Shown here: piece by piece, positions 1-64,000 of the stretch
Layout of the letters: every line of letters begins with the position of its first letter
How positions within the stretch are numbered: position 1 is the first letter of the stretch
NCBI GenBank assembly: GCA_964291625.2
Contig: OZ220089.1
Span: 3,040,001 to 3,104,000 of the forward strand
Reading direction: 5' to 3'
Length of the DNA stretch: 64,000 nt
Origin: Candidatus Latescibacterota bacterium
Lineage (GTDB): Bacteria; Latescibacterota; UBA2968; UBA8231
Notes under the pieces: model-generated
Told to the model about the DNA's origin: nothing
What the model saw: only the letters and a program-made list of their open reading frames with translations
The model's database searches: none
Position numbers and translations under genes: made by a program

Positions 1-3000
1 GAGTGCCAGCTTGCCGACCCGCACCTGACCGCCGGCGACGAGGCGGTAGAGGTACAGCCCCGAAGCGACGGGACGGCCGGCCTCGTCGGTGCCGGACCAG
101 ACGCGGGTGTGGAGCCCGGCCTCCAGGATCTCGCCGCGGATCAGCTCGGCCACGACCTGGCCGGCCGTGTTGTGGATGGCCAGGGTCACCGGCCCCGCCT
201 CCGGCAGCTGGAAGCGCAGGGTGGTCTCCGGGTTGAACGGGTTCGGTCCGGGGCGCACCGCCAGGGAGTCGGCCCCCGCCAGCCAGCTGGCCGCCGGCCC
301 CTCGGCCACCGGCTTGGCGAAGACCACCAGGTCGTCCTCGCCGGGTTCGGGGACCTCGCCTTCGGGCATCAGCTCGTCCTCGGTCTCTTCGTGGACACCT
401 CGGTCCCCCGCGGAGCCGCCGGGGCCCAGGGGCTGCGCCGTGGTCTGGGCCACGGTGCCGTAGCCGATCGGGTTGCGGGCCCGCACCTGGAAGGTGTACG
501 AGGAGCCGTCGTTGAAGTTGGTCCAGCTCTTGCTGCGCGCGTTGGCCCCGCCGGCGCGGCGGTACCAGCCGCGCCAGTCGCCATCGCCCTCCTTGTATCG
601 GTAGTAGTAGTGCTGGATGGCCGAGCCGTTGGAATCGGCCTCCTCCCAGGTCAGCTCCATGAAGCCGTGGCCGCCCTGCCGGTCGGTGGCCAGGCTCTGC
701 GGCGCCCCCGGAGGCCCGGCCGGGGTGACGCTGGCCGCCGCCGCCGGGCCCTCGCCGAGGCCGTTCTCGGCGACCACCTCGAAGGTGTAGCGGATGCCGT
801 TGGTCAGGCCGAACACGGTCTTGGAGCGGGCCCCGTGGCCGCCGGAGACGGTGGACCAGGTCGACCAGTCGTCGGTGCCGGCCCGGCGGCGGATCTCGTA
901 GTGCCGGATGTGGGAGCCGTTGGAATCGGCCGCCGACCAGGAGACCGTCGACCGGCGGCTGCCCTGCGAGGCCGCCAGGCTCTTGGGCGCCGACGGCTTG
1001 CCGGCGGGCCGGGCCCTCTCGTTGTCGCTCGGCCCGAAGCCCTCGGAGTTGTGGCCCCGGATGTAGAAGGTGTAGGTGGTGCCGTTGGTCAGGCCGGTCA
1101 CGGTCTGACTGCGGGCGTTGCCGTCACCGTTGGCGCCGCCCACCCGCGACCAGGACGCCGGCCCGGGGCTGCGCCGGTACTGGTAGTAGTCGATGGCGGC
1201 GCCCCGGTTGTCGGCCGCGCCCCAGGAGAGGGTGACCTGGCCGTCGCCGGGCGCGGCCTCGAAGCCGGGCGGCGCCTTGGGCTTGTTGGGGCGGACCACG
1301 CCCTGGGTCCGGCCGGAAGCGCTCTTGCCGGCGCCGTGGTTGTCCGAATAGGTCCGGGAGGCCACCAGGTGCCGCCCGACAGCGCTTTTCCAGGCCGTCC
1401 AGGTGTCCCCGACCCTGGGGACGTTGTCGCCTGGACCGTCCTCGCCCCGGGAGGCGGCTGCCGCCGAGCTCCAGCTCCAGGGATCACCTCTGATGCCTCC
1501 GTCCTCGTCGCTGAGGACGGCGTTGACGGTCTCGCCGACGCGGGGGCTGTCCGGGGTGACGGTGACCTCGCCGGGATCGTCCTCGTTGCCGACGGCGATG
1601 GTCACGGCGTAGCTGTGGCTGGCGCCGTGCGGGTCCGTCGCCTGGACGCTGACGGAATAGCTCCTGGCATCGACCTCGTAGTTGGGCGCCTCGTCGAAGG
1701 CCAGGGTCGTCGATCCCCCGGCGGCCCCGGACGTGGGACTCACGCTGAAGCCGGAGCCGGTGGTCCAGGTGAGGCGGTCGCCGTCCGGGTCCGTGCCGGT
1801 GTAGGTGCCGACGGTGGGGGTGCCCTCGGGGACCGTGACGGGGTTGTCCGGGCCGGTCACCGCGGGGCCTCGGTTGACCGGCGTGACCGTGGCGGTGGCC
1901 GTTTCCGTGCCGCTGTGGCCGGCGCTGTTGCCGGCGGTCAGCTCGAACTCGTAGGCGCCGGCGGCCAGCCCGGTGATCCCGACCGACGTGGAGGTGGTGT
2001 CGTCGGTCGTCCACGTCGGGCTTCCCGAGAGCCGATACTTGTAGGTGTAGGTCACGCTGGCGCCGCAGTCATTCGGCGCCGTCCAGGCCAGATCCGCCCG
2101 TCCCCGACCGCCGGTGGCGGTGAAACCGGGGATGGCGCGGGGGGCGTTGGCCCGCACGGTCCCGGAGGTCTTGGTGACGGTATTCCGGTCGGAGGCGTTG
2201 TCGCGGTAGCCCACGGTGACCGAGACCGTCCGGCCCACGGCCGAGTTCGGCGGCAGATAGCTCTGGGTGGTCGACGTGCCCTCCGACCGTCTCCGAGAGA
2301 CCGGCGGCGGATCCCAGGTCCATCCGTAGGTGAATCCAGGAGGCGGCGTTCCGGTCGTACGGATGCCGCCGTCCTCGTCCCGGAGGGTGCCGGTCGTGTG
2401 GGCACAGGTCTGCGGGGCGGTTGGATCCAAGGTGATCGTTCCGGCCTCGGGCACGTTCGTCACCCGGACCGTCACCGGCCGGCTCTTGGAGACCGACCCG
2501 GCTCGGACTCCCACGGTCACCGCGTAGGCGCTCTTGGTCTCGTGGTCAGGTGCGGTTTTGAACTCCAGCGCTTGCGACGACCCGGAGCCGGTCCACTCCT
2601 CGAAGGACGAGGCGTCGGCGCCGGACAGGGTCCAGCTCAGCGAGGGACAGTGCGAGGCGGTGGCCGTGTAGGTGGCCACCGGGCCGGTGCCGTTCTCGTC
2701 GTAGTCCACTTCCGCCGGCCCCTCCAGCGTCAGGCTGCACGGCCGCTGCCGCACCGTCCCGGTCGAGGTCGTGTCGGCGCTCTGCCCGGAGCCGTGGACG
2801 TCGCTGTAGCTCACCGACACCCCAAGAATCTGGCCCGCGGCCGACGACGGCACCGTGTAGTAGTAGGAAACCGCCTCCGTCGGAGGCGGAGGCGAGCGGG
2901 CTGCGCTCTCCTCGGCGCTCCAGGCCCACGTCGGGCCGGTGATCCCGCCGTCCGGGTCGGTGAGGGTGGCCCAGATTCGGTCGCCCACGTAGGGGCGGCT

Positions 3001-6000
3001 GTCCGACAGGGTCACCGTGCCCGGCTCGTTGACGTTGGTCACGGTCACGGTCACCGTCCGGGTGGTGTCCTCCTCCGGCGAGCCGTCGTCGGTGGCCCGG
3101 ATCTTCACCGTGTAGGTGTAGCTGGTCAGGGCCTCGTAGTCCTTGGCGCTTTGGAAGGCCAGGACGCCGCTGTCCCGGCCGATGCGGAACGTGCCGCTCC
3201 CCGTCACCAGCTCCCAGGTGACGGAGTCGTCTTCCGGGTCGGTGGCCGTGTAGGTGGCCACCTCGGTGGTGTTCTCGGGCACCGACTTGCTCGCCGGGCC
3301 CGAGATCGCCGGCGGCTCGTTGACGTCGGTCACGTTCACCGTCACCTCCCGGCTCGTCGAGGCCGACCCGTCGGTGACCCCCGCGGTCACTCGGTAGGAG
3401 CTCTGGGTCTCGTGGTCGGGCGGGTCGTTGAACTCGAGCGTCTGCGACGACCCGGAGCCGGTCCACGCCTCGAAGGCCGAGGCGTCGGCGCCGGACAGCG
3501 TCCAGCTCAGCGCCCGGGTCGGGTGGCAGCCGCTCGAGCGGGTCACCGTGTAGGTGGCCACCGCCCCGGTGCCGTTCTCGGCGTAGGAGACCGGGCTCGA
3601 CTCCGACGCCGTCAGCGTCAGCACGCAACTCGGCGGCGGCGGCACCGGCCCGGAGTTCCCGCCGGCGCTCTTGTCCGAGCCGTGGGCGTCGTCATAGGTC
3701 ACGGTGACTCGCAGGCGGTAGTCCACATTCTGGGCCGTCGGGGTGTACTGCCCCGTGGGGCTGAAGGTGTCGCGGGCGCCGCGCGGGGCGTCCGCGTGCG
3801 ACCAGTGCCAGTTCCGGTGGTTCCTCACACCGCCGTCCGGATCCTCCACGGTCGCGGTGACGGTTTGCCCCACTTTCGGCGGGTTCGGCGAAAAGCTCAC
3901 CACCCCCGGCTCGTCCACGTTTCTCACCGACACCGACACGGCCAGGGTGTCGGCGGCCTTCCCGGGGTCGGTGGCCACCACCTCGACGCTGTAGACGCTG
4001 TCGCCGTCGGCATCGGCCGGCGCCTCGTAGTCCGGCGCCGCCCCGAAGCGCAGGGCCCCGGTCGAGCCGATCGTGAAGGCCGACGAGTCGGCCCCCGCCC
4101 TCGACCACGTGACCCGGTCGCCGTCGGCGTCCGTGGCCGCATAGGTCCCCACGCGGGTGCTGTCCTCGTCCACCGTGACCGCCGCCGACCCCGAGATCAC
4201 CGGGGCCCGGTTGGTCGAGAGCACCGGCCCGGTCGAGGTCGTGTCGGCGCTCTGGCGGCCGTGGGCGTCGGTGTAGCTCACCGAGGCCCGCAGAATCTGG
4301 CCGGCGGCCGAGGACGGCACCGTGTAGCGATACGACTGCGTCGACGGCGAGCGAGAGCGGCTTTCCGCGGTGCGCCAGGACCAGGTCGGTCCGGTGACCC
4401 CGTCCGGGTCGGTGAGGGTGGCCGTGGCCTGATCGCCCACATGGGGGCGGCTCGGCGACATCGTCACCTTCCCCGGCTCGTCCACGTCGGTCACCGTCAC
4501 GACCACCGAAAACGGGGTGGAGGAATACACGCCTCCGTACTCGGCCATCAGGTCCACGTGGTAGACGTTGTTGCCGCCGTCGTCCACCGGCTGCTCGTAG
4601 TCGGGCCGGCTCTCTTCCACGAATTCGAGGGTGTTCCCGTCCACCCGGAACCGCGGCGCATCGTCGCCGCTCAGGGACCACGTCACCGGCGCCACCGGCG
4701 CGTCCGACGGGTCGGTGGCCCGGTAGGCGGCCACCGTCCGGCGATTCTCCTCGACCTTGACGCTGTCGGGCCCGACCACCTGCAGGGTCACGTCCAGAAG
4801 GTCCACCGTGGCCGTCGGATGCGCGCCCGGAGCGATCCCGTCCGGCAGATCCTTGAACCCCACAAGCACCGACTCGTCGTCGCTGTCGGCATCGGGGCGG
4901 GCCACGATCCGGAACGAGTCGGTGGCCGCCGACGCCGTGAACGACACGGTGCTGTCCGCCGCCAGGTCCACCGTCTCGAAGTCGCCGGCCTCGGTGCCCG
5001 GACCCGGCCGCACCGTCACCTTCACCGTCACCGCCGCCACCGGCGCCCGGGGCATGTGCACCTTCACCGTCGCCGTGTCCCCGTCTTCCGTGGCCACGTA
5101 CGACGAGGCGTCGAACGAGACCGTGTCCGGCCGCGGCACCACCGGGCCGACGAAGTCGGTGCCTTTCCCCCGGCCGGCCCCGTTGATCGCCCACACCTTG
5201 AAGGTGTAGGCCGTGCCGTTCGTCAGACCGTCGACCGTGTGGCTCGTGGTCACCTCCACCGTGTCCTTCGTCGTCTCGCCGCCGCCGTCCTGGCGATACC
5301 CGTAGCCGGTGAGGGCCGAGCCGTGGGTCTTCAGCGGCGGCTCCCAGGTCAGGTGCACCTTTCGGTGCCCCGGCGTCAATCGCAGGTTCAGGGGCACCGA
5401 CGGCACATCGATGACGGGGTCCGACCAAGCGCTCTCGGCTCTCTGGCCCGCCCCGTGACGGTCGCGGTAGGTCACCTTCGCCATCACTTTCCTGCCCACC
5501 AGCACCGGGTGGGGATAGACGGTCTGCTCTCGGAGGGTGGGCAGGGGATCGCCGGCCGCGGCCTGGCGCCCATAGGTCTGGCTGCTCCGGGACCAGACCC
5601 ACTGCGGATTCTCCTCGACCCCGTCCGGGTCCCGCAACGTCGCCGTCAACGCCTGGTTGGCCCGGGGCCTCGTCGGCGACAGGGTCACCCGGCCCGGCTC
5701 GTTCACGTCCGTCACCGTCACTTCCACTCGCTTGGTAAAGGTCGGAGGCGGCGCCGCCCGCGGATTCAATGGCCCCCCGTCTCCAGAGACAGGCGCCGCC
5801 CGCAGCCACACCACGTAGAGGTTGTCCTCGCCGGTATCCCGCGGCTCCTCGAAGTCCGGCGCCGACCGAAACCTCAACCTCCCCAGCCCGTCCAACTCGA
5901 AGTGCGTGCTGTCCTCGATGTCCGACACCCGCAGCCGGTAGGGAGTCTCGGACAAGCCGACCGGGGCGTGGAACCGGTAGGTCCCCACCGTGTCCGGGCT

Positions 6001-8305
6001 GTGCTCGGCAAAGTCGACCGCGGCCGGTCCCCGGATCGGATGCCGGGGCGTGGCCTTCGCCTCCGCCACCTCGCTGTAGTCCACCTCGTTCCGGGCTCGC
6101 ATCTGGAACGTGTACTCGGTGTCGTTGACCAGGTTGCGCAGGGTGTCCCGGCGCACCGAATGCGGGGTCCAGTCCGGGTTCCACGTAACCCCGCCGTCGG
6201 TGCTGTAGCGCCGCTCATGCCGCTGGATGGCGGAGCCGTTGTCCTCCCCCGGGCTCCAACTCAGGAACACCTTCTCGTGCCCCTCCTCCACCGTCAGTTC
6301 GGGCGGCTCCGGCGGCCCGGCCAGCGTCACCTCCACGGCTTCGGATTCGCCCGTGCCGCTCCAATTGACCGCCTGCACCTTGAAGTGGTAGGTCCCTCCC
6401 AGGGTCAGGTTCTCAACGGTGTACGAGGTCGTGGACCAATCGCTCGGATCGACCCTCAGCCAGTCTCCCCAATCCGCGGGCCCCTGTTTCACCTGGTACT
6501 CCCAGCGGGTGATAGACGGATTCAGCGGGTCATCCCAAGACAGCGCAACCGATCTCTCATCGAAGTTCGTTTGCGCCGCTAAACCTGTGGGCAATGCGGG
6601 CTTGGGCGTATTCCAGATTTCCGTATGGCCCAGGGAAACCGACCCTCCCTCCATCACATGGATGCCACCCCAACCTGGAGGAGGGCCGGCGCCAAAAATC
6701 ACTGGGCTCCCAAAACGAACGGAATCGCTCACGGTTCCCTTGGCGATCAGATGGCCATACACGAAAATTTCAGCGCGTCTCGCGTCGGACCCGGTCGCAG
6801 AAAACTGATGACGATCCGTTACGGGCACGAACTCGGCAACGGTTCCACGCTCTACCGTCAGAGTATCACCCGGAAATACCACGATGTCCCCCTGCAATTT
6901 CAAGGTATCAATCGAGGCGGAAGCACTATCCCCCCAAGTTTCGTGGCCGATGATCACCCAATGATGGTAGTGACTATAGGGCAATTCTTCATGACCGGTT
7001 CAATAGAAGGGATCGCGGTTCATGATAGAAGGGATCGCGGTTCCCGGGGGGCCCAAGCTCCGCCACTTCGTCAAACTCTAGATTTCCCCAACTATTGGTC
7101 TCGCTGTCGTAAGGACCATGCGTTGGGCTTGTGTCTATACCCGGGCCATCGACGTGTGGTGTGCCCCACCGTATCTGCGCCCCTAACCAACTCAATGTAT
7201 CGGGAAGGTTCATGTTATTGCTGTTCCTGGGATCGGGATCAGGCAACAGCACCAAGTTGTAGCTCTCCCACAAATCGTTATGAGATCCATTGGCTTGCGT
7301 GCTCAACACCTTCCCCGTATGGGTCATATATTCCTTGTCTGGAAGGATCGGAATCACTCCCTTCTCTCCTGAATCTCGCTGAATGAATCCATCAGTAATG
7401 TCGTGCATATCGATGGTACCGCCAACGGGAAATGCCCCATGCGAGCCGGCTCCCACGTAGACGACTGGATGGGTTCCTTGGCTTAGCTTTAGGGCTTCTT
7501 CCGGGTTGAACTCAAAACTGGAGGTGAATCCCGCGTGATCGGGGAAATCTCTATAGTACGTCACCCACGCCCCATGAAACCTATACTCCACACCTATGAC
7601 CTCGATAGAGGTATCATCAGGATCGCTCGAACTGACAACGACATCGACACGCTGCCAGTCGCCCTCATGGTTATTCCACCAATCGTTATAGGGATAGAAG
7701 TAATAGTATTGGATTACATAGAGTGTGCCGGTATAATTACTGTGAGTTGTTGAGTCTATATGGACATAGGCCGTACTGGGATGGTCGCTTCCCTTGTGGT
7801 CATTGTCGGAGCCATCGTAAGTATCTTCGCCGAAATAAGCAGCGTTCCACTCTTCTGAAGTCGCCCCAGGATAGTCCCAATAAGCTTCCAGTGTGTACTT
7901 CCCCTTACTGTACTGGTGTCCTTCTATTGCAGGCCTCCCTGTATATCCAAAGCCCCGGAAGGCGAAGGAAAAGCGATTCTGGGGAAATTCTACCCCTGCA
8001 AATACTGGGGGAGGATTCCAATCGGCAAACGACCTCCAACCAAAACTCCCTCCCACCTTTTGACCTTGAAGATTGTATATCTTGAATCGTATAGAATCAG
8101 CTGATTGAGCACTGATAATGCTCACCGGTTCTGGTTTGGTTACCCGAATAGGGACTTCCTCATCATATACATCTGCGGCTTCCTCCGTCAGGATCAAAAT
8201 TGGAGAAAAGATCTCGGCCAATTTCCCTTTGTCCTCATTACTGATCCCAGCCGTTTCCTCAAATAGGAGCATGGCAAGAAGAAGGGCGGAAGTGAAAAGT
8301 CGCAT
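1..8305 (-). CDS. Giant secreted protein (~2750 aa, 3' end just off the window): Vps62/NPP1-like head, FN3/cadherin/Ig stalk, C-terminal FlgD-Ig (PNPFN) domain; frameshifted by a 31-bp insertion at ~6990-7020
   Basis: ATG at 8305 after an GAGAGGA RBS gives signal-like MRLFTSALLLAMLLF. Head has QYYYFYPYNDWWNNHEGDWQ and HPVVYVGAGSHG. After the insertion, the frame reading HEELPYSHYHH at 6993 stays open to base 1 and ends ...SGLYLYRLVAGGQVRVGKLAL. The ORF track misses this part because its stop lies outside the window; + ORF 109..6582 is its antisense shadow. Confidence 0.85.
3010..5721. repeat. ~2.7-kb direct repeat, copy 1 (stalk block shared with 12140-14851)
   Basis: Sequence reads the same at an offset of 9130. 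Shadow ORFs 3743..3994/12873..13124 and 4757..5209/13887..14339 have identical translations. Confidence 0.95.
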
Positions 8306-8330
8306 GACCGATAGTGTCCTCTCTTTGCCA

Positions 8331-8945
8331 CTAGAAGCGTAGCGTAAGGATGGCAGATAGGCCCCCGTTGTGCTTCGGGACCAGGCCGACCAAGGTGTGA
8401 CGGGTTTCGGGCAAATCGAGCGCAGCCACAGGGGGATTGCGCCATAGTTCTGACGCAATCGTTGCACCAACAATAGGTCCGAGAAACGCACTCAAGAGAA
8501 ATATCGGCGCGACAAACTCCTCGTCTTGGAAAGCATAGCCCAAAGCATAAGGCACACCTACCCCCGCCAGCACACTACCCGTGAGTGCCATGCGGAGACT
8601 ATCATGCGGATCAACTGCGCTCACCCCAACCGCGGTTCCAACTACGTTGCCGCCCCAGAATCCCATAAGAGCAGGAATACCCCAACCAAAACTACCATCG
8701 TCGATACCCACCATGACGACCGCTCCTGCGAGACCGCCACCCACGCCACCTAGGGCGCCGGCTAGGCACTTCTTGTCAATACGGTCATCGTAGCCTTTTC
8801 TGTCGCTCCTTTCTTGTTGCTGCGGCGGGCTGTTCTGTCCAGCAGTGCCCCCCTCGCCGCTTCTCTTGGCCGCCGCCTCCTGCGCCGGCCCCAGTAGCGC
8901 TAGGCTGATGCTTGGGATGACAACGAGTCGTCGCAGTGGTCGCAT
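8331..8945 (-). CDS. Hypothetical exported/membrane protein with Gly-rich hydrophobic helices and a C-terminal ...LTLRF strand
   Basis: ATG at 8945 after a GAGGGG RBS (MRPLRRLVVIPSISLALLGPAQEAAA), in frame within ORF 8331..9203. Lies directly upstream of the first giant gene. Confidence 0.7.
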   Translation of the reverse strand: MRPLRRLVVIPSISLALLGPAQEAAAKRSGEGGTAGQNSPPQQQERSDRKGYDDRIDKKCLAGALGGVGGGLAGAVVMVGIDDGSFGWGIPALMGFWGGNVVGTAVGVSAVDPHDSLRMALTGSVLAGVGVPYALGYAFQDEEFVAPIFLLSAFLGPIVGATIASELWRNPPVAALDLPETRHTLVGLVPKHNGGLSAILTLRF

Positions 8946-9300
8946 GCGGATCCCCTCTCTCAGATGGTGCTGTTGGGGGTTGGAGCGGTGCTTGATCAGG
9001 TCGTGGTGGAAGGAGCAGCCACCGGCCTGCAGAGTAACGGGCCGTTCCCGGTCGGTGGCGGCGTCGGGGATCTTCATTTCCTTGCGCTCCCCGACCATCC
9101 ACGGTTCGCTGTCGTCAACGGCGTCGAACTTGTGGCTGCCACTCAGCCCCGCCAAGACGACTGCCAGGCTCAACCGGTGCGGGTGGTGCGTCCGCGTGCG
9201 CATGGTTCATCCCTCCTCTCTCTTCTTTGGATCGGGGTGCAGAGTCATGCCCCCTCCCGGGTACTCGGCCAACCTCTTCGCTGTCTTCCCCAAGGTGCTG
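8946..9300 (-). pseudogene. Relic 5' end plus leader of a partner-type gene (paralog of the 22770-23561 start)
   Basis: MRTRTHHPHRLSLAVVLAGLSG resembles MRTRHTHPLILAVVLVALTG. The upstream ~95 nt (9205-9300) closely matches 23565-23658. Confidence 0.6.
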
Positions 9301-9520
9301 TGTCCAGCTCCAATGAGTAACCGAAACCCCTGCGGGCGTGGATCAACCTTTGGACTGTCGGCTGGATTATTGATCAGGACTTCCTTTCGCCACATGACGC
9401 AGCTTTGGTCATCAGGGTGTTAGCGGAGTCTATCGAGAGGCAATGTGGTAATGTGAGCCAGTAGCCTCACCCTGAGATTGGACCCCTTGGATAGTTGGCG
9501 GCGGCCAGACGACGGATGAG

Positions 9521-9544
9521 GGCGCGCGTACCCTACCGCGCGCC
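9521..9544. terminator. GC-rich hairpin downstream of the 3051-aa gene (possible terminator, no clear U tract)
   Basis: ggcgcgcg-taccctac-cgcgcgcc is a perfect 8-bp stem about 30 nt after the stop codon. Confidence 0.35.
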
Positions 9545-9571
9545 GGACACCACCGCCTTGGGAAATCCTCT

Positions 9572-12500
9572 CTACCGGATGAGGGCGAGCTTGCCCAGAT
9601 GGATTCTGTCTCCGGCGATCAGGCGGTAGAGGTAGATCCCCGATCCGACCGGCCGGCCCCGGTCGTCGACGCCAGGCCACGCCAGGGCGTGCAGGCCGGC
9701 CTCCAGGGGGGTGTTCTCGTAGAGCCGGGCCACCGTCTGTCCGGTGAGGCTGTGGACGGACAGGGTCACCTCCCCCTCCTCGGGCAGGGCCAGGTGGATC
9801 AGGGTCTGTGAGTTGAACGGGTTCGGCGCCGTCAGCACCCCGAACCCCGTCGAGTCCGCGAAGGCGGCCACGGGCTTGAACCGGGCCGATCTCTGCTCCT
9901 CGGCCGGCACGGTGTAGTAGCCGTACGGTCCCATGCCGACAGAGTTTCTGGCTCGCACGCGGTAGCGGTGCTGCTCGCTGTTTGGCGAGGACGAGTCGGT
10001 GAATTCCGTCGAGGTGACGGTGGTTTCCGAGTCCCAGAAGAAGGTCCCTCTCTTGCTCCAGTAGTACGTCGTGATCGCCGATCCGTTGTCCTCGGGCTCG
10101 TCCCAGGAGACGGTCACGGAGTTGGCGGAACTCCGGCCGTGGCTGAACCCGCCGGGCGCGTCCGGCTTGCCCGCCGGGGTCGCCGAATCGCTGGACGGCG
10201 GCCCGAACCCCTCGGAGTTGTGGGCCCGGACCTGGAAGTCGTAGGGGGTGCCGTTGTCCAGGCCGGTCACCGTCTTGGTGCGGCTCGTGCCCGTGGACTG
10301 CCAGGTGGTGCCGTTGCGCCGCCACTGGTAGTAGTCGATGGCGGCGCCCTGGTCGTCGGCCGCGCCCCAGGAGAGGCGGACCTGGCCGTCGCCGCGCACG
10401 GCGTCGAAGTCGGGCGGCGCCTTGGGCTTGTTGGCGCGGACCACGCCCTGGGTGCGGCCGGAAGCGCTCTTGCCGGAGCCGTGGTTGTCCGAGTAGGTCC
10501 GGGAGGCGACCAGGTGCCGTCCGACGGCGCCCTTCCAGGCCGTCCAGGTGTTGCCGACCCTGGGGACGTTGTCGCCTGGACCGTCCTGTCCCCGTGCGGC
10601 GGCCGCTTCCGAGCTCCAGCTCCAAGGATCTCCTCTGACGCCTCCGTCCTCGTCGGTGAGGACGGCATTGACGGTCTCGCCGACGCGGGGGCTGTCCGGG
10701 GTGACGGTGACCTCGCCGGGATCGTCCTCGTTGCCGACGGCGATGGTCACGGCGTAGCTGTGGCTGGCGCCGTGCGGGTCGGTGGCCGTGACCGTGGTGG
10801 ACTGGCTGGTGGCATCGACCTCGTAGTTGGGCGCCTCGTCGAAGGCCAGGGTCGTCGATTCACCGGAAGGCCCGGACGTGGGACTGACGCTGAAGCCGGA
10901 GCCGGTGGTCCAGGTGAGGCGGTCGCCGTCCGGGTCCGTGCCGGTGTAGGTGCCGACGGGGGTGGTGTCCTCCGGGACCGTGGGGTTGGCCGGGCCGGTC
11001 ACCACGGGGGGTCGGTTGACGGGCGTGACCGTGGCGGTGGCCGTTTCCGTGCCGCTGGTGCCGGCGCTGTTGCCGGCGGTCAGCTCGAACTCGTAGGCGC
11101 CGGCGGCCAGCCCGGTGATCCCGGCCGACGTGGAGGTGGTGGTGCGCGTGGTCCACGTCGTACTTCCCGAGAGCCGATACTTGTAGGTGTAGGTCACGCT
11201 GGCGCCGCAGTCGTTCGGCGCCGTCCAGGCCAGATCCACCCGTCCCCGACCGCCGGTGGCCGAAAAACCGGGGATGGCGCGAGGGGTGTTGACCTGCACC
11301 GCGGCCGTGGTCCTGGTGGCGGTGTTCCGGCTCGAGGCGTTGTCCCCGTACTGCACGGTCACCCGGATCGTCTGGCCCACCAGCGAATTGGACGGCAGAT
11401 AGCTCTGCGTCGTGGAGGTCGTCGCCGGGCTGCGGGAAGAGGTCTGCGGAATCCACTGCCAGCCGTAGGGGAAGCCCGGCGGCGAGTCGGAAGACTCCGT
11501 GTTGATGCCGCCGTCGGCATCGGTGAGAGTGGCCTCCAAATGGGCGCACGTGCTCGGCGGGTCGGGGGCCAAGGTGAGGGTGCCGGGGGCGCCCGTGACC
11601 GTGGCGGTGGCCGTCTCCGTGGCGCTGTTGCCGGCGCGGTTGCCGGCGGTCAGCTCGAACTCGTAGGCGCCGGCGGCCAGCCCGGTGATCCCGGCCGAGG
11701 TGGAGGTGGTGGTGCGCGTCGTCCACGAGCCCCCCGAGAGCCGATACTTGTAGGTGTAGGTCACGCTGGCGCCGCAGTCATTCGGCGCCGTCCAGGCCAG
11801 ATCCGCCCGCCTCTGACCGCCGGTGGCGGTGAAGCGGGGGATGGAGCGCGGAGCGTTGGCCCGCACCACCCCCGAGGTCGTGGTGGCGGTGTTCCGGCTT
11901 GAGGCGTTGTCCCCGTACTGCAAGGTCACCCGGATCGTCTGGCCTACCAGCGAATTGGACGGCAGATAGCTCTGCGTCGTGGAGGTGGCCGTCGGGCTGC
12001 GGGAAGAGGTCTGCGGAATCCACTGCCAGCCGTAGGGGAAGCCCGGCGGCGAGTCGGAAGACTCCGTGTTGATGCCGCCGTCCTCGTCCCGGAGGGTGCC
12101 TGTCGTGTGGGCACAGGTCTGCGGGGCGGTTGGATCCAAGGTCACCGTGCCCGGCTCGTTGACGTTGGTCACGGTCACGGTCACCGTCCGGGTGGTGTCC
12201 TCCTCCGGCGAGCCGTCGTCGGTGGCCCGGATCTTCACCGTGTAGGTGTAGCTGGTCAGGGCCTCGTAGTCCTTGGCGCTTTGGAAGGCCAGGACGCCGC
12301 TGTCCCGGCCGATGCGGAACGTGCCGCTCCCCGTCACCAGCTCCCAGGTGACGGAGTCGTCTTCCGGGTCGGTGGCCGTGTAGGTGGCCACCTCGGTGGT
12401 GTTCTCGGGCACCGACTTGCTCGCCGGGCCCGAGATCGCCGGCGGCTCGTTGACGTCGGTCACGTTCACCGTCACCTCCCGGCTCGTCGAGGCCGACCCG

Positions 12501-15500
12501 TCGGTGACCCCCGCGGTCACTCGGTAGGAGCTCTGGGTCTCGTGGTCGGGCGGGTCGTTGAACTCGAGCGTCTGCGACGACCCGGAGCCGGTCCACGCCT
12601 CGAAGGCCGAGGCGTCGGCGCCGGACAGCGTCCAGCTCAGCGCCCGGGTCGGGTGGCAGCCGCTCGAGCGGGTCACCGTGTAGGTGGCCACCGCCCCGGT
12701 GCCGTTCTCGGCGTAGGAGACCGGGCTCGACTCCGACGCCGTCAGCGTCAGCACGCAACTCGGCGGCGGCGGCACCGGCCCGGAGTTCCCGCCGGCGCTC
12801 TTGTCCGAGCCGTGGGCGTCGTCATAGGTCACGGTGACTCGCAGGCGGTAGTCCACATTCTGGGCCGTCGGGGTGTACTGCCCCGTGGGGCTGAAGGTGT
12901 CGCGGGCGCCGCGCGGGGCGTCCGCGTGCGACCAGTGCCAGTTCCGGTGGTTCCTCACACCGCCGTCCGGATCCTCCACGGTCGCGGTGACGGTTTGCCC
13001 CACTTTCGGCGGGTTCGGCGAAAAGCTCACCACCCCCGGCTCGTCCACGTTTCTCACCGACACCGACACGGCCAGGGTGTCGGCGGCCTTCCCGGGGTCG
13101 GTGGCCACCACCTCGACGCTGTAGACGCTGTCGCCGTCGGCATCGGCCGGCGCCTCGTAGTCCGGCGCCGCCCCGAAGCGCAGGGCCCCGGTCGAGCCGA
13201 TCGTGAAGGCCGACGAGTCGGCCCCCGCCCTCGACCACGTGACCCGGTCGCCGTCGGCGTCCGTGGCCGCATAGGTCCCCACGCGGGTGCTGTCCTCGTC
13301 CACCGTGACCGCCGCCGACCCCGAGATCACCGGGGCCCGGTTGGTCGAGAGCACCGGCCCGGTCGAGGTCGTGTCGGCGCTCTGGCGGCCGTGGGCGTCG
13401 GTGTAGCTCACCGAGGCCCGCAGAATCTGGCCGGCGGCCGAGGACGGCACCGTGTAGCGATACGACTGCGTCGACGGCGAGCGAGAGCGGCTTTCCGCGG
13501 TGCGCCAGGACCAGGTCGGTCCGGTGACCCCGTCCGGGTCGGTGAGGGTGGCCGTGGCCTGATCGCCCACATGGGGGCGGCTCGGCGACATCGTCACCTT
13601 CCCCGGCTCGTCCACGTCGGTCACCGTCACGACCACCGAAAACGGGGTGGAGGAATACACGCCTCCGTACTCGGCCATCAGGTCCACGTGGTAGACGTTG
13701 TTGCCGCCGTCGTCCACCGGCTGCTCGTAGTCGGGCCGGCTCTCTTCCACGAATTCGAGGGTGTTCCCGTCCACCCGGAACCGCGGCGCATCGTCGCCGC
13801 TCAGGGACCACGTCACCGGCGCCACCGGCGCGTCCGACGGGTCGGTGGCCCGGTAGGCGGCCACCGTCCGGCGATTCTCCTCGACCTTGACGCTGTCGGG
13901 CCCGACCACCTGCAGGGTCACGTCCAGAAGGTCCACCGTGGCCGTCGGATGCGCGCCCGGAGCGATCCCGTCCGGCAGATCCTTGAACCCCACAAGCACC
14001 GACTCGTCGTCGCTGTCGGCATCGGGGCGGGCCACGATCCGGAACGAGTCGGTGGCCGCCGACGCCGTGAACGACACGGTGCTGTCCGCCGCCAGGTCCA
14101 CCGTCTCGAAGTCGCCGGCCTCGGTGCCCGGACCCGGCCGCACCGTCACCTTCACCGTCACCGCCGCCACCGGCGCCCGGGGCATGTGCACCTTCACCGT
14201 CGCCGTGTCCCCGTCTTCCGTGGCCACGTACGACGAGGCGTCGAACGAGACCGTGTCCGGCCGCGGCACCACCGGGCCGACGAAGTCGGTGCCTTTCCCC
14301 CGGCCGGCCCCGTTGATCGCCCACACCTTGAAGGTGTAGGCCGTGCCGTTCGTCAGACCGTCGACCGTGTGGCTCGTGGTCACCTCCACCGTGTCCTTCG
14401 TCGTCTCGCCGCCGCCGTCCTGGCGATACCCGTAGCCGGTGAGGGCCGAGCCGTGGGTCTTCAGCGGCGGCTCCCAGGTCAGGTGCACCTTTCGGTGCCC
14501 CGGCGTCAATCGCAGGTTCAGGGGCACCGACGGCACATCGATGACGGGGTCCGACCAAGCGCTCTCGGCTCTCTGGCCCGCCCCGTGACGGTCGCGGTAG
14601 GTCACCTTCGCCATCACTTTCCTGCCCACCAGCACCGGGTGGGGATAGACGGTCTGCTCTCGGAGGGTGGGCAGGGGATCGCCGGCCGCGGCCTGGCGCC
14701 CATAGGTCTGGCTGCTCCGGGACCAGACCCACTGCGGATTCTCCTCGACCCCGTCCGGGTCCCGCAACGTCGCCGTCAACGCCTGGTTGGCCCGGGGCCT
14801 CGTCGGCGACAGGGTCACCCGGCCCGGCTCGTTCACGTCCGTCACCGTCACCGTCACGTCATGGGTCGTCGAGTCCGGCGGGGTGCTGGTGTTTCTGGCC
14901 TTCAGCCTCACCTGGTAGACGTTGTCCCCGGCCGCCACCGCGGCCTCGGTCGCCGTGGCCGCCCGCGCCCGGTCGCCCGGGGCCTCGAAGTCCGGCGGCG
15001 TCTCGAAACGGAGACGGCCCGACGCGTCGATCTCGAGGGTGTCGGCATCCACCCCCTCCAACGACCAGGTCACCGGCGACACCGCCGCCCCCAGCGTGTC
15101 CAGGGCCTGGTACGTGGCCACCGTGTCGGTGCCGTTCTCGGCGAAGGAGACCGAGTCGCGGCCCGAGATCGTCAGCCGCCGCGCCGGCGTCACCGACGAC
15201 AGAAACGACACCCCCCGGACCTGAGTGCCCGAAAGCGCCCGCACCTGCAACCGGTAGCCGACCCCGTTGGTCAGGGACGAGACCGTCGTCGACGTCGTCG
15301 ACGCCCCGCTGCCCGGCACCGGCTGCCAGTCCGTCCACGCCCCGGCCCCCGCCTTCGACCGGTACTGCCAGGTGACCCCGGCGTAGCCCGGCGAGTCCCA
15401 CGACAGCGCCGCCCGCCCGTCGCCGCCCCGGGCCCGGAGGGGGAACACCGCCGCCGCCGAAGAGACGCCCCCCGGCTCGCCCTCCGAGTTGACCGCCCGC

Positions 15501-18500
15501 GTCCGAAACTGTTGCACCGACCCCCCGTCCAGGCCTGACACCAGGTGCCGGATCGAAGTCAGCTCCGCGGTCGTCACCGCCTCCCAGTCCGACCCCCACG
15601 CCGCGCCGCCGCTTTTCTCCTGCGCCTCCAGCGTCATCGGCGCCACCGTCGAGCCGGTCTGCGGCTGGCACCACCCTCTGCTCGGGCATTGCCAGGTCAT
15701 CGTCACCGACCGCCCGTCCACGGCCATCGAGTCCAGGCGCGGCGGCCCCGAGGGCGGCGGCACCACCCCGCGGGCCGGAAAGGCCGACGACCAGGCCCCG
15801 GCGCCGCTGTCGTTGACCGCCTGCAACTGGTACCGAAGACGGTGCTTGACCACCACGTCCCCGGCGTCCCGGTGCGTGTAGCGCAGCGTGGTCGCCCCCG
15901 GCGTCGCCACCGTGTCGTACGACGACCACGCCTGCGTGCCCACCACCGCCCACTGCGACCGCAGACGATACCCGGTCACCGCCGGCGTCGCCGACACCGC
16001 CCCCCAGGCCACGTCCATCCCCGTGGCGCCCGGACTCGCCGTCAGACCCGAGGTCGGCGCCGGCGGCACCCCCGGACCCGAGCCCGGCGTCGCCGACACC
16101 TGCGCAGCCACCCCCTTGCCCACCCCGTTGACCGCGCGAACCTCGAACAGGTATCGCGTCCCGTTCGTCAGGCCCTCCGACACCGTGTGGCTCACAGTCT
16201 GCGCGTTGCTGCCCGAAATCGCCTCCCAGTCAGGGTCCCACGACAAGCCCCCGTCGGCGCTCTGCCGGAACTCATACCCCGTCAGAGCAGACTCGTGGTC
16301 CGGGGCCGAACTCCACGTCAGCTCCATTTGCTCGTGGCCTGCCGCCGCCGAGAAATCTCCCGGCTTCCCCGGCACCCCCGCCACCACCGCCGCCGTGGGC
16401 CCGCTCTGCGCGTAGTTGTACAACGTGCCCTTTGAATCACGCGCCCGGTAGCGCACCATCACCCGCAGCTGGCGACCCATGTCCCGGCCCAACGGCGTGT
16501 AGGTCCCCAGCGCCGGATAGCGAACCAACCGCGACGACGGCGTCAAGGTCGCCCAAGGGTCCGTATCGCTGCCCCGCCAATGCCATTGAAAGAACGCCCG
16601 CTCCAGGGTGCCCCCGTCCGGGTCGTCCAGCACCGCCGTGAGCCCCCGGCCCACCTGAGGCGGCGCCCCGACCAAACCCACCGTCACTCCGCAATTCGTC
16701 AAGGTGGTGTTCGTCAGAGCCAGGGTGCCCCCATCCTCCGACTCAAGACAACGCGACCCATCCCGGATTGTCGCCCCCGAAAGGTCCGCCACTCCCGTCG
16801 CCGCCACCCGGATCCCATACCAATCGTCATTGGAAGCATCGTCCGCATCATTGGACGAGCGGAAGGTGATGTTGCCTGCGCTCGCGTTGAGAGTGCCCAG
16901 GACGATCAACTCCGACCGGCTCTCGCTATCGGCCAAGAAACGCACCTCGGTCCCAGAAGTGATCGTGAGAGTAACATCCGGCCCAATCGTCAGATCACCA
17001 CCAACCCTTACGCTGCCACTCCAGGAATCATCCATCTCGATCGTGCCCGCCCAATAAGGACTCAAGTCGGCCATCACCTTCGACCCGCTCCCCCGGATAT
17101 TGGAGACCCTCACACTTGAATTATCGCCAGGCATGTTCGGATCGAAATTCGGGCCCATCCACAGCCTGCTGTTTGGGGAGGTAAAGTCACTAAGCTCCGT
17201 CCCGCCAGTCGAGCCAGGGAACGGATCTCCATCGTAGGTCGAAAGGTCCGAGAGATTGTCTGCCTCTACCAAGTCAATGAGATCATAGAACGGGTCGATC
17301 CCCTCGACTTCCCCCAGCAGGCGCGTCTCTAGTACGTGCCAAACTAGCAGGCCATCATGGACTGAGTCAGCCAGCGCCATGTTCCAGCCGGCGCCGGTCT
17401 GCCGATTCTCGACCAGAAAGAAGTCGTCCCTGGTGTGTAGTGCACGAACTCGATACACATCGTCCTGGTAGTCCGAACGGTCGGCGGAGTAGGTCAGCTC
17501 CACGCCTCTCTCAAAGTCCGTAACATCCGTTGGAGTAATCCAGCCCAAACTAATCCGGTGCTGGGGCGCCAAGGGTGCCGGATTGTCGCCTCGCCGTGCC
17601 GTCCCCTTGTTTCCCCCCGAAGCCATAAGACCCCACTCATTATAGCTCCGGTTATGGGGGCTATCAGGAGCAGAATAGTAGTCACCTAGACCCAAGACAT
17701 GACCAAACTCATGGCAATGAACTCCAATGTGCGAGAAAGTAGCACGGTTGCGCTCCACGTTCTCCAGTCCTACCTCCTCCCATCTCTCAGACATAAGGTA
17801 CACACCGGCAAAAAAGCTTGGATGCAGACCGCCGTCACTATACAAATTTCCAGCATAGATGATGCAGACCTTCTTTGTGTGGAGATCAAGGGAGAGATCG
17901 ATCTCTTCCTGACTGGCCACCGAGTCCCATACGGCATCTCTGAAGTGAAATTTGGTATTCCCATGGAAGTAGCTCTTAGTTTCACCCAGTTGCACCCATA
18001 TGGGCACACCCGCCTTTGTCGCTGTGTTGACAACCCGTCCCTTCAGAGTATAGGTACCCTTCGACATGTCTGCCCAGTACTGGCGCATACTGCCAAACAC
18101 CGCTTCACCATCGGGCGAGGCCCTGTCGCCTGTATAGCTGTCTCCAAATAGCAGGTTCGTAAAGTCACTCATAGTGTACTCGGGATAACCCCCGGATTTC
18201 CTGTCGCCTGCAAGATCCATGGGCCAATCTGCATCATTCTGATGTTTGACATCGGAGAACTCCACCAAGACGACCAGAAGTGACTCGGGCAGGACTGCGC
18301 GAGCGCCGTGTCTGGCGCCATAGTCCGACTCAAGTCCTCGGTGTCTCCGAGCCCTATCCCTCAGGACAGCCGCGTTCTGCCTACCCAGTCGCCTCACTTC
18401 TCTAGCCCCGTCATCTCGACCCACCCGGAATGAACTCGGAGCCGCATGGCCGGCGCTGTCGTAGCGGGCATAGTGATAGTAACCCGTACTCGAGTCCCGA

Positions 18501-18727
18501 ACGACATATCCTCTCTCGGCTGCCAGGTAGTGGCCAAATTCATCGATGAATTCGCGAACGGCGAATTGGGTGCTGTCCGGCTGTGTGAGTTCAACAGTAC
18601 CCAGCTCTGTGTTGATCGGCAGAGCCGGCTGAACCCAACAGAGGACCACGAGTGCAAACAGACTGGGGCGTATCACTTGGATTGCTCCATGGATGCCAGA
18701 AGTGCGTGAACGACCGAGCGGACTCAT
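9572..18727 (-). CDS. Giant secreted M6-family (immune inhibitor A-like) metalloprotease with FN3/cadherin/Ig repeats and C-terminal FlgD-Ig (PNPFN) domain, 3051 aa
   Basis: Signal peptide, LLVVLVEFSD, HCHEFGHVLGLGD zinc motif, WGLMASG, FFLVENRQ, GLLVWH. Many FN3 (LTNGTxY) and cadherin (PDYE/PDFE, VTDVNEP) motifs. Ends APNPFN...SGIYLYRL...GKLALIR. Confidence 0.93.
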   Translation of the reverse strand: MSPLGRSRTSGIHGAIQVIRPSLFALVVLCWVQPALPINTELGTVELTQPDSTQFAVREFIDEFGHYLAAERGYVVRDSSTGYYHYARYDSAGHAAPSSFRVGRDDGAREVRRLGRQNAAVLRDRARRHRGLESDYGARHGARAVLPESLLVVLVEFSDVKHQNDADWPMDLAGDRKSGGYPEYTMSDFTNLLFGDSYTGDRASPDGEAVFGSMRQYWADMSKGTYTLKGRVVNTATKAGVPIWVQLGETKSYFHGNTKFHFRDAVWDSVASQEEIDLSLDLHTKKVCIIYAGNLYSDGGLHPSFFAGVYLMSERWEEVGLENVERNRATFSHIGVHCHEFGHVLGLGDYYSAPDSPHNRSYNEWGLMASGGNKGTARRGDNPAPLAPQHRISLGWITPTDVTDFERGVELTYSADRSDYQDDVYRVRALHTRDDFFLVENRQTGAGWNMALADSVHDGLLVWHVLETRLLGEVEGIDPFYDLIDLVEADNLSDLSTYDGDPFPGSTGGTELSDFTSPNSRLWMGPNFDPNMPGDNSSVRVSNIRGSGSKVMADLSPYWAGTIEMDDSWSGSVRVGGDLTIGPDVTLTITSGTEVRFLADSESRSELIVLGTLNASAGNITFRSSNDADDASNDDWYGIRVAATGVADLSGATIRDGSRCLESEDGGTLALTNTTLTNCGVTVGLVGAPPQVGRGLTAVLDDPDGGTLERAFFQWHWRGSDTDPWATLTPSSRLVRYPALGTYTPLGRDMGRQLRVMVRYRARDSKGTLYNYAQSGPTAAVVAGVPGKPGDFSAAAGHEQMELTWSSAPDHESALTGYEFRQSADGGLSWDPDWEAISGSNAQTVSHTVSEGLTNGTRYLFEVRAVNGVGKGVAAQVSATPGSGPGVPPAPTSGLTASPGATGMDVAWGAVSATPAVTGYRLRSQWAVVGTQAWSSYDTVATPGATTLRYTHRDAGDVVVKHRLRYQLQAVNDSGAGAWSSAFPARGVVPPPSGPPRLDSMAVDGRSVTMTWQCPSRGWCQPQTGSTVAPMTLEAQEKSGGAAWGSDWEAVTTAELTSIRHLVSGLDGGSVQQFRTRAVNSEGEPGGVSSAAAVFPLRARGGDGRAALSWDSPGYAGVTWQYRSKAGAGAWTDWQPVPGSGASTTSTTVSSLTNGVGYRLQVRALSGTQVRGVSFLSSVTPARRLTISGRDSVSFAENGTDTVATYQALDTLGAAVSPVTWSLEGVDADTLEIDASGRLRFETPPDFEAPGDRARAATATEAAVAAGDNVYQVRLKARNTSTPPDSTTHDVTVTVTDVNEPGRVTLSPTRPRANQALTATLRDPDGVEENPQWVWSRSSQTYGRQAAAGDPLPTLREQTVYPHPVLVGRKVMAKVTYRDRHGAGQRAESAWSDPVIDVPSVPLNLRLTPGHRKVHLTWEPPLKTHGSALTGYGYRQDGGGETTKDTVEVTTSHTVDGLTNGTAYTFKVWAINGAGRGKGTDFVGPVVPRPDTVSFDASSYVATEDGDTATVKVHMPRAPVAAVTVKVTVRPGPGTEAGDFETVDLAADSTVSFTASAATDSFRIVARPDADSDDESVLVGFKDLPDGIAPGAHPTATVDLLDVTLQVVGPDSVKVEENRRTVAAYRATDPSDAPVAPVTWSLSGDDAPRFRVDGNTLEFVEESRPDYEQPVDDGGNNVYHVDLMAEYGGVYSSTPFSVVVTVTDVDEPGKVTMSPSRPHVGDQATATLTDPDGVTGPTWSWRTAESRSRSPSTQSYRYTVPSSAAGQILRASVSYTDAHGRQSADTTSTGPVLSTNRAPVISGSAAVTVDEDSTRVGTYAATDADGDRVTWSRAGADSSAFTIGSTGALRFGAAPDYEAPADADGDSVYSVEVVATDPGKAADTLAVSVSVRNVDEPGVVSFSPNPPKVGQTVTATVEDPDGGVRNHRNWHWSHADAPRGARDTFSPTGQYTPTAQNVDYRLRVTVTYDDAHGSDKSAGGNSGPVPPPPSCVLTLTASESSPVSYAENGTGAVATYTVTRSSGCHPTRALSWTLSGADASAFEAWTGSGSSQTLEFNDPPDHETQSSYRVTAGVTDGSASTSREVTVNVTDVNEPPAISGPASKSVPENTTEVATYTATDPEDDSVTWELVTGSGTFRIGRDSGVLAFQSAKDYEALTSYTYTVKIRATDDGSPEEDTTRTVTVTVTNVNEPGTVTLDPTAPQTCAHTTGTLRDEDGGINTESSDSPPGFPYGWQWIPQTSSRSPTATSTTQSYLPSNSLVGQTIRVTLQYGDNASSRNTATTTSGVVRANAPRSIPRFTATGGQRRADLAWTAPNDCGASVTYTYKYRLSGGSWTTRTTTSTSAGITGLAAGAYEFELTAGNRAGNSATETATATVTGAPGTLTLAPDPPSTCAHLEATLTDADGGINTESSDSPPGFPYGWQWIPQTSSRSPATTSTTQSYLPSNSLVGQTIRVTVQYGDNASSRNTATRTTAAVQVNTPRAIPGFSATGGRGRVDLAWTAPNDCGASVTYTYKYRLSGSTTWTTRTTTSTSAGITGLAAGAYEFELTAGNSAGTSGTETATATVTPVNRPPVVTGPANPTVPEDTTPVGTYTGTDPDGDRLTWTTGSGFSVSPTSGPSGESTTLAFDEAPNYEVDATSQSTTVTATDPHGASHSYAVTIAVGNEDDPGEVTVTPDSPRVGETVNAVLTDEDGGVRGDPWSWSSEAAAARGQDGPGDNVPRVGNTWTAWKGAVGRHLVASRTYSDNHGSGKSASGRTQGVVRANKPKAPPDFDAVRGDGQVRLSWGAADDQGAAIDYYQWRRNGTTWQSTGTSRTKTVTGLDNGTPYDFQVRAHNSEGFGPPSSDSATPAGKPDAPGGFSHGRSSANSVTVSWDEPEDNGSAITTYYWSKRGTFFWDSETTVTSTEFTDSSSPNSEQHRYRVRARNSVGMGPYGYYTVPAEEQRSARFKPVAAFADSTGFGVLTAPNPFNSQTLIHLALPEEGEVTLSVHSLTGQTVARLYENTPLEAGLHALAWPGVDDRGRPVGSGIYLYRLIAGDRIHLGKLALIR
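11030..12085. repeat. Internal tandem duplication (~570 bp, Ig+FN3 module) in the 3051-aa gene
   Basis: GGINTESSDSPPGFPYGWQWIPQTSSRSP...APNDCGASVTYTYKYRLSG occurs twice. Confidence 0.85.
12140..14851. repeat. ~2.7-kb direct repeat, copy 2
   Basis: Matches 3010-5721. Confidence 0.95.
15584..16872. repeat. ~1.3-kb direct repeat, copy 1 (linker plus first FN3 domains), shared with 24114-25402
   Basis: Offset 8530. Shadow ORFs 15888..16415/24418..24945 are identical, with only scattered SNPs elsewhere (e.g. FFQW vs FFRW). Confidence 0.95.
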
Positions 18728-18728
18728 T

Positions 18729-19559
18729 CTAGTTTGACGAGGAGCGTGTTACCCACTCCTTGATTTCGCCAAAGGATTTCTCCTTCGCGACAGTCGCTAC
18801 CTCTTCAGTTGACTTCAGATAGTATCTCATTTCGCCACCTGCGTGTTCCCAACCGATCCAATAGCCGGAGTAGAGAACGCCAAGTCCAGGTGCGAATACG
18901 CAGTAGGAACCCCCTTCGAAAGCGTTGAAGTCGAACACGTACAGCTCCACTATCTCGTCCAATACACTCTCTTGCCAGAGGCCGCGCTGTCTGATCCGGT
19001 TGAGATGCGGAATCGCATCCCACTCATGCCGCGCAAAGGGGCCACCACGAGAGAGACGAAAGCCCTCCCATTCTACGGATAGCTCCCCTCCCAATAGTAC
19101 CCCTCCGACGGATATCTCGCTGACGTTTGCCTGTTCATAGATCACATACCTGGCTCGGGGTTCCCTGGCCAGCAAGGCATCGTCTACCGGTGGTCCCCAT
19201 ATGTCCCAAAGGAGCTCTTCCGAGGCATTCCGCACATCATACTGCCAGGTTCTCCCGGCCTCGTCGACCCGGTACAGGCCACCGTCATCCAATTCGAGAT
19301 AGGTCCGGTCTCCTATCTGATGGCTCCTAACGACCTTGAGGGTTTGGGTGCCGACGTCTTGCGAATCCCGATAGGCGATTCCATCTTCGTCGCGGCCGTA
19401 CTTGACCTTCTCGACTGAATAGGTCCAAGACTGGCCGACTCTCACGGACGTAGGAAGGGGAAAGGGAGGACACCAAAGGCTTTGCTCTCCCAGCCCAGCG
19501 GTAGGCAGCATCAAGATGCTCCCTACTACCCCAATAGCAGGAATGATGGATTTGCTCAC
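18729..19559 (-). CDS. Secreted partner protein (276 aa), family shared with 22770-23561 and 27277-28080
   Basis: Signal peptide, VGQSWTY motif, C-terminal VATVAKEKSFGEIKEW. Stop is 1 nt before the ATG of the M6 giant gene; lower GC. Confidence 0.85.
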   Translation of the reverse strand: MSKSIIPAIGVVGSILMLPTAGLGEQSLWCPPFPLPTSVRVGQSWTYSVEKVKYGRDEDGIAYRDSQDVGTQTLKVVRSHQIGDRTYLELDDGGLYRVDEAGRTWQYDVRNASEELLWDIWGPPVDDALLAREPRARYVIYEQANVSEISVGGVLLGGELSVEWEGFRLSRGGPFARHEWDAIPHLNRIRQRGLWQESVLDEIVELYVFDFNAFEGGSYCVFAPGLGVLYSGYWIGWEHAGGEMRYYLKSTEEVATVAKEKSFGEIKEWVTRSSSN

Positions 19560-22500
19560 GTGGACCTCCTTCGATTTCGATCTCCGAGAGTCAGAGGCTT
19601 TGTCACCAAACAGATGAGTTGCTTCGGCTGGTCGATGTCCCGTTCGTCAGGCTCGAGACGGTCACGCTCACCGCCGCCGTGGGACCGGGCGCCCTTGGAA
19701 CGGGCCGCCGGGGGAATCGTCACCCAGCGGTCCGGATCCCACGTCGCGCCCCCGTCCGAGCTCCGGCGATACTCGTTCCCGGTCACCGGCGAGCCGTGGG
19801 CCTCGGCCGGGTCGCAGGAGATCATCACCTCGCGGCTGCCCGCCACGGTCGTGCAGTTTGCCAGGGCCCCCGGCCGGCCCGCCGCCACCGCCGCCGTGGG
19901 CGCGCTCTGCGCGTAGTTGTACACGATCGCGCCGCCCCCGAACCGGGCCCGGTAGCGAAGCGTCGCCCGAAGCATCTGCCCAAGCACCTCCTCCTTCGGG
20001 ATGTAGGTCCCCTTCGCCGGGTAGCGCACCCTCGTGGACGGGGCCAGGTTCGCCCAGGCATCGGTGGCGCTGGCCCGGCCCTGCCACTGCCAGAACTCCT
20101 CGTTCAGCGTGCTCCCGTCCCCCGGGTCCAGAGACGCCGTGAGCCGACCCCCCAAGACCGGCGGCGTCCCCGTCAGATCCACCGTCAGACCGCAGTTGGT
20201 CAGCGTCGTGTTCGTCAGGCTCACCGTCGAGGCGCCGCGCAACTGCAGGCAGCGACGCCCGTCCCGGATCGTGGCCCCCGACAGGTCCGCGATCCCCGTC
20301 GCCGCCACCCGGATCCCATACCAATCGTCGTTGGAGGCATCGGCCGCATCGCTGGCTGAGCGGAAGGTGATGTGGCCCGCCCCGGCTTGAAGGGTCCCGC
20401 CATTCTCCACGATCAACTCCACCCGGGCCTCGTCCTGCCCGTCGCTTTCTTCGTCGGTGTCCTCGAAGCGGACCTCGGTCCCCGCCTCGAGGCGCAGGGT
20501 GGCCGCATTCGTGCCGTCGCCGACGACGAGGTCGCCGCCGACGGTCACCGGGCCGCTCCACCGGTGTTCCCCCTCGGCGATCGTCACGCCGTTCAGCGTC
20601 GCCGTGCCCCCGCTCTCGACCCGCACCCCGTGCGTGTCCGTGCGGGCCCCGGCCCGATCCACCGTACCGAAGGTCACCCCCGTGCCCACCGTCAGGTGGG
20701 CGCCGGCGGACACGATCAGCTCCGGATAGTCGCTGGCGTCGGGGCCGGTCGGGGCCAGGAAGTTCACCGTCGTCCCGGCGGCGATCGTCACGCTCGTGCC
20801 CCTTTCGATCGTCACGTCCCCGCCCACGTACACTGAATCCGGGCCCCAGGTCTCTATCCCGTCGATGGGGCCGACCCAGTGATCGAAATAGATGTCGACC
20901 AAGGCGCTCCCGGTGGCCGGGTTGGCTGTATTCCTGGTCACCCGGATGTTGCGAAACGCCAGACGCGAGGGGGCGTCGTCGTTGTTGGGGCAATGGAAAG
21001 AGTTGCGCCGAAGGTGACTGTCGTCCGCGGCCTGGGTGCCCACCGGGCGCAGGTCGGGACGGGCCAAGGTGGGCGTGGCCGGCAAGCCGGTGCCGTTCGT
21101 GTGGGTCGGCAGGGGCAGGAAGGTGGACCGCATCCCGTTGCCTTCCAGCGCGCCGAACGGGTCGGAGATGCGGTCAATGCAGGGATACACGGCGCTGCTG
21201 CTGAAGCTCCGCGGCGTCCGCCCTTCGGTAATCGTCCCTGTGAACCCCGTCGCAGGAGTGCACGGAGGGTGGTTGGTGTCCGGCTGGGGGGGGCAGCCCA
21301 TGGTGGCATTGTACACCGAACGGTTGTCCGCCGGCACCAGACGGGGTTCGTCCTGCTCCGCCCCCGCGCTCCGCTTCCAGATCATCAGGCCCGGCGCCTG
21401 GTCGAATCGATACCAGCCCGTGTACCGTCCGAACCCTTCGGCGGTGCGGAACTCCACGGCGATCTCCGAGCCGTCGGCGCCTTCGATGAAGTAGTACCGC
21501 CCTGGTTGGATCTCCTTGTTCTCTTGGCTGGCCGTAATCGTCTCCCAAGTGCCCCAATTCAGGTCCCGCAGGTAAGTCGGGTTGTACGGGTTCGGGCAGG
21601 ATGCAAAAGCATACTTGTAGGAGCTGCTGGAGTTCGGCTGTCGCCCCTCGACCACCGGCCCGTCGATCCCGCTATTCATGGTGCCCAGCCGGCCATTCGG
21701 CCGCCTTGTCCAAAGGACAGCCGGTTGGCGCATGTGGCCGTTCGGCGCGTGTACACCTCCGTCCCATCCCAACGGCCGTCCGGATGCGAGAAGCCCAACA
21801 GGTGGCCGATCTCGTGCGCGTGGATGCCGATGCCTCCGAACCGGTCCGCCTCGTGGGAGTCCCTTCCGGAGCCCTGCCGCTCCGCGGCCACGTAGCGGAA
21901 ATCGATGTCGGCGAGTATGGCTGGATTTGGATTTGCACTGGTAATGCCGTCCGCCTGCGGATGGATCTGGCTTCGGACCAGCGGGTGCCCGGGGTCATTG
22001 AATTGGGCTCCGGCGTAGAGATACAACACCTTGTGGCGCAAGCGCCGCGCTTGGCTGGCATTGACGCCGGGAGGGTCGTACGCCGTCGAGTCCAGATCCC
22101 AGGACCGCACCGAATCGAGCGTTGCATTTCGGGCGTGAAGCCAGTAGTCACTGTTCCACAGGGTGCGTCTGGCCCGCTCCGCGTAGTAACCCTTGGTCTC
22201 CGGTAGCTCTACCCAGATGGGGTAGCCATCCCTGTCCTCCTCGTTGAGCATGCGCACCCGCAGCTCGAAGTCGGGGTCGGAGGTTTCGTCGCCGCCGGAG
22301 ATCACGTGGAAGTAGTGCCGCAGGCTGCCGAACACCTCCGGCAGCGTTTCGCTGACGCCGTCGTCGTTGTCGGCCACTATCTGGGTCCCGGTAAACGCCG
22401 GGATATCCACGCCCGTCTCCCCATTCTCGGAGTAGCGATACCCGCCGCTGAACATTCGCTCCCAATCGTCCATCGTGTAGCTGGACGTCCCCGGTTCCAG

Positions 22501-22773
22501 GGCGCCGGTGGTGCGGTTTACGGTGTAGCCGTGCGGCCGGTCGTGCAGGTGGTAATCGAAGGTATCCGCCCGAACGCTGACGTTGCCCAAGGCGTCAGTG
22601 ACGCCGGGGTGCCGGGCCGTGGTGTCCCGGAAGGTGACCAGCACCACGGACAACGTGCACGGACTGGTCCAGGCGTTCTGCAACTGGCCCGCCGCCGGGG
22701 CCTGGGCCTTGAGAGCGTCGGCCCCGGCAACCACCAGCAGGGCCGCCGGAAGAAGGCGACGGACGATTGTCAT
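19556..22773 (-). pseudogene. M6-like metalloprotease cassette (type B head) truncated in its first FN3 domain; one frameshift at ~21685
   Basis: ATG 22773 (MTIVRRLLPAALL), VVLVTFRD, HAHEIGHLLG. Joining MAGW to GTMNSG needs one extra G in a G run. Carries the conserved linker DDWYGIRVAATG; no C-terminal PNPFN domain. Confidence 0.8.
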
Positions 22774-23561
22774 CGTGCGGATCCTTTCAGTTTCCCCCAG
22801 CTCGAGGGGGCCACCACCGCAGGCGACTGCTTCAGCGCATCCTCCGAGCGGACCGTGCGGGTGGTGCCGCTCTGGCCGGATGCACCACCGCCGCTGGCCT
22901 CGACCAACACGGCGTGGGTGGAACCGAAGACGTGGTCGTACACCGGGTAATCCGGCCCTTGGAGCCACTCATGGCACGAGAGGAGGCCATACCCGGCCTG
23001 GAAGTTCACCAGACGGTTCGAATACCAATCGGCTTCGCCTTCATGCTCCGACACCCAGTCCCAGGCGTCGTGGCCACGAAACGTGAATCCCATTACCCGC
23101 GCGGGGTCGCTGGGAATGGCGCGCCGTACCACTTCGTCGTCTCCGTGCGTCAACGGAATCGTGTAAATGGGGGGCCCCTCGAACCGGAAGAACGACCGCT
23201 CGCCGGTGTCGGTGCGCTCCATCAGCTCGCTGCCCTTCCAGCGCAGCTTCTTCCCCACCGGGCAATGCGGCGGCGGCGCCAGAAAGCCCGCCGGCACGTC
23301 CGACAGGACGTAATACGTCGTGTCGCCAATCACCTCCGTTCGTTCCACCGTGATCGTGACCGTGTCCTCATAGCCAAATTGGCCCTCGGCGCTCGGGAAG
23401 ACGCCGGCATACGGGTCACCCACCCAATGCAGGAAGGTCCACGAATTGCCCACCGCCAGGGGCAGGAAGTCGGCGGGCTCGTTGTCGGGGGCTGCGGCCG
23501 GTCCGGTCAAGGCCACCAGGACGACGGCCAGGATCAACGGGTGCGTGTGGCGCGTGCGCAT
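22770..23561 (-). CDS. Secreted partner protein (263 aa)
   Basis: GGAGGG RBS, signal peptide, DFLPLAVGNSWTF, C-terminal VAPSSWGKLKGSAR. ATGA overlap with the downstream protease cassette. Confidence 0.85.
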   Translation of the reverse strand: MRTRHTHPLILAVVLVALTGPAAAPDNEPADFLPLAVGNSWTFLHWVGDPYAGVFPSAEGQFGYEDTVTITVERTEVIGDTTYYVLSDVPAGFLAPPPHCPVGKKLRWKGSELMERTDTGERSFFRFEGPPIYTIPLTHGDDEVVRRAIPSDPARVMGFTFRGHDAWDWVSEHEGEADWYSNRLVNFQAGYGLLSCHEWLQGPDYPVYDHVFGSTHAVLVEASGGGASGQSGTTRTVRSEDALKQSPAVVAPSSWGKLKGSAR

Positions 23562-23713
23562 GGATCTCATCCCTCCTCTTCTCTTCTTTGGGGCGCAGAG
23601 TGGTTCCCCTCCGGGTACTCCGCCAACCTCTTCGCTGTCTTCCCAAAGGTGTTGTGTGAGGTCGTGTCAAAAGGTGTGTAAACGAGATCAGGCAGCCTCT
23701 CTTGATCCCCTCC

Positions 23714-24037
23714 TTACAGACGCTCGAAGTCTTCCAGTTGGTAACTCGTGGTCCCTGGCTCCAACGCGCCGTCGGCGTTGATCGTGTAGCCGTGCGGCAG
23801 GTCGTGGGTGTCGTAGTCACAAATGCGCCCGCTATTAACGCGCCCGCGATTGTCGCAGGATGGGCTGTAGCTCGGCCAGACCCCTGTCGTGTCCTTGAAG
23901 GTGACCAGCACCACGTCCAGCGTGCACGGGCTGGTCCAGCTGTTGCGAAGGTCGTAGACCGGCTGTTGGGCCGACAGGGAGCCGGCCCAGAACAGCGTCA
24001 GCAGGACCGCCCTCGATGCAATGGCGCTCGGTCTCAT
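23714..24037 (-). pseudogene. Truncated 5' end of another type B M6 protease (107 aa)
   Basis: NSWTSPCTLDVVLVTFKDTT...HDLPHGYTIN...ALEPGTTSY parallels the protein starting at 22773 and stops early. Confidence 0.8.
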
Positions 24038-24115
24038 CTCTCCTCCCCTTCTTTGACTCGCCCCCAGGATGAGCTGGGCGCCGACGTGCCGTGCCTCGCA
24101 TCCTCATACGTCACC
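24034..24115 (-). pseudogene. 3' tail fragment of a partner gene
   Basis: Reads LVTYEDARHGTSAPSSSWGRVKEGEER*, with an ATGA overlap to the 24037 start. Same SWGxxK tail as 22770-23561. Confidence 0.65.
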
Positions 24116-27100
24116 AGTCCGGCCCCCACGCCGCGCCGCCGCTTTTCTCCTGCGCCTCCAGCGTCATCGGCGCCACCGTCGAGCCGGTCTGCGGCTGGCA
24201 CCACCCTCTGCTCGGGCATTGCCAGGTCATCGTCACCGACCGCCCGTCCACGGCCATCGAGTCCAGGCGCGGCGGCCCCGAGGGCGGCGGCACCACCCCG
24301 CGGGCCGGAAAGGCCGACGACCAGGCCCCGGCGCCGCTGTCGTTGACCGCCTGCAACTGGTACCGAAGACGGTGCTTGACCACCACGTCCCCGGCGTCCC
24401 GGTGCGTGTAGCGCAGCGTGGTCGCCCCCGGCGTCGCCACCGTGTCGTACGACGACCACGCCTGCGTGCCCACCACCGCCCACTGCGACCGCAGACGATA
24501 CCCGGTCACCGCCGGCGTCGCCGACACCGCCCCCCAGGCCACGTCCATCCCCGTGGCGCCCGGACTCGCCGTCAGACCCGAGGTCGGCGCCGGCGGCACC
24601 CCCGGACCCGAGCCCGGCGTCGCCGACACCTGCGCAGCCACCCCCTTGCCCACCCCGTTGACCGCGCGAACCTCGAACAGGTATCGCGTCCCGTTCGTCA
24701 GGCCCTCCGACACCGTGTGGCTCACAGTCTGCGCGTTGCTGCCCGAAATCGCCTCCCAGTCAGGGTCCCACGACAAGCCCCCGTCGGCGCTCTGCCGGAA
24801 CTCATACCCCGTCAGAGCAGACTCGTGGTCCGGGGCCGAACTCCACGTCAGCTCCATTTGCTCGTGGCCTGCCGCCGCCGAGAAATCTCCCGGCTTCCCC
24901 GGCACCCCCGCCACCACCGCCGCCGTGGGCCCGCTCTGCGCGTAGTTGTACAACGTGCCCTTTGAATCACGCGCCCGGTAGCGCACCATCACCCGCAGCT
25001 GGCGACCCATGTCCCGGCCCAACGGCGTGTAGGTCCCCAGCGCCGGATAGCGAACCAACCGCGACGACGGCGTCAAGGTCGCCCAAGGGTCCGTATCGCT
25101 GCCCCGCCAATGCCATCGAAAGAACGCCCGCTCCAGGGTGCCCCCGTCCGGGTCGTCCAGCACCGCCGTGAGCCCCCGGCCCACCTGAGGCGGCGCCCCG
25201 ACCAAACCCACCGTCACTCCGCAATTCGTCAAGGTGGTGTTCGTCAGAGCCAGGGTGCCCCCATCCTCCGACTCAAGACAACGCGACCCGTCCCGGATTG
25301 TCGCCCCCGAAAGGTCCGCCACTCCCGTCGCCGCCACCCGGATCCCGTACCAATCGTCATTGGAGGCATCGGCCGCCTCGTTGGACGAGCGGAAGGTGAT
25401 GTCCCCCGCCCCGGCTTGAAGGGTACCGCCATTCTCCACGATCAACTCTGAACGGCTCTGATCCGCGCCACCACCAGCCTTGTCCTCCCCAGCGTTGTCC
25501 TCTCCCGCCAGAAAGTGTACCTCGGTTCCACCATCAATCCGAAGGTCAGAGCCCGAAGCAATCGCCACATCGCCACCAACGTGTACCCTGCCATCCCACT
25601 CAAGAGACTGATTGATCGTGCCCACCCAATAGGGACTGAGATCCGCCGTCACAGTCCTCCCGGTAACGCTGATGTTGGAAACGCTCACACTTGACGATGC
25701 CCCCGAAAAGAGCTCGCTACTAGGCGTAGTATAATCTGCAAACGTAGTATTGCCACCCGATCCAGGAAACGGATCCCCATTGTAGGTCCCCGGCTCATCA
25801 TCATCGTCGGCCTCTACCAAGTCGACAGTATCCCAATCCATCCCTCCCGGCCGATCCCGAATGTGCCAGATCAGCAGTCCATCATGGGTTGAATCGGCCA
25901 GTGCTCGGTTCCAGCCCATGCCGGTTTGCCTGTTCTCGACCAGAAAGAAATCCTTGTCCAGATGTATGTGGGCCCGGCTGTAGTCCGGGCTGTTTCGCGA
26001 TCGAATTCGATACACAACGTCCTGGTATTCATTCCTCTCTGCGGAATAGGCCAAGCTCTGGCCGGTCATCAGGCTCGTCACTTCGATCGGAGTGACCCAC
26101 TCCAACATGATTCGGTGCCAAGGCGACAAAGGTGCGGGATTGTCACCTCTGCGATGTACTCCCTTCCAATCTCCAGAGGCCATGAGGCCCCACTCTCCAT
26201 AATCCGTGGACACACCATAGTGGTCACCCAGTCCCAGGGCATGACCGAATTCATGACAGTGAGTCCCTATGTGGGAGAAAGTAGCCCAATTTCGTTCCTC
26301 GTTCTCCACCGTCTCATCCGCCCATCTCTCGGACATGGAGTATGCCCTGCCGCTATACGCAGGCCATAACCCCCCTCTACCGGAAGGTCCAGCATAGGCA
26401 TTTCCAGCGTAAATGATGCACACCACGTTCGTGGCACTCAGAGAAACGTTGGCCTTCCCGCCTGGCAGCCGCCACTGCCGAATCCCTGAACGCAGGGAAG
26501 GTCCCCGCGCTGTAGGAGGCCTTACTCCCACTCAGCTCAATCCATTCGGGTACACCGTTGTCCCTCTTGTTCACAACCCGCCCCGTCAGGGTGTAGCCTC
26601 CCTTCGACATGTCAAGCCAGTACTGACGCATACTGCCATAGACCGCTTCACCGTCCGGCGAGGCCCTCTCGCCTGTATAGCTATCCCCGAATAGCATGGT
26701 CTCGAAATCACTCACCGTGTACTCGGGATAGTCTGACTTGTCTCTCTCGGCGTCAGCAGGAAGACCTGCCATCGGCCAATCTTCAGGGTTCTGATGCTTG
26801 ACATCGGAAAACTCCACCAGGAGAACCAACAGCGCCGTCGGAAGTACTCCGTGCGAACTCCTCAAGACCCTACCGTCAGGTCCCATTTCGCGGTACTTGC
26901 GAGCCCTGTCTGCCAACGTGGCTTCGTTCTCCAAGGCCAGCCGCCAAACCTCGCTTGTCCCGTCGTCTCGACCTACGCGCAAAGAACTGGGAGTCGCATG
27001 CCCCGCGGTGTCGTAGCGAGCATAGTGATAGTAGCCGGTACTCGTATCCTGTACGACATATCCTTCCTTGACAGCCAGATAGCGGCCGAATTCATCGCCG

Positions 27101-27270
27101 AACTCGCGGACGGCGATACGGGTCCCGTCCGGCTGCAGGACCTCCCGGGTACCTAGGTCCATGCTATTGGACCACGCTGGCTGAAGCCAACAGAGAAGCA
27201 GGGAAATGAGTACGCTATACCACGCCAATGTGAATCCTCCAATCCCATGCAGATCTTTCTCGAAGCGCAT
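24111..27270 (-). pseudogene. M6-family metalloprotease cassette (type A head) truncated after about 2.5 FN3 domains; frameshift at ~26451
   Basis: ORFs 26377..27270 and 24111..26531 join at REG/NVSLS. Motifs LLVEFSDVKHQN, HCHEFGHALGLGD, FFLVENRQ. The 3' 1.3 kb is nearly identical to the 3051-aa gene; stops at GPDW*. Confidence 0.85.
24114..25402. repeat. ~1.3-kb direct repeat, copy 2
   Basis: Matches 15584-16872. Confidence 0.95.
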
Positions 27271-27276
27271 GAGGTC

Positions 27277-28080
27277 CTACTCCCTGTTCGATGCGCGTGG
27301 TGCCACCCATTCCTTCACTTGGCCGAAGGGAACGGGACCTGCCACAGTCGCCACTTGCCCGTGTGACTCCAGATAGTAGTCTGCTGAAGGACTATGCTCT
27401 CGAGGACCCCGCTCATAGCCACAGTACAAGACGCCAAGGCCAGGTGCCACGAGAGAATAGGATCTCACTCCGGCAGCAACGAAGTAATATTCATACAACT
27501 CGGCTATCCCATCCCATACATCACTCTCTTGCAGTCGCCCGGCCCTCTCTCTCCATGGGTCCATGTACCCTCTGATGAAAAACGGATGGGGGCCAATGCC
27601 CGAAGCCCATGCTTCCCTCTGAAACGGGCCACCACGGGAAAAAAAGAAGAAGTCATACTCGCTGTTATATGCGGCTCCAGCAAGTGATATCTCCTCAACG
27701 TCATTTTGGCTATACCAGACATACCCGTCCGAATGGTGCCCATTCTGGAATCCCTCGTCCAGGTCCCAAAAGACCTTTTCCGTGCCGGTTCCTGTATCGT
27801 ATTGCCAGGTTCTGCCGCCTTCATCGCACCGGTAGAGCTTGTCATCATCGCTCAACTCAAGATAGGTGCGGTCTCCTATTGTATGGCTTCCAACCACCGC
27901 GATGCTTTCGGTGTTGTATCGTGAGTCCCTCCATACTGTCGAGTACGTCCAGTAGTGACCCACTTCGGCCGACGAAAGGAGGGAATAGTAGGGAAACCAG
28001 CAGAGAAACCCCCACGCTCCAGTGGGGAGTATCCAGATGCTCACAAGTGCCAGAGTGGCAGGGAGGATGGCGTTCCTCAT
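27277..28080 (-). CDS. Secreted partner protein (267 aa), paralog of 18729-19559
   Basis: ATG 28080 after AGGAG. Shares VGHYWTY, SHTIGDRTYLEL, GRTWQYD, RGGPF, APGLGVLY with the paralog; C-terminal VATVAGPVPFGQVKEW. Confidence 0.85.
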   Translation of the reverse strand: MRNAILPATLALVSIWILPTGAWGFLCWFPYYSLLSSAEVGHYWTYSTVWRDSRYNTESIAVVGSHTIGDRTYLELSDDDKLYRCDEGGRTWQYDTGTGTEKVFWDLDEGFQNGHHSDGYVWYSQNDVEEISLAGAAYNSEYDFFFFSRGGPFQREAWASGIGPHPFFIRGYMDPWRERAGRLQESDVWDGIAELYEYYFVAAGVRSYSLVAPGLGVLYCGYERGPREHSPSADYYLESHGQVATVAGPVPFGQVKEWVAPRASNRE

Positions 28081-28114
28081 GTTGGGTGATCTCCTATGCA
28101 CGTGAGATTGCGGT

Positions 28115-28320
28115 AGTGTGCCCCAAGAACTGGACAGGTGGCTGAGCGAGACTTTCGGTCCACCGACCCACTGTCCAGAAGGGCTTGGATGACGAGGAAG
28201 GTGCAAGACGCACTCGGCTCAGTTCAAGGCCAAGGTCCAAGGTGGAGGCCCTGCGTGAGCGACGGACGGTCAACGAGCTGGCCCGCAAGCTCTCTGTCCA
28301 CCCCCAGCCAGTGCGGATAA
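28115..28320 (+). mobile_element. IS3-family remnant (left end plus degraded OrfA)
   Basis: End-like sequence with internal inverted repeat ctggacag...ctgtccag. Frameshifted MTRK...(SAQFKAKV)..EALRERRTVNELARKLSVHP resembles the IS3 OrfA HTH. Confidence 0.6.
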
Positions 28321-28341
28321 CCGCAGCGTGTTCGCCCCCTG

Positions 28342-28637
28342 GGCGTCGCCACCGTGTCGTACGTAGACCACGCCTGCGTGCCCACCCCCGCCCACTGCGA
28401 CCGGAGACGATACCCGGTCACCGCCGGCGTCGCCGACACCGCGGCCCAGGCCACGTCCATCCCCGGGCCGCCCGGGCTCGCCGTCAGACCCGACGTCGGC
28501 GCCGGCGGCACCCCCGGACCCGAGCCCGGCGTCGCCTTCACCTGCGCCGACACCCCCTTGCCCACTCCGTTGACCGCCCGAACCTCGAACAGGTATCGCG
28601 TCCCGTTCGTCAGGCCCTCCGACGCCGTGTGGCTCAT
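28342..28637 (-). pseudogene. Isolated FN3 fragment homologous to 15900-16195 and 24430-24725
   Basis: SEGLTNGTRYLFEVRAVNGVGKG...YRLRSQWA...YDTVATP. Confidence 0.8.
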
Positions 28638-28878
28638 CAGCGCGATCATGCGGATGAGTGCTCCTCGTGGGCCTGCTGTGCCGAAGGCAGATGCGAGCCT
28701 GCCGAAGGTCAGGCAAACACCTCCCGGCTCGACTCTCTATTCTACCGTACGGGTATGTGGTTCTTGTGTGCCCCCTTGGCGGAAGGGCGTGTTTTTTTGT
28801 GTGTCTTTGGGGGAATTTCTCCAAGTCGGGCCGGAATCGGCCCTGAAACCCAAGATCAGCCGCCACCAAGGTGAGCGG

Positions 28879-29085
28879 ATGAAACCTGCCGAGGAGCTCC
28901 ACGAAGACTTCGTCGCGCTCAGGGAGCGACTGTCCCGGCTGAGCGAGGCCAGGCTGCGCATCAACGAGAGACTCGACCTGGACATCGTGCTCCAGCATTT
29001 CCTGGACTCGGCCCGGGCCCTGACGGAAGCCCGCTATGTGGTGATCACCCTCCTGGAAGCCCAAGGAGAGGTGGAGGACTTTTCT
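28879..29085 (+). pseudogene. 5' fragment of a GAF hybrid histidine kinase (paralog of 52338-54716)
   Basis: LRERLSRLSEARLRINERLDLDIVLQHFLDSARALTEARY vs LRERLTRLSQASLRINESLDYPTVLQGVLDSARSLTGARY. Divergent from the minus-strand cassette array. Confidence 0.8.
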
Positions 29086-29185
29086 CACCTCCGGTTTTGG
29101 GCGCCGGGGAGATTTTCAATTTCCTGTCGCGGCGCGGGCCTTTCTGTCAGCGCCCGCAAGCCATCATCAAGAGAGCAGGGCAACA

Positions 29186-29560
29186 TCCCGTCCCGGATCG
29201 TGGCCCCCGACAGGTCCGCGATCCCCGTCGCCGCCACCCGGATCCCGTACCAATCGTCATGGGAGGCATCGGCCGCATCGTTGGACGAGCGGAAGGTGAT
29301 GTTGCCCGCCCCGGCTTGAAGGGTCCCGCCGTTGTCCACGATCAACTACACCCGGGCGTCGTCCTGCCCGTCGCTCTCCGTAGGTGGCCGCGAAGCGGAC
29401 CTCGGTCCCCGCCTCGAGGCGCAGGGTGGCGGGTTCGTGCCGTCGCGGACGACGAGGTCGCCGCCGACGGTCACCCGACCGCTCCACCGGTGTTCCCCCT
29501 CGGCGATCGTCACGGCCGTTCAGCGTCGCCGTGCCCCCCGGTCTCCACGTGCAGCCCATG
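29186..29560 (-). pseudogene. Degraded copy of the protease-stalk linker region (homolog of ~20258-20620)
   Basis: GGTLQAGAGNITFRSSNDAADASHDDWYGIRVAATGIADLSGATIRDG, with flanking frameshifts. Confidence 0.8.
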
Positions 29561-29671
29561 CGTGGGAGGCACCCACGGGTGACCCGAACTGGATTAGCTT
29601 GTCCCCCGCCCCCGAGTCCGCCTTCTTTCCCCGCCCCTGAAGACCCGCTCATCATCTCCAGAAGGAGTGCC

Positions 29672-30625
29672 ATGCGGATCATCGATCCCCACTTCCACCT
29701 GTGGGACCTCGACCTCTGGCCCAACCCGAACCTGGGCCCCGACGTGGAGCGGGACCTGCCCGTGTACCACGCCGGGGACTACCTGCGCGACATGGGCCGG
29801 CTGCCGGCGCCCCTGGAGCTGGCCGCCTCCGTCCACGTGGAGACCGTGGTGGGCCAGATGGAGGGCGGGTTCCGCGTCGACGAGGTCGCCGAGACCCGCT
29901 TCGTCTGCGACCAGATGGAGCCCACGGGACACCCCTTCGGCATCGTGGCCTACATCCACCTGGCGCGCGGGGTCCGCCACACGGAGCAGGTCCTGGACCG
30001 CCATCTCGCCGCGGCGGGGGAGCGGTTGCGGGGGGTGCGCATGATCCTCAACCATCATCCGGAGGATCCCGCCCTCACCTGGCCGCAGGTGGAGCGCGGC
30101 GACTTCCTGGGCGACCCCGCCTTCCGCGAGAGCCTCGCCCTCCTCGGCGAACGCGGACTCTCCTTCGACCTGCAGTGCAACCCCCACCAGCTCGCCGACG
30201 CGGCCGCCGCCTTCGCGGAACACCCGGAGACGCCGGTCGTCGTCGGCCACCTCGCCTCCTTCTACGGCGGTGCGGAGGCGGACGCCGGGTACGAGCGCAC
30301 GTGGCGGGAAGGCCTGGAGGCGATGGCCGCCCTCCCCCACGCGAGCATCAAGCTGTCCATGGTGTTCTTCTGCGCCCCCGGGTACCACCGGGATCCCTCC
30401 CAGGAGGGCCGGGCCCGGAACCTGGTGCGCCAGGCGATCGAGATCTTCGGCGCCGGCCGCTGCATGTTCGCCAGCAACTACCCGGTCGACGCCGTCCAGG
30501 GCATCGACGTCCCCACCCTCTACGGTCGCTTCCTCGACTGGACGGCGGACCTGACCCCGGCCGACCGGTCCTCCCTCTTCCACGACACCGCGGCACGCGT
30601 CTACCGCCTGGAGGTCTCGGCATGA
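29672..30625 (+). CDS. Amidohydrolase family 2 protein (sugar-lactonase-like)
   Basis: AAGGAG RBS, IIDPHFHLWD, GVRMIL, SFDL, RCMFASNYPVD. Confidence 0.88.
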   Translation: MRIIDPHFHLWDLDLWPNPNLGPDVERDLPVYHAGDYLRDMGRLPAPLELAASVHVETVVGQMEGGFRVDEVAETRFVCDQMEPTGHPFGIVAYIHLARGVRHTEQVLDRHLAAAGERLRGVRMILNHHPEDPALTWPQVERGDFLGDPAFRESLALLGERGLSFDLQCNPHQLADAAAAFAEHPETPVVVGHLASFYGGAEADAGYERTWREGLEAMAALPHASIKLSMVFFCAPGYHRDPSQEGRARNLVRQAIEIFGAGRCMFASNYPVDAVQGIDVPTLYGRFLDWTADLTPADRSSLFHDTAARVYRLEVSA

Positions 30626-31767
30626 ACCTCGTCCGCAAGCAGGATGTCCTCCCCGCCGAGCACGGCGTCATCGCCAGCTATCCCGACGACTTCTACGGCT
30701 ACTTCGGCTGGCCGACGGTCGCCCGCATGCCCGACGGCACCCTCGTGGCCGCGGCCTCGGGGCTGCGCAACGCCCACGTCTGCCCCTTCGGCCGCAGCGT
30801 GTTCATGCGCAGCACCGACGACGGGCGCACCTGGACCAGCCCCCGGGTGGTCAACGACTCCCCGCTGGACGACCGCGACACCGGCCTGGTGAGCTGCGGC
30901 GGGCAGCGTCTGCTGCTGACCTGGTTCACCACCGACCTGCGGGCTCAGGCGGAGCGCCGCATGGAGGGCCTCGAGGCCGGCACCCGGGCCCGCTGGCAGG
31001 AAGGGCTGGCCCGCGTCGACGACGACAACGCCCGCCGCTGGGTCGGCGCCTGGTGCCGCATCAGCGAGGACGCCGGCGAGACCTGGTCCGAGCCGATCAA
31101 GGTCCCCCAGACCACGCCCCACGGGCCGATCCGGCTGCGCGCCGGCGGGCTGCTCTTCCTGGGCAAGCTCTTCGAGACCGACATGGCCGGCTTCGAGGGC
31201 GGCGTCGGCGGCATCGTGGCCACCCGCAGCGACGACGGCGGCCGCACCTGGCAGCCCCTGGGGACGGTGCCCCTCTTCGAGGGCTCCACCGAGCAGAACT
31301 ACCACGAGGCCCATGTGGCCGAGCTGCCCGACGGCAAGTTGGTGGGGCTGATCCGCTTCGAGCGCGGCGGCGGCCTCGATCCGGAGGACCTCGGGCTGCA
31401 GCACTTCATGCACATGTACACGGAGTCGACCGACGGTGGACGCACGTGGACGCGGGCCGAGCCGATGGACTTCCACGGCAGTCCGCCGCACCTGCTCGTG
31501 CACTCGAGCGGGGTCCTCGTATGCGCGTACGGGCGCCGCCTGGAGCCTTTCGGCGAGCGCGTCATGATCAGCCGCGACGGCGGCGCCACCTGGGAGTACG
31601 ACTACGTCCTGCGCGACGACGGTCCCGACAGCGACCTGGGCTACCCCTCCAGCGTCGAGTTGGACGACGGCAGCATCTTCACCGCCTACTACCAGAAGCC
31701 GGCGGCGGTCCGGGACAAGTGCGCCTTCCTGTGGAGCCGCTGGCGGCTGCCCGGTGAGTCATCGTGA
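30622..31767 (+). CDS. Sialidase/BNR-repeat glycoside hydrolase-like protein
   Basis: Asp-box repeats (STDDGRTW, SEDAGETW, SDDGGRTW, STDGGRTW, SRDGGATW) and DLGYP; ATGA overlap with the amidohydrolase. Confidence 0.88.
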   Translation: MNLVRKQDVLPAEHGVIASYPDDFYGYFGWPTVARMPDGTLVAAASGLRNAHVCPFGRSVFMRSTDDGRTWTSPRVVNDSPLDDRDTGLVSCGGQRLLLTWFTTDLRAQAERRMEGLEAGTRARWQEGLARVDDDNARRWVGAWCRISEDAGETWSEPIKVPQTTPHGPIRLRAGGLLFLGKLFETDMAGFEGGVGGIVATRSDDGGRTWQPLGTVPLFEGSTEQNYHEAHVAELPDGKLVGLIRFERGGGLDPEDLGLQHFMHMYTESTDGGRTWTRAEPMDFHGSPPHLLVHSSGVLVCAYGRRLEPFGERVMISRDGGATWEYDYVLRDDGPDSDLGYPSSVELDDGSIFTAYYQKPAAVRDKCAFLWSRWRLPGESS

Positions 31768-31835
31768 AGACCGCTGCCGTCGGCGGCGCGGGATCCGTGC
31801 GCCGTCTTCCGGAGCCGCTGGCGGCTGCCCGGTGA
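31733..31835. repeat. Tandem duplication of the sialidase gene 3' end (25-bp exact core, period 78)
   Basis: ggagccgctggcggctgcccggtga at 31733-31757 and 31811-31835. Confidence 0.85.
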
Positions 31836-31842
31836 AATCACC

Positions 31843-33627
31843 GTGAGATCGCTGGCCGCGGCGGCGGTCCTGGCGGCCGTCCTTGTCTCCGCTCCCGGCG
31901 CCGCGTCCCAGGGGGAGCCGGAGAACCTGTTCCCGAACCCCGGGTTCGACGAGTTCAGCGGCGACCTGCCCGCGGGGTGGAGCGTCGACTCCTGGAACCA
32001 GCCGTTGACCCGGGTGCGCACCGGCCGGCTGGCGCCCGGCCGCGATGGCACCGGCACCTGCCTCCAGGTCGAGCCGGGGACGCCGATGTCGGTGACCACC
32101 CTGCGCAGCCCGGCCTTCCCCGTCGCCGCGGACCGGGACTACCTCTTCAAGGGCTACTACGCATCCACGAGCCGGGGGATCACCACGAAGGAGCGCTGGA
32201 TCGACGCCGACGGGGTCTCCCTCAGCGGCCACTGGCTGGACGACGGAGAGGAGAAGGTCGGCTCCTTCGACATCGTGCTGCCGGACACCCAGGACCGCTG
32301 GATCGAGTTCTTCCAGGAGGTGCGTCCGCCCGAGAGTGCGCGGGCCCTGCAGGTCGTGGTGACCCGGCGATGGGTGGGCGGCCGGCTGCGCCTGGACGAC
32401 TTCTCGCTGCGGCCGGGCACGATCCGGGACTACGAGGAGGAGTTCTCCATCGCCGAGGTGGAGGACGAGGACTTCTTCCCCATCTACGGCTGGCTGACCC
32501 CGGGCAGCCCGGCGGACCAGTACGAGGGCATGGACACGGACCAGTACCACGCCGAGTACGCGGTGGCGAACTTCAACATCAATCTCGAGCTGGACGAGTA
32601 CGCGGGGTTCGGGGTGAAGTACCGCCCCCTGGGCGAGATGGACGACGCCAGGATGGCCGCGGCGGAGAGCGATCCCCGGGTGTGGTGGCTGGGCGGAGCC
32701 AGCGAGCCCGGGGAGGAGGAGTTCCCGCGCCTGGCGCGGGAGCAGGAACGGGTCCGGCGGCTGGCGCCCTCCAAGGGGTACTGGGTGGTCCTGTTCCCCA
32801 CGTACGCCGACGACTTCCACGGCGACCCGGAGGAGTACGACCACCACGTCAGGACCTTCCTGGAGATGGTGAAGCCGTCGGTGTTCACCTACGACCACTA
32901 CTGCATGGTCGGCCGGGACCCGCGCGTGCACGCCGACAGCTGGTACAGCCCCAACCGCGAAGGGGACTACTTCCCCAACCTGGAGATCGTGCGCCGGCGC
33001 TCTCTCGAGGCGGACGCGGAGTTCGGGGTGATCGTCTCCGTGGGGTCCTTCGGGCCGGTGCGCGGGGCCAGCGAAGGGGAGCTGCGCTTCCAGGCCTTCA
33101 CCATCCTCGCGTACGGGGCCCGCTCCCTTGGCTGGTTCACCTACCTGACCGAGATCCCCTACGGCCACTGGACCAACTGGGAGGACATGGTCATCAACCG
33201 CGACGGCACGCGGACCCGCCACTACTCGATGCTGAAGTACCTCAACGGGGAGGTCCTCGCCCTGGCGCCGACCCTGCTGCGGCTCGAGTCGACGGGCGTC
33301 TACCACACGGGGCCGGTGCCGCCGCTGACCCGCCCCCTCGAGGAATCGAAGCTGGTGGCGTCGATCAGCGGGGGAATGGGGCTGGTGGGCGAGTTCCGGT
33401 CGGCCGCGGACGGTCGGGACTACATCCTGGTGGTGAACCGCGACTTCATCGATCCGGCGACGTTCGTGGTGAGGCTCCGGGAGCCGGCCGACGACCTGCG
33501 GGAGATCTCGAAGCAGACCGGCCGGCCGCAACCCGTCGCCGGCGATGCGGCGGCCACGGGCGAGCTGACCCTCGCCCTCGGCGCCGGAGACGGCCGCCTG
33601 TTCCGCCTCGGGCCGACGTCGAGGTGA
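31843..33627 (+). CDS. Secreted protein with CBM-like N-terminal domain and putative glycoside hydrolase TIM barrel
   Basis: Signal peptide, NLFPNPGFD (CBM4/9-like start), FTYDHY, ELRFQAFTILAYGARSLGWFTY. Confidence 0.7.
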   Translation: MRSLAAAAVLAAVLVSAPGAASQGEPENLFPNPGFDEFSGDLPAGWSVDSWNQPLTRVRTGRLAPGRDGTGTCLQVEPGTPMSVTTLRSPAFPVAADRDYLFKGYYASTSRGITTKERWIDADGVSLSGHWLDDGEEKVGSFDIVLPDTQDRWIEFFQEVRPPESARALQVVVTRRWVGGRLRLDDFSLRPGTIRDYEEEFSIAEVEDEDFFPIYGWLTPGSPADQYEGMDTDQYHAEYAVANFNINLELDEYAGFGVKYRPLGEMDDARMAAAESDPRVWWLGGASEPGEEEFPRLAREQERVRRLAPSKGYWVVLFPTYADDFHGDPEEYDHHVRTFLEMVKPSVFTYDHYCMVGRDPRVHADSWYSPNREGDYFPNLEIVRRRSLEADAEFGVIVSVGSFGPVRGASEGELRFQAFTILAYGARSLGWFTYLTEIPYGHWTNWEDMVINRDGTRTRHYSMLKYLNGEVLALAPTLLRLESTGVYHTGPVPPLTRPLEESKLVASISGGMGLVGEFRSAADGRDYILVVNRDFIDPATFVVRLREPADDLREISKQTGRPQPVAGDAAATGELTLALGAGDGRLFRLGPTSR

Positions 33628-33651
33628 CCCGGGGCGGGTCAGCGGCCGCCG

Positions 33652-34611
33652 TCAGCTCTCCTTCGTGACCGCCTGGATCATGGCGGTGATGTAGCCGAAC
33701 TGGAAGGCCCAGGCCTGGCGCACCCGTCCGGAGACGCCCGGGGGCGAGGGATCGTCCGGGTGACCGGGCGCGTGGTCGGGCATCAGCATGTACGGGTAGT
33801 CGACCTCGTGCAGCACCCGCGCCACCTCGTGCATGTCCACGTCGCCCTCGTCGGGCCAGACCTCCTGGAAGTCGTGCAGGCCCCCCTTGATGTTGCGGAA
33901 GTGGATGTTGAACAGCTTCCGGCGCCGGCCGAATCGGCGCACGATGTCGTACAGCTCCCGGCCCGGGTCCTCCAGCCCCTCGGAGGCGACGCCGCAGCAG
34001 AAGTTGAAGCCGTGCCAGTCGCTGTCCACCAGCTCGCTGAAGCGCGTCAGGCCCTCCATGACCGGCCAGTTCCAGCGCTCGACGCCGCGCAGCACCGGCG
34101 CCGGCGGGTCGTCGAGGTGGCAGGCCATCTGCACGCGGTATTCCTCGGCCACGGGGATCACCCGCTCGAGGAAATAGCGGGCGCGCTCGAAGCACTCGTC
34201 GCGGCTCACCTCGCCGGCCTCGGAGAGGCTGTCGTTGTCGAACTCCGACAGCCGGAAGGTGCTGTACGAGGTGCCGCCCCGGCCGGGGGTGGACGGGGTC
34301 CGCTGGTGGGGGAGGACGCAGAAGTTGTAGTTGAGCCCCCGCAGTCCGGCGCGCCCCGCGTTCTCGATCCAGCGGCAGACCTCGTCGAGGTCGCGGTCCC
34401 GCTCCGGGTCCCGCGCCAGGGTGATGCTCCGGGGGAGGCCGATGTGGATCATCTCCAGCTCCACGCCTTCGGCCGCCGCCGCCTCGCGGTGGCGCGTCAG
34501 CGTGTCGACCTCGTTGTCCTCGACGGTGGCGTCCATGTGGGTGACGCCGTGGCGCACGAGGAACTGCAGCTCGTGGCGGCTCGTGCCGATGCCCTGAACT
34601 CCCGCGTACAT
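33652..34611 (-). CDS. uxuA: Mannonate dehydratase-like (UxuA family) protein
   Basis: YFLERVIPVAEEYRVQMACHLDDPP, NIHFRNI, DEGDVDM, LMPDHAP. Confidence 0.78.
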   Translation of the reverse strand: MYAGVQGIGTSRHELQFLVRHGVTHMDATVEDNEVDTLTRHREAAAAEGVELEMIHIGLPRSITLARDPERDRDLDEVCRWIENAGRAGLRGLNYNFCVLPHQRTPSTPGRGGTSYSTFRLSEFDNDSLSEAGEVSRDECFERARYFLERVIPVAEEYRVQMACHLDDPPAPVLRGVERWNWPVMEGLTRFSELVDSDWHGFNFCCGVASEGLEDPGRELYDIVRRFGRRRKLFNIHFRNIKGGLHDFQEVWPDEGDVDMHEVARVLHEVDYPYMLMPDHAPGHPDDPSPPGVSGRVRQAWAFQFGYITAMIQAVTKES

Positions 34612-34707
34612 GTCTTGCCTCCTGGTTGCGTCTTGGCGCCTTCGCCGGGGTCGCCCCCGGAGAGGCGCTAAGCTAACCAAGGGGTGGAGCCGGAGACAGC
34701 CGCGGGC

Positions 34708-34746
34708 GCCTTGACGAGCCCGCGTCCGGGACCGCTCTTATCGGCG
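34708..34746 (+). promoter_or_regulatory. Putative promoter box, near-identical to 39121-39159
   Basis: gccTTGACGagcccgcgtccgggaccgctcttatcggcg, upstream of the cupin in a divergent intergenic region. Confidence 0.5.
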
Positions 34747-34773
34747 GCCCCTGCGGGGAAGAGGAGATAACCG

Positions 34774-35136
34774 ATGACCGTCAAGAGATCCGGGGAGGTC
34801 GGCCTCGAGGAGGTGGCCGGCGCCACGTCGGCCGCCCGCCAGGTCCTGGTCGGCCCCGACCTGTCGCCGCATTTCGCCATCCGGCGCTTCGTCATGGAGC
34901 CGGGCGGCGGCATGCCCCTGCACACCAACGAGGTCGAGCACGGCCAGTACGTGCTCGCCGGCCGGGCCACGATCGTCCTCGGCGACGAGGAGGTGCGGGT
35001 GCAGGCGGGCGACTCGCTGCACATCCCTGCCCGGCTTCCCCATTCCTACACCGTCGAAGGGGACGAGCCCTTCGAGTTCCTGTGCGTCGTACCCAACGCG
35101 GAGGACGAGATCCGCGTCTTGCCAAAGGAGTCGTGA
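34774..35136 (+). CDS. Cupin domain protein
   Basis: PGGGMPLHTNEVEHGQYVLAG...GDSLHIPARLPHSY. Confidence 0.88.
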   Translation: MTVKRSGEVGLEEVAGATSAARQVLVGPDLSPHFAIRRFVMEPGGGMPLHTNEVEHGQYVLAGRATIVLGDEEVRVQAGDSLHIPARLPHSYTVEGDEPFEFLCVVPNAEDEIRVLPKES

Positions 35137-35870
35137 TGGGACAGAAGGAACGCAAGCTGCTCGAGGAGATCCGTCAGTTCGACACGCCCTCGGTGACCAA
35201 CGTGGTCGCCACCTATCCCTCCCACCCCCTGTGCCTGGGGCTCTACAACCCGCTGACCGAGAACTGGTACACCGACGACAGCCTGCGCTGCATGTACCCC
35301 GAGCTGGGGGCGCTGGCCGGGTACGCCGTCACTGCCGTGTACGGCCCCACGGAGCCGGGTTTCGGCCGCCTCTCCGGCATGGACGTCTTCGACGCCATCG
35401 ACGCCTCGGAGAAGCCCAGCGTGTTCTGCTTTCAGCAGAAGTTCCCGCCCGAGCTGGCCGGCAAGATCGGCCTCTCCGGCGGCAACATGACCACGGCCAT
35501 GAAGGCCATGGGCGCCGTCGGGGCGATCTCCAACGGGCCGTCGCGGGACATCGACGAGATCCGGCCCATGAAGTTCCAGTACCTGCTGAGCGGGATCACG
35601 CCCGGCCACGGCGGCCAGGAGGTGCACGCCATCAACGTGCCCGTCCACATCGCCGGCATGGACGTGGCCCCGGGCGAGATCGTGCACATGGACGAGAACG
35701 GGGCCTGCAAGTTCCCGGCCGACCGGCTCGAGCAGGTGGTGGAGAACCTGCACAAGCTGCGCGAGGAGGAGGAGGAGCGCATGGGCCGCCTCGCCAAGGC
35801 GAAGTCGTCGGCCGAGATCCGCGCCATCTTCTCGGGACAGCCGTACGGCGGGGCGAAGAAGAAGAAGTAG
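35136..35870 (+). CDS. RraA/HMG aldolase family protein
   Basis: GYAVT, GGNM...GAISNGPSRDIDEI, VAPGEIVHMDENG; TGATG coupling with the cupin. Confidence 0.85.
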   Translation: MGQKERKLLEEIRQFDTPSVTNVVATYPSHPLCLGLYNPLTENWYTDDSLRCMYPELGALAGYAVTAVYGPTEPGFGRLSGMDVFDAIDASEKPSVFCFQQKFPPELAGKIGLSGGNMTTAMKAMGAVGAISNGPSRDIDEIRPMKFQYLLSGITPGHGGQEVHAINVPVHIAGMDVAPGEIVHMDENGACKFPADRLEQVVENLHKLREEEEERMGRLAKAKSSAEIRAIFSGQPYGGAKKKK

Positions 35871-35894
35871 AAGTAGCAAGCCAGGGAACCCTCC

Positions 35895-37217
35895 GTGAAC
35901 TACAGCGACCAGGAGATCGCCCGCCAGCTTCGCCTGGCCGAGGACCAGCAACCCGTGCCCGGCACGGGACCGGGAACGCTGGACGAAGCGCTCTGGAAGC
36001 CGTTGTTGAGCGCCGAAGGCAGGGCCGACCCGGAAACGGCCCTGGAGAAGACGGGCCTTCTCGGGCGCGACGAACATGGCACGGTGCGGGCCACCGTCGC
36101 CGGCCTCCTCTTCTGCAGCCACACACCGGAGGAATGGCTGCCCAACGCCTGCATCACGGCCACCCACTACCGCGGTACCGACCGGGCCTCCGGCCAACTC
36201 GACACCCAGACGATCAGCGGCCCCCTCAACCGGCAGATCGCCGAAGCGGTCGCCTTCGCCGTGCGCAACATGCGCGTCGGGGCCTACAAGGATCCGGCTC
36301 GCATGGATCTGCCACAGTACAGCGCCGAGGCCCTGTTCGAGGCGATCGCCAATGCGGTGGCCCACCGCGACTATTCGATGCGCGGCAGCCGGATTCGCCT
36401 GTCCATGTTTGCCGACCGGGTGGAGATACAGTCGCCCGGAGCCCTGGCCAACAGTCTGACCATAGATGAGCTGGAGTACCGGCAGGCGACGCGCAACGAG
36501 GTCCTTGCTTCGGTCCTCGGCCGGATGCCGACCAGCGGCATCCAGGGGGCCGGTGGCCGGCTGTTCATCATGGAGCGCCGCGGCGACGGCGTCCCCGTCA
36601 TCCGGCGAGAGACCCGCGAACTCGCCGGGCGGCTGCCGCGGTTCGAGCTGGTTGGAGGTGTGGACCTTCGCGTCACCCTGCCGGCGGCCTCCACCGAGCC
36701 GAGTCCCGCCCGCGTGCTCGTGACCGTGCGCGCAGGCAACCAGCCGCTTCCCGATGCCGAGGTACTGGTCTTGTTCCCGAACAAGACCTGGAAGCGGGCC
36801 ACGACGGATGCGCTGGGCCAAGCCACCATCGGCCTGCATACGGCTGATCTGCCGATGACCGTGTTCGCCGCGGCTCACGGCTTTGGCGCGCACTCCAGAC
36901 GTGAGTGGATACCCGCGGACGATGGGCTCACCATCGAGCTCGAGCCGCTGCCCGGCGGCGGCGCCGTCATTCTGTTCGAAGACAGCGGCCAGGTTCCGGG
37001 GCTGAAGGGGTCGCTGAATCCGGTTCGAGACCCCCTCGACCGGACCTATCTCTACGCCTCGAACATCGCCATCAACCAGGGCCAGCAGCAGCCGGTGCAC
37101 TTCGTGCTCGGCGAAGACCTGCGGCTCACCGATGTCGACGGCGTCGAGATGATCGGGCGGATCGTGGAGATCGTGGGACGGTCCGCCCTGGTCGAGTATC
37201 GGCCGTTCAATCCGTGA
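35895..37217 (+). CDS. RecG-C/HATPase_c_4-type putative ATP-binding protein, apparently lacking the usual N-terminal AlbA_2 domain
   Basis: EAIANAVAHRDYS, DRVEIQSPG, RNEVLASVL, MERRGDGV. The N-terminus goes straight from RQLRLAED to QQPVPGT. Confidence 0.75.
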   Translation: MNYSDQEIARQLRLAEDQQPVPGTGPGTLDEALWKPLLSAEGRADPETALEKTGLLGRDEHGTVRATVAGLLFCSHTPEEWLPNACITATHYRGTDRASGQLDTQTISGPLNRQIAEAVAFAVRNMRVGAYKDPARMDLPQYSAEALFEAIANAVAHRDYSMRGSRIRLSMFADRVEIQSPGALANSLTIDELEYRQATRNEVLASVLGRMPTSGIQGAGGRLFIMERRGDGVPVIRRETRELAGRLPRFELVGGVDLRVTLPAASTEPSPARVLVTVRAGNQPLPDAEVLVLFPNKTWKRATTDALGQATIGLHTADLPMTVFAAAHGFGAHSRREWIPADDGLTIELEPLPGGGAVILFEDSGQVPGLKGSLNPVRDPLDRTYLYASNIAINQGQQQPVHFVLGEDLRLTDVDGVEMIGRIVEIVGRSALVEYRPFNP

Positions 37218-38193
37218 TACGGGCGGAGGCCGCGGCCTCCATGGCCGCGGTGTAGACCCGGCTCGCGGCCCACAGCCGCTGCCTGAGCTCCTCGGGCACC
37301 TGCAGCCTCGTGCCGGCGACCATCTCGTCCACGTGGGCCGGCGTCTCGGCGCCGCCGAGGACGCAGGTCACCTCGGGATGGGAGAGGACCCAGGCGACGC
37401 AGACCTGGGCCCGGCTGACGCCCAGCTCCGCCGCCGCCTCGTCGACCGCGGCGAGCATCGTCTCCAGGGGGGAGCCGCTCTCCACCGGCCCGCCCGGCGC
37501 CAGGGTGCCGCGGTCCATGGGGCCGAAGGCCAGCAGCCCGAGGCCTCTCTCCCGCAGCAGGGGGAACATCTCTTCCTCGTAGCGGCGGACCCGGGCGCGG
37601 CCGTCGTCGTGGACCTTGGTGCCGCCCACGGTGTAGTAGTCCTCCAGGCCGCAGGGAGGGGTGGTCCCCGCCGCCTCCGCGGCCTCCAGCAGGGCCCGCA
37701 CCGCCGCCGCCGCGTGGTTGGAGACCCCCCAGTGGCGGATGCGGCCCTCGTCGATGAGCCGCTGCATGCTCTCGCACTGGGCCTCGGGCGGGGTCTCGGG
37801 GTCGGGCTGGTGCAGCAGGTAGAGGTCGATCACCTCCGTGCGCAGCCGCCGGAGGCTGGCCTCGCACTGCTCGCGCAGGAACTCCAGGGTGAAGGGGACG
37901 CGGTCCCAGGCGCCCTCGCCCGAGGGCGGCAGCCCGGGCAGCACCTTGGTGCAGATCACGACCTCGTCCCGCCGCCCCTGCAGGGCCTGCCCCAGCAGGC
38001 GCTCGGAGCCCCCCCAGCCGTAGGCGGTGGCCGAGTCGAAGAAGGTGACCCCCACGTCGAGGCAGTGGCGCAGCACCGCCTCGCCCCGCGGGTCCGTCTC
38101 GTCGCGGGCCAGGCTCTGGAAGGCGGTCCCCTGGCACAGGCGGGTGACGCGCAGGTCGGTGGGGCCGAAGGCGGCGGTCGGCAGGGCGGTCAC
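37207..38193 (-). CDS. Aldo/keto reductase
   Basis: FFDSATAYGWGGSE, VICTK, SLRRLRTEVIDLYLLHQPD, GVSN. Confidence 0.9.
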   Translation of the reverse strand: MTALPTAAFGPTDLRVTRLCQGTAFQSLARDETDPRGEAVLRHCLDVGVTFFDSATAYGWGGSERLLGQALQGRRDEVVICTKVLPGLPPSGEGAWDRVPFTLEFLREQCEASLRRLRTEVIDLYLLHQPDPETPPEAQCESMQRLIDEGRIRHWGVSNHAAAAVRALLEAAEAAGTTPPCGLEDYYTVGGTKVHDDGRARVRRYEEEMFPLLRERGLGLLAFGPMDRGTLAPGGPVESGSPLETMLAAVDEAAAELGVSRAQVCVAWVLSHPEVTCVLGGAETPAHVDEMVAGTRLQVPEELRQRLWAASRVYTAAMEAAASARITD

Positions 38194-38995
38194 TTGTAGA
38201 GGGCCGATCCCTTGTCCTCGCGCCGGTAGTGGGGCGCCGAGATCACGGCCTGCTGTTGCGGGGTCAGCTCGTCGAAGAAATCGGCGGCGTGTACGTGCCC
38301 ATGATCCCCTCGGCCATGACCCCGGAGTTGTAGCGCAGGATCACGGTGCGGCGCTGGCTCCTGGCCGTCCACGGCAGGGCCCCGTGCATCAGGCACTCCA
38401 CGAAGAGGATGCCGTCGCCGGCGCGGGCCGGGATCTGCACGAAGCGGTCCTGGTGGGCCTCGTAGAGACGGATGTCGTCGGGGCAGGGGAAGTTGGCCCG
38501 GTGGCTGCCGGGCACGCAGGCGAAGCCGCCGTCGCCGGCCTCCACGTCGGTGAGCTGCACGGCGATGTTGGTCATGCCGCAGAACATGCGGCCGTTGCGG
38601 TAGTGGTAGCCCCGGGAGCGGTCGTGGGGCTCGCCCCCCTCGTGGAACCAGAAGCCCTCGGCGCCCTCGTCCATGGTGATGATGCTCAGCCCCTCCAGGC
38701 GGAACCCCGGTCCCAGCAGCTCCTCGAGGAAGCGCCCGCTGTTGGGGTGGGCGATCATCTGCCTGAAGACGTCGCAGTGGGGCTTCTCCCAGGTGAGCAT
38801 GCTGCCGAGGTCGCCGCGGCCCTGGCTGCCCTCGAGGGTCCGGGAGCCGTTGGCCAGGTCGCCTGGGCGGATCTGGATCTGGCCGGCGTGGTGGTCCACG
38901 GCGGCGTTGGCGGCCGCTACCTCCTCGGGCGACAGCAGGCCCTCGATCACCAGGTAGCCGTGCACGTCGAAGAGGTACTTCTCCGCTTCCGTCAT
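38190..38995 (-). CDS. Phytanoyl-CoA dioxygenase family protein (frameshift near 38282, probably an error or recent lesion)
   Basis: FDVHGYLVIEG, WFHEG, VPGSHRA, AGDGILF..LMHG. The tail DFFDELTPQQQAVISAPHY lies in another frame ending at 38190, with a short overlap with the AKR start. Confidence 0.8.
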
Positions 38996-39120
38996 TCCCC
39001 TTGCGGTCACCGGTGATCTCCTTTCGCCAGGGGCGGGACCCGCCTCGCCGGGCCACCTTCGGGGGCCGCCCGCGGGGGCGCCAAGATAGCGAAGCCGCGG
39101 GGCGGGAGACAGACGCAGCC

Positions 39121-39159
39121 GCCTTGACGCGCCCGCGGCCGGGACCGCTTATATCGGCG
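39121..39159 (+). promoter_or_regulatory. Putative promoter box, near-identical to 34708-34746
   Basis: gccTTGACGcgcccgcggccgggaccgcttatatcggcg upstream of the Gfo/Idh/MocA gene. Confidence 0.5.
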
Positions 39160-39183
39160 AACCCACCACCGGAAGGGAGACCG

Positions 39184-40392
39184 ATGGCCAAGAGCAAGGG
39201 CAAGCGGGTGAACCTGGCGATCGTCGGCTGCGGCGGCATGGCCGGCGCCCACCTGCGGGGATACGAGGAGCTGCTGCAGCGGGGCGAGGACCGCTTCCGC
39301 ATCGTCGCCGCCGTGGACGAGGCGAAGGAGCGGGCCGAGGGCTTCGCCGACCGCCTCGGCTCCGAAGCCGGCTGGGAGGTGGCCGCCTTCGGCAGCGTCG
39401 ACGAGCTGCTCGACAGCGGCCTGACGGTCGACGGCGCCGACATCTGCAGCCCCCACGGCCTGCACCACGTCCTCGGCTGTCAGCTCCTGCAGGCCGGCGT
39501 CAACGTCCTCATCGAGAAGCCGATCGGCATCACCGTGAAGGCATCGAAGAAGATCGCCGCCACCGCGAGGCGGCGGGGCCTGGTGGCGGCCACCGCCGAG
39601 CAGTGCCGCCGCGCCATCGGCCAGCGCACCATCCACTGGGCCTTCAACGACGGGCTGCTCGGCGATCCGACGATGTGGTGGGCGATCCAGGCGCGCTGGC
39701 AGGACCCGGAGCCCGTGGGCGGCTGGAGCTGGCGCGTCGACCGCCGGCTGGGCGGCTGCGGCATGGTCATGGACTCCGGCGCCCACTGGGTCGACACCAT
39801 GAGATACTGGTTCGGCGAGATCGACTCCGTCTTCGCTCGCGTCGAGCAGGTCCGCGACCGGCGGTTCCGCAAGGGCCGGCGCGTCGTCAAGGGCGCTCAG
39901 GAGGACTTCTGGACGGCGATCTTCAACTTCAAGAGCGGCCTCGCCGGCACCTGGTCGTGGACGATCTCGGCGCCGGGCAAGGGCTTTACCCAGCTCACCC
40001 TGGCCGGCACCCGCGGATCGATCATCGACTCCGACATCTTCCACCCCGCCGCCTTCCAGGCCAACGGCGAGTGCCAGCTCGTCGACGGCACCACCTACAG
40101 CATGGGCAAGCTGCAGGAGATGTACCTCGACACCCTCTCCGCCGCCCGCCGCGAGGAGCTCTTCCCCTACGGCATCACCGCCGGCGTCCCCCTCGAGCTG
40201 TGGGACTTCATCGACGCCCTCTCCCGCGGCCGGCCCGTGGAGATCGACGCCGAGGAGGGAATGCGCTCCAAGGCGGTGAGCGAGGCGATCTACGAGTCGG
40301 GCAAGTCCGGGCAGGTGGTCAAGGTGGCCGACGTGGTGTCCGGCAAGGTCGACGCCTGGCAGCGCGACCTGAACCGCTACTGGAATCTGTGA
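39184..40392 (+). CDS. Gfo/Idh/MocA family oxidoreductase
   Basis: AIVGCGGMA, NVLIEKP, GGCGMVMDSGAHWVD. Confidence 0.9.
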   Translation: MAKSKGKRVNLAIVGCGGMAGAHLRGYEELLQRGEDRFRIVAAVDEAKERAEGFADRLGSEAGWEVAAFGSVDELLDSGLTVDGADICSPHGLHHVLGCQLLQAGVNVLIEKPIGITVKASKKIAATARRRGLVAATAEQCRRAIGQRTIHWAFNDGLLGDPTMWWAIQARWQDPEPVGGWSWRVDRRLGGCGMVMDSGAHWVDTMRYWFGEIDSVFARVEQVRDRRFRKGRRVVKGAQEDFWTAIFNFKSGLAGTWSWTISAPGKGFTQLTLAGTRGSIIDSDIFHPAAFQANGECQLVDGTTYSMGKLQEMYLDTLSAARREELFPYGITAGVPLELWDFIDALSRGRPVEIDAEEGMRSKAVSEAIYESGKSGQVVKVADVVSGKVDAWQRDLNRYWNL

Positions 40393-40496
40393 AGGGGGCG
40401 GCCTTGGGACTCGCCGGGGGGTAGTTCATAAGTGACTATGAATCAATACGTTACGTAGCCTTCTGATCTGTCCCGGCACTGGCCGCAGAAAACCCC

Positions 40497-40525
40497 TTGA
40501 CAAGGGGTCTACATGTCCATATAAA
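40497..40525 (+). promoter_or_regulatory. Sigma70-type promoter
   Basis: TTGACA (40497-40502), 17-nt spacer, TATAAA (40520-40525). The -35 sits inside the palindrome accccttg-a-caaggggt. Confidence 0.75.
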
Positions 40526-40531
40526 AGCATA

Positions 40532-40606
40532 TACGCTTCTTTGTACCCCCCGTGCGGCAATGAGATCGCACGGCCCCCCGGGGCTCCGGCCCCGGGGATT
40601 TTTTTT
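40532..40606 (+). ncRNA. Candidate ~75-nt structured small RNA/leader upstream of the NYN gene
   Basis: Lies between the promoter and terminator. Hairpin ccgtgcg/cgcacgg (40550-40573) is followed by the terminator hairpin. Confidence 0.45.
40576..40606 (+). terminator. Intrinsic terminator preceding the NYN gene
   Basis: ccccggggc-tccg-gccccgggg followed by A and T8. Confidence 0.8.
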
Positions 40607-40633
40607 GCCCGGAGTGAAGAGGGAGGGGCTGTC

Positions 40634-41251
40634 TTGGAGCGAGTGTACGCATTCATCGATGGCTTCAATCTCTATCACGCCATCGATGAACTGAATTGTC
40701 CGCACCTAAAGTGGCTCGATCTATGGGCATTGGCCGAGCGGTTTGTTCTTAGGCGTACCCAAAGATTGGAGAAGGTCTTCCTCTTCTCGTCACACACTAC
40801 ATGGAAACCTGGATCGTACCGGAGACAGAGGATTTACTTCAAAGCTGTAGCGGCTAAAGGAGTCGAGATCCAACTGGGAAGGTTTCAGAAGGGAACGAGC
40901 GAGTGCAGGGCCTGCGGGCGGCGGTGGGAAACTCACGAAGAAAAGCAGACCGATGTGAACCTTGCATCATTCTTGATTGCATATGGGGGAGTCAAGGGAT
41001 ATGATCGTGCCATCCTCGTGTCCCAGGATTCTGACTTCTCCCTTCCTGTGCAGCTGGTCGAGAAATCTGGAAAGTCCGTCAGAGTGGTCCTTCCTCCGAA
41101 CCGGCGGTACGGAGGAAGACTGGTGCAACTTGCTTCGGAGAAGTCAAGGATTACAGTCCAACAGCTCATGGACTGCCAACTGGAGGATACTGTCCGGGAC
41201 AAGTCCGGTAGAGTTGTAGCACGTCGTCCACAGGAATACATGGAGAAGTGA
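40634..41251 (+). CDS. NYN (LabA/DUF88, PIN-like) domain nuclease with CxxC insert
   Basis: GGAGG then TTG at 40634; AFIDGFNLYH, CRAC, EEKQTDVNLA, LVSQDSDF; lower GC than neighbours. Confidence 0.88.
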   Translation: MERVYAFIDGFNLYHAIDELNCPHLKWLDLWALAERFVLRRTQRLEKVFLFSSHTTWKPGSYRRQRIYFKAVAAKGVEIQLGRFQKGTSECRACGRRWETHEEKQTDVNLASFLIAYGGVKGYDRAILVSQDSDFSLPVQLVEKSGKSVRVVLPPNRRYGGRLVQLASEKSRITVQQLMDCQLEDTVRDKSGRVVARRPQEYMEK

Positions 41252-41298
41252 GATGAGCTCATGGCCCCCCAGGTGAACACCTTCAGGAAGAGGACAGA

Positions 41299-42507
41299 AT
41301 GAACCGCGAGTACTCAGTACGCGCCGTGCGCTGCGATCACCGGGCCCCCGACGAGGAAGTCTACGAGGCGCTGAAGCGCGCCACCGACCCCCTGACCCGG
41401 TCCTGGGAGAAGCTGGAGAGGGCGGGGCGCATCGCCCTCAAGTTCAACATGGGCCACACCAAGGTGGAGGAGTTCGAGGGCCGCCGCCGGGAGCTGGTGG
41501 ACGACGCCGTCTGCCGCGCCGTGCTGCGCCTGCTCCGGGAACGGACCTCGGCGAGCCTGGTGGCCAGCGACACCTTCGGACGCGAAGCCGACGGGCAGAC
41601 CACTCCCTACTTCAACTACAAGCCCCTCCTCGACGAGTTCGGCGTCGAGTACGACGAGTCGAACCTGCCTCCCTTCGCCGAGTACGACGTGCCGGGGGGC
41701 GGCTACATGTTCCGGCGCTACACCCTCAGCCGCTGCTGGAAGGAGGCGGACGAGGTGATCTCCGTGGCCAAGATGAAGAACCACCTCTTCATGGGAGTCA
41801 CCCTGTGCATGAAGAACCTCTTCGGCCTGACGCCGACGGTCCGGCCCGAGGGGCGCGTGCGCACCTACTTCCACCACGCCATCCGGCTGTCGTACGTGCT
41901 GCCCGACCTGGCGCGCATCACCAACCCCTGCCTCAACATCATCGACGCCCTCACCGGCCAGTGGGGCCGCGAGTGGGGCGGCGAGGGGCGGGTGTGCGAC
42001 GCCCTGATCGCCGGAGACCAGATCGTGGCCACCGACGCCGTGGGCGCCCACCTGATGGGCCACGATCCCGCCTCGGACTGGCCGCAGCCGCCCTTCCGCC
42101 GCGACCGCAACCACCTCCTCGTGGCCGCCCAAGGCGGGTTCGGCACCGTCGACCTCAACGAGATCGATCTCGTGAGCGAGGTGCAGGCGCCTCTGAACGA
42201 GTTCGACTCGGTGGAGGAGGACCCGCCCGAGCACATGGCCACGGTGCGCGAGACCGCCTGCGAGCAGGGCCTCTGGTACCGGGACCGCCGCCGCGAGATG
42301 GTCGACCGCTACCCGGGCGACTTCATCTATCTGCAGGACGGCGAGGTGAAGTGGAGCGGTGCGGACCCCGCCCACATCGGCAGCCACCGGGACTTCGCCG
42401 GCAGCCGGCCGGGTAGCGCACTCTTCCTGAAGCTGGTCGACCCGGAGGAGCGGGAGGGCGAGCGCTTCGAGGTGTATGAGGAGGGGCTGCGGCGCCTGCG
42501 CGCCTGA
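41299..42507 (+). CDS. DUF362 domain protein
   Basis: IALKFN, VISVAKMKNH...GVTLCMKNLFG, NIIDAL, DQIVATDAVG. Confidence 0.85.
   Translation: MNREYSVRAVRCDHRAPDEEVYEALKRATDPLTRSWEKLERAGRIALKFNMGHTKVEEFEGRRRELVDDAVCRAVLRLLRERTSASLVASDTFGREADGQTTPYFNYKPLLDEFGVEYDESNLPPFAEYDVPGGGYMFRRYTLSRCWKEADEVISVAKMKNHLFMGVTLCMKNLFGLTPTVRPEGRVRTYFHHAIRLSYVLPDLARITNPCLNIIDALTGQWGREWGGEGRVCDALIAGDQIVATDAVGAHLMGHDPASDWPQPPFRRDRNHLLVAAQGGFGTVDLNEIDLVSEVQAPLNEFDSVEEDPPEHMATVRETACEQGLWYRDRRREMVDRYPGDFIYLQDGEVKWSGADPAHIGSHRDFAGSRPGSALFLKLVDPEEREGERFEVYEEGLRRLRA
42196..42330. repeat. DUF362 internal segment duplicated at 52166-52300
   Basis: aacgagttcgactcggtggaggaggacccgcccgagcacatggc... is present at both sites. 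Confidence 0.9.
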
Positions 42508-42532
42508 TCGGAGGCCGGCGACCTCAGGGCTC

Positions 42533-43064
42533 TTACTCGGCCATCCCCAGGCGATACCCGACCTTGGATTCGTTGAAGATGTAGGTGGGTTTCCGGGCTT
42601 CGTCTCCCAGCTTGCGGCGGATGCTCTTCACGGTCGAGCGCAACGTCCACCGGTCGGCGGAAGGCGGCAGGCCCCAGACCTGCTGCAGCAGATCGTCGTA
42701 GGCCACCGGCGTTCCCACATCGACGGCAAGCTCCACCAGCAGCCGGTACTCGGTGTCCCTCAACGGTACCCGCCGTCCGGCCAGGGTCACCCTTCTTCGG
42801 GCGTAGTCGACCGTCAACTTTCCGCCCCTCGGGCAAGTCCCCAGGGCCGCCGGTCCTCCTCCGTCATCCCGGAGGAGAGGAAGTCCCGGGGACTACGCGA
42901 ATCGTCCAGGAAGGTCATCACTCCGTAGCGGGCTCCCGTCAGCGACCGGGCCGAGTCCAGGCCCCTTGCAGCACCGTGGGGTAGTCAAGGCTCTCGTTGA
43001 TGCGCAGGCTGGCCTGGCTCAACCGGGTCAGGCGCTCCCGCAGGACCTCGTGGTCCCGTTCCAT
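42533..43064 (-). pseudogene. Internally deleted copy of the hybrid kinase-regulator (GAF start fused to winged helix)
   Basis: 42533-42817 matches the C-terminus and ~42822-43064 the N-terminus of 52338-54716; about 1.85 kb is missing, with frameshifts. Confidence 0.88.
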
Positions 43065-43139
43065 ACTCGTCACCTCAGCAGGGGGGAAGAGGAACCAGTT
43101 GCGCCTCTGAGGCCTGATTTCCGAGCGCAACTCGTCCAA

Positions 43140-43230
43140 GAAAAGGCCACTTTCCACCACTTTCCACCCAAATACCATCAAAAGGCCCCTTATTTACACC
43201 TATTTCCCACTTCGGGGGAGTATATTTTCT
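43140..43230 (+). promoter_or_regulatory. Divergent promoter region with tandem repeat (ccactttcca)x2 and a TATATT -10-like box
   Basis: Repeat at 43147-43166 and tatatt at 43221-43226. Homologous to 54770-54840 (tacatt). Confidence 0.5.
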
Positions 43231-43432
43231 GAGAGACACCATTGTCGTATCCACGCCTGTTGTGTCCACGCCCGCACCGCCTACCGGGGCGGACGCGGAG
43301 ACGCGGCGGATACGCTGCAGATCGACGGATCGGGACAGGTGTCTTTCGAGCACGAGGCGCCGGACTACTCGGGGTGGCCTCAGGCTTTTCGGGCCAACAC
43401 CGCAGGTCATCTGACTCAACTGGAGAGGAACC

Positions 43433-46400
43433 ATGAAGGCACATTCACTTGCGGCCACTCTGATTCTGGCCCTCATACTAGGCACCCATGCCCAAGCCGT
43501 CGCCCAGTCCACGTGGACCATCAGCGAGGAGCCGGAGAACGGCGTCTGGGTCCAGAAGGATGGCAACCGTTTCTTCGCCGTTGGGCTTTGGGTATCCGAG
43601 CTCAACCGCGGTCTTGTCAAGAGGTTGCAGGCACAACCAGATGGGGACTCGAACTATGACCACTTCAATGTTGTGTACGTGCATAGGTTGGGCAGAGCTC
43701 TGGGCCTGGCCGACCCACTTTGCATGCGCAGTGACTGCACGCACCGCGACGGAATTGACGCTCAACTAGCCGACAGAGTTCTCATGAGCGGCGGAGCCAG
43801 TCTGGAATACGCGCTGACAGATAGGTTAGGCGAGGCCAGCGGATCGATCGGCAATTATCGGCCCTACGCGTCCAACGACGACTATTGGATAACCGCAAAT
43901 GGCAGTGAAACGCTCGCCGGTTATACAAAGTCCGATGATTCCGACAACCACGAAATCCTCGCGAATTACATAGGTAGCAAGGTCGTAACTGCCACGGAAG
44001 AGAAGCTCACGCAAGATGGGCTGGCTGGGTTGAGCGATGATTATATGGCAGATGAGCCTGAAGTGTACCGACAACACTGGTACTTGCCACCCAGTGTACT
44101 GGAGGCATACTACAAGAAGATCATAACGAATCCAAGTCCACGAAGACTTGCTGCCGTAGGATATGGCCCAATTCACGGGAATACTTATTTTTATGATCTC
44201 TGTATTCGGCAGAATCCTTCTGGTTTTCCGCGCCCATCAGACGTGCACTTCCCTCTTAATCGACACTTCGATTCTTGCATTGCCACTTGTGAGGGGAAGC
44301 CCAAGTCTGAGCAGGAGGGATGTAAGAAGAAGTGCATTGATCTAGACGACTATAAGAGAGCATATGAGACAGCACTTGGTATGGATGGGATGGCCACGAT
44401 CACCTCGTGTGGAGACCCGACCGTGACCGATGACACTGCTCCCAGTGGGAGTTATAATCCCAGATCGAGCGATGATTCCAATCTCGCAACCCATGTCCAA
44501 CAAGTAGTCAGACATTACAAGGACTATACCGACATACACATGATCAATAGCTATGCGGCGATCAATAAGGATGTCGCAAATGCCGGCAAGATTGTCAGTG
44601 CCATCAAGGCCGAGAGTCCCAAGCCTGTATGGATGTGGTTTCATGGCAGATATATGTTCGACGACCTGAACGACGAGGGGGACAACCGTCGTTCCTTTGA
44701 AGAGATAAGGGCGCAGGTGTACACTGCGATAGCGAGCGAGGCAACGGGAGTAATGATCTATACCGACGGAGAGACCTCCTCGACAGATCTGAGATATGCG
44801 GGGCGGCTCGCCGCTGCCTTGCACAGAAACCGGGACATACTGAGTGCCAAATATGGCACGACCGGCACAGTCCAGTGTGGTACAGCAGGTACAGGAGTGG
44901 CCTACTATGCAGTCAAAGCGGTGTCGAGAGGGGAGTCGACGGATGAGTATCTGCTGATCAGCAATCCGACGAACGGTACCTGCGAGGTTTCCTTGCCTCG
45001 TAGTCTTGGGGGACCTGTATCCTTGGGAGCCCGCGAGTCTCGGATCAGGCACTTGTTGAACCTGCAGGCGCAGTGGGTTGTCGACGGGGCCCATGTGTTC
45101 GCGCACGACAAGGCGAGGCTGACCTGGGACGACCCCGGCAACACGGCCATCACGGGATGGGAGTATCGGCAGCAGGAGGGCGACTCTGCCTGGGGTGCCT
45201 GGCAGGAGGCGTCTTCCAGCGCGAGTACGGTGACGAAGGTCGTTGAGGGCCTGAACATCTGGCGGACGTACCGGTTCCAGGTTCGGGCCCGCTATGCCGA
45301 CGGCACGGGGCCGGTCCCACTTCCACAATCGGGGGTGGCGGTGCTGTCCCCGTGGCTGGATTTCACGCAGGTGCCGACGGCGGCGCTTCTGGGGGGCGAC
45401 GGCAAGGCGCAGTTCGTGGTGGAGTTTGACTGGCCGGTGGACCGTCCGGATCTGCCGGAGGGCTCGCGGCGGATTCTGCCGGGGAATCTCCAGGTGCAGG
45501 TTGTGACGGTCCCGGCGACGGGGGAGAAAACGGAGAGCGAGTTCGTGGCCCTGTCCTCCATCGAGGAGGTCCTGCCGGGGGCGGCCTTGGCCGAGGCTCC
45601 TCTCGAGGACCTGCCGCCGGGCGAGGAGCCGGCCTCCGGCGAGGCGGGCGCCCGCGCTTCGAGCGCTTCCTCCCGGGCGGTCTCGTCCTTCGGGGTGTCG
45701 GGCCTGAAGAACGGCGTGACCTACCAGTTCAAGGTGCGCCTGGTCCGTCCGGACGGGGTGACGGGCCCGGCGTCGGCAACCGGCTCGTTGCTCGGTCTGC
45801 GGCAGAGACGCACCGGGGCCGTGGCGTTGAGCTGGACCGTTCCGGCCGATCCGGGCAAGTCGGCCATCACGGCCTGGCAGTACCGGCAGCAGGCCGGCAG
45901 CGAGTCGTGGGGGTTGTGGCAGAGTGTGACCCGCAGCACGGGGTCGACGACGTCGCATACGGTGACGGGCCTCGGCGCGGCGGAGACCTACCGGTTCCAG
46001 GTGCGGGGGATCGGGCCGGGGGGGCCGTTTGCGGAATCGTTCACGGTGTCGGCTCCGGCGGTGCCGTCGCCGCCGCAGAATTTCACGGCGGTGGCCGGGG
46101 ACGGGCAGGTGTTGGTGACCTGGCAGGCGCCGGCGTCGACGGGGGGGTCGTCCCTGCTGGGCTATCACTACAAGGAGAGCGGCGGCGGGCGCACGACGGG
46201 CTGGATCGAGTTCCAGAAGAGTTGGACTCGCTACCTGCCGCAGAATCTGAAGAACGGGGTGGCCTACACCATCGAGGTGCGGGCCTACAACGGGGCGGGG
46301 GCGGGGGCGTCGGTGGACACGACGGTCACGCCGGCGGGGGCGCCGCGGGCGCCGGGGGACTTCACGGCGGCGCCCGGCGACGGGCAGGTGGCGTTGAGTT

Positions 46401-49400
46401 GGACCGCGGCCGACTCGAACGGCGCACCGATCACCGCCTACGAGGTTCAGTATGCCCCCAAGAGCCACTCGGGGGCCGAGGTGGACTGGTCGGACGTGAC
46501 CTGGTCGGTGGTGCCGGGGGATTCGACGGCGCGGGACACGACGATCACCGAGCTGAGCAACGGCACGCCGTATGGGTTCCGGGTGGCGGCCCGGAACCGG
46601 GTGAACCTCGGGACCCCGGCCGAGAAGGAGGCGACGCCGCAGGGCAACCGGGGCAACCGGCCGCCGGTGATCACGGCGCCGGACACGGTGTGGTTCGCCG
46701 AACACCGCAGCGACTCGGTGGCCACGCTGTCGGCCGCGGATCCGGAAGACGACGCCGTCACCTGGTCGCACGCGGGGGCGGATGTGGACCGCTTCGAGGT
46801 GCGGGGGGACAGCCTCTACTTCAAGATGACGCCCGCCTTCCCGTCGCCCGACTTCGAGGCGCCGGCGGACGCGGACGAGGACAACTTCTACCAGGTGACG
46901 CTCACGGCCACCGACGACGGGGAGCCGGCGGCCTCGGCCTCCCACGCCATGACGGTGGCGGTGACCAACGCGCCGGAGGCGGGCCGGGTGACCCTGAACA
47001 CGATGGAGCCGAGGGTGGGCATGCACCTGACGGCCACCCTGACCGACCCGGACCAAGGCGTGGCCCACGACCGCTGGAGCTGGGAGGAGCTGGACGGCGC
47101 CTCGTCCGCCCGGCAGCGGACGCAGCCCCCGGCGCAGAGCCAGCGCTACACGGTGGAGGACCGGGTCAAGGGCCGGCGCCTGCTGGCCAAGGTCACCTAT
47201 ACCGACGGGCATGGTCCGGACCGGGCGGTCAGCGACACCACGGCGGCGGTGCGGGCGAACGTGCCGGGCCCGCCGGGCGACCTGCAGGCCGAGGAGGGCG
47301 ACGAACAGGTGGAGCTGACCTGGACGGCGGCGGCGGCCCACGGCTCGGCCATCGACCGCTACGAGTTGCGCTACCGCCGCAGCGAGTCGAGCTGGGCCGG
47401 CCGCGACTGGTCGGAGGTCCCGGGCGGGGGCGGCGCCCGGGACACCACGGTGACGGGTCTGACCAACGACATCGAGTACGTGTTCCAGGTGTGGGCCCAC
47501 AATGGCGAGGGCTACGGCCGGGCGGACAGTGTCCGGGCGACGCCGCAGGGCAACCGCGGCAACCGGCCCCCGGTGATCACGGAACCTGACACGGTGTGGT
47601 TCGCCGAACACCGCACCGACTCGGTGGCCACGCTGTCGGCCACGGACCCGGAAGGCCAGGCCATCGCCTGGTCGCACGCGGGGGCCGATGTCGGGTTGTT
47701 CAAGGTGCGGGGGGACAGCCTCTACTTCAAGATGACGCCCGACTTCGAGGCGCCGGCGGACGCGGACGAGGACAACTTCTACCAGGTGACGCTCACGGCC
47801 ACCGACGACGGCGAGCCGGCGGCCTCGGCTTCCCACGACATGACGGTGGCGGTAACCAACGCGCCGGAGGCGGGCCGGGTGACTCTGAACACGACGCAGC
47901 CGAGGGTGGGCATGCACCTGACGGCCACCCTGACCGACCCGGACCAAGGCGTGATCAACGACCGCTGGAGCTGGGAGGAGCTGGGCGGCGCGTCCTCCGC
48001 CGGGCAGCGGACGCAGCCCCCGGCGCAGAGCCAGCGCTACACGGTGGAGGACCGGGTCAAGGGCCGGCGCCTGCTGGCCAAGGTCACCTATACCGACGGG
48101 CATGGTCCGGACCAGGCGGTCAGCGACACCACGGCGGCGGTGCGGGCCAACGTGCCGGGGGCGCCTGGGTCTCTGCAAGCGACGGCCGGCGACGGCCGGG
48201 TGACCCTGGGCTGGACCGTGGCCGACAGCAACGGGGCGTGGATCACCGGGTATGCCTACCGGGACAGTGCCCACACGGCCGGGTCCACGTGGTCGGCGTG
48301 GCCCGAGACCCCGCCGATCGCCGGCGATGCCACGAGCCACCCCGTCACGGGGCTGGACAACGGCACTGGGTACACCTTCGAGGTGCGGGCCGTCAATCCG
48401 GTGGGCGCAGGGCCGGCCTCGAGCCCGGCCTCGGCCACGCCGGACGCGGACCCGGAATGCGTGATCACGGTCTCGGAGGTCTCGAAGACGGATGTTCCGG
48501 AAAACTCGACGCCCACGGTCGGGGTGTACGAGGCGTCGGCCAATTCGTCCTGCGGCCCTCTGACGTGGAGCCGGACGGGCTCGGACGCCAGCAGGTTCCA
48601 GGAGCTGCGCGCTGTGACCGGGCACCCCAACCGGAGGTCCCTGCACTTCGTCTCGGCGCCCAACTACGAGGAGAAGCGCATCTACTCCGTCACGATCCGG
48701 GTGAGCGATCCGTCCGGCAGCGCGGGCACTTTCCCGAGGGTGGTCCGGGTGACCGACGTCAACGAGCCGCCGGTGATCACGGGGCCGGCCAGCAAGTCGG
48801 TGCCCGAGAATACCCCCACGACGACCACGGTGGCCACCTACACCGCCACCGATCCGGAGGGCCACAGCGTTACCTGGAGTGTTCTGGGCACGGACGCCGC
48901 CGACTTCCAGGATCTCTCCGACAGCGGGGCCTTGCGCTTCGGCTCGGTACCAAACTTCGAGTCGGCCGCCGATGCGGACACCGACAACAGCTACAGCCTC
49001 AACGTCGTGGCCACGGACAACGGCTCGCCGACGGCGTCCTCGAGCAAGCCGGTGACGGTGACGGTGACCAACCGGCCCGAGGCAGGCCGGATCACCCTGT
49101 CCCCATCCACGCCGATGACGTGCGCCCACGTGAACGCCACCCTCGAGGACGTCGACGGCGGGATCACTACGCAGGCTTCCGCATCTCCGACGACTCCGCC
49201 GACGTTCACCTACGGATGGAAGTGGGTCCCGCCGAGCGCGGGGCCCAGCGGTTCGTCGGGGACCTCCACGACCCGGAGCTACCTGCCGGCCAATTCGAGC
49301 GTGGGCCAGACGGTGCAGGTGACCGTGAGATACGGGGATCGGGCCTCGGACCGGAATACGGCCACCCTGACCTCGGGGGCGGTGGCCGCCAACACCCCGC

Positions 49401-52135
49401 GAACGCCGACCGGTCTGAAATCGACGGGGGGCGACCGGCAGGTTTCCCTGTCCTGGAGAGCCCCGGACAACTGCGGCTCGACGATCACGGGGTATCGGTA
49501 TTGGTACCGGAAGAAGTCGCAGGCGGCGTGGGAGGACAGCGGGGACGCGGCGGGCACGTCGGTGACGGTTCCGGGGCTCGACAACGACGTGCCCTACCGC
49601 TTCGAGATCCGGGCCGCCAACGGCGCCGGCCGGAGCCTGGCGGCGGGCATCGACGGGACCCCGGTGCCCTGTGTCCTGTCGCTGTCGGGCCCGACCGATG
49701 TGAATTACGCCGAGAACGGCACCGGATCGGTGGGCACCTACAGGGTCACGCGTTCGAGCGCCTGCGATGCGACGCTCCCGCTCACGTGGTCGCGGGCGGG
49801 GACCGACGCCAGTGACTTCCGCGAGCTGTCCGGTACCGGGTCGTCCCGATCGCTGAGATTCAACAGTGCGCCCAACTACGAGGCCAAGAGTTCCTACAGC
49901 GTGACCGTGCAGGTCACCGACGGGTCGGCGTCGGCGAGTCGTCCGGTGACGGTGACCGTGACCAACCAGCCCGAGGCAGGCCGGATCACCCTGTCCCCGT
50001 CGACGCCGATGACGTGCGCCCATGTGAACGCCACCCTCCAGGACGTCGACGGCGGGATCACTACGCAGGCTTCCGCATCTCCGACGACTCCGCCGACGTT
50101 CACCTACGGATGGGAGTGGGTCCCGCCGAGCGCGGGGCCCAGCGGTTCGTCGGGGACCTCCACGACCCGGAGCTACCTGCCGGCCAATTCGAGCGTGGGC
50201 CAGACGGTGCAGGTGACCGTGAGATACGGGGATCGGGCCTCGGACCGGAATACGGCCACCCTGACCTCGGGGGCGGTGGCCGCCAACACCCCGCGAACGC
50301 CGACCGGTCTGAAATCGACGGGGGGCGACCGGCAGGTTTCCCTGTCCTGGAGAGCCCCGGACAACTGCGGCTCGACGATCACGGGGTATCGGTATTGGTA
50401 CCGAAAGAAGTCGCAGACGGCGTGGGAGGACAGCGGGGGCACGGCGGGTACGTCGGTGACGGTTCCGGGGCTCGACAACGACGTGCCGTACCGCTTCGAG
50501 ATCCGGGCCGCCAACGGGGCCGGCCGGAGCCTGGCGGCGGGCATCGACGGGACCCCGGTGCCCTGTGTCCTGTCACTGTCGGGCCCGACCGATGTGAATT
50601 ACGCCGAGAACGGCACCGGATCGGTGGGCACCTACAGGGTCACGCGTTCGAGCTCCTGCGATGCGACGCTCCCGCTCACGTGGTCGCGGGCGGGGACCAA
50701 CGCCTCGGCCTTCAAGTTGACCGGCACCGGGTCGTCCCGATCGCTGCGTTTCAACAGTGCGCCCAACTACGAGGCCAAGAGTTCCTACAGCGTGACCGTG
50801 CAGGTCACCGACGGGTCGGCGTCGGCGAGTCGTCCGGTGACGGTGACCGTGACCAACGCCGACGACCCGGGGGTCGTCACCCTGGATCGCGGCCGTCCCA
50901 AGGTGGGAGAGCATGTCACGGCCACCCTCACCGACGAGGACGGAGGCATCACCGGGCCGACCTGGTCCTGGAGTACCGAAAGCGGCGCCGCCGGCCAGGC
51001 CTCCTCGGTGCAGTCGTTCCGCTACACGGTGCCGTCCTCCGACGTCGGCCAGCGTCTGCAGGCGTCGGTCAGCTACACGGACAACCACGGGTCGGGCAAG
51101 AGCGCGTCCGGCCGGTCCAGCGTCGTGCGGGCGAACACGCCCACGGCGCCCCCGGGCTTCCGCGCCGTGCGCGGCAACGGGCAGGTCGCCCTCTCCTGGG
51201 GCGCGGCCGACGGCCGGGGCGCCGCCGTCGACCGCTACGACATCCGCCGCGCGGGGGCGGGCTGGACGGCCGTGCCCGGCGCCGGCAGCGCCCGCGACAC
51301 GACGGTGACGGGGCTGACCAACGGCACGTCGTACGCCTTCGAGGTCCGGGCCCACAACGGCGCCGGCAACGGCGCCGCCTCCAGCGCCTCGGCGACGCCG
51401 GCCACCTTGCCCGGGGCGCCGACGAACCTGGCCACCGACCGGCAGGGCGGCAACGGATTCATGGAGCTGACCTGGGGCGAGGCGCCGGCCAATGGCTCGC
51501 CCGTCCTGCACTACTACTACCGCTACAAGAAGACCAGCGACACCGGCTGGCGCGGCTGGTACCGCCGCGCCGGCGGGGCGGACGCGCGCAGCAAGTCGTG
51601 GAGCAACTTCGACGACGGCGCCTCGTACGTCTTCCAGGTGCGGGCCCGCAACGGGGTCGGCTACGGCACCACCGCCCAGATCTCGGCGGCGCCCCTCGGG
51701 CCCGGCGGCACGGCCGACGACGACGGGGCCGGCGGGCACGTAGAGACCGAGGACGAGCTGATGCCCGAGGGCGAGGTCCCCGAGCCCGGCGAAGACGAAG
51801 TGGTGGTCGTCGCCAAGCCGGTGGCCGAGGGGCCGGCCGGCTGGCTGGCGGCGGCCGACTCGCTGGCGGTGCGCTCCGCGCCCAACCCCTTCAACCCGAG
51901 CACCACCCTCCACTTCCAGCTGCCGGAGGCAGGCCCGGTGACCCTGACCGTCTACAACGTGGCCGGCCAGGTCGTGGCCGAGCTGGCGCGCGGCGAGGTC
52001 CTGGAGGCCGGGCGGCACGCCCGGGAATGGCACGGCACCGACGAGCGCGGCCGGGCGCTGGCCTCCGGCCTCTATCTCTACCGGCTGATCGCCGGCGGCC
52101 AGGTCCGCGTCGGCAAAATCGCCCTCATCCGATAG
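43433..52135 (+). CDS. Giant secreted protein (2900 aa): glycoside-hydrolase-like head, FN3/cadherin/Ig stalk, C-terminal FlgD-Ig (PNPFN) domain
   Basis: GAGAGGA RBS and signal peptide. Head motifs FFAVGLW, ADEPE, KPVWMW, EIRAQVYTAIASEATGVMIY. Repeated FN3 and cadherin motifs; ends APNPFNP...SGLYLYRL...GKIALIR. Confidence 0.92.
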   Translation: MKAHSLAATLILALILGTHAQAVAQSTWTISEEPENGVWVQKDGNRFFAVGLWVSELNRGLVKRLQAQPDGDSNYDHFNVVYVHRLGRALGLADPLCMRSDCTHRDGIDAQLADRVLMSGGASLEYALTDRLGEASGSIGNYRPYASNDDYWITANGSETLAGYTKSDDSDNHEILANYIGSKVVTATEEKLTQDGLAGLSDDYMADEPEVYRQHWYLPPSVLEAYYKKIITNPSPRRLAAVGYGPIHGNTYFYDLCIRQNPSGFPRPSDVHFPLNRHFDSCIATCEGKPKSEQEGCKKKCIDLDDYKRAYETALGMDGMATITSCGDPTVTDDTAPSGSYNPRSSDDSNLATHVQQVVRHYKDYTDIHMINSYAAINKDVANAGKIVSAIKAESPKPVWMWFHGRYMFDDLNDEGDNRRSFEEIRAQVYTAIASEATGVMIYTDGETSSTDLRYAGRLAAALHRNRDILSAKYGTTGTVQCGTAGTGVAYYAVKAVSRGESTDEYLLISNPTNGTCEVSLPRSLGGPVSLGARESRIRHLLNLQAQWVVDGAHVFAHDKARLTWDDPGNTAITGWEYRQQEGDSAWGAWQEASSSASTVTKVVEGLNIWRTYRFQVRARYADGTGPVPLPQSGVAVLSPWLDFTQVPTAALLGGDGKAQFVVEFDWPVDRPDLPEGSRRILPGNLQVQVVTVPATGEKTESEFVALSSIEEVLPGAALAEAPLEDLPPGEEPASGEAGARASSASSRAVSSFGVSGLKNGVTYQFKVRLVRPDGVTGPASATGSLLGLRQRRTGAVALSWTVPADPGKSAITAWQYRQQAGSESWGLWQSVTRSTGSTTSHTVTGLGAAETYRFQVRGIGPGGPFAESFTVSAPAVPSPPQNFTAVAGDGQVLVTWQAPASTGGSSLLGYHYKESGGGRTTGWIEFQKSWTRYLPQNLKNGVAYTIEVRAYNGAGAGASVDTTVTPAGAPRAPGDFTAAPGDGQVALSWTAADSNGAPITAYEVQYAPKSHSGAEVDWSDVTWSVVPGDSTARDTTITELSNGTPYGFRVAARNRVNLGTPAEKEATPQGNRGNRPPVITAPDTVWFAEHRSDSVATLSAADPEDDAVTWSHAGADVDRFEVRGDSLYFKMTPAFPSPDFEAPADADEDNFYQVTLTATDDGEPAASASHAMTVAVTNAPEAGRVTLNTMEPRVGMHLTATLTDPDQGVAHDRWSWEELDGASSARQRTQPPAQSQRYTVEDRVKGRRLLAKVTYTDGHGPDRAVSDTTAAVRANVPGPPGDLQAEEGDEQVELTWTAAAAHGSAIDRYELRYRRSESSWAGRDWSEVPGGGGARDTTVTGLTNDIEYVFQVWAHNGEGYGRADSVRATPQGNRGNRPPVITEPDTVWFAEHRTDSVATLSATDPEGQAIAWSHAGADVGLFKVRGDSLYFKMTPDFEAPADADEDNFYQVTLTATDDGEPAASASHDMTVAVTNAPEAGRVTLNTTQPRVGMHLTATLTDPDQGVINDRWSWEELGGASSAGQRTQPPAQSQRYTVEDRVKGRRLLAKVTYTDGHGPDQAVSDTTAAVRANVPGAPGSLQATAGDGRVTLGWTVADSNGAWITGYAYRDSAHTAGSTWSAWPETPPIAGDATSHPVTGLDNGTGYTFEVRAVNPVGAGPASSPASATPDADPECVITVSEVSKTDVPENSTPTVGVYEASANSSCGPLTWSRTGSDASRFQELRAVTGHPNRRSLHFVSAPNYEEKRIYSVTIRVSDPSGSAGTFPRVVRVTDVNEPPVITGPASKSVPENTPTTTTVATYTATDPEGHSVTWSVLGTDAADFQDLSDSGALRFGSVPNFESAADADTDNSYSLNVVATDNGSPTASSSKPVTVTVTNRPEAGRITLSPSTPMTCAHVNATLEDVDGGITTQASASPTTPPTFTYGWKWVPPSAGPSGSSGTSTTRSYLPANSSVGQTVQVTVRYGDRASDRNTATLTSGAVAANTPRTPTGLKSTGGDRQVSLSWRAPDNCGSTITGYRYWYRKKSQAAWEDSGDAAGTSVTVPGLDNDVPYRFEIRAANGAGRSLAAGIDGTPVPCVLSLSGPTDVNYAENGTGSVGTYRVTRSSACDATLPLTWSRAGTDASDFRELSGTGSSRSLRFNSAPNYEAKSSYSVTVQVTDGSASASRPVTVTVTNQPEAGRITLSPSTPMTCAHVNATLQDVDGGITTQASASPTTPPTFTYGWEWVPPSAGPSGSSGTSTTRSYLPANSSVGQTVQVTVRYGDRASDRNTATLTSGAVAANTPRTPTGLKSTGGDRQVSLSWRAPDNCGSTITGYRYWYRKKSQTAWEDSGGTAGTSVTVPGLDNDVPYRFEIRAANGAGRSLAAGIDGTPVPCVLSLSGPTDVNYAENGTGSVGTYRVTRSSSCDATLPLTWSRAGTNASAFKLTGTGSSRSLRFNSAPNYEAKSSYSVTVQVTDGSASASRPVTVTVTNADDPGVVTLDRGRPKVGEHVTATLTDEDGGITGPTWSWSTESGAAGQASSVQSFRYTVPSSDVGQRLQASVSYTDNHGSGKSASGRSSVVRANTPTAPPGFRAVRGNGQVALSWGAADGRGAAVDRYDIRRAGAGWTAVPGAGSARDTTVTGLTNGTSYAFEVRAHNGAGNGAASSASATPATLPGAPTNLATDRQGGNGFMELTWGEAPANGSPVLHYYYRYKKTSDTGWRGWYRRAGGADARSKSWSNFDDGASYVFQVRARNGVGYGTTAQISAAPLGPGGTADDDGAGGHVETEDELMPEGEVPEPGEDEVVVVAKPVAEGPAGWLAAADSLAVRSAPNPFNPSTTLHFQLPEAGPVTLTVYNVAGQVVAELARGEVLEAGRHAREWHGTDERGRALASGLYLYRLIAGGQVRVGKIALIR
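46631..48160. repeat. Internal tandem duplication (period 906 bp) in the 2900-aa gene
   Basis: ATPQGNRGNRPPVIT...SDTTAAVRANVPG occurs twice. Confidence 0.88.
49050..50856. repeat. Internal tandem duplication (period 894 bp) in the 2900-aa gene
   Basis: PEAGRITLSPSTPMTCAHVNATL...SASASRPVTVTVTN occurs twice, nearly identical. Confidence 0.9.
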
Positions 52136-52165
52136 GGGGAAAAACAGACAGGAACACGCAACACC

Positions 52166-52300
52166 AACGAGTTCGACTCGGTGGAGGAGGACCCGCCCGA
52201 GCACATGGCGAGGGTGCGCGAGACCGCCTGCGAGCAGGGACTCTGGTACCGCGACCGCCGCCGCGAGATGGTCGACCGCTACCTTGGCGACTTCATCTAC
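52166..52300 (+). pseudogene. Duplicated fragment of the DUF362 gene
   Basis: EEDPPEHMARVRETACEQGLWYRDRRREMVDRY. Confidence 0.85.
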
Positions 52301-52337
52301 TGCTCCCCTTGTTTCGGGGGCTTGGTCGTCAGGGCCT

Positions 52338-54716
52338 CTACTCGGCCTCGCCCAGTCGGTACCCGACCTTGGATTCGTTGAAGATGTAGGTGGGGTTCCG
52401 GGCTTCGTCTCCCAGCTTGCGGCGGATGCTCTTCACGGTCGAGCGCAACGTCCCCAGATCGGCGGAAGGCGGCAGGCCCCAGACCTGCTGCAGCAGGTCT
52501 TCGTAGGTCACCGGCGTGCCCAGATCGATGGCCAGCTCCACCAGCAGCCGGTACTCGGTGGCCGTCAACGGCACCCGCTGTCCGGCCAGGGTCGCCCTTC
52601 TTCGGGCGTAGTCGACGGTCAACTCCCCGACGACCGACGGTTCCGTGGGCTGGTCCCGTCCGGGTCCGGCCCGACGGCGCAGGGCGGCCCGGATCCGGGC
52701 CGTCAGCTCCGTCGGGGAAAAGGGCTTGACCACGTAGTCGGAAGCCCCCGCGTCCAAGGCCCGGGCCATCACCTCATCCCGGCCGTAAGCGGACAGGAAG
52801 ATGACGGGCACGCGGGCCTCTTGGAAGAGCTTCTGCATCAGCTCGATGCCGTCGACCCCCGGCAGCACGAGGTCGAGCAGCACCAAGTGGGGGCGGTGCT
52901 CCTCCATGAGCAAGGACACCTGCTCCGGGTCCCCGGTCACGATGGACCGGTAGCCGGCTTTCGAGAGGGTGTCGCGCACCTTGCGCAGGGTTTCCGGGTC
53001 GTCGTCCACCACCAGGATCCGGGGCCCCTTCCCCCCGCGCTTCCGTCGTCGGCGGGAAGCCGGGGCGGGTTCCGCCGAAGCCATTCCGGTCTCCTCGGCG
53101 ATGGGGAGGGTGAAGGTGATGCGGGTACCCCGGCCGGCGCCGTCGCTGGCCGCCCGGATGCGTCCTCCGTGGGTTTCCACGAGGCCACGGCAGATGGCCA
53201 GGCCCAGACCTGACCCCCCATTCCCCTCCTCCCGGTCGGATCCCTCGAGGCGGGGGAACTTCCGGAACAGGTGCGGCAGCTGCTCGGCCGGCACCCCCCG
53301 GCCCCGGTCGGAGACCGTGACGGCCACATGGACCTCCTCCCTCGCCGCCGCTACCCGGATGGGTGTTGACCCGGGCGCATGCCGAGCGGCGTTGGACAGC
53401 AGGTTGCCCAGGACCTGGACGATGCGCATCCGGTCCGCCATCACGGGGGGGAGATCGGGGGGCAGCTCGATCCGCAGGTTGTCGGCTCCCTCGCGGCCCG
53501 AGAAGCTGTTGCGGGCCTGTTCCACCAGCTCGGCCACGGACGTCGGTTCGGGATTGACCTGCAAGGTGCCGGTCTCCATGCGGGCCACGTCCAGCAGATC
53601 GTTGATCAGCCCGCTCATGTGGTCGGTCTGCTGGTTGATGATGCGGAAGAACTGGCGGACCATCCCGGCGTCGTTCAGCACGGACGGGTCGTCCAGCACG
53701 GTGGCCGCCGAGCCCTTGATGGAGGTCAGGGGGACGCGCAGCTCGTGGCTCACCATGGCCAGGAACTCGGCCCGCAACCGCTCCTGCTCCTCGAGCGGGG
53801 TCAGGTCCTGCAGGGTCACGACATAGGAGTCGATCTCCCCTTCCTCCGAGGGGATGGGCGTGGCATTGACCAGGGTGGTGACCGATTCTCCCCCGGGCCC
53901 CTGCATGACGATCTCCTCGGCGCGCACCGTCTCCCCGGCGCTCAAGGCCTGGGCCAGGGAGAGCTCCTCCAGGGAGACCTCCCGCCCGTCGCCTCGTTGG
54001 AAGGTCAGGATCCGGAGAAGATCCTCCGGCGACTGGTCCGCCGGCCGCAGGCCCTCGACGATCCTCCTCGCCTCCCGGTTCAGCGATCTGGGCGCGCCCG
54101 TCCTCGCGTCGAAGACCACCACGCCCACCGGGGAGGTGTGGATCAGGGTCTCCAGGTCGGTCCGGGCCCGCTGCTCGTCCCGGTAGCGGCGGGCGTTGGC
54201 GATCACCAGGGCCGCCTGGGAGGCGAACATGACCAGGGTCTCCTCGTCTTCCCGGCTGAACTCTTCGCCGGCTTGCTCTGCTTCCTTGCCGGCCAGGAAG
54301 AGGTGGCCGACCCGTTCGCCCCGGTGGAGCACCGGCGCCGCCAGAAAGCAGATGACCGGACCGACCTGCAGGGCCAGCCCTACCTCGGGCCGGCCCTGTG
54401 ACTGGAGATGGCCGAGCAGATCCGGGAGCCGGAGTGGGGAGGAAAAGCCGCCGAGGTAGTCGTAGAGCCGCACCCCCTCGGGCACGTCCCAGAGCTGCCG
54501 GTCCTCTTCGGCCGTCATCCCGGAGGAGAGGAAGTCCCGGGGACTACCCGAGTCGTCCAGGAAGGTCATCACTCCGTAGCGGGCTCCCGTCAGCGACCGG
54601 GCCGAGTCCAGGACCCCTTGCAGCACCGTGGGGTAGTCGAGGCTCTCGTTGATGCGCAGGCTGGCCTGGCTCAACCGGGTCAGGCGCTCCCGCAGGACCT
54701 CGTGGTCACGTTCCAT
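52338..54716 (-). CDS. Hybrid sensor-regulator: GAF-PAS-HisKA-HATPase-REC-OmpR winged helix
   Basis: EFLAMVSHELRVPLTSIKG, NLLSNA, DRGRG, GSGLGL, ILVVDDD, LLDLVLPG, DYVVKPFSP, IRRKLGD...GYRL. Confidence 0.93.
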   Translation of the reverse strand: MERDHEVLRERLTRLSQASLRINESLDYPTVLQGVLDSARSLTGARYGVMTFLDDSGSPRDFLSSGMTAEEDRQLWDVPEGVRLYDYLGGFSSPLRLPDLLGHLQSQGRPEVGLALQVGPVICFLAAPVLHRGERVGHLFLAGKEAEQAGEEFSREDEETLVMFASQAALVIANARRYRDEQRARTDLETLIHTSPVGVVVFDARTGAPRSLNREARRIVEGLRPADQSPEDLLRILTFQRGDGREVSLEELSLAQALSAGETVRAEEIVMQGPGGESVTTLVNATPIPSEEGEIDSYVVTLQDLTPLEEQERLRAEFLAMVSHELRVPLTSIKGSAATVLDDPSVLNDAGMVRQFFRIINQQTDHMSGLINDLLDVARMETGTLQVNPEPTSVAELVEQARNSFSGREGADNLRIELPPDLPPVMADRMRIVQVLGNLLSNAARHAPGSTPIRVAAAREEVHVAVTVSDRGRGVPAEQLPHLFRKFPRLEGSDREEGNGGSGLGLAICRGLVETHGGRIRAASDGAGRGTRITFTLPIAEETGMASAEPAPASRRRRKRGGKGPRILVVDDDPETLRKVRDTLSKAGYRSIVTGDPEQVSLLMEEHRPHLVLLDLVLPGVDGIELMQKLFQEARVPVIFLSAYGRDEVMARALDAGASDYVVKPFSPTELTARIRAALRRRAGPGRDQPTEPSVVGELTVDYARRRATLAGQRVPLTATEYRLLVELAIDLGTPVTYEDLLQQVWGLPPSADLGTLRSTVKSIRRKLGDEARNPTYIFNESKVGYRLGEAE

Positions 54717-54938
54717 AGTCGTCACTCAGCTGGGAAGAGGAACCAAGTTGGAATCTCCAGAACAGACCATTGTCCACCAAGATACCATGAAAAATGGGCC
54801 TATTTCCATCGGTTGTCCACTTGGAGGGCGTACATTTAGGGGTTGCGTCCACATCGACAGACTGCTTGGCCAAGGACCCCCGGGGGCTTGAAGCCCCCAC
54901 TGGTATAGAAGGGGACTCCTGGGGAAGGATCAAAGGCA

Positions 54939-55804
54939 ATGAGCGCTCGCGGAGGGTGGTTCCTGGCGGCCGTGTTTCTGGTATCGAGCGTCCTCTGGGC
55001 CGGCGCTCAGGCGGGGTTCTTCCCCATCGGGGCCTGGTTTCCGGGGATGCAAGGGGCAAGAGTCCCACCGACAGAGGCGGAGGAGCGCGCGGGGGGCGAA
55101 GGCGCCGGGGCCGCCGCCTCGGCAGAGGTCGCGCCGGCCGGGGGGCCCGGCCCGGCGACCCTGGCCGCCGATCCCGGCGACCGGCAGGTGGAGCGGACCT
55201 GGACGGAGGCGGGGCCCAACGGGGCCGAGGTGCAGCTGTACCGGTACCGCTACCGCACCGCGTCGGGATGGACGGGCCGCGACTGGCACAGGGTCGCCGG
55301 CCAGGGCGCCGCCCGGGACACGACGCTGACGGGTCTGAGCAACGGCACCCTCTACACCTTCGAGGTGCGGGCCAAAACCGGGAGGGCTACGGCGAGCCCG
55401 ACACGGAGACCGCCAAGCCGGTGAACCGGTCCCCGACGTGCAGCGGGCCCGAGACGGCGTCGGTGCCGGAGCGCACCCGGCGGGTGGGCACCTGCACCTG
55501 CTCGGATCCGGACCCCGGGGACGCGGTCTCCTGGTTGCTGGGGGACACCGGCGCGAGCCACTTCGGGCTGAAGACGCCCGCCACCGGCTTCGAGCTGGCT
55601 CACCGCCAGCCGGTGTCGCTGGGCGTCCACAATCTCACCGGCCAACGGGTGACGACGTTGGCGGAGGGCGTCTACCCCGGAGGGGTGTTCGCCGTCTCCT
55701 GGGACGGCCGCGACGACCGGGGCCGCGAGCTGGCCAGCGTGTACCTGGCCCGGTTGCGGCTGGGCGAGCGGGCCCTTTCTCATCCCATGACCTTGGTGAG
55801 GTGA
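54939..55804 (+). pseudogene. Collapsed giant-protein gene: signal peptide and head start, one FN3, a cadherin start, then the tail of an FlgD-Ig domain
   Basis: MSARGGWFLAAVFL...FFPIGAW, ARDTTLTGLSNGTLYTFEVRA, frameshift, NRSPTCSGP, then ...WDGRDDRGRELASVYLARL...MTLVR. Confidence 0.75.
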
Positions 55805-55809
55805 GTACA

Positions 55810-56052
55810 ATGCGACCACGGAGTGCGACAAGAAGCGGCGCGGTGTGGCGCCTTGGGTTGATCCTGCTGCTGTCGGCGACCTTGTGGCCGATGAGCCTGC
55901 TCGCCGAGGCCCCGATCGGCCGCTTCGTCATCGGGGTGTGGTCGCCGGCGGGCGGGTCCGGCGCAGACCTCCAAGACACCCCGGGGCAGGTTGTGACCGC
56001 CAGGGCGACGGGCGAAGGGGCGGAGAACGACTTCGTGACCCAGCGGTGGTGA
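55810..56052 (+). pseudogene. Short signal-peptide ORF (80 aa), probably a truncated giant-gene start
   Basis: MRPRSATRSGAVWRLGLILLLSATLWPMSLLAEAPIGRFVIGVW, the same start as 59476-59766. Confidence 0.55.
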
Positions 56053-56096
56053 GGCCATGGACCAATCAATGCAAGGCAAACCAGAGGAGATACCCC

Positions 56097-57646
56097 ATGC
56101 AACCATTGCGACGATTCTCTCTGACCGGCTTGGCGCTGCTGCTGGGGGCGCCGCTGGCGGCGGCGGGCCAGAACGACTCGGGGACGCTGGAGGTGTTGGT
56201 GGAGGGGGGGCTTCAGGGGACAGCGGCCCCTCGTCCGCCACCTTCGAGAGGCGCAAGGTTTCGGACCTGGTGAGGGTTGACATCGGGCCGGGGCGGTCGG
56301 TCACGGACCCCGGGCAACGGATCGGCACCGGTTCCGGGACTGTCATCACGCCGACGGTCACGGTGACGGACCTGGTCACCGAAGCCAGTGTGTATCCCCG
56401 GAATTTCCGCCACGTAACCTCGGACTCCCTGGGACGGATATGGACGACCGCCAGAGAACCAGAAGGGCTGTACATCTTCTCCGACAGCACTTCATGGCGG
56501 CTCGTCTCCTTCTCATCGACCCAGGGTGTCCGGGATCTCGGCCGGGACGCTCAGGGAAGGATCTGGGTGATATCAGGCTTGGACATCGTGTACCGAATCG
56601 CGGGTAGTACCGTGACGGAGTACAGCGGCTTTCGGGGTCTCGGAGTCGCGCATCTGCCCACCTTCGCGGCAGGCAGGGGAGACACGGTGTGGATGGGGGG
56701 GAACAGGGCGAAGGGGACGAATCCGGCCCTGTTGTTGCGCTTCGACGGGCGAGAGTGGCGGCGGTTCTCGCGTACCGACGGGTTGCCCCGCTATTCGTGG
56801 ATAGCCGCGATGGCGGTAGACAGCACCGGCACGGTGTGGGGCTTTCCCGGCTATGATGCTCCAGACCATATCACTCCTCCGGGTCCCCAACCTTCCCTGA
56901 TCTCGTATGACGGCCGCGAGTGGCGCGGGTGGTACTCGTTCAGGTTTGGTGGAGATCTCGGCCATATGGCAGCATACGAAGTGGGAATGGTGGTCGATCC
57001 GGGTGGCACGCTGTGGATCACAACCCCATATCTCCTGGCACACAAGACGGCCGGCGGGTGGATGTCGTACGAGTACGTCTTGACAGGAGGAGGAGGGAGC
57101 CGGATGGGACGCTCGATGGCCGCAGAGCGCGCCGGTCGTATCTGGATTGACGGAGACGGGGGCTGGATCGGGGTGTTCGAGTCCGGCCAATTCTACCGCA
57201 CAGCCACCGGCTCGAATCCGGATGTCTTCGACAGCCCGTTTCAACAGCCCGGCCAGAAGCTGTACTACGACGGGGAGGTGCTGTGGACAGCCGGGAGTCG
57301 GCTGGGCCGCTGGCGCCTGCCGGGGCCGGCGACCTCGATGGAGGATGAGATCGATCCCGAATCGTCGGGTCAGTCTCGTCTGCTCGACATCTATCCCAAC
57401 CCGTTCAATGCGCTCACCGTCATCGGCTTCGAGCTGGCTCGCCGCCAGTCGGTGTCGCTGGGCGTCCACAATCTCACCGGTCAACGGGTGACGACGTTGG
57501 CGGAGGGCGTCTACCCCGAAGGGGTGTTCGCCGTCTCCTGGGACGGCCGCGACGACCGAGGTCGCGAGCTGGCCAGCGGGGTGTACCTGGCCCGGCTGCG
57601 GTTGCCCGAGCGAGCTCTTTCCCAGCCCTTGACGCTGGTGAGGTGA
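56097..57646 (+). CDS. Secreted beta-propeller protein with C-terminal FlgD-Ig domain; G7 frameshift at 56204-56210
   Basis: Signal peptide MQPLRRFSLTGLALLL. Repeats DSLGRIW, DAQGRIW, DSTGTVW, DPGGTLW; YPNPFN tail. The paralog has G8 and is in frame. Confidence 0.8.
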
Positions 57647-57651
57647 GACCC

Positions 57652-57894
57652 ATGCGACCACGGAGTGCGACAAGAAGCGGCGCGGTGTGGCGCCTTGGGT
57701 TGATCCTGCTGCTGTCGGCGGCCCTGTGGCCGCTGAGTCTGCGCGCCGAGGCCCCGATCGGCCGCTTCGTCATCGGGGTGTGGTCGCCGGCCGGCTGGTC
57801 CGGCGCAGACCTCCAAGACACCCCGGGGCAGGTTGGGATCGCCACGGCGACGGGCGAAGGGGCGGAGAACGACTTCGAGACCCAGCGGTGGTGA
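57652..57894 (+). pseudogene. Short signal-peptide ORF (80 aa), copy 2
   Basis: Near-identical to 55810-56052. Confidence 0.55.
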
Positions 57895-57934
57895 GGCCAT
57901 GGATCAATCAAAGGCAAACCAGAGGAGATACCCC

Positions 57935-59470
57935 ATGCAACCATTGCGACGACTCTCTCTAAGCGGCTTGGCGCTGCTGCTGGGGGCACCGCTGGCTGCG
58001 GCGGCCCAAGACGACTCGGGGACGCTGGAGGTGTTGGTGGAGGGGGGGGCTTCAGGGGCCGACGGCACCTCGTCCGCCACCTTCGAGAGGCGCAAGGTCT
58101 CGGACCTGGTGAGGGTTGACATAGGGCCGGGGCGGTCGGTCACGGATCCCGGCCAACGGATCGGGACCGGTTCCGGGACCGTCATCACGCCGACGGTCAC
58201 GGTGACAGACCTGGTCACCGAAGCCAGTGGCTATCCCCGGAACTTCCGCCACGTAACCTCGGACTCCCTTGGGCGGATATGGACGACGGCAAAAAATCCA
58301 TCTGGGCTGTACACATTCTCCGACAGCACTTCATGGCGGCGCGTCTCCTTCTCAATACCCCAGGGTGTCCAGGATCTCGGCCGGGACGCGCAGGGCAGGA
58401 TCTGGGCGATAGGAAATGTCGGCTCGGTGTTCCGCATATCGGGGAATACGCTGACGGAGTACACCGGCTTCCCTGATCGAGGGCAATTGTACACTTTCGC
58501 GGCGGGGAGGGGAGACACGGTGTGGATGGGGGGATACGGCCCGGCGCGTCGGAGTCCGTCCGCGTTGCTGCGCTTCGACGGGGGAGAGTGGCGACTGTTT
58601 TCGTTGGCGGACGGGCTGCCCAGCTATTCCTGGATTGACGCGGTGGCGGTGGACAGCACCGGCACGGTGTGGGGCATGCCAGTCTATGATCTTCCCGACC
58701 ACGTCGATACTGAGGGTTCACCTCACTCCCTGGTTTCGTATGACGGCCGCGAGTGGCGCGGGTACTCGTTCTGGCTTGGAGGTCTCATAACGGCATCCGT
58801 AGTGGGAATGGTGGTCGATCCGGGTGGCACGCTGTGGATTACAACCCCATATCTCCTGGCACACAAGACGGCCAGCGGGTGGATGTCGTACGAGTACGTC
58901 TCGAGAAGAGGGGGAGGGAGCCGGATGGGACGCTCGATGGCCGCAGAGCGCTCCGGTCGTATCTGGATTCACGGAGACGGGGGCTGGATCGGGGTGTTCG
59001 AGTCCGGCCAATTCTACCGCACGCCCACCGGCTCGAATCCGGATGTCTTCGGCAGCCCGTTGAATCGGCCCCACCGGAAGCTGTACTACGACGGGGAGGT
59101 GCTGTGGACAGCCGGGAGTCGGCTGGGCCGCTGGCGCCTGCCTGGGCCGGAGACCTCCATGGAGGACGAACCCGGCAGCCCGGGAGCGTCGGGTCAATCT
59201 CGTCTGCTCGACAGCTATCCCAATCCGTTCAATGCACGCACCATCATCGGCTTCGAGCTGGACAGCCGCCAGCCGGTGTCGTTGCGCGTCCACAATCTCA
59301 CCGGTCAACGGGTGACGACCCTGGCAGAAGGCGTCTACCCCGAAGGGGTGTTCGTCCTCTCCTGGGATGGCCGCGACGACCATGGCCAGCCAGTTGGCAG
59401 CGGCGTGTACCTGGCCCGGTTGCGGCTGGCCGAGCGAGCTCTTTCCCAGCCCTTGACGCTGGTGAGGTGA
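57935..59470 (+). CDS. Secreted beta-propeller protein with C-terminal FlgD-Ig domain (511 aa)
   Basis: GAGGAG RBS, signal peptide, DxxGxxW blade repeats, SYPNPFN...GSGVYLARL. Confidence 0.88.
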   Translation: MQPLRRLSLSGLALLLGAPLAAAAQDDSGTLEVLVEGGASGADGTSSATFERRKVSDLVRVDIGPGRSVTDPGQRIGTGSGTVITPTVTVTDLVTEASGYPRNFRHVTSDSLGRIWTTAKNPSGLYTFSDSTSWRRVSFSIPQGVQDLGRDAQGRIWAIGNVGSVFRISGNTLTEYTGFPDRGQLYTFAAGRGDTVWMGGYGPARRSPSALLRFDGGEWRLFSLADGLPSYSWIDAVAVDSTGTVWGMPVYDLPDHVDTEGSPHSLVSYDGREWRGYSFWLGGLITASVVGMVVDPGGTLWITTPYLLAHKTASGWMSYEYVSRRGGGSRMGRSMAAERSGRIWIHGDGGWIGVFESGQFYRTPTGSNPDVFGSPLNRPHRKLYYDGEVLWTAGSRLGRWRLPGPETSMEDEPGSPGASGQSRLLDSYPNPFNARTIIGFELDSRQPVSLRVHNLTGQRVTTLAEGVYPEGVFVLSWDGRDDHGQPVGSGVYLARLRLAERALSQPLTLVR

Positions 59471-59475
59471 GACCC

Positions 59476-59766
59476 ATGCGACCACGGAGTGTGACAAGAA
59501 GCGGCGCGGTGTGGCGCCTTGGGTTGATCCTGCTGCTGTCGGCGATCCTGTGGCCGATGAGCCTGCGCGGCGAGGCCCCGGTCGGCCGTTTCGTCATCGG
59601 GGTGTGGTCTCCGGCCGGCTGGTCGGGCGCCGATCGCGATTCGTACGATCGGTTCTTCACCCAAAGTGATGCGGACCACTTGTCGGAGCTCGGCGTTAAC
59701 CTGCTAGTTCAGACGCCCCGGATCGGACATCAGGCCCGCGTCGGCAAGCTCGCGCTCATCCGGTAG
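59476..59766 (+). pseudogene. Giant-protein gene reduced to its ends (signal plus head start fused to the last residues of the C-terminal domain)
   Basis: ...FVIGVW...LSELGVNLLVQTPRIGHQARVGKLALIR*. The end and the following tagggggat match the end of 43433-52135 (VRVGKIALIR, tagggggaa). Confidence 0.75.
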
Positions 59767-60664
59767 GGGGATTGGCCGCCAGCATCGCCGCGCCGAAGAC
59801 GCCGGCCGAGTCGCCCAGCTCGTTGCGCACCACCCGCGTGTCGAGGCGGTCGTTGAAGACGCAGCGGGACATCTCCTCGACGCCGCGGCCGTAGAGGGCG
59901 TCGACGTTGCTGACCCCGCCGCCGAGGACGACCACGTGGGGATCGAGGATGTTGACCACCGAGGCCAGGGCGCGGCCGAAGCCCTCCGCGAGCCGCTCCA
60001 CGGCGGCCACCGCCGCCTCGTCCGTCCCCGCCTCCGCCCGGGTGGCGATCTCCGCCAGCTCTCGCCGGACGCCGCTGCGCTCCTCGTAGAACCTCTCCAG
60101 GCCGGGGCCTGACACCACCGTCTCGACGCATCCCCGGCGGCCGCAGTAGCACGGATCTCCCCCGGGGTCGAGGATGTTGTGGCCCCACTCGCCGGCGATG
60201 CCCTGACCGCCGTGCAGCACCCGGCCGTCGACGACGACGCCCCCGCCGACCCCGGTGCCGAGGATGACCCCGAAGAGGATGCCGGCCCCCCGGCCGGCGC
60301 CGAGGCGGGCCTCGGCGAGGGCGAAGCAGTTGGCGTCGTTGGCCATCTCCACCGGGCAGCCGAGGTCGGCGGTCAGGTCGTCGAGCAGGGGGCGGCCGTT
60401 GAGGCAGGTGGCGTTGGAGTTCTTCAGGGTCCGGGAGCGGGGGTCCAGCACGCCGGGGGTGCCGATGCCGAGGACCTCGGGCCGGTGCCCGGCCTCGGCG
60501 GCCAGCCCCTCCACCAACTCGGCGACGCGCCCGCGCACCCGGTCGTAGCCGAGGTGGCTGTCGGTGGGCACCCGCAGCCGGCACAGGGGCTGAAGGGAGT
60601 CGGCCGCCGGCAGCACGACGCCCTCGATCTTGGTGCCCCCCAGGTCGATCCCCCAGAAGCTCAC
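59756..60664 (-). CDS. ROK family sugar kinase
   Basis: GIDLGGTK, ANDANCFALAE, LGTGVGGG, GEWGH, CYCGRRGCVE. Confidence 0.92.
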   Translation of the reverse strand: MSFWGIDLGGTKIEGVVLPAADSLQPLCRLRVPTDSHLGYDRVRGRVAELVEGLAAEAGHRPEVLGIGTPGVLDPRSRTLKNSNATCLNGRPLLDDLTADLGCPVEMANDANCFALAEARLGAGRGAGILFGVILGTGVGGGVVVDGRVLHGGQGIAGEWGHNILDPGGDPCYCGRRGCVETVVSGPGLERFYEERSGVRRELAEIATRAEAGTDEAAVAAVERLAEGFGRALASVVNILDPHVVVLGGGVSNVDALYGRGVEEMSRCVFNDRLDTRVVRNELGDSAGVFGAAMLAANPPTG

Positions 60665-62088
60665 GAGGCCGCCTCCGTCGCCGGCGGGGCCTCGCCCGAA
60701 GACTCCTCGATGACGCGCATCGACCTCCAGGGGCCGATCCGGAAGCGCCGGTAGAACACGGCTGCCACCACCGCCAGGTAGGCGACGATGAAGACCCACA
60801 CGGTGTAGACGCCGGCGTCGAACCACTCCACCGCGATCAGCGGCGGCACCACCATGATCGACAGGCCCAGCAGGAATCCGGCGTACATGATGTAGCGCGT
60901 GTCGCCGGCCCCCTTGAGGGCGGCGGTGAACACGATGTAGGCGGCGTCGAAGAGGCAGTAGAGGCCGACGATGCGCAGCAGGGAGCGGGCCAGGTCGCGG
61001 GCGTGGACGAAATCCTCGCCCGAGGCGCCGGCCCCGTAGGGCAGCAGGAAGAGGTCGGGCAGGAGGATGTAGGCGGCGGTCATGATCCCCGCGTATGCGA
61101 GGGCCACGTGGAGACCGCTCCAGGTGCAGTATTCGGCGGCGGCGGCGTCCTCGGCGCCGAGACGCTGGCCGACCATGGTGGACACGGCGATGCCGGCGCC
61201 GATGAGGGGCATGAAGGCGAGGCTGTTGATGTTGAAGGCGAGGTTGCTCGCCGTCAGTTCCAGGGTGCCCACCCGGCCGATGATGAGGATGAAGAAGGTG
61301 AAGGAGAAGATGTCGAGCATGAAGTTGACGCCGGTGGCGCCGCCGAAGCGGAGGAGGCGGGCGAAGAGGGCGCGGTCGAAGCGCCAGGAGGCGTAGGTGG
61401 CGTAGCGCCGGCGGTGGGAGGGCCGCGCCAGCAGGACGAGGTAGAGGCCGGCGCCGAAGACGGCCGCCGTGTTGGTCGCCCAGGCGGCGCCCCGCAGGCC
61501 CATCTCGGGCAGGCCCCAGGCGCCGAAGATGAGCCCGTAGTCGAGGACGATGTTGACGCCGGTGGCGGCGGCGTTGACGCCGAGGACGGACCAGGTTCGG
61601 CCGCGGCCGCTGTAGAAGCAGGCGAGGGCCGTGGACAGGATCAGGGGGCCCATGCCCCAGCAGAGGATCCGGAAGTAGACGACCTCGTTGGAGCGGATCG
61701 GCTCCTCGTGGCCGATGAGGTCGAAGATCGGCACCGCCATCAGCGCCACCAGGACCCCGGCCACGGCGCTCAGCATCGCCAGGTAGCCGCCCTGCCACAG
61801 GGCGGCGCCGACCCGCTCGGGGCGGCCGGCGCCGACGTACTGGGCGACGAAGGTGTTGACGTACCCCGCGATGCCCAGGAAGAAGCTGACGACGACGAAG
61901 CTCGTCAGCCCCGCCGGCAGGGAGGCGGCCAGGGCGTCGGTGGAGTACCAGGTGAGGAAGACGCGGTCGACGAAGTGCTGGATGCTCCAGCTCGCCGTGG
62001 ACAGGATCAGGGGAAAGGCGATCTGCAGGAACTCGCGGTAGCCGCCGGGGGCGGACCAGCGCGAGCGCAGGGCCGCGGTGATCGTCAA
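60661..62088 (-). CDS. MATE family efflux transporter
   Basis: IAFPLIL, VAQYVGAG, NIVLDYGLIFG...GAAWAT, VGQRLGA, ALKGAGDT; start codon uncertain. Confidence 0.88.
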   Translation of the reverse strand: MTITAALRSRWSAPGGYREFLQIAFPLILSTASWSIQHFVDRVFLTWYSTDALAASLPAGLTSFVVVSFFLGIAGYVNTFVAQYVGAGRPERVGAALWQGGYLAMLSAVAGVLVALMAVPIFDLIGHEEPIRSNEVVYFRILCWGMGPLILSTALACFYSGRGRTWSVLGVNAAATGVNIVLDYGLIFGAWGLPEMGLRGAAWATNTAAVFGAGLYLVLLARPSHRRRYATYASWRFDRALFARLLRFGGATGVNFMLDIFSFTFFILIIGRVGTLELTASNLAFNINSLAFMPLIGAGIAVSTMVGQRLGAEDAAAAEYCTWSGLHVALAYAGIMTAAYILLPDLFLLPYGAGASGEDFVHARDLARSLLRIVGLYCLFDAAYIVFTAALKGAGDTRYIMYAGFLLGLSIMVVPPLIAVEWFDAGVYTVWVFIVAYLAVVAAVFYRRFRIGPWRSMRVIEESSGEAPPATEAAS

Positions 62089-62182
62089 GGAGCGCCGCCG
62101 GTTGCCGGCGTCTGTCGAATGCCTAGGTTTCGCACCTCTTCCCCTTGCACAGAAGCACCTGAATCTCTCTCCCCGTCGAGAC

Positions 62183-62830
62183 ATGGGCAAGAAGAAGCAC
62201 AAGTCCGACAAGTCGACGCAGCGCGAGGCTTACGGCGTGACCATCCTCAAGGCCGGCCACCCCCGGGTGCGGGCCCTGAAGAAGGACCACGAGCCGGAGA
62301 TCCACGGCGACCGGTTCTGGAACAGCAGCTACCTGATCATGGACTTCCTCGAGCGCCAGGGCCTGCCCGCCGGCGCCCGAGTCATGGAGGTCGGCTGCGG
62401 CTGGGGGCTCCTCGGGATCTACTGCGCCCGGAAGCACGGCGCCGAGGTCGTGGGCGTCGACGCCGACGCCAAGGTCTTCCCCTACCTGCACCTGCACGCC
62501 GAGGTCAACGGCGTCACCCTGCAGACCCGCCGCTCCCGCTTCGAGAAGCTGACCCGGGCCCAGCTGGACGGCACCCGCGTGATCCTGGGCGCCGACATCT
62601 GCTTCTGGGACGAGATGATCGACCCCTTGTACCGGATGATCCGCAAGGCGACGCGCGCCGGCGTCGAGCAGATCGTCATCGCCGACCCCGGCCGGCCCCC
62701 CTTCGACGAGCTGTGCGAGCGGGCCGAGAAGAACCTGGGGGGCGAGCTGAAGGAGTGGGAGGTCCGGCGGCCGGTGAAGACCCACGGCTGGCTGCTGATC
62801 GTGGGCAGCCTGCCCACGGCCTCGGACTGA
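62183..62830 (+). CDS. Class I SAM-dependent methyltransferase (Methyltransf_16-like)
   Basis: FWNSS, VMEVGCGWG, ILGADICF, IADPGR. Confidence 0.85.
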   Translation: MGKKKHKSDKSTQREAYGVTILKAGHPRVRALKKDHEPEIHGDRFWNSSYLIMDFLERQGLPAGARVMEVGCGWGLLGIYCARKHGAEVVGVDADAKVFPYLHLHAEVNGVTLQTRRSRFEKLTRAQLDGTRVILGADICFWDEMIDPLYRMIRKATRAGVEQIVIADPGRPPFDELCERAEKNLGGELKEWEVRRPVKTHGWLLIVGSLPTASD

Positions 62831-63379
62831 CCCGCGATGGCTCAAGTGACGCTACGGAAAGAAGAGGAGGCCAGATATGCGCATTGCACTCACCAGCGTC
62901 TTCGTAAGTGACCAGGACGAAGCTCTGAGGTTCTACACGGAGACCCTCGGCTTTGTGAAGAAGCATGACTTGCCTGTGGGGGAATTCAAGTGGCTTACCG
63001 TCGTCTCGCCCGACGACCCAGATGGAACCGAGCTTCTGCTTGAACCAAATGACAACCCGGTAGCACAAGAATATCAGAGAGGGATCTTTGACCAGGGCAT
63101 CCCAGCGGCGTCCTTTGGCGTTACGGACATCCGTGCGGAGTATGAGAAACTGAAGTCACTGGGCGTAACCTTTACGATGGAGCCAACGGAACTGGCCAAC
63201 GTCACTATTGCGGTCTTTGACGACACCTGCGGCAACCTGATCCAGATAATGCAGACGTAACTACGATCGACCAGACTGTCCCGCTTGCGACGCGGACGCA
63301 GCCCGCCACTTGCTCACCCTGCCGTGGCGCAGCTCCAGCCGGTCGACGATGGCCGCCGACGGCCTCGGACTGACCCGCG
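62816..63379. repeat. 21-bp direct repeat flanking the VOC gene insert
   Basis: acggcctcggactgacccgcg at 62816-62836 (spanning the methyltransferase stop) and 63359-63379. Confidence 0.9.
62877..63260 (+). CDS. VOC/glyoxalase family protein
   Basis: VSDQDEALRFYTETLGF...FDDTCGNLIQI; GGAGG RBS; lower GC. Confidence 0.92.
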   Translation: MRIALTSVFVSDQDEALRFYTETLGFVKKHDLPVGEFKWLTVVSPDDPDGTELLLEPNDNPVAQEYQRGIFDQGIPAASFGVTDIRAEYEKLKSLGVTFTMEPTELANVTIAVFDDTCGNLIQIMQT

Positions 63380-63382
63380 CGC

Positions 63383-64000
63383 CTAGAACCAGTTCTGCTT
63401 GTCCACCACGTTGACCAGCTCTTCGCCGTCGCGCAGCCGCCGGCAGTTCTCGATCAGCAGTTGCAGGCGCCGGTCCTCGAGGTAGGGGCCGGCGCCGGCC
63501 ACGTGGGGCGTCATCAGGAAGTTCGGCGCCTTCCACAGCCGGTGGCCCTCGGGCAGCGGCTCGATCTCGAAGACGTCCAGCGCGGCGCCGCCGATGGTGC
63601 CGCCGTAGAGGGCGTCGGCCAGGTCCTCCAGGACCACGTTCACCCCCCGGCCGATGTTGATCAGCACGCCGGTGGGCTTCATCCGCGCCAGCCGCTCCGC
63701 GTTCATCAGGCCCTCCATGGCCGGCGTCTGGGGCGCCGTCATGATGACGAAGTCGCCGCGGCCGATCTGGTCGTCCAGGGCCTCGGGCCGGTGCAGCTCG
63801 TGGACCCCCTCGGGCGGCCGGGGCACCCGCGGGTCGATGGCGATCACGTGCAGGCCGAAGTGGGCCAGGTGGCGCGCCGTCTCGCCGCCGATGCCGCCGG
63901 CGCCGATGAGGACGGCCGTGGCCTCGGGCAGGTGCACGGTGGGGGCCGACTCCCCGCCCGACTCCCAGACCCCCTCCAGCTGCCGGGGCATGTAGAGGTG
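63383..64000 (-). CDS. D-2-hydroxyacid dehydrogenase (5' end outside the window)
   Basis: IGAGGIG, LINIGRG, AALDVFEIEPLP, TPHVAG. Confidence 0.9.
   Translation of the reverse strand, partial: HLYMPRQLEGVWESGGESAPTVHLPEATAVLIGAGGIGGETARHLAHFGLHVIAIDPRVPRPPEGVHELHRPEALDDQIGRGDFVIMTAPQTPAMEGLMNAERLARMKPTGVLINIGRGVNVVLEDLADALYGGTIGGAALDVFEIEPLPEGHRLWKAPNFLMTPHVAGAGPYLEDRRLQLLIENCRRLRDGEELVNVVDKQNWF

What the first reader, a model, noticed from the sequence alone, without database searches (positions are those of the whole stretch)
9572..28080. Candidate head-swapping system: upstream array of truncated [partner + protease head + homology arm] cassettes feeding one full-length giant protein
Seen: four co-oriented units of a small secreted partner gene coupled to an M6-like protease gene (28080/27270, ~24115/24037, 23561/22773, 19559/18727). 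Only the last unit carries the full stalk and C-terminal domain. Two upstream protease genes stop shortly after a linker conserved with the full gene, and one shares ~1.3 kb of near-identical DNA with it (24114-25402 = 15584-16872). Inference: one crossover in that arm would delete 8530 bp and put the 27270 head, with its partner, on the stalk. Established: Rhs and CdiA polymorphic toxins keep orphan C-terminal tip/immunity pairs downstream of the main gene. This locus looks like the mirror image, with N-terminal heads stored upstream because the putative sorting domain is C-terminal.
Basis: partly seen in the sequence, partly recalled or inferred. Interest (0 to 1): 0.88.

Follow-up and report, generated by a model that had tools for sequence, protein, structure and literature searches.

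The report
Decaying array of swappable protease heads
A tandem cluster of giant secreted surface-protein genes in a sponge-associated bacterium holds one intact gene and several truncated, frameshifted upstream copies; they are likely leftovers of past exchanges of the enzyme "head" rather than a working store of spare heads.

Summary
On the minus strand lie partner+head units A (28080/27270), C (23570/22773) and D (19559/18727). Only D (3051 aa) is whole: M6-like protease, beta-helix linker, FN3/cadherin stalk, T9SS sorting tail. A and D share 1281 of 1289 bases (24114-25402 = 15584-16872), while their heads are only about 50-80% alike.

The "unit" at 24115/24037 is only a relic: the last 25 codons of a partner plus 107 codons of a head. 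A more decayed remnant lies at 28311-29564.

The cluster sits in a ~29.7-kb island, bounded by a 28-nt direct repeat, that two same-genus genomes lack.

Across the family, heads and arms have clearly been re-assorted at the conserved linker (AU tests p 1e-6 to 1e-30). Partner and head travel together, and their G+C differs from the stalk's.

So head replacement by recombination is real over evolutionary time, a mirror of Rhs tip displacement. The upstream copies look like displaced or deleted relics. The predicted 8530-bp crossover would give a frameshifted gene. Active switching could not be tested, because only contigs were available, not raw reads.

The parts
1..6984 (-). Unit E stalk ORF with T9SS tail. 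It runs on to 8 bases beyond the window start. Its stalk is 72% identical in protein to giant D residues 990-2934.
6988..7018 (-). 31 bases present in the assembly but absent from the otherwise identical X1 contig. With them, head E and stalk E are separate frames. Without them, they form one frame.
6989..8305 (-). Unit E head: a secreted non-M6 domain with no Pfam or NCBIfam match and no paralogue in the genome.
9149..9303 (-). Relic downstream of giant D: an intergenic stretch plus the first ~18 codons of a pC-like partner. It is 80% identical to 23513-23657.
9572..18727 (-). Giant D, intact, 3051 aa: signal peptide, M6-like head (HEFGH), beta-helix-like linker, FN3/cadherin stalk and T9SS type A C-terminal domain.
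15584..16872 (-). Arm of D (residues ~619-1048). 1281 of 1289 bases are identical to 24114-25402.
18729..19559 (-). Partner D (276 aa, signal peptide). Its GTG start overlaps the stop of the unit C frame (GTGA).
19556..21682 (-). Unit C, distal part: rest of the head, two linkers, and an arm that stops at about D residue 837-850. It is 56% identical in protein to the D arm.
21684..22773 (-). Unit C, head start (HEIGH motif). The frame breaks at ~21683, where contigs of two other runs carry one more base.
22770..23570 (-). Partner C (266 aa), intact. The predicted fold is an all-beta half-barrel.
23714..24037 (-). Fragment B: the first 107 codons of a third head type, 75-87% identical to the start of metagenome protein P0121.
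24036..24113 (-). Last 25 codons of a deleted partner B, joined directly to the end of arm A.
24111..26531 (-). Unit A, distal frame (806 aa): M6 catalytic part (HEFGH), linker and arm. The stop comes right after the end of homology to D.
26377..27270 (-). Unit A, proximal frame (297 aa): signal peptide and N-terminal part of the head. The frame changes near 26440-26456.
27277..28080 (-). Partner A (267 aa from the ATG at 28080), intact, 42% identical to partner D.
28311..28639 (-). Remnant: an A/D-like FN3 piece, 90-97% identical in DNA to D and A.
28640..29195 (-). Stretch unrelated to the giant. Its core, 28922-29057, recurs upstream of other cargo loci in this genome.
29195..29564 (-). Remnant: a C-like linker 2 piece, 90-98% identical in DNA to unit C, with stops and frame changes.
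29599..29626 (+). Right copy of the 28-nt direct repeat that bounds the island. The left copy lies about 130 bases before the window start. There is one copy at the empty site in G006 and G007.

Best explanation
This is a tandem family of T9SS-sorted giant surface-protein genes in a lineage-specific island, in which only D is certainly intact and units A, B, C and an upstream remnant are truncated, frameshifted copies. These copies are likely relics of deletions and of head replacement by recombination at the conserved linker/arm, not a working cassette store.

Shown:
- The gene anatomy, the frameshifts, the joints, and the 99.4% identical A/D arm.
- The island's absence from two congeners.
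- Head/arm incongruence across the family.
- Co-variation of partner with head, and the G+C step at the head/arm boundary.

Inferred:
- [Partner + head] modules are grafted onto stalks by homologous recombination in the linker/arm. This would be the mirror of Rhs C-terminal displacement, because the sorting signal here is C-terminal.
- The A/D identity is the footprint of one very recent exchange of that kind: gene conversion, or insertion of a circle carrying an arm.
- Heads that lose their stalk then decay. Head A has a single lesion and otherwise open frames, which fits a truncation about as young as the repeat.
- The partner is predicted to be a periplasmic beta-barrel-like protein that works with its cognate head. 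Its role, chaperone or inhibitor, is a guess.
For: Anatomy and family membership:
- Domains and motifs of giant D.
- A T9SS is present: SprA_N scores over its cut-off, and two PorU matches score over theirs.

Lesions:
- Head A's frame changes near 26440-26456, and head C's at ~21683. X1 contigs cover both places with 0 differences and 0 gaps.
- A 3038-nt contig in runs X3 and X4, about 93% identical over 20551-23462, has one extra base at 21683.
- Neither site is a long homopolymer.
- Apart from these lesions the head frames are open. Head A has 0 stops in 275 + 347 codons, against 7-16 stops in the other frames. Head C has 0 in 363 + 661.

Joints that are scars of deletion:
- A partner tail at 24113-24036.
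- Head B cut at codon 107 and joined to a copy of the sequence that follows giant D.
- A partner start at 9149-9203.
- A remnant with stops at 28311-29564.

Recombination at the linker/arm:
- The A/D arm has 8 mismatches in 1289 nt, crowded at the head-side edge, about 10 residues before the conserved DWYGIRV.
- There is a checkerboard of head and arm identities.
- Head columns reject (P0121,P0123), p 8.6e-11, and (P0126,P0128), p 2e-6. Arm columns reject (P0123,P0128), p 1e-30.
- Unit C is a chimera.
- G+C steps at 16650-16950.

Partner and head as one module:
- Bit scores co-vary over 36 pairs of 9 units, rho 0.79. The pairs are not independent.
- The partner-head gene pair recurs at 6 or more other loci in the genome.

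Decay is common in the family:
- In G046, another genus, an array has 4 intact partners with heads of 183, 341, 471 and 1125 aa, the 471-aa one with two frame changes.
- 15 of 29 head matches outside G000 lie in open frames under 1000 aa, though some are on short contigs.

The island:
- In G007 and G006 the flanking genes lie about 137 and 187 nt apart.
- The island is bounded by a 28-nt repeat, 26 of 28 identical.
Against: - Each stored head has only one lesion, and its frames stay open over hundreds of codons. That would also fit copies kept usable by selection or repaired by conversion.
- The A arm is near-identical to D's, so crossovers there should occur. No data here exclude that variants with head A on the stalk exist in the population.
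- The clades tested were named after the identity table had been seen, and they rest on 6-7 sequences from unnamed metagenome contigs.
- The AU test did not reject (C,F) in the arm columns (p 0.21), though F is a long, barely homologous branch there.
- I cannot tell gene conversion, circle insertion and plain deletion apart for the A/D repeat.
- The partner's role is unsupported. Its fold matches are weak: best Z 8.2, LolA/LolB-like rows Z 5-6.7.
- Only one other array (G046) was examined in detail.
Confidence: 0.62

Rival explanations
1. One reading: a working silent-cassette store. Upstream [partner + head + arm] units would be kept so that a crossover or gene conversion in the arm puts a new head and its partner onto the single stalk, giving population-level head switching.
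For:
- Heads A and C keep open frames apart from one lesion each.
- Head/arm re-assortment is real in the family.
- Partners are intact.
- A similar upstream array exists in G046.
- Orphan Rhs fragments were shown to recombine with the main gene under selection (PMC3967940, abstract read).
Against: - Both stored heads are frameshifted in the assembly and in X1 contigs, so the proposed deletion would give a broken gene.
- Unit B has no arm and no partner.
- C's arm is only 56% identical in protein to D's, and the longest exact match is 35 nt.
- The joints carry scraps of deleted genes.
- The island is absent from two congeners.
- A tandem duplication or a deletion with one end inside a gene leaves the intact copy last without any selection.
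- No read evidence for rearrangement could be obtained.
Confidence: 0.18
2. Plain duplication and decay with no head exchange. All units would descend from tandem duplicates that diverged in place, with arm identity due only to concerted evolution of the more conserved part.
For: - Tandem paralogues with frameshifts and deletion scars.
- Decaying arrays in G046.
- Gene conversion alone can explain the A/D tract, with an edge where divergence rises.
Against: - Head and arm trees conflict strongly.
- Unit C's head is about 70% identical to a paralogue 2.3 Mb away, while its arm is of the A/D kind.
- Unit E has an unrelated head on a stalk 72-81% identical to D's.
- G+C steps at the head/arm edge.
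Confidence: 0.12
3. Assembly artefact: the repeats would be a misjoin or a duplicated collapse of separate loci.
For: The assembly differs from the X1 contig by 31 bases at 6988-7018, so it is not error-free.
Against: - X1 contigs bridge 15584, 16872, 24114 and 25402 by 38-73 bases each with 0 differences.
- They also cover heads A, C and D exactly.
- The two arm copies differ at 8 sites.
Confidence: 0.03

Closest known systems
Rhs loci with dissociated (orphan) C-terminal tips: 'C-terminal displacement' (Jackson et al. 2009, PMC2935791, passages read) and orphan activation by recombination (Koskiniemi et al. 2014, PMC3967940, abstract read)
   Same: - A variable enzymatic end with a small adjacent cognate gene.
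- Fragments that keep a piece of the conserved part.
- Identical conserved fragments beside distinct variable ends within one locus.
- A different G+C in the variable part.
- Strings of fragments next to one intact gene.
   Different: - The polarity is mirrored: the variable module is N-terminal and the fragments lie upstream.
- The conserved part is an FN3/cadherin stalk with a T9SS tail, not a YD-repeat shell.
- The variable domain is an M6-like protease, not a known antibacterial toxin.
- The partner is secreted and untested as an immunity protein.
- The stored heads here are frameshifted.
CdiA-CT/CdiI orphan modules (recalled, no paper read here)
   Same: Orphan variable-end and immunity pairs that share a short homology stretch with the main gene.
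   Different: Same differences as for Rhs. The secretion route is also different: two-partner secretion rather than T9SS.
M6 (InhA-like) metalloproteases and T9SS cargo proteins with a type A C-terminal domain
   Same: Giant D passes Pfam PF05547 and TIGR04183, carries an HEXXH motif, and the genome encodes SprA and PorU.
   Different: D scores below the NCBIfam TIGR03296 cut-off (93.6 against 110.8 bits). It is also far larger than usual, and paired with a dedicated upstream partner gene of no described family.
Birth-and-death evolution with gene conversion in tandem surface-protein families (general concept, recalled)
   Same: Tandem paralogues, pseudogenes, homogenised conserved segments, and lineage-specific content.
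   Different: Here whole [partner + head] modules are re-assorted at one conserved linker.

Membership tests
Peptidase M6 (InhA-like) domain | Match to the family profile above the curated cut-off | tested here: met
   - Giant D scores 62.3 bits on PF05547 against a cut-off of 22, and both unit A halves score 29.6 and 32.6 bits.
- NCBIfam TIGR03296 scores 93.6 bits, below its 110.8 cut-off.
- Head C gets only a weak TIGR03296 match, E 0.0011, so 'M6-like' for the C/F/B type rests on 26-28% identity to D.
Peptidase M6 (InhA-like) domain | Zinc-binding HEXXH motif | tested here: met
   HCHEFGH in D and in A, and HAHEIGH in C. That HEXXH defines zincins is recalled.
T9SS cargo (type A C-terminal domain) | C-terminal sorting domain above the cut-off, together with an N-terminal signal peptide | tested here: met
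   TIGR04183 scores 27.5 bits against a cut-off of 23 at residues 2968-3043. A hydrophobic N-terminus is seen. No signal-peptide predictor was run.
T9SS cargo (type A C-terminal domain) | The genome encodes the T9SS translocon and sortase | tested here: met
   SprA_N (PF14349) scores 112.8 bits, over its cut-off. Two PorU (NF033707) matches score 571.7 and 536.7 bits, over the 420 cut-off. Other components were not searched.
Polymorphic toxin locus with orphan modules (Rhs/CdiA kind) | A variable end on a conserved delivery part, re-assorted among family members | tested here: met
   Checkerboard of head and arm identities, and AU tests. Polarity is mirrored.
Polymorphic toxin locus with orphan modules (Rhs/CdiA kind) | Orphan fragments keep a stretch of homology to the main gene | tested here: met
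   - Unit A: 1281 of 1289 nt identical.
- Unit C: only 56% protein identity, with a 35-nt longest exact match.
- Fragment B: no arm at all.
Polymorphic toxin locus with orphan modules (Rhs/CdiA kind) | Orphan variable modules are intact coding sequence | tested here: not met
   Heads A and C each carry a frameshift, also in X1 contigs. B is a 107-codon stump.
Polymorphic toxin locus with orphan modules (Rhs/CdiA kind) | The adjacent small gene is a cognate immunity protein, and the variable domain is toxic to competitors | not testable with these tools
   The partner co-varies with the head. However, it has a signal peptide, no known family and only weak LolA-like fold matches. The complex prediction never ran.
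Programmed cassette switching (pilE/pilS, vlsE kind) | Population heterogeneity at the expression site, from unidirectional conversion out of silent copies | not testable with these tools
   Only Logan contigs were available, and they cannot resolve a 1.3-kb identical repeat.

The most novel reading that the evidence does not exclude
T9SS cargo genes of sponge-associated Gemmatimonadota evolve by 'N-terminal displacement', a mirror image of Rhs tip displacement. Mobile [secreted partner + enzyme head + arm fragment] modules insert by homologous recombination at a conserved beta-helix linker. This shunts the previous head and its partner upstream, where they can still be recovered by arm crossover. 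The partner is the head's cognate inhibitor or immunity-like protein.
Probability: 0.3. Interest if true: 0.75.

Novelty: new variant of a known kind. Interest (0 to 1): 0.45.

Why it matters
If heads with their partner genes are exchanged as modules on T9SS-anchored stalks, the logic of polymorphic toxin loci extends to a secretion system whose sorting signal is C-terminal. That logic is a constant delivery part, a swappable active end and a linked cognate gene. It would also extend to host-associated bacteria that are hard to culture.

It would also give a handle on how sponge symbionts diversify their surface enzymes. The partner family has 329 hits (E <= 0.001) in one search and no annotation, so it becomes a defined target for study.

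As it stands, the locus mainly documents rapid birth, re-assortment and death of such genes in an accessory island.

Tried and rejected
Read-level test of the 8530-bp deletion:
- All 13 listed runs are kept as Logan contigs.
- Contigs break at the repeat edges and cannot phase a 1.3-kb identical repeat.
- None of the 15 joints listed is the predicted 8530-bp skip, but 59 more were not shown.
- The listed joints, from X1, X3 and X4, have short sides (20-31 nt) in FN3 repeats. I take them as noise.

Expression: no RNA holder is listed.

Cover in other runs:
- X2 contigs cover parts of head D, partner D and the arm at 94-98% identity.
- X3 and X4 cover unit C.
- Heads A and D had little or no cover in some of these runs.
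- Missing cover is not evidence and is not used.

Close orthologues:
- No same-genus genome has a close match to head D (best 47% over residues 19-132) or to head C (best 57%).
- Among long proteins, head A's best match is 48%.

Partner function:
- Pfam and NCBIfam gave nothing, even at E 1.
- A PDB profile search gave one chance-level hit, E 0.011.
- The Atlas best score was 0.89, to unnamed clusters, plus a weak DUF3108-like lead.
- Complex prediction never ran because its queue was full.

Other checks:
- Phase variation at the frameshifts is rejected. The sites are GGG (against GGGG in the relatives' contig) and a mixed sequence, not long tracts.
- My first reading of unit E as broken by a small tandem duplication is weakened. 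The X1 contig lacks 31 bases there and reads through.
- Earlier notes of this scan gave nothing.
- Literature searches found no paper on N-terminal head exchange in T9SS cargo. The terms were Gemmatimonadota/sponge/type IX secretion; type IX secretion/polymorphic toxin/orphan; and M6 metalloprotease/sponge symbiont/FN3/cadherin (listings only).
Full report
**What is there.** The window is G000:C1:3040001-3104000 of a 5.9-Mb, roughly 70% G+C genome. Partner homologues carry source names 'hypothetical protein [Gemmatimonadetes bacterium]'. Besides the likely source run X1, the runs that share words with the stretch are mostly sponge metagenomes.

On the minus strand, giant D (18727-9572, 3051 aa) has a signal-peptide-like start. 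It then has an M6-like metalloprotease head (PF05547 62 bits against a cut-off of 22; HEFGH), a beta-helix-like linker, FN3 and cadherin domains, and a T9SS type A C-terminal domain (TIGR04183 27.5 against 23 bits). The genome encodes SprA and two PorU homologues above their cut-offs, and about 50 frames with such tails.

Directly upstream lies partner D (19559-18729). It belongs to a secreted family of about 250-aa proteins with no Pfam, NCBIfam or PDB sequence match and 329 database relatives. A model of partner C (pLDDT 81.7) is an all-beta half-barrel. Its best structural match is a putative Parabacteroides lipoprotein (4fvs_A, Z 8.2, rmsd 4.9, 162 residues aligned), and LolA/LolB rows score Z 5-6.7. 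By the tool's own note these values may reflect only a common arrangement.

- The repeat 15584-16872 = 24114-25402 has 8 mismatches in 1289 nt and only one in 15593-16759. The heads upstream of it are 44-83% identical per 100 nt.
- X1 contigs bridge all four repeat borders and match heads A, C and D without a single difference. Misassembly is therefore unlikely.

Three things differ from the description.

- Head A changes frame near 26440-26456, and head C at about 21683. Both lesions are in the X1 contigs.
- A 3038-nt contig in runs X3 and X4, about 93% identical over 20551-23462, has one extra base at 21683. Its other indels cancel in threes.
- The 'unit' at 24115/24037 is a stump: the last 25 codons of a partner (24113-24036), then 107 codons of a third head type. 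The full form of that head is seen in metagenome protein P0121.

The array is also larger than the given range. A remnant lies at 28311-29564, part C-like and part A/D-like, with stops. Downstream lies unit E, a secreted non-M6 head (8305-6989) followed by a stalk 72% identical to D residues 990-2934.

**Scars.** The joints carry pieces of deleted neighbours.

- Arm A ends at 24114 against the tail of partner B.
- Head B ends at 23714 and is followed at 23657-23513 by a copy (80% identical) of the sequence that follows giant D. That sequence itself contains the first codons of a pC-like partner at 9203-9149.

This points to a former array of complete units trimmed by deletions, or to insertion events that carried such joints.

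**A tandem event with one end inside a gene.** Any such event leaves the intact copy last in the direction of transcription. 'Only the last unit is complete' therefore needs no selection.

**Recombination in the family.** Unit C, read through with X at its break, is 70% identical to paralogue F (C1:712465-719856) over residues 1-769. Homology to F then ends, and residues 734-1020 match D residues 564-837 at 56%.

Five metagenome homologues give a checkerboard of identities:

| Pair | Heads | Arms |
|---|---|---|
| P0121 / P0123 | 41-48% | 90-98% |
| P0123 / P0128 | 83-96% | 24-39% |
| P0126 / P0128 | 20-49% | 80-91% |

AU tests on separate head and arm columns gave the following:

- Head columns reject (P0121,P0123), p 8.6e-11.
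- Head columns reject (P0126,P0128), p 2e-6.
- Arm columns reject (P0123,P0128), p 1e-30.
- (C,F) in the arm columns was not rejected, p 0.21.

The clades were named after I had seen the identity table, and the set is small.

The switches fall in or near the second linker around the conserved DWYGIRV. The edge of the A/D identity tract lies about 10 residues before it. G+C drops from 0.70-0.76 to 0.49-0.60 over 16650-16950. Partner similarity follows head similarity: rho 0.79 over 36 non-independent pairs of 9 units. Partner-head pairs with overlapping stop and start recur at six or more other loci in the genome.

**Decay and context.** Apart from their single lesions, heads A and C have no stops in 622 and 1024 codons. 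The other frames have 2-26 stops per segment. They are therefore young pseudogenes.

For A this fits a truncation about as recent as the near-identical repeat. That favours one recent recombination event over an old stump that was later converted. I cannot separate conversion, circle insertion and deletion.

In another genus (G046) a similar array has four intact partners and heads of 183, 341, 471 (two frame changes) and 1125 aa. It was the only other array examined in detail. Of 29 head matches outside G000 at E <= 1e-20, 15 lie in frames under 1000 aa, some on short contigs.

In same-genus genomes G007 and G006, the genes that flank the cluster in G000 lie only about 137 and 187 nt apart. 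The whole ~29.7 kb is therefore an island. It is bounded by a 28-nt direct repeat (26 of 28 identical) that is single at the empty sites. No integrase-like frame was found among the island frames that I scanned.

**Verdict.** Head exchange by recombination at a conserved linker, together with a linked partner gene, is well supported as an evolutionary process. It is a polarity-reversed counterpart of Rhs C-terminal displacement, where distinct tips sit beside identical core fragments of different G+C (PMC2935791, passages read). Orphan Rhs fragments can be activated by recombination (PMC3967940, abstract read).

That this particular array is a functioning store is not supported:

- The stored heads are broken.
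- One relic has no arm.
- Only A has a recombination-grade arm. The longest exact match between C and D is 35 nt.

Active switching could not be tested with the data at hand.

Noticed in passing
window 6988-7018: The assembly has 31 bases here that the otherwise identical X1 contig lacks (0 other differences over 3569 laid bases). With them, unit E's head and stalk are separate frames. Without them, they form one frame of about 2800 aa. This is either an assembly error or a polymorphism.
   Followed up: partly
window 29599-29626 and about 130 bases before the window start (G000:C1:~3039856-3039883): A 28-nt direct repeat (26 of 28 identical) bounds a ~29.7-kb island holding units E, D, C, B and A. 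G006 and G007 have one copy and no island. G002 has other T9SS-tail genes to the left of the same BNR gene. No integrase was seen in the island.
   Followed up: partly
window 28922-29057; also 42905-43039 and 54556-54691: A ~136-nt element, 79-80% identical between copies, lies upstream of several T9SS-cargo loci, in the same orientation as the genes. Further copies are at C1:3621569-3622016, 1297990-1298118 and 710798-710896. It may be a shared regulatory region. The depth of this bin was about 20 times that of its neighbours in X1.
   Followed up: partly
window 43433-52135 (+): A third giant (2900 aa) with 9 or more FN3 domains, a cadherin domain and a T9SS tail. Its C-terminal third is 44% identical to D. 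Its first ~550 residues match no family. Smaller tail-bearing genes end at 55801, 57643 and 59467.
   Followed up: no
G000:C1:1291321-1296312, 3622797-3624454 and 3997315-4003534: Tandem runs of two to four partner-family genes without a head after each one, so partners outnumber heads in this genome.
   Followed up: no
G000:C1:1557972-1568868: A paralogous partner + head + stalk gene is interrupted between head (1566183-1567817) and stalk (1557972-1564982) by a 487-aa frame (1564804-1566267), possibly a transposase. A 357-aa frame nearly identical to one flanking the C2:1098391-1107256 paralogue lies beside it.
   Followed up: no
run X3, a 1633-nt contig laid on window 9565-10277, 18391-18618 and 19157-19213: A low-depth (4.6) contig, 87-91% identical, joins a partner-D-like piece and the first ~110 residues of head D almost directly to the last FN3 and the tail. 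It could be a short paralogue, a deletion variant or a chimera in another organism.
   Followed up: no
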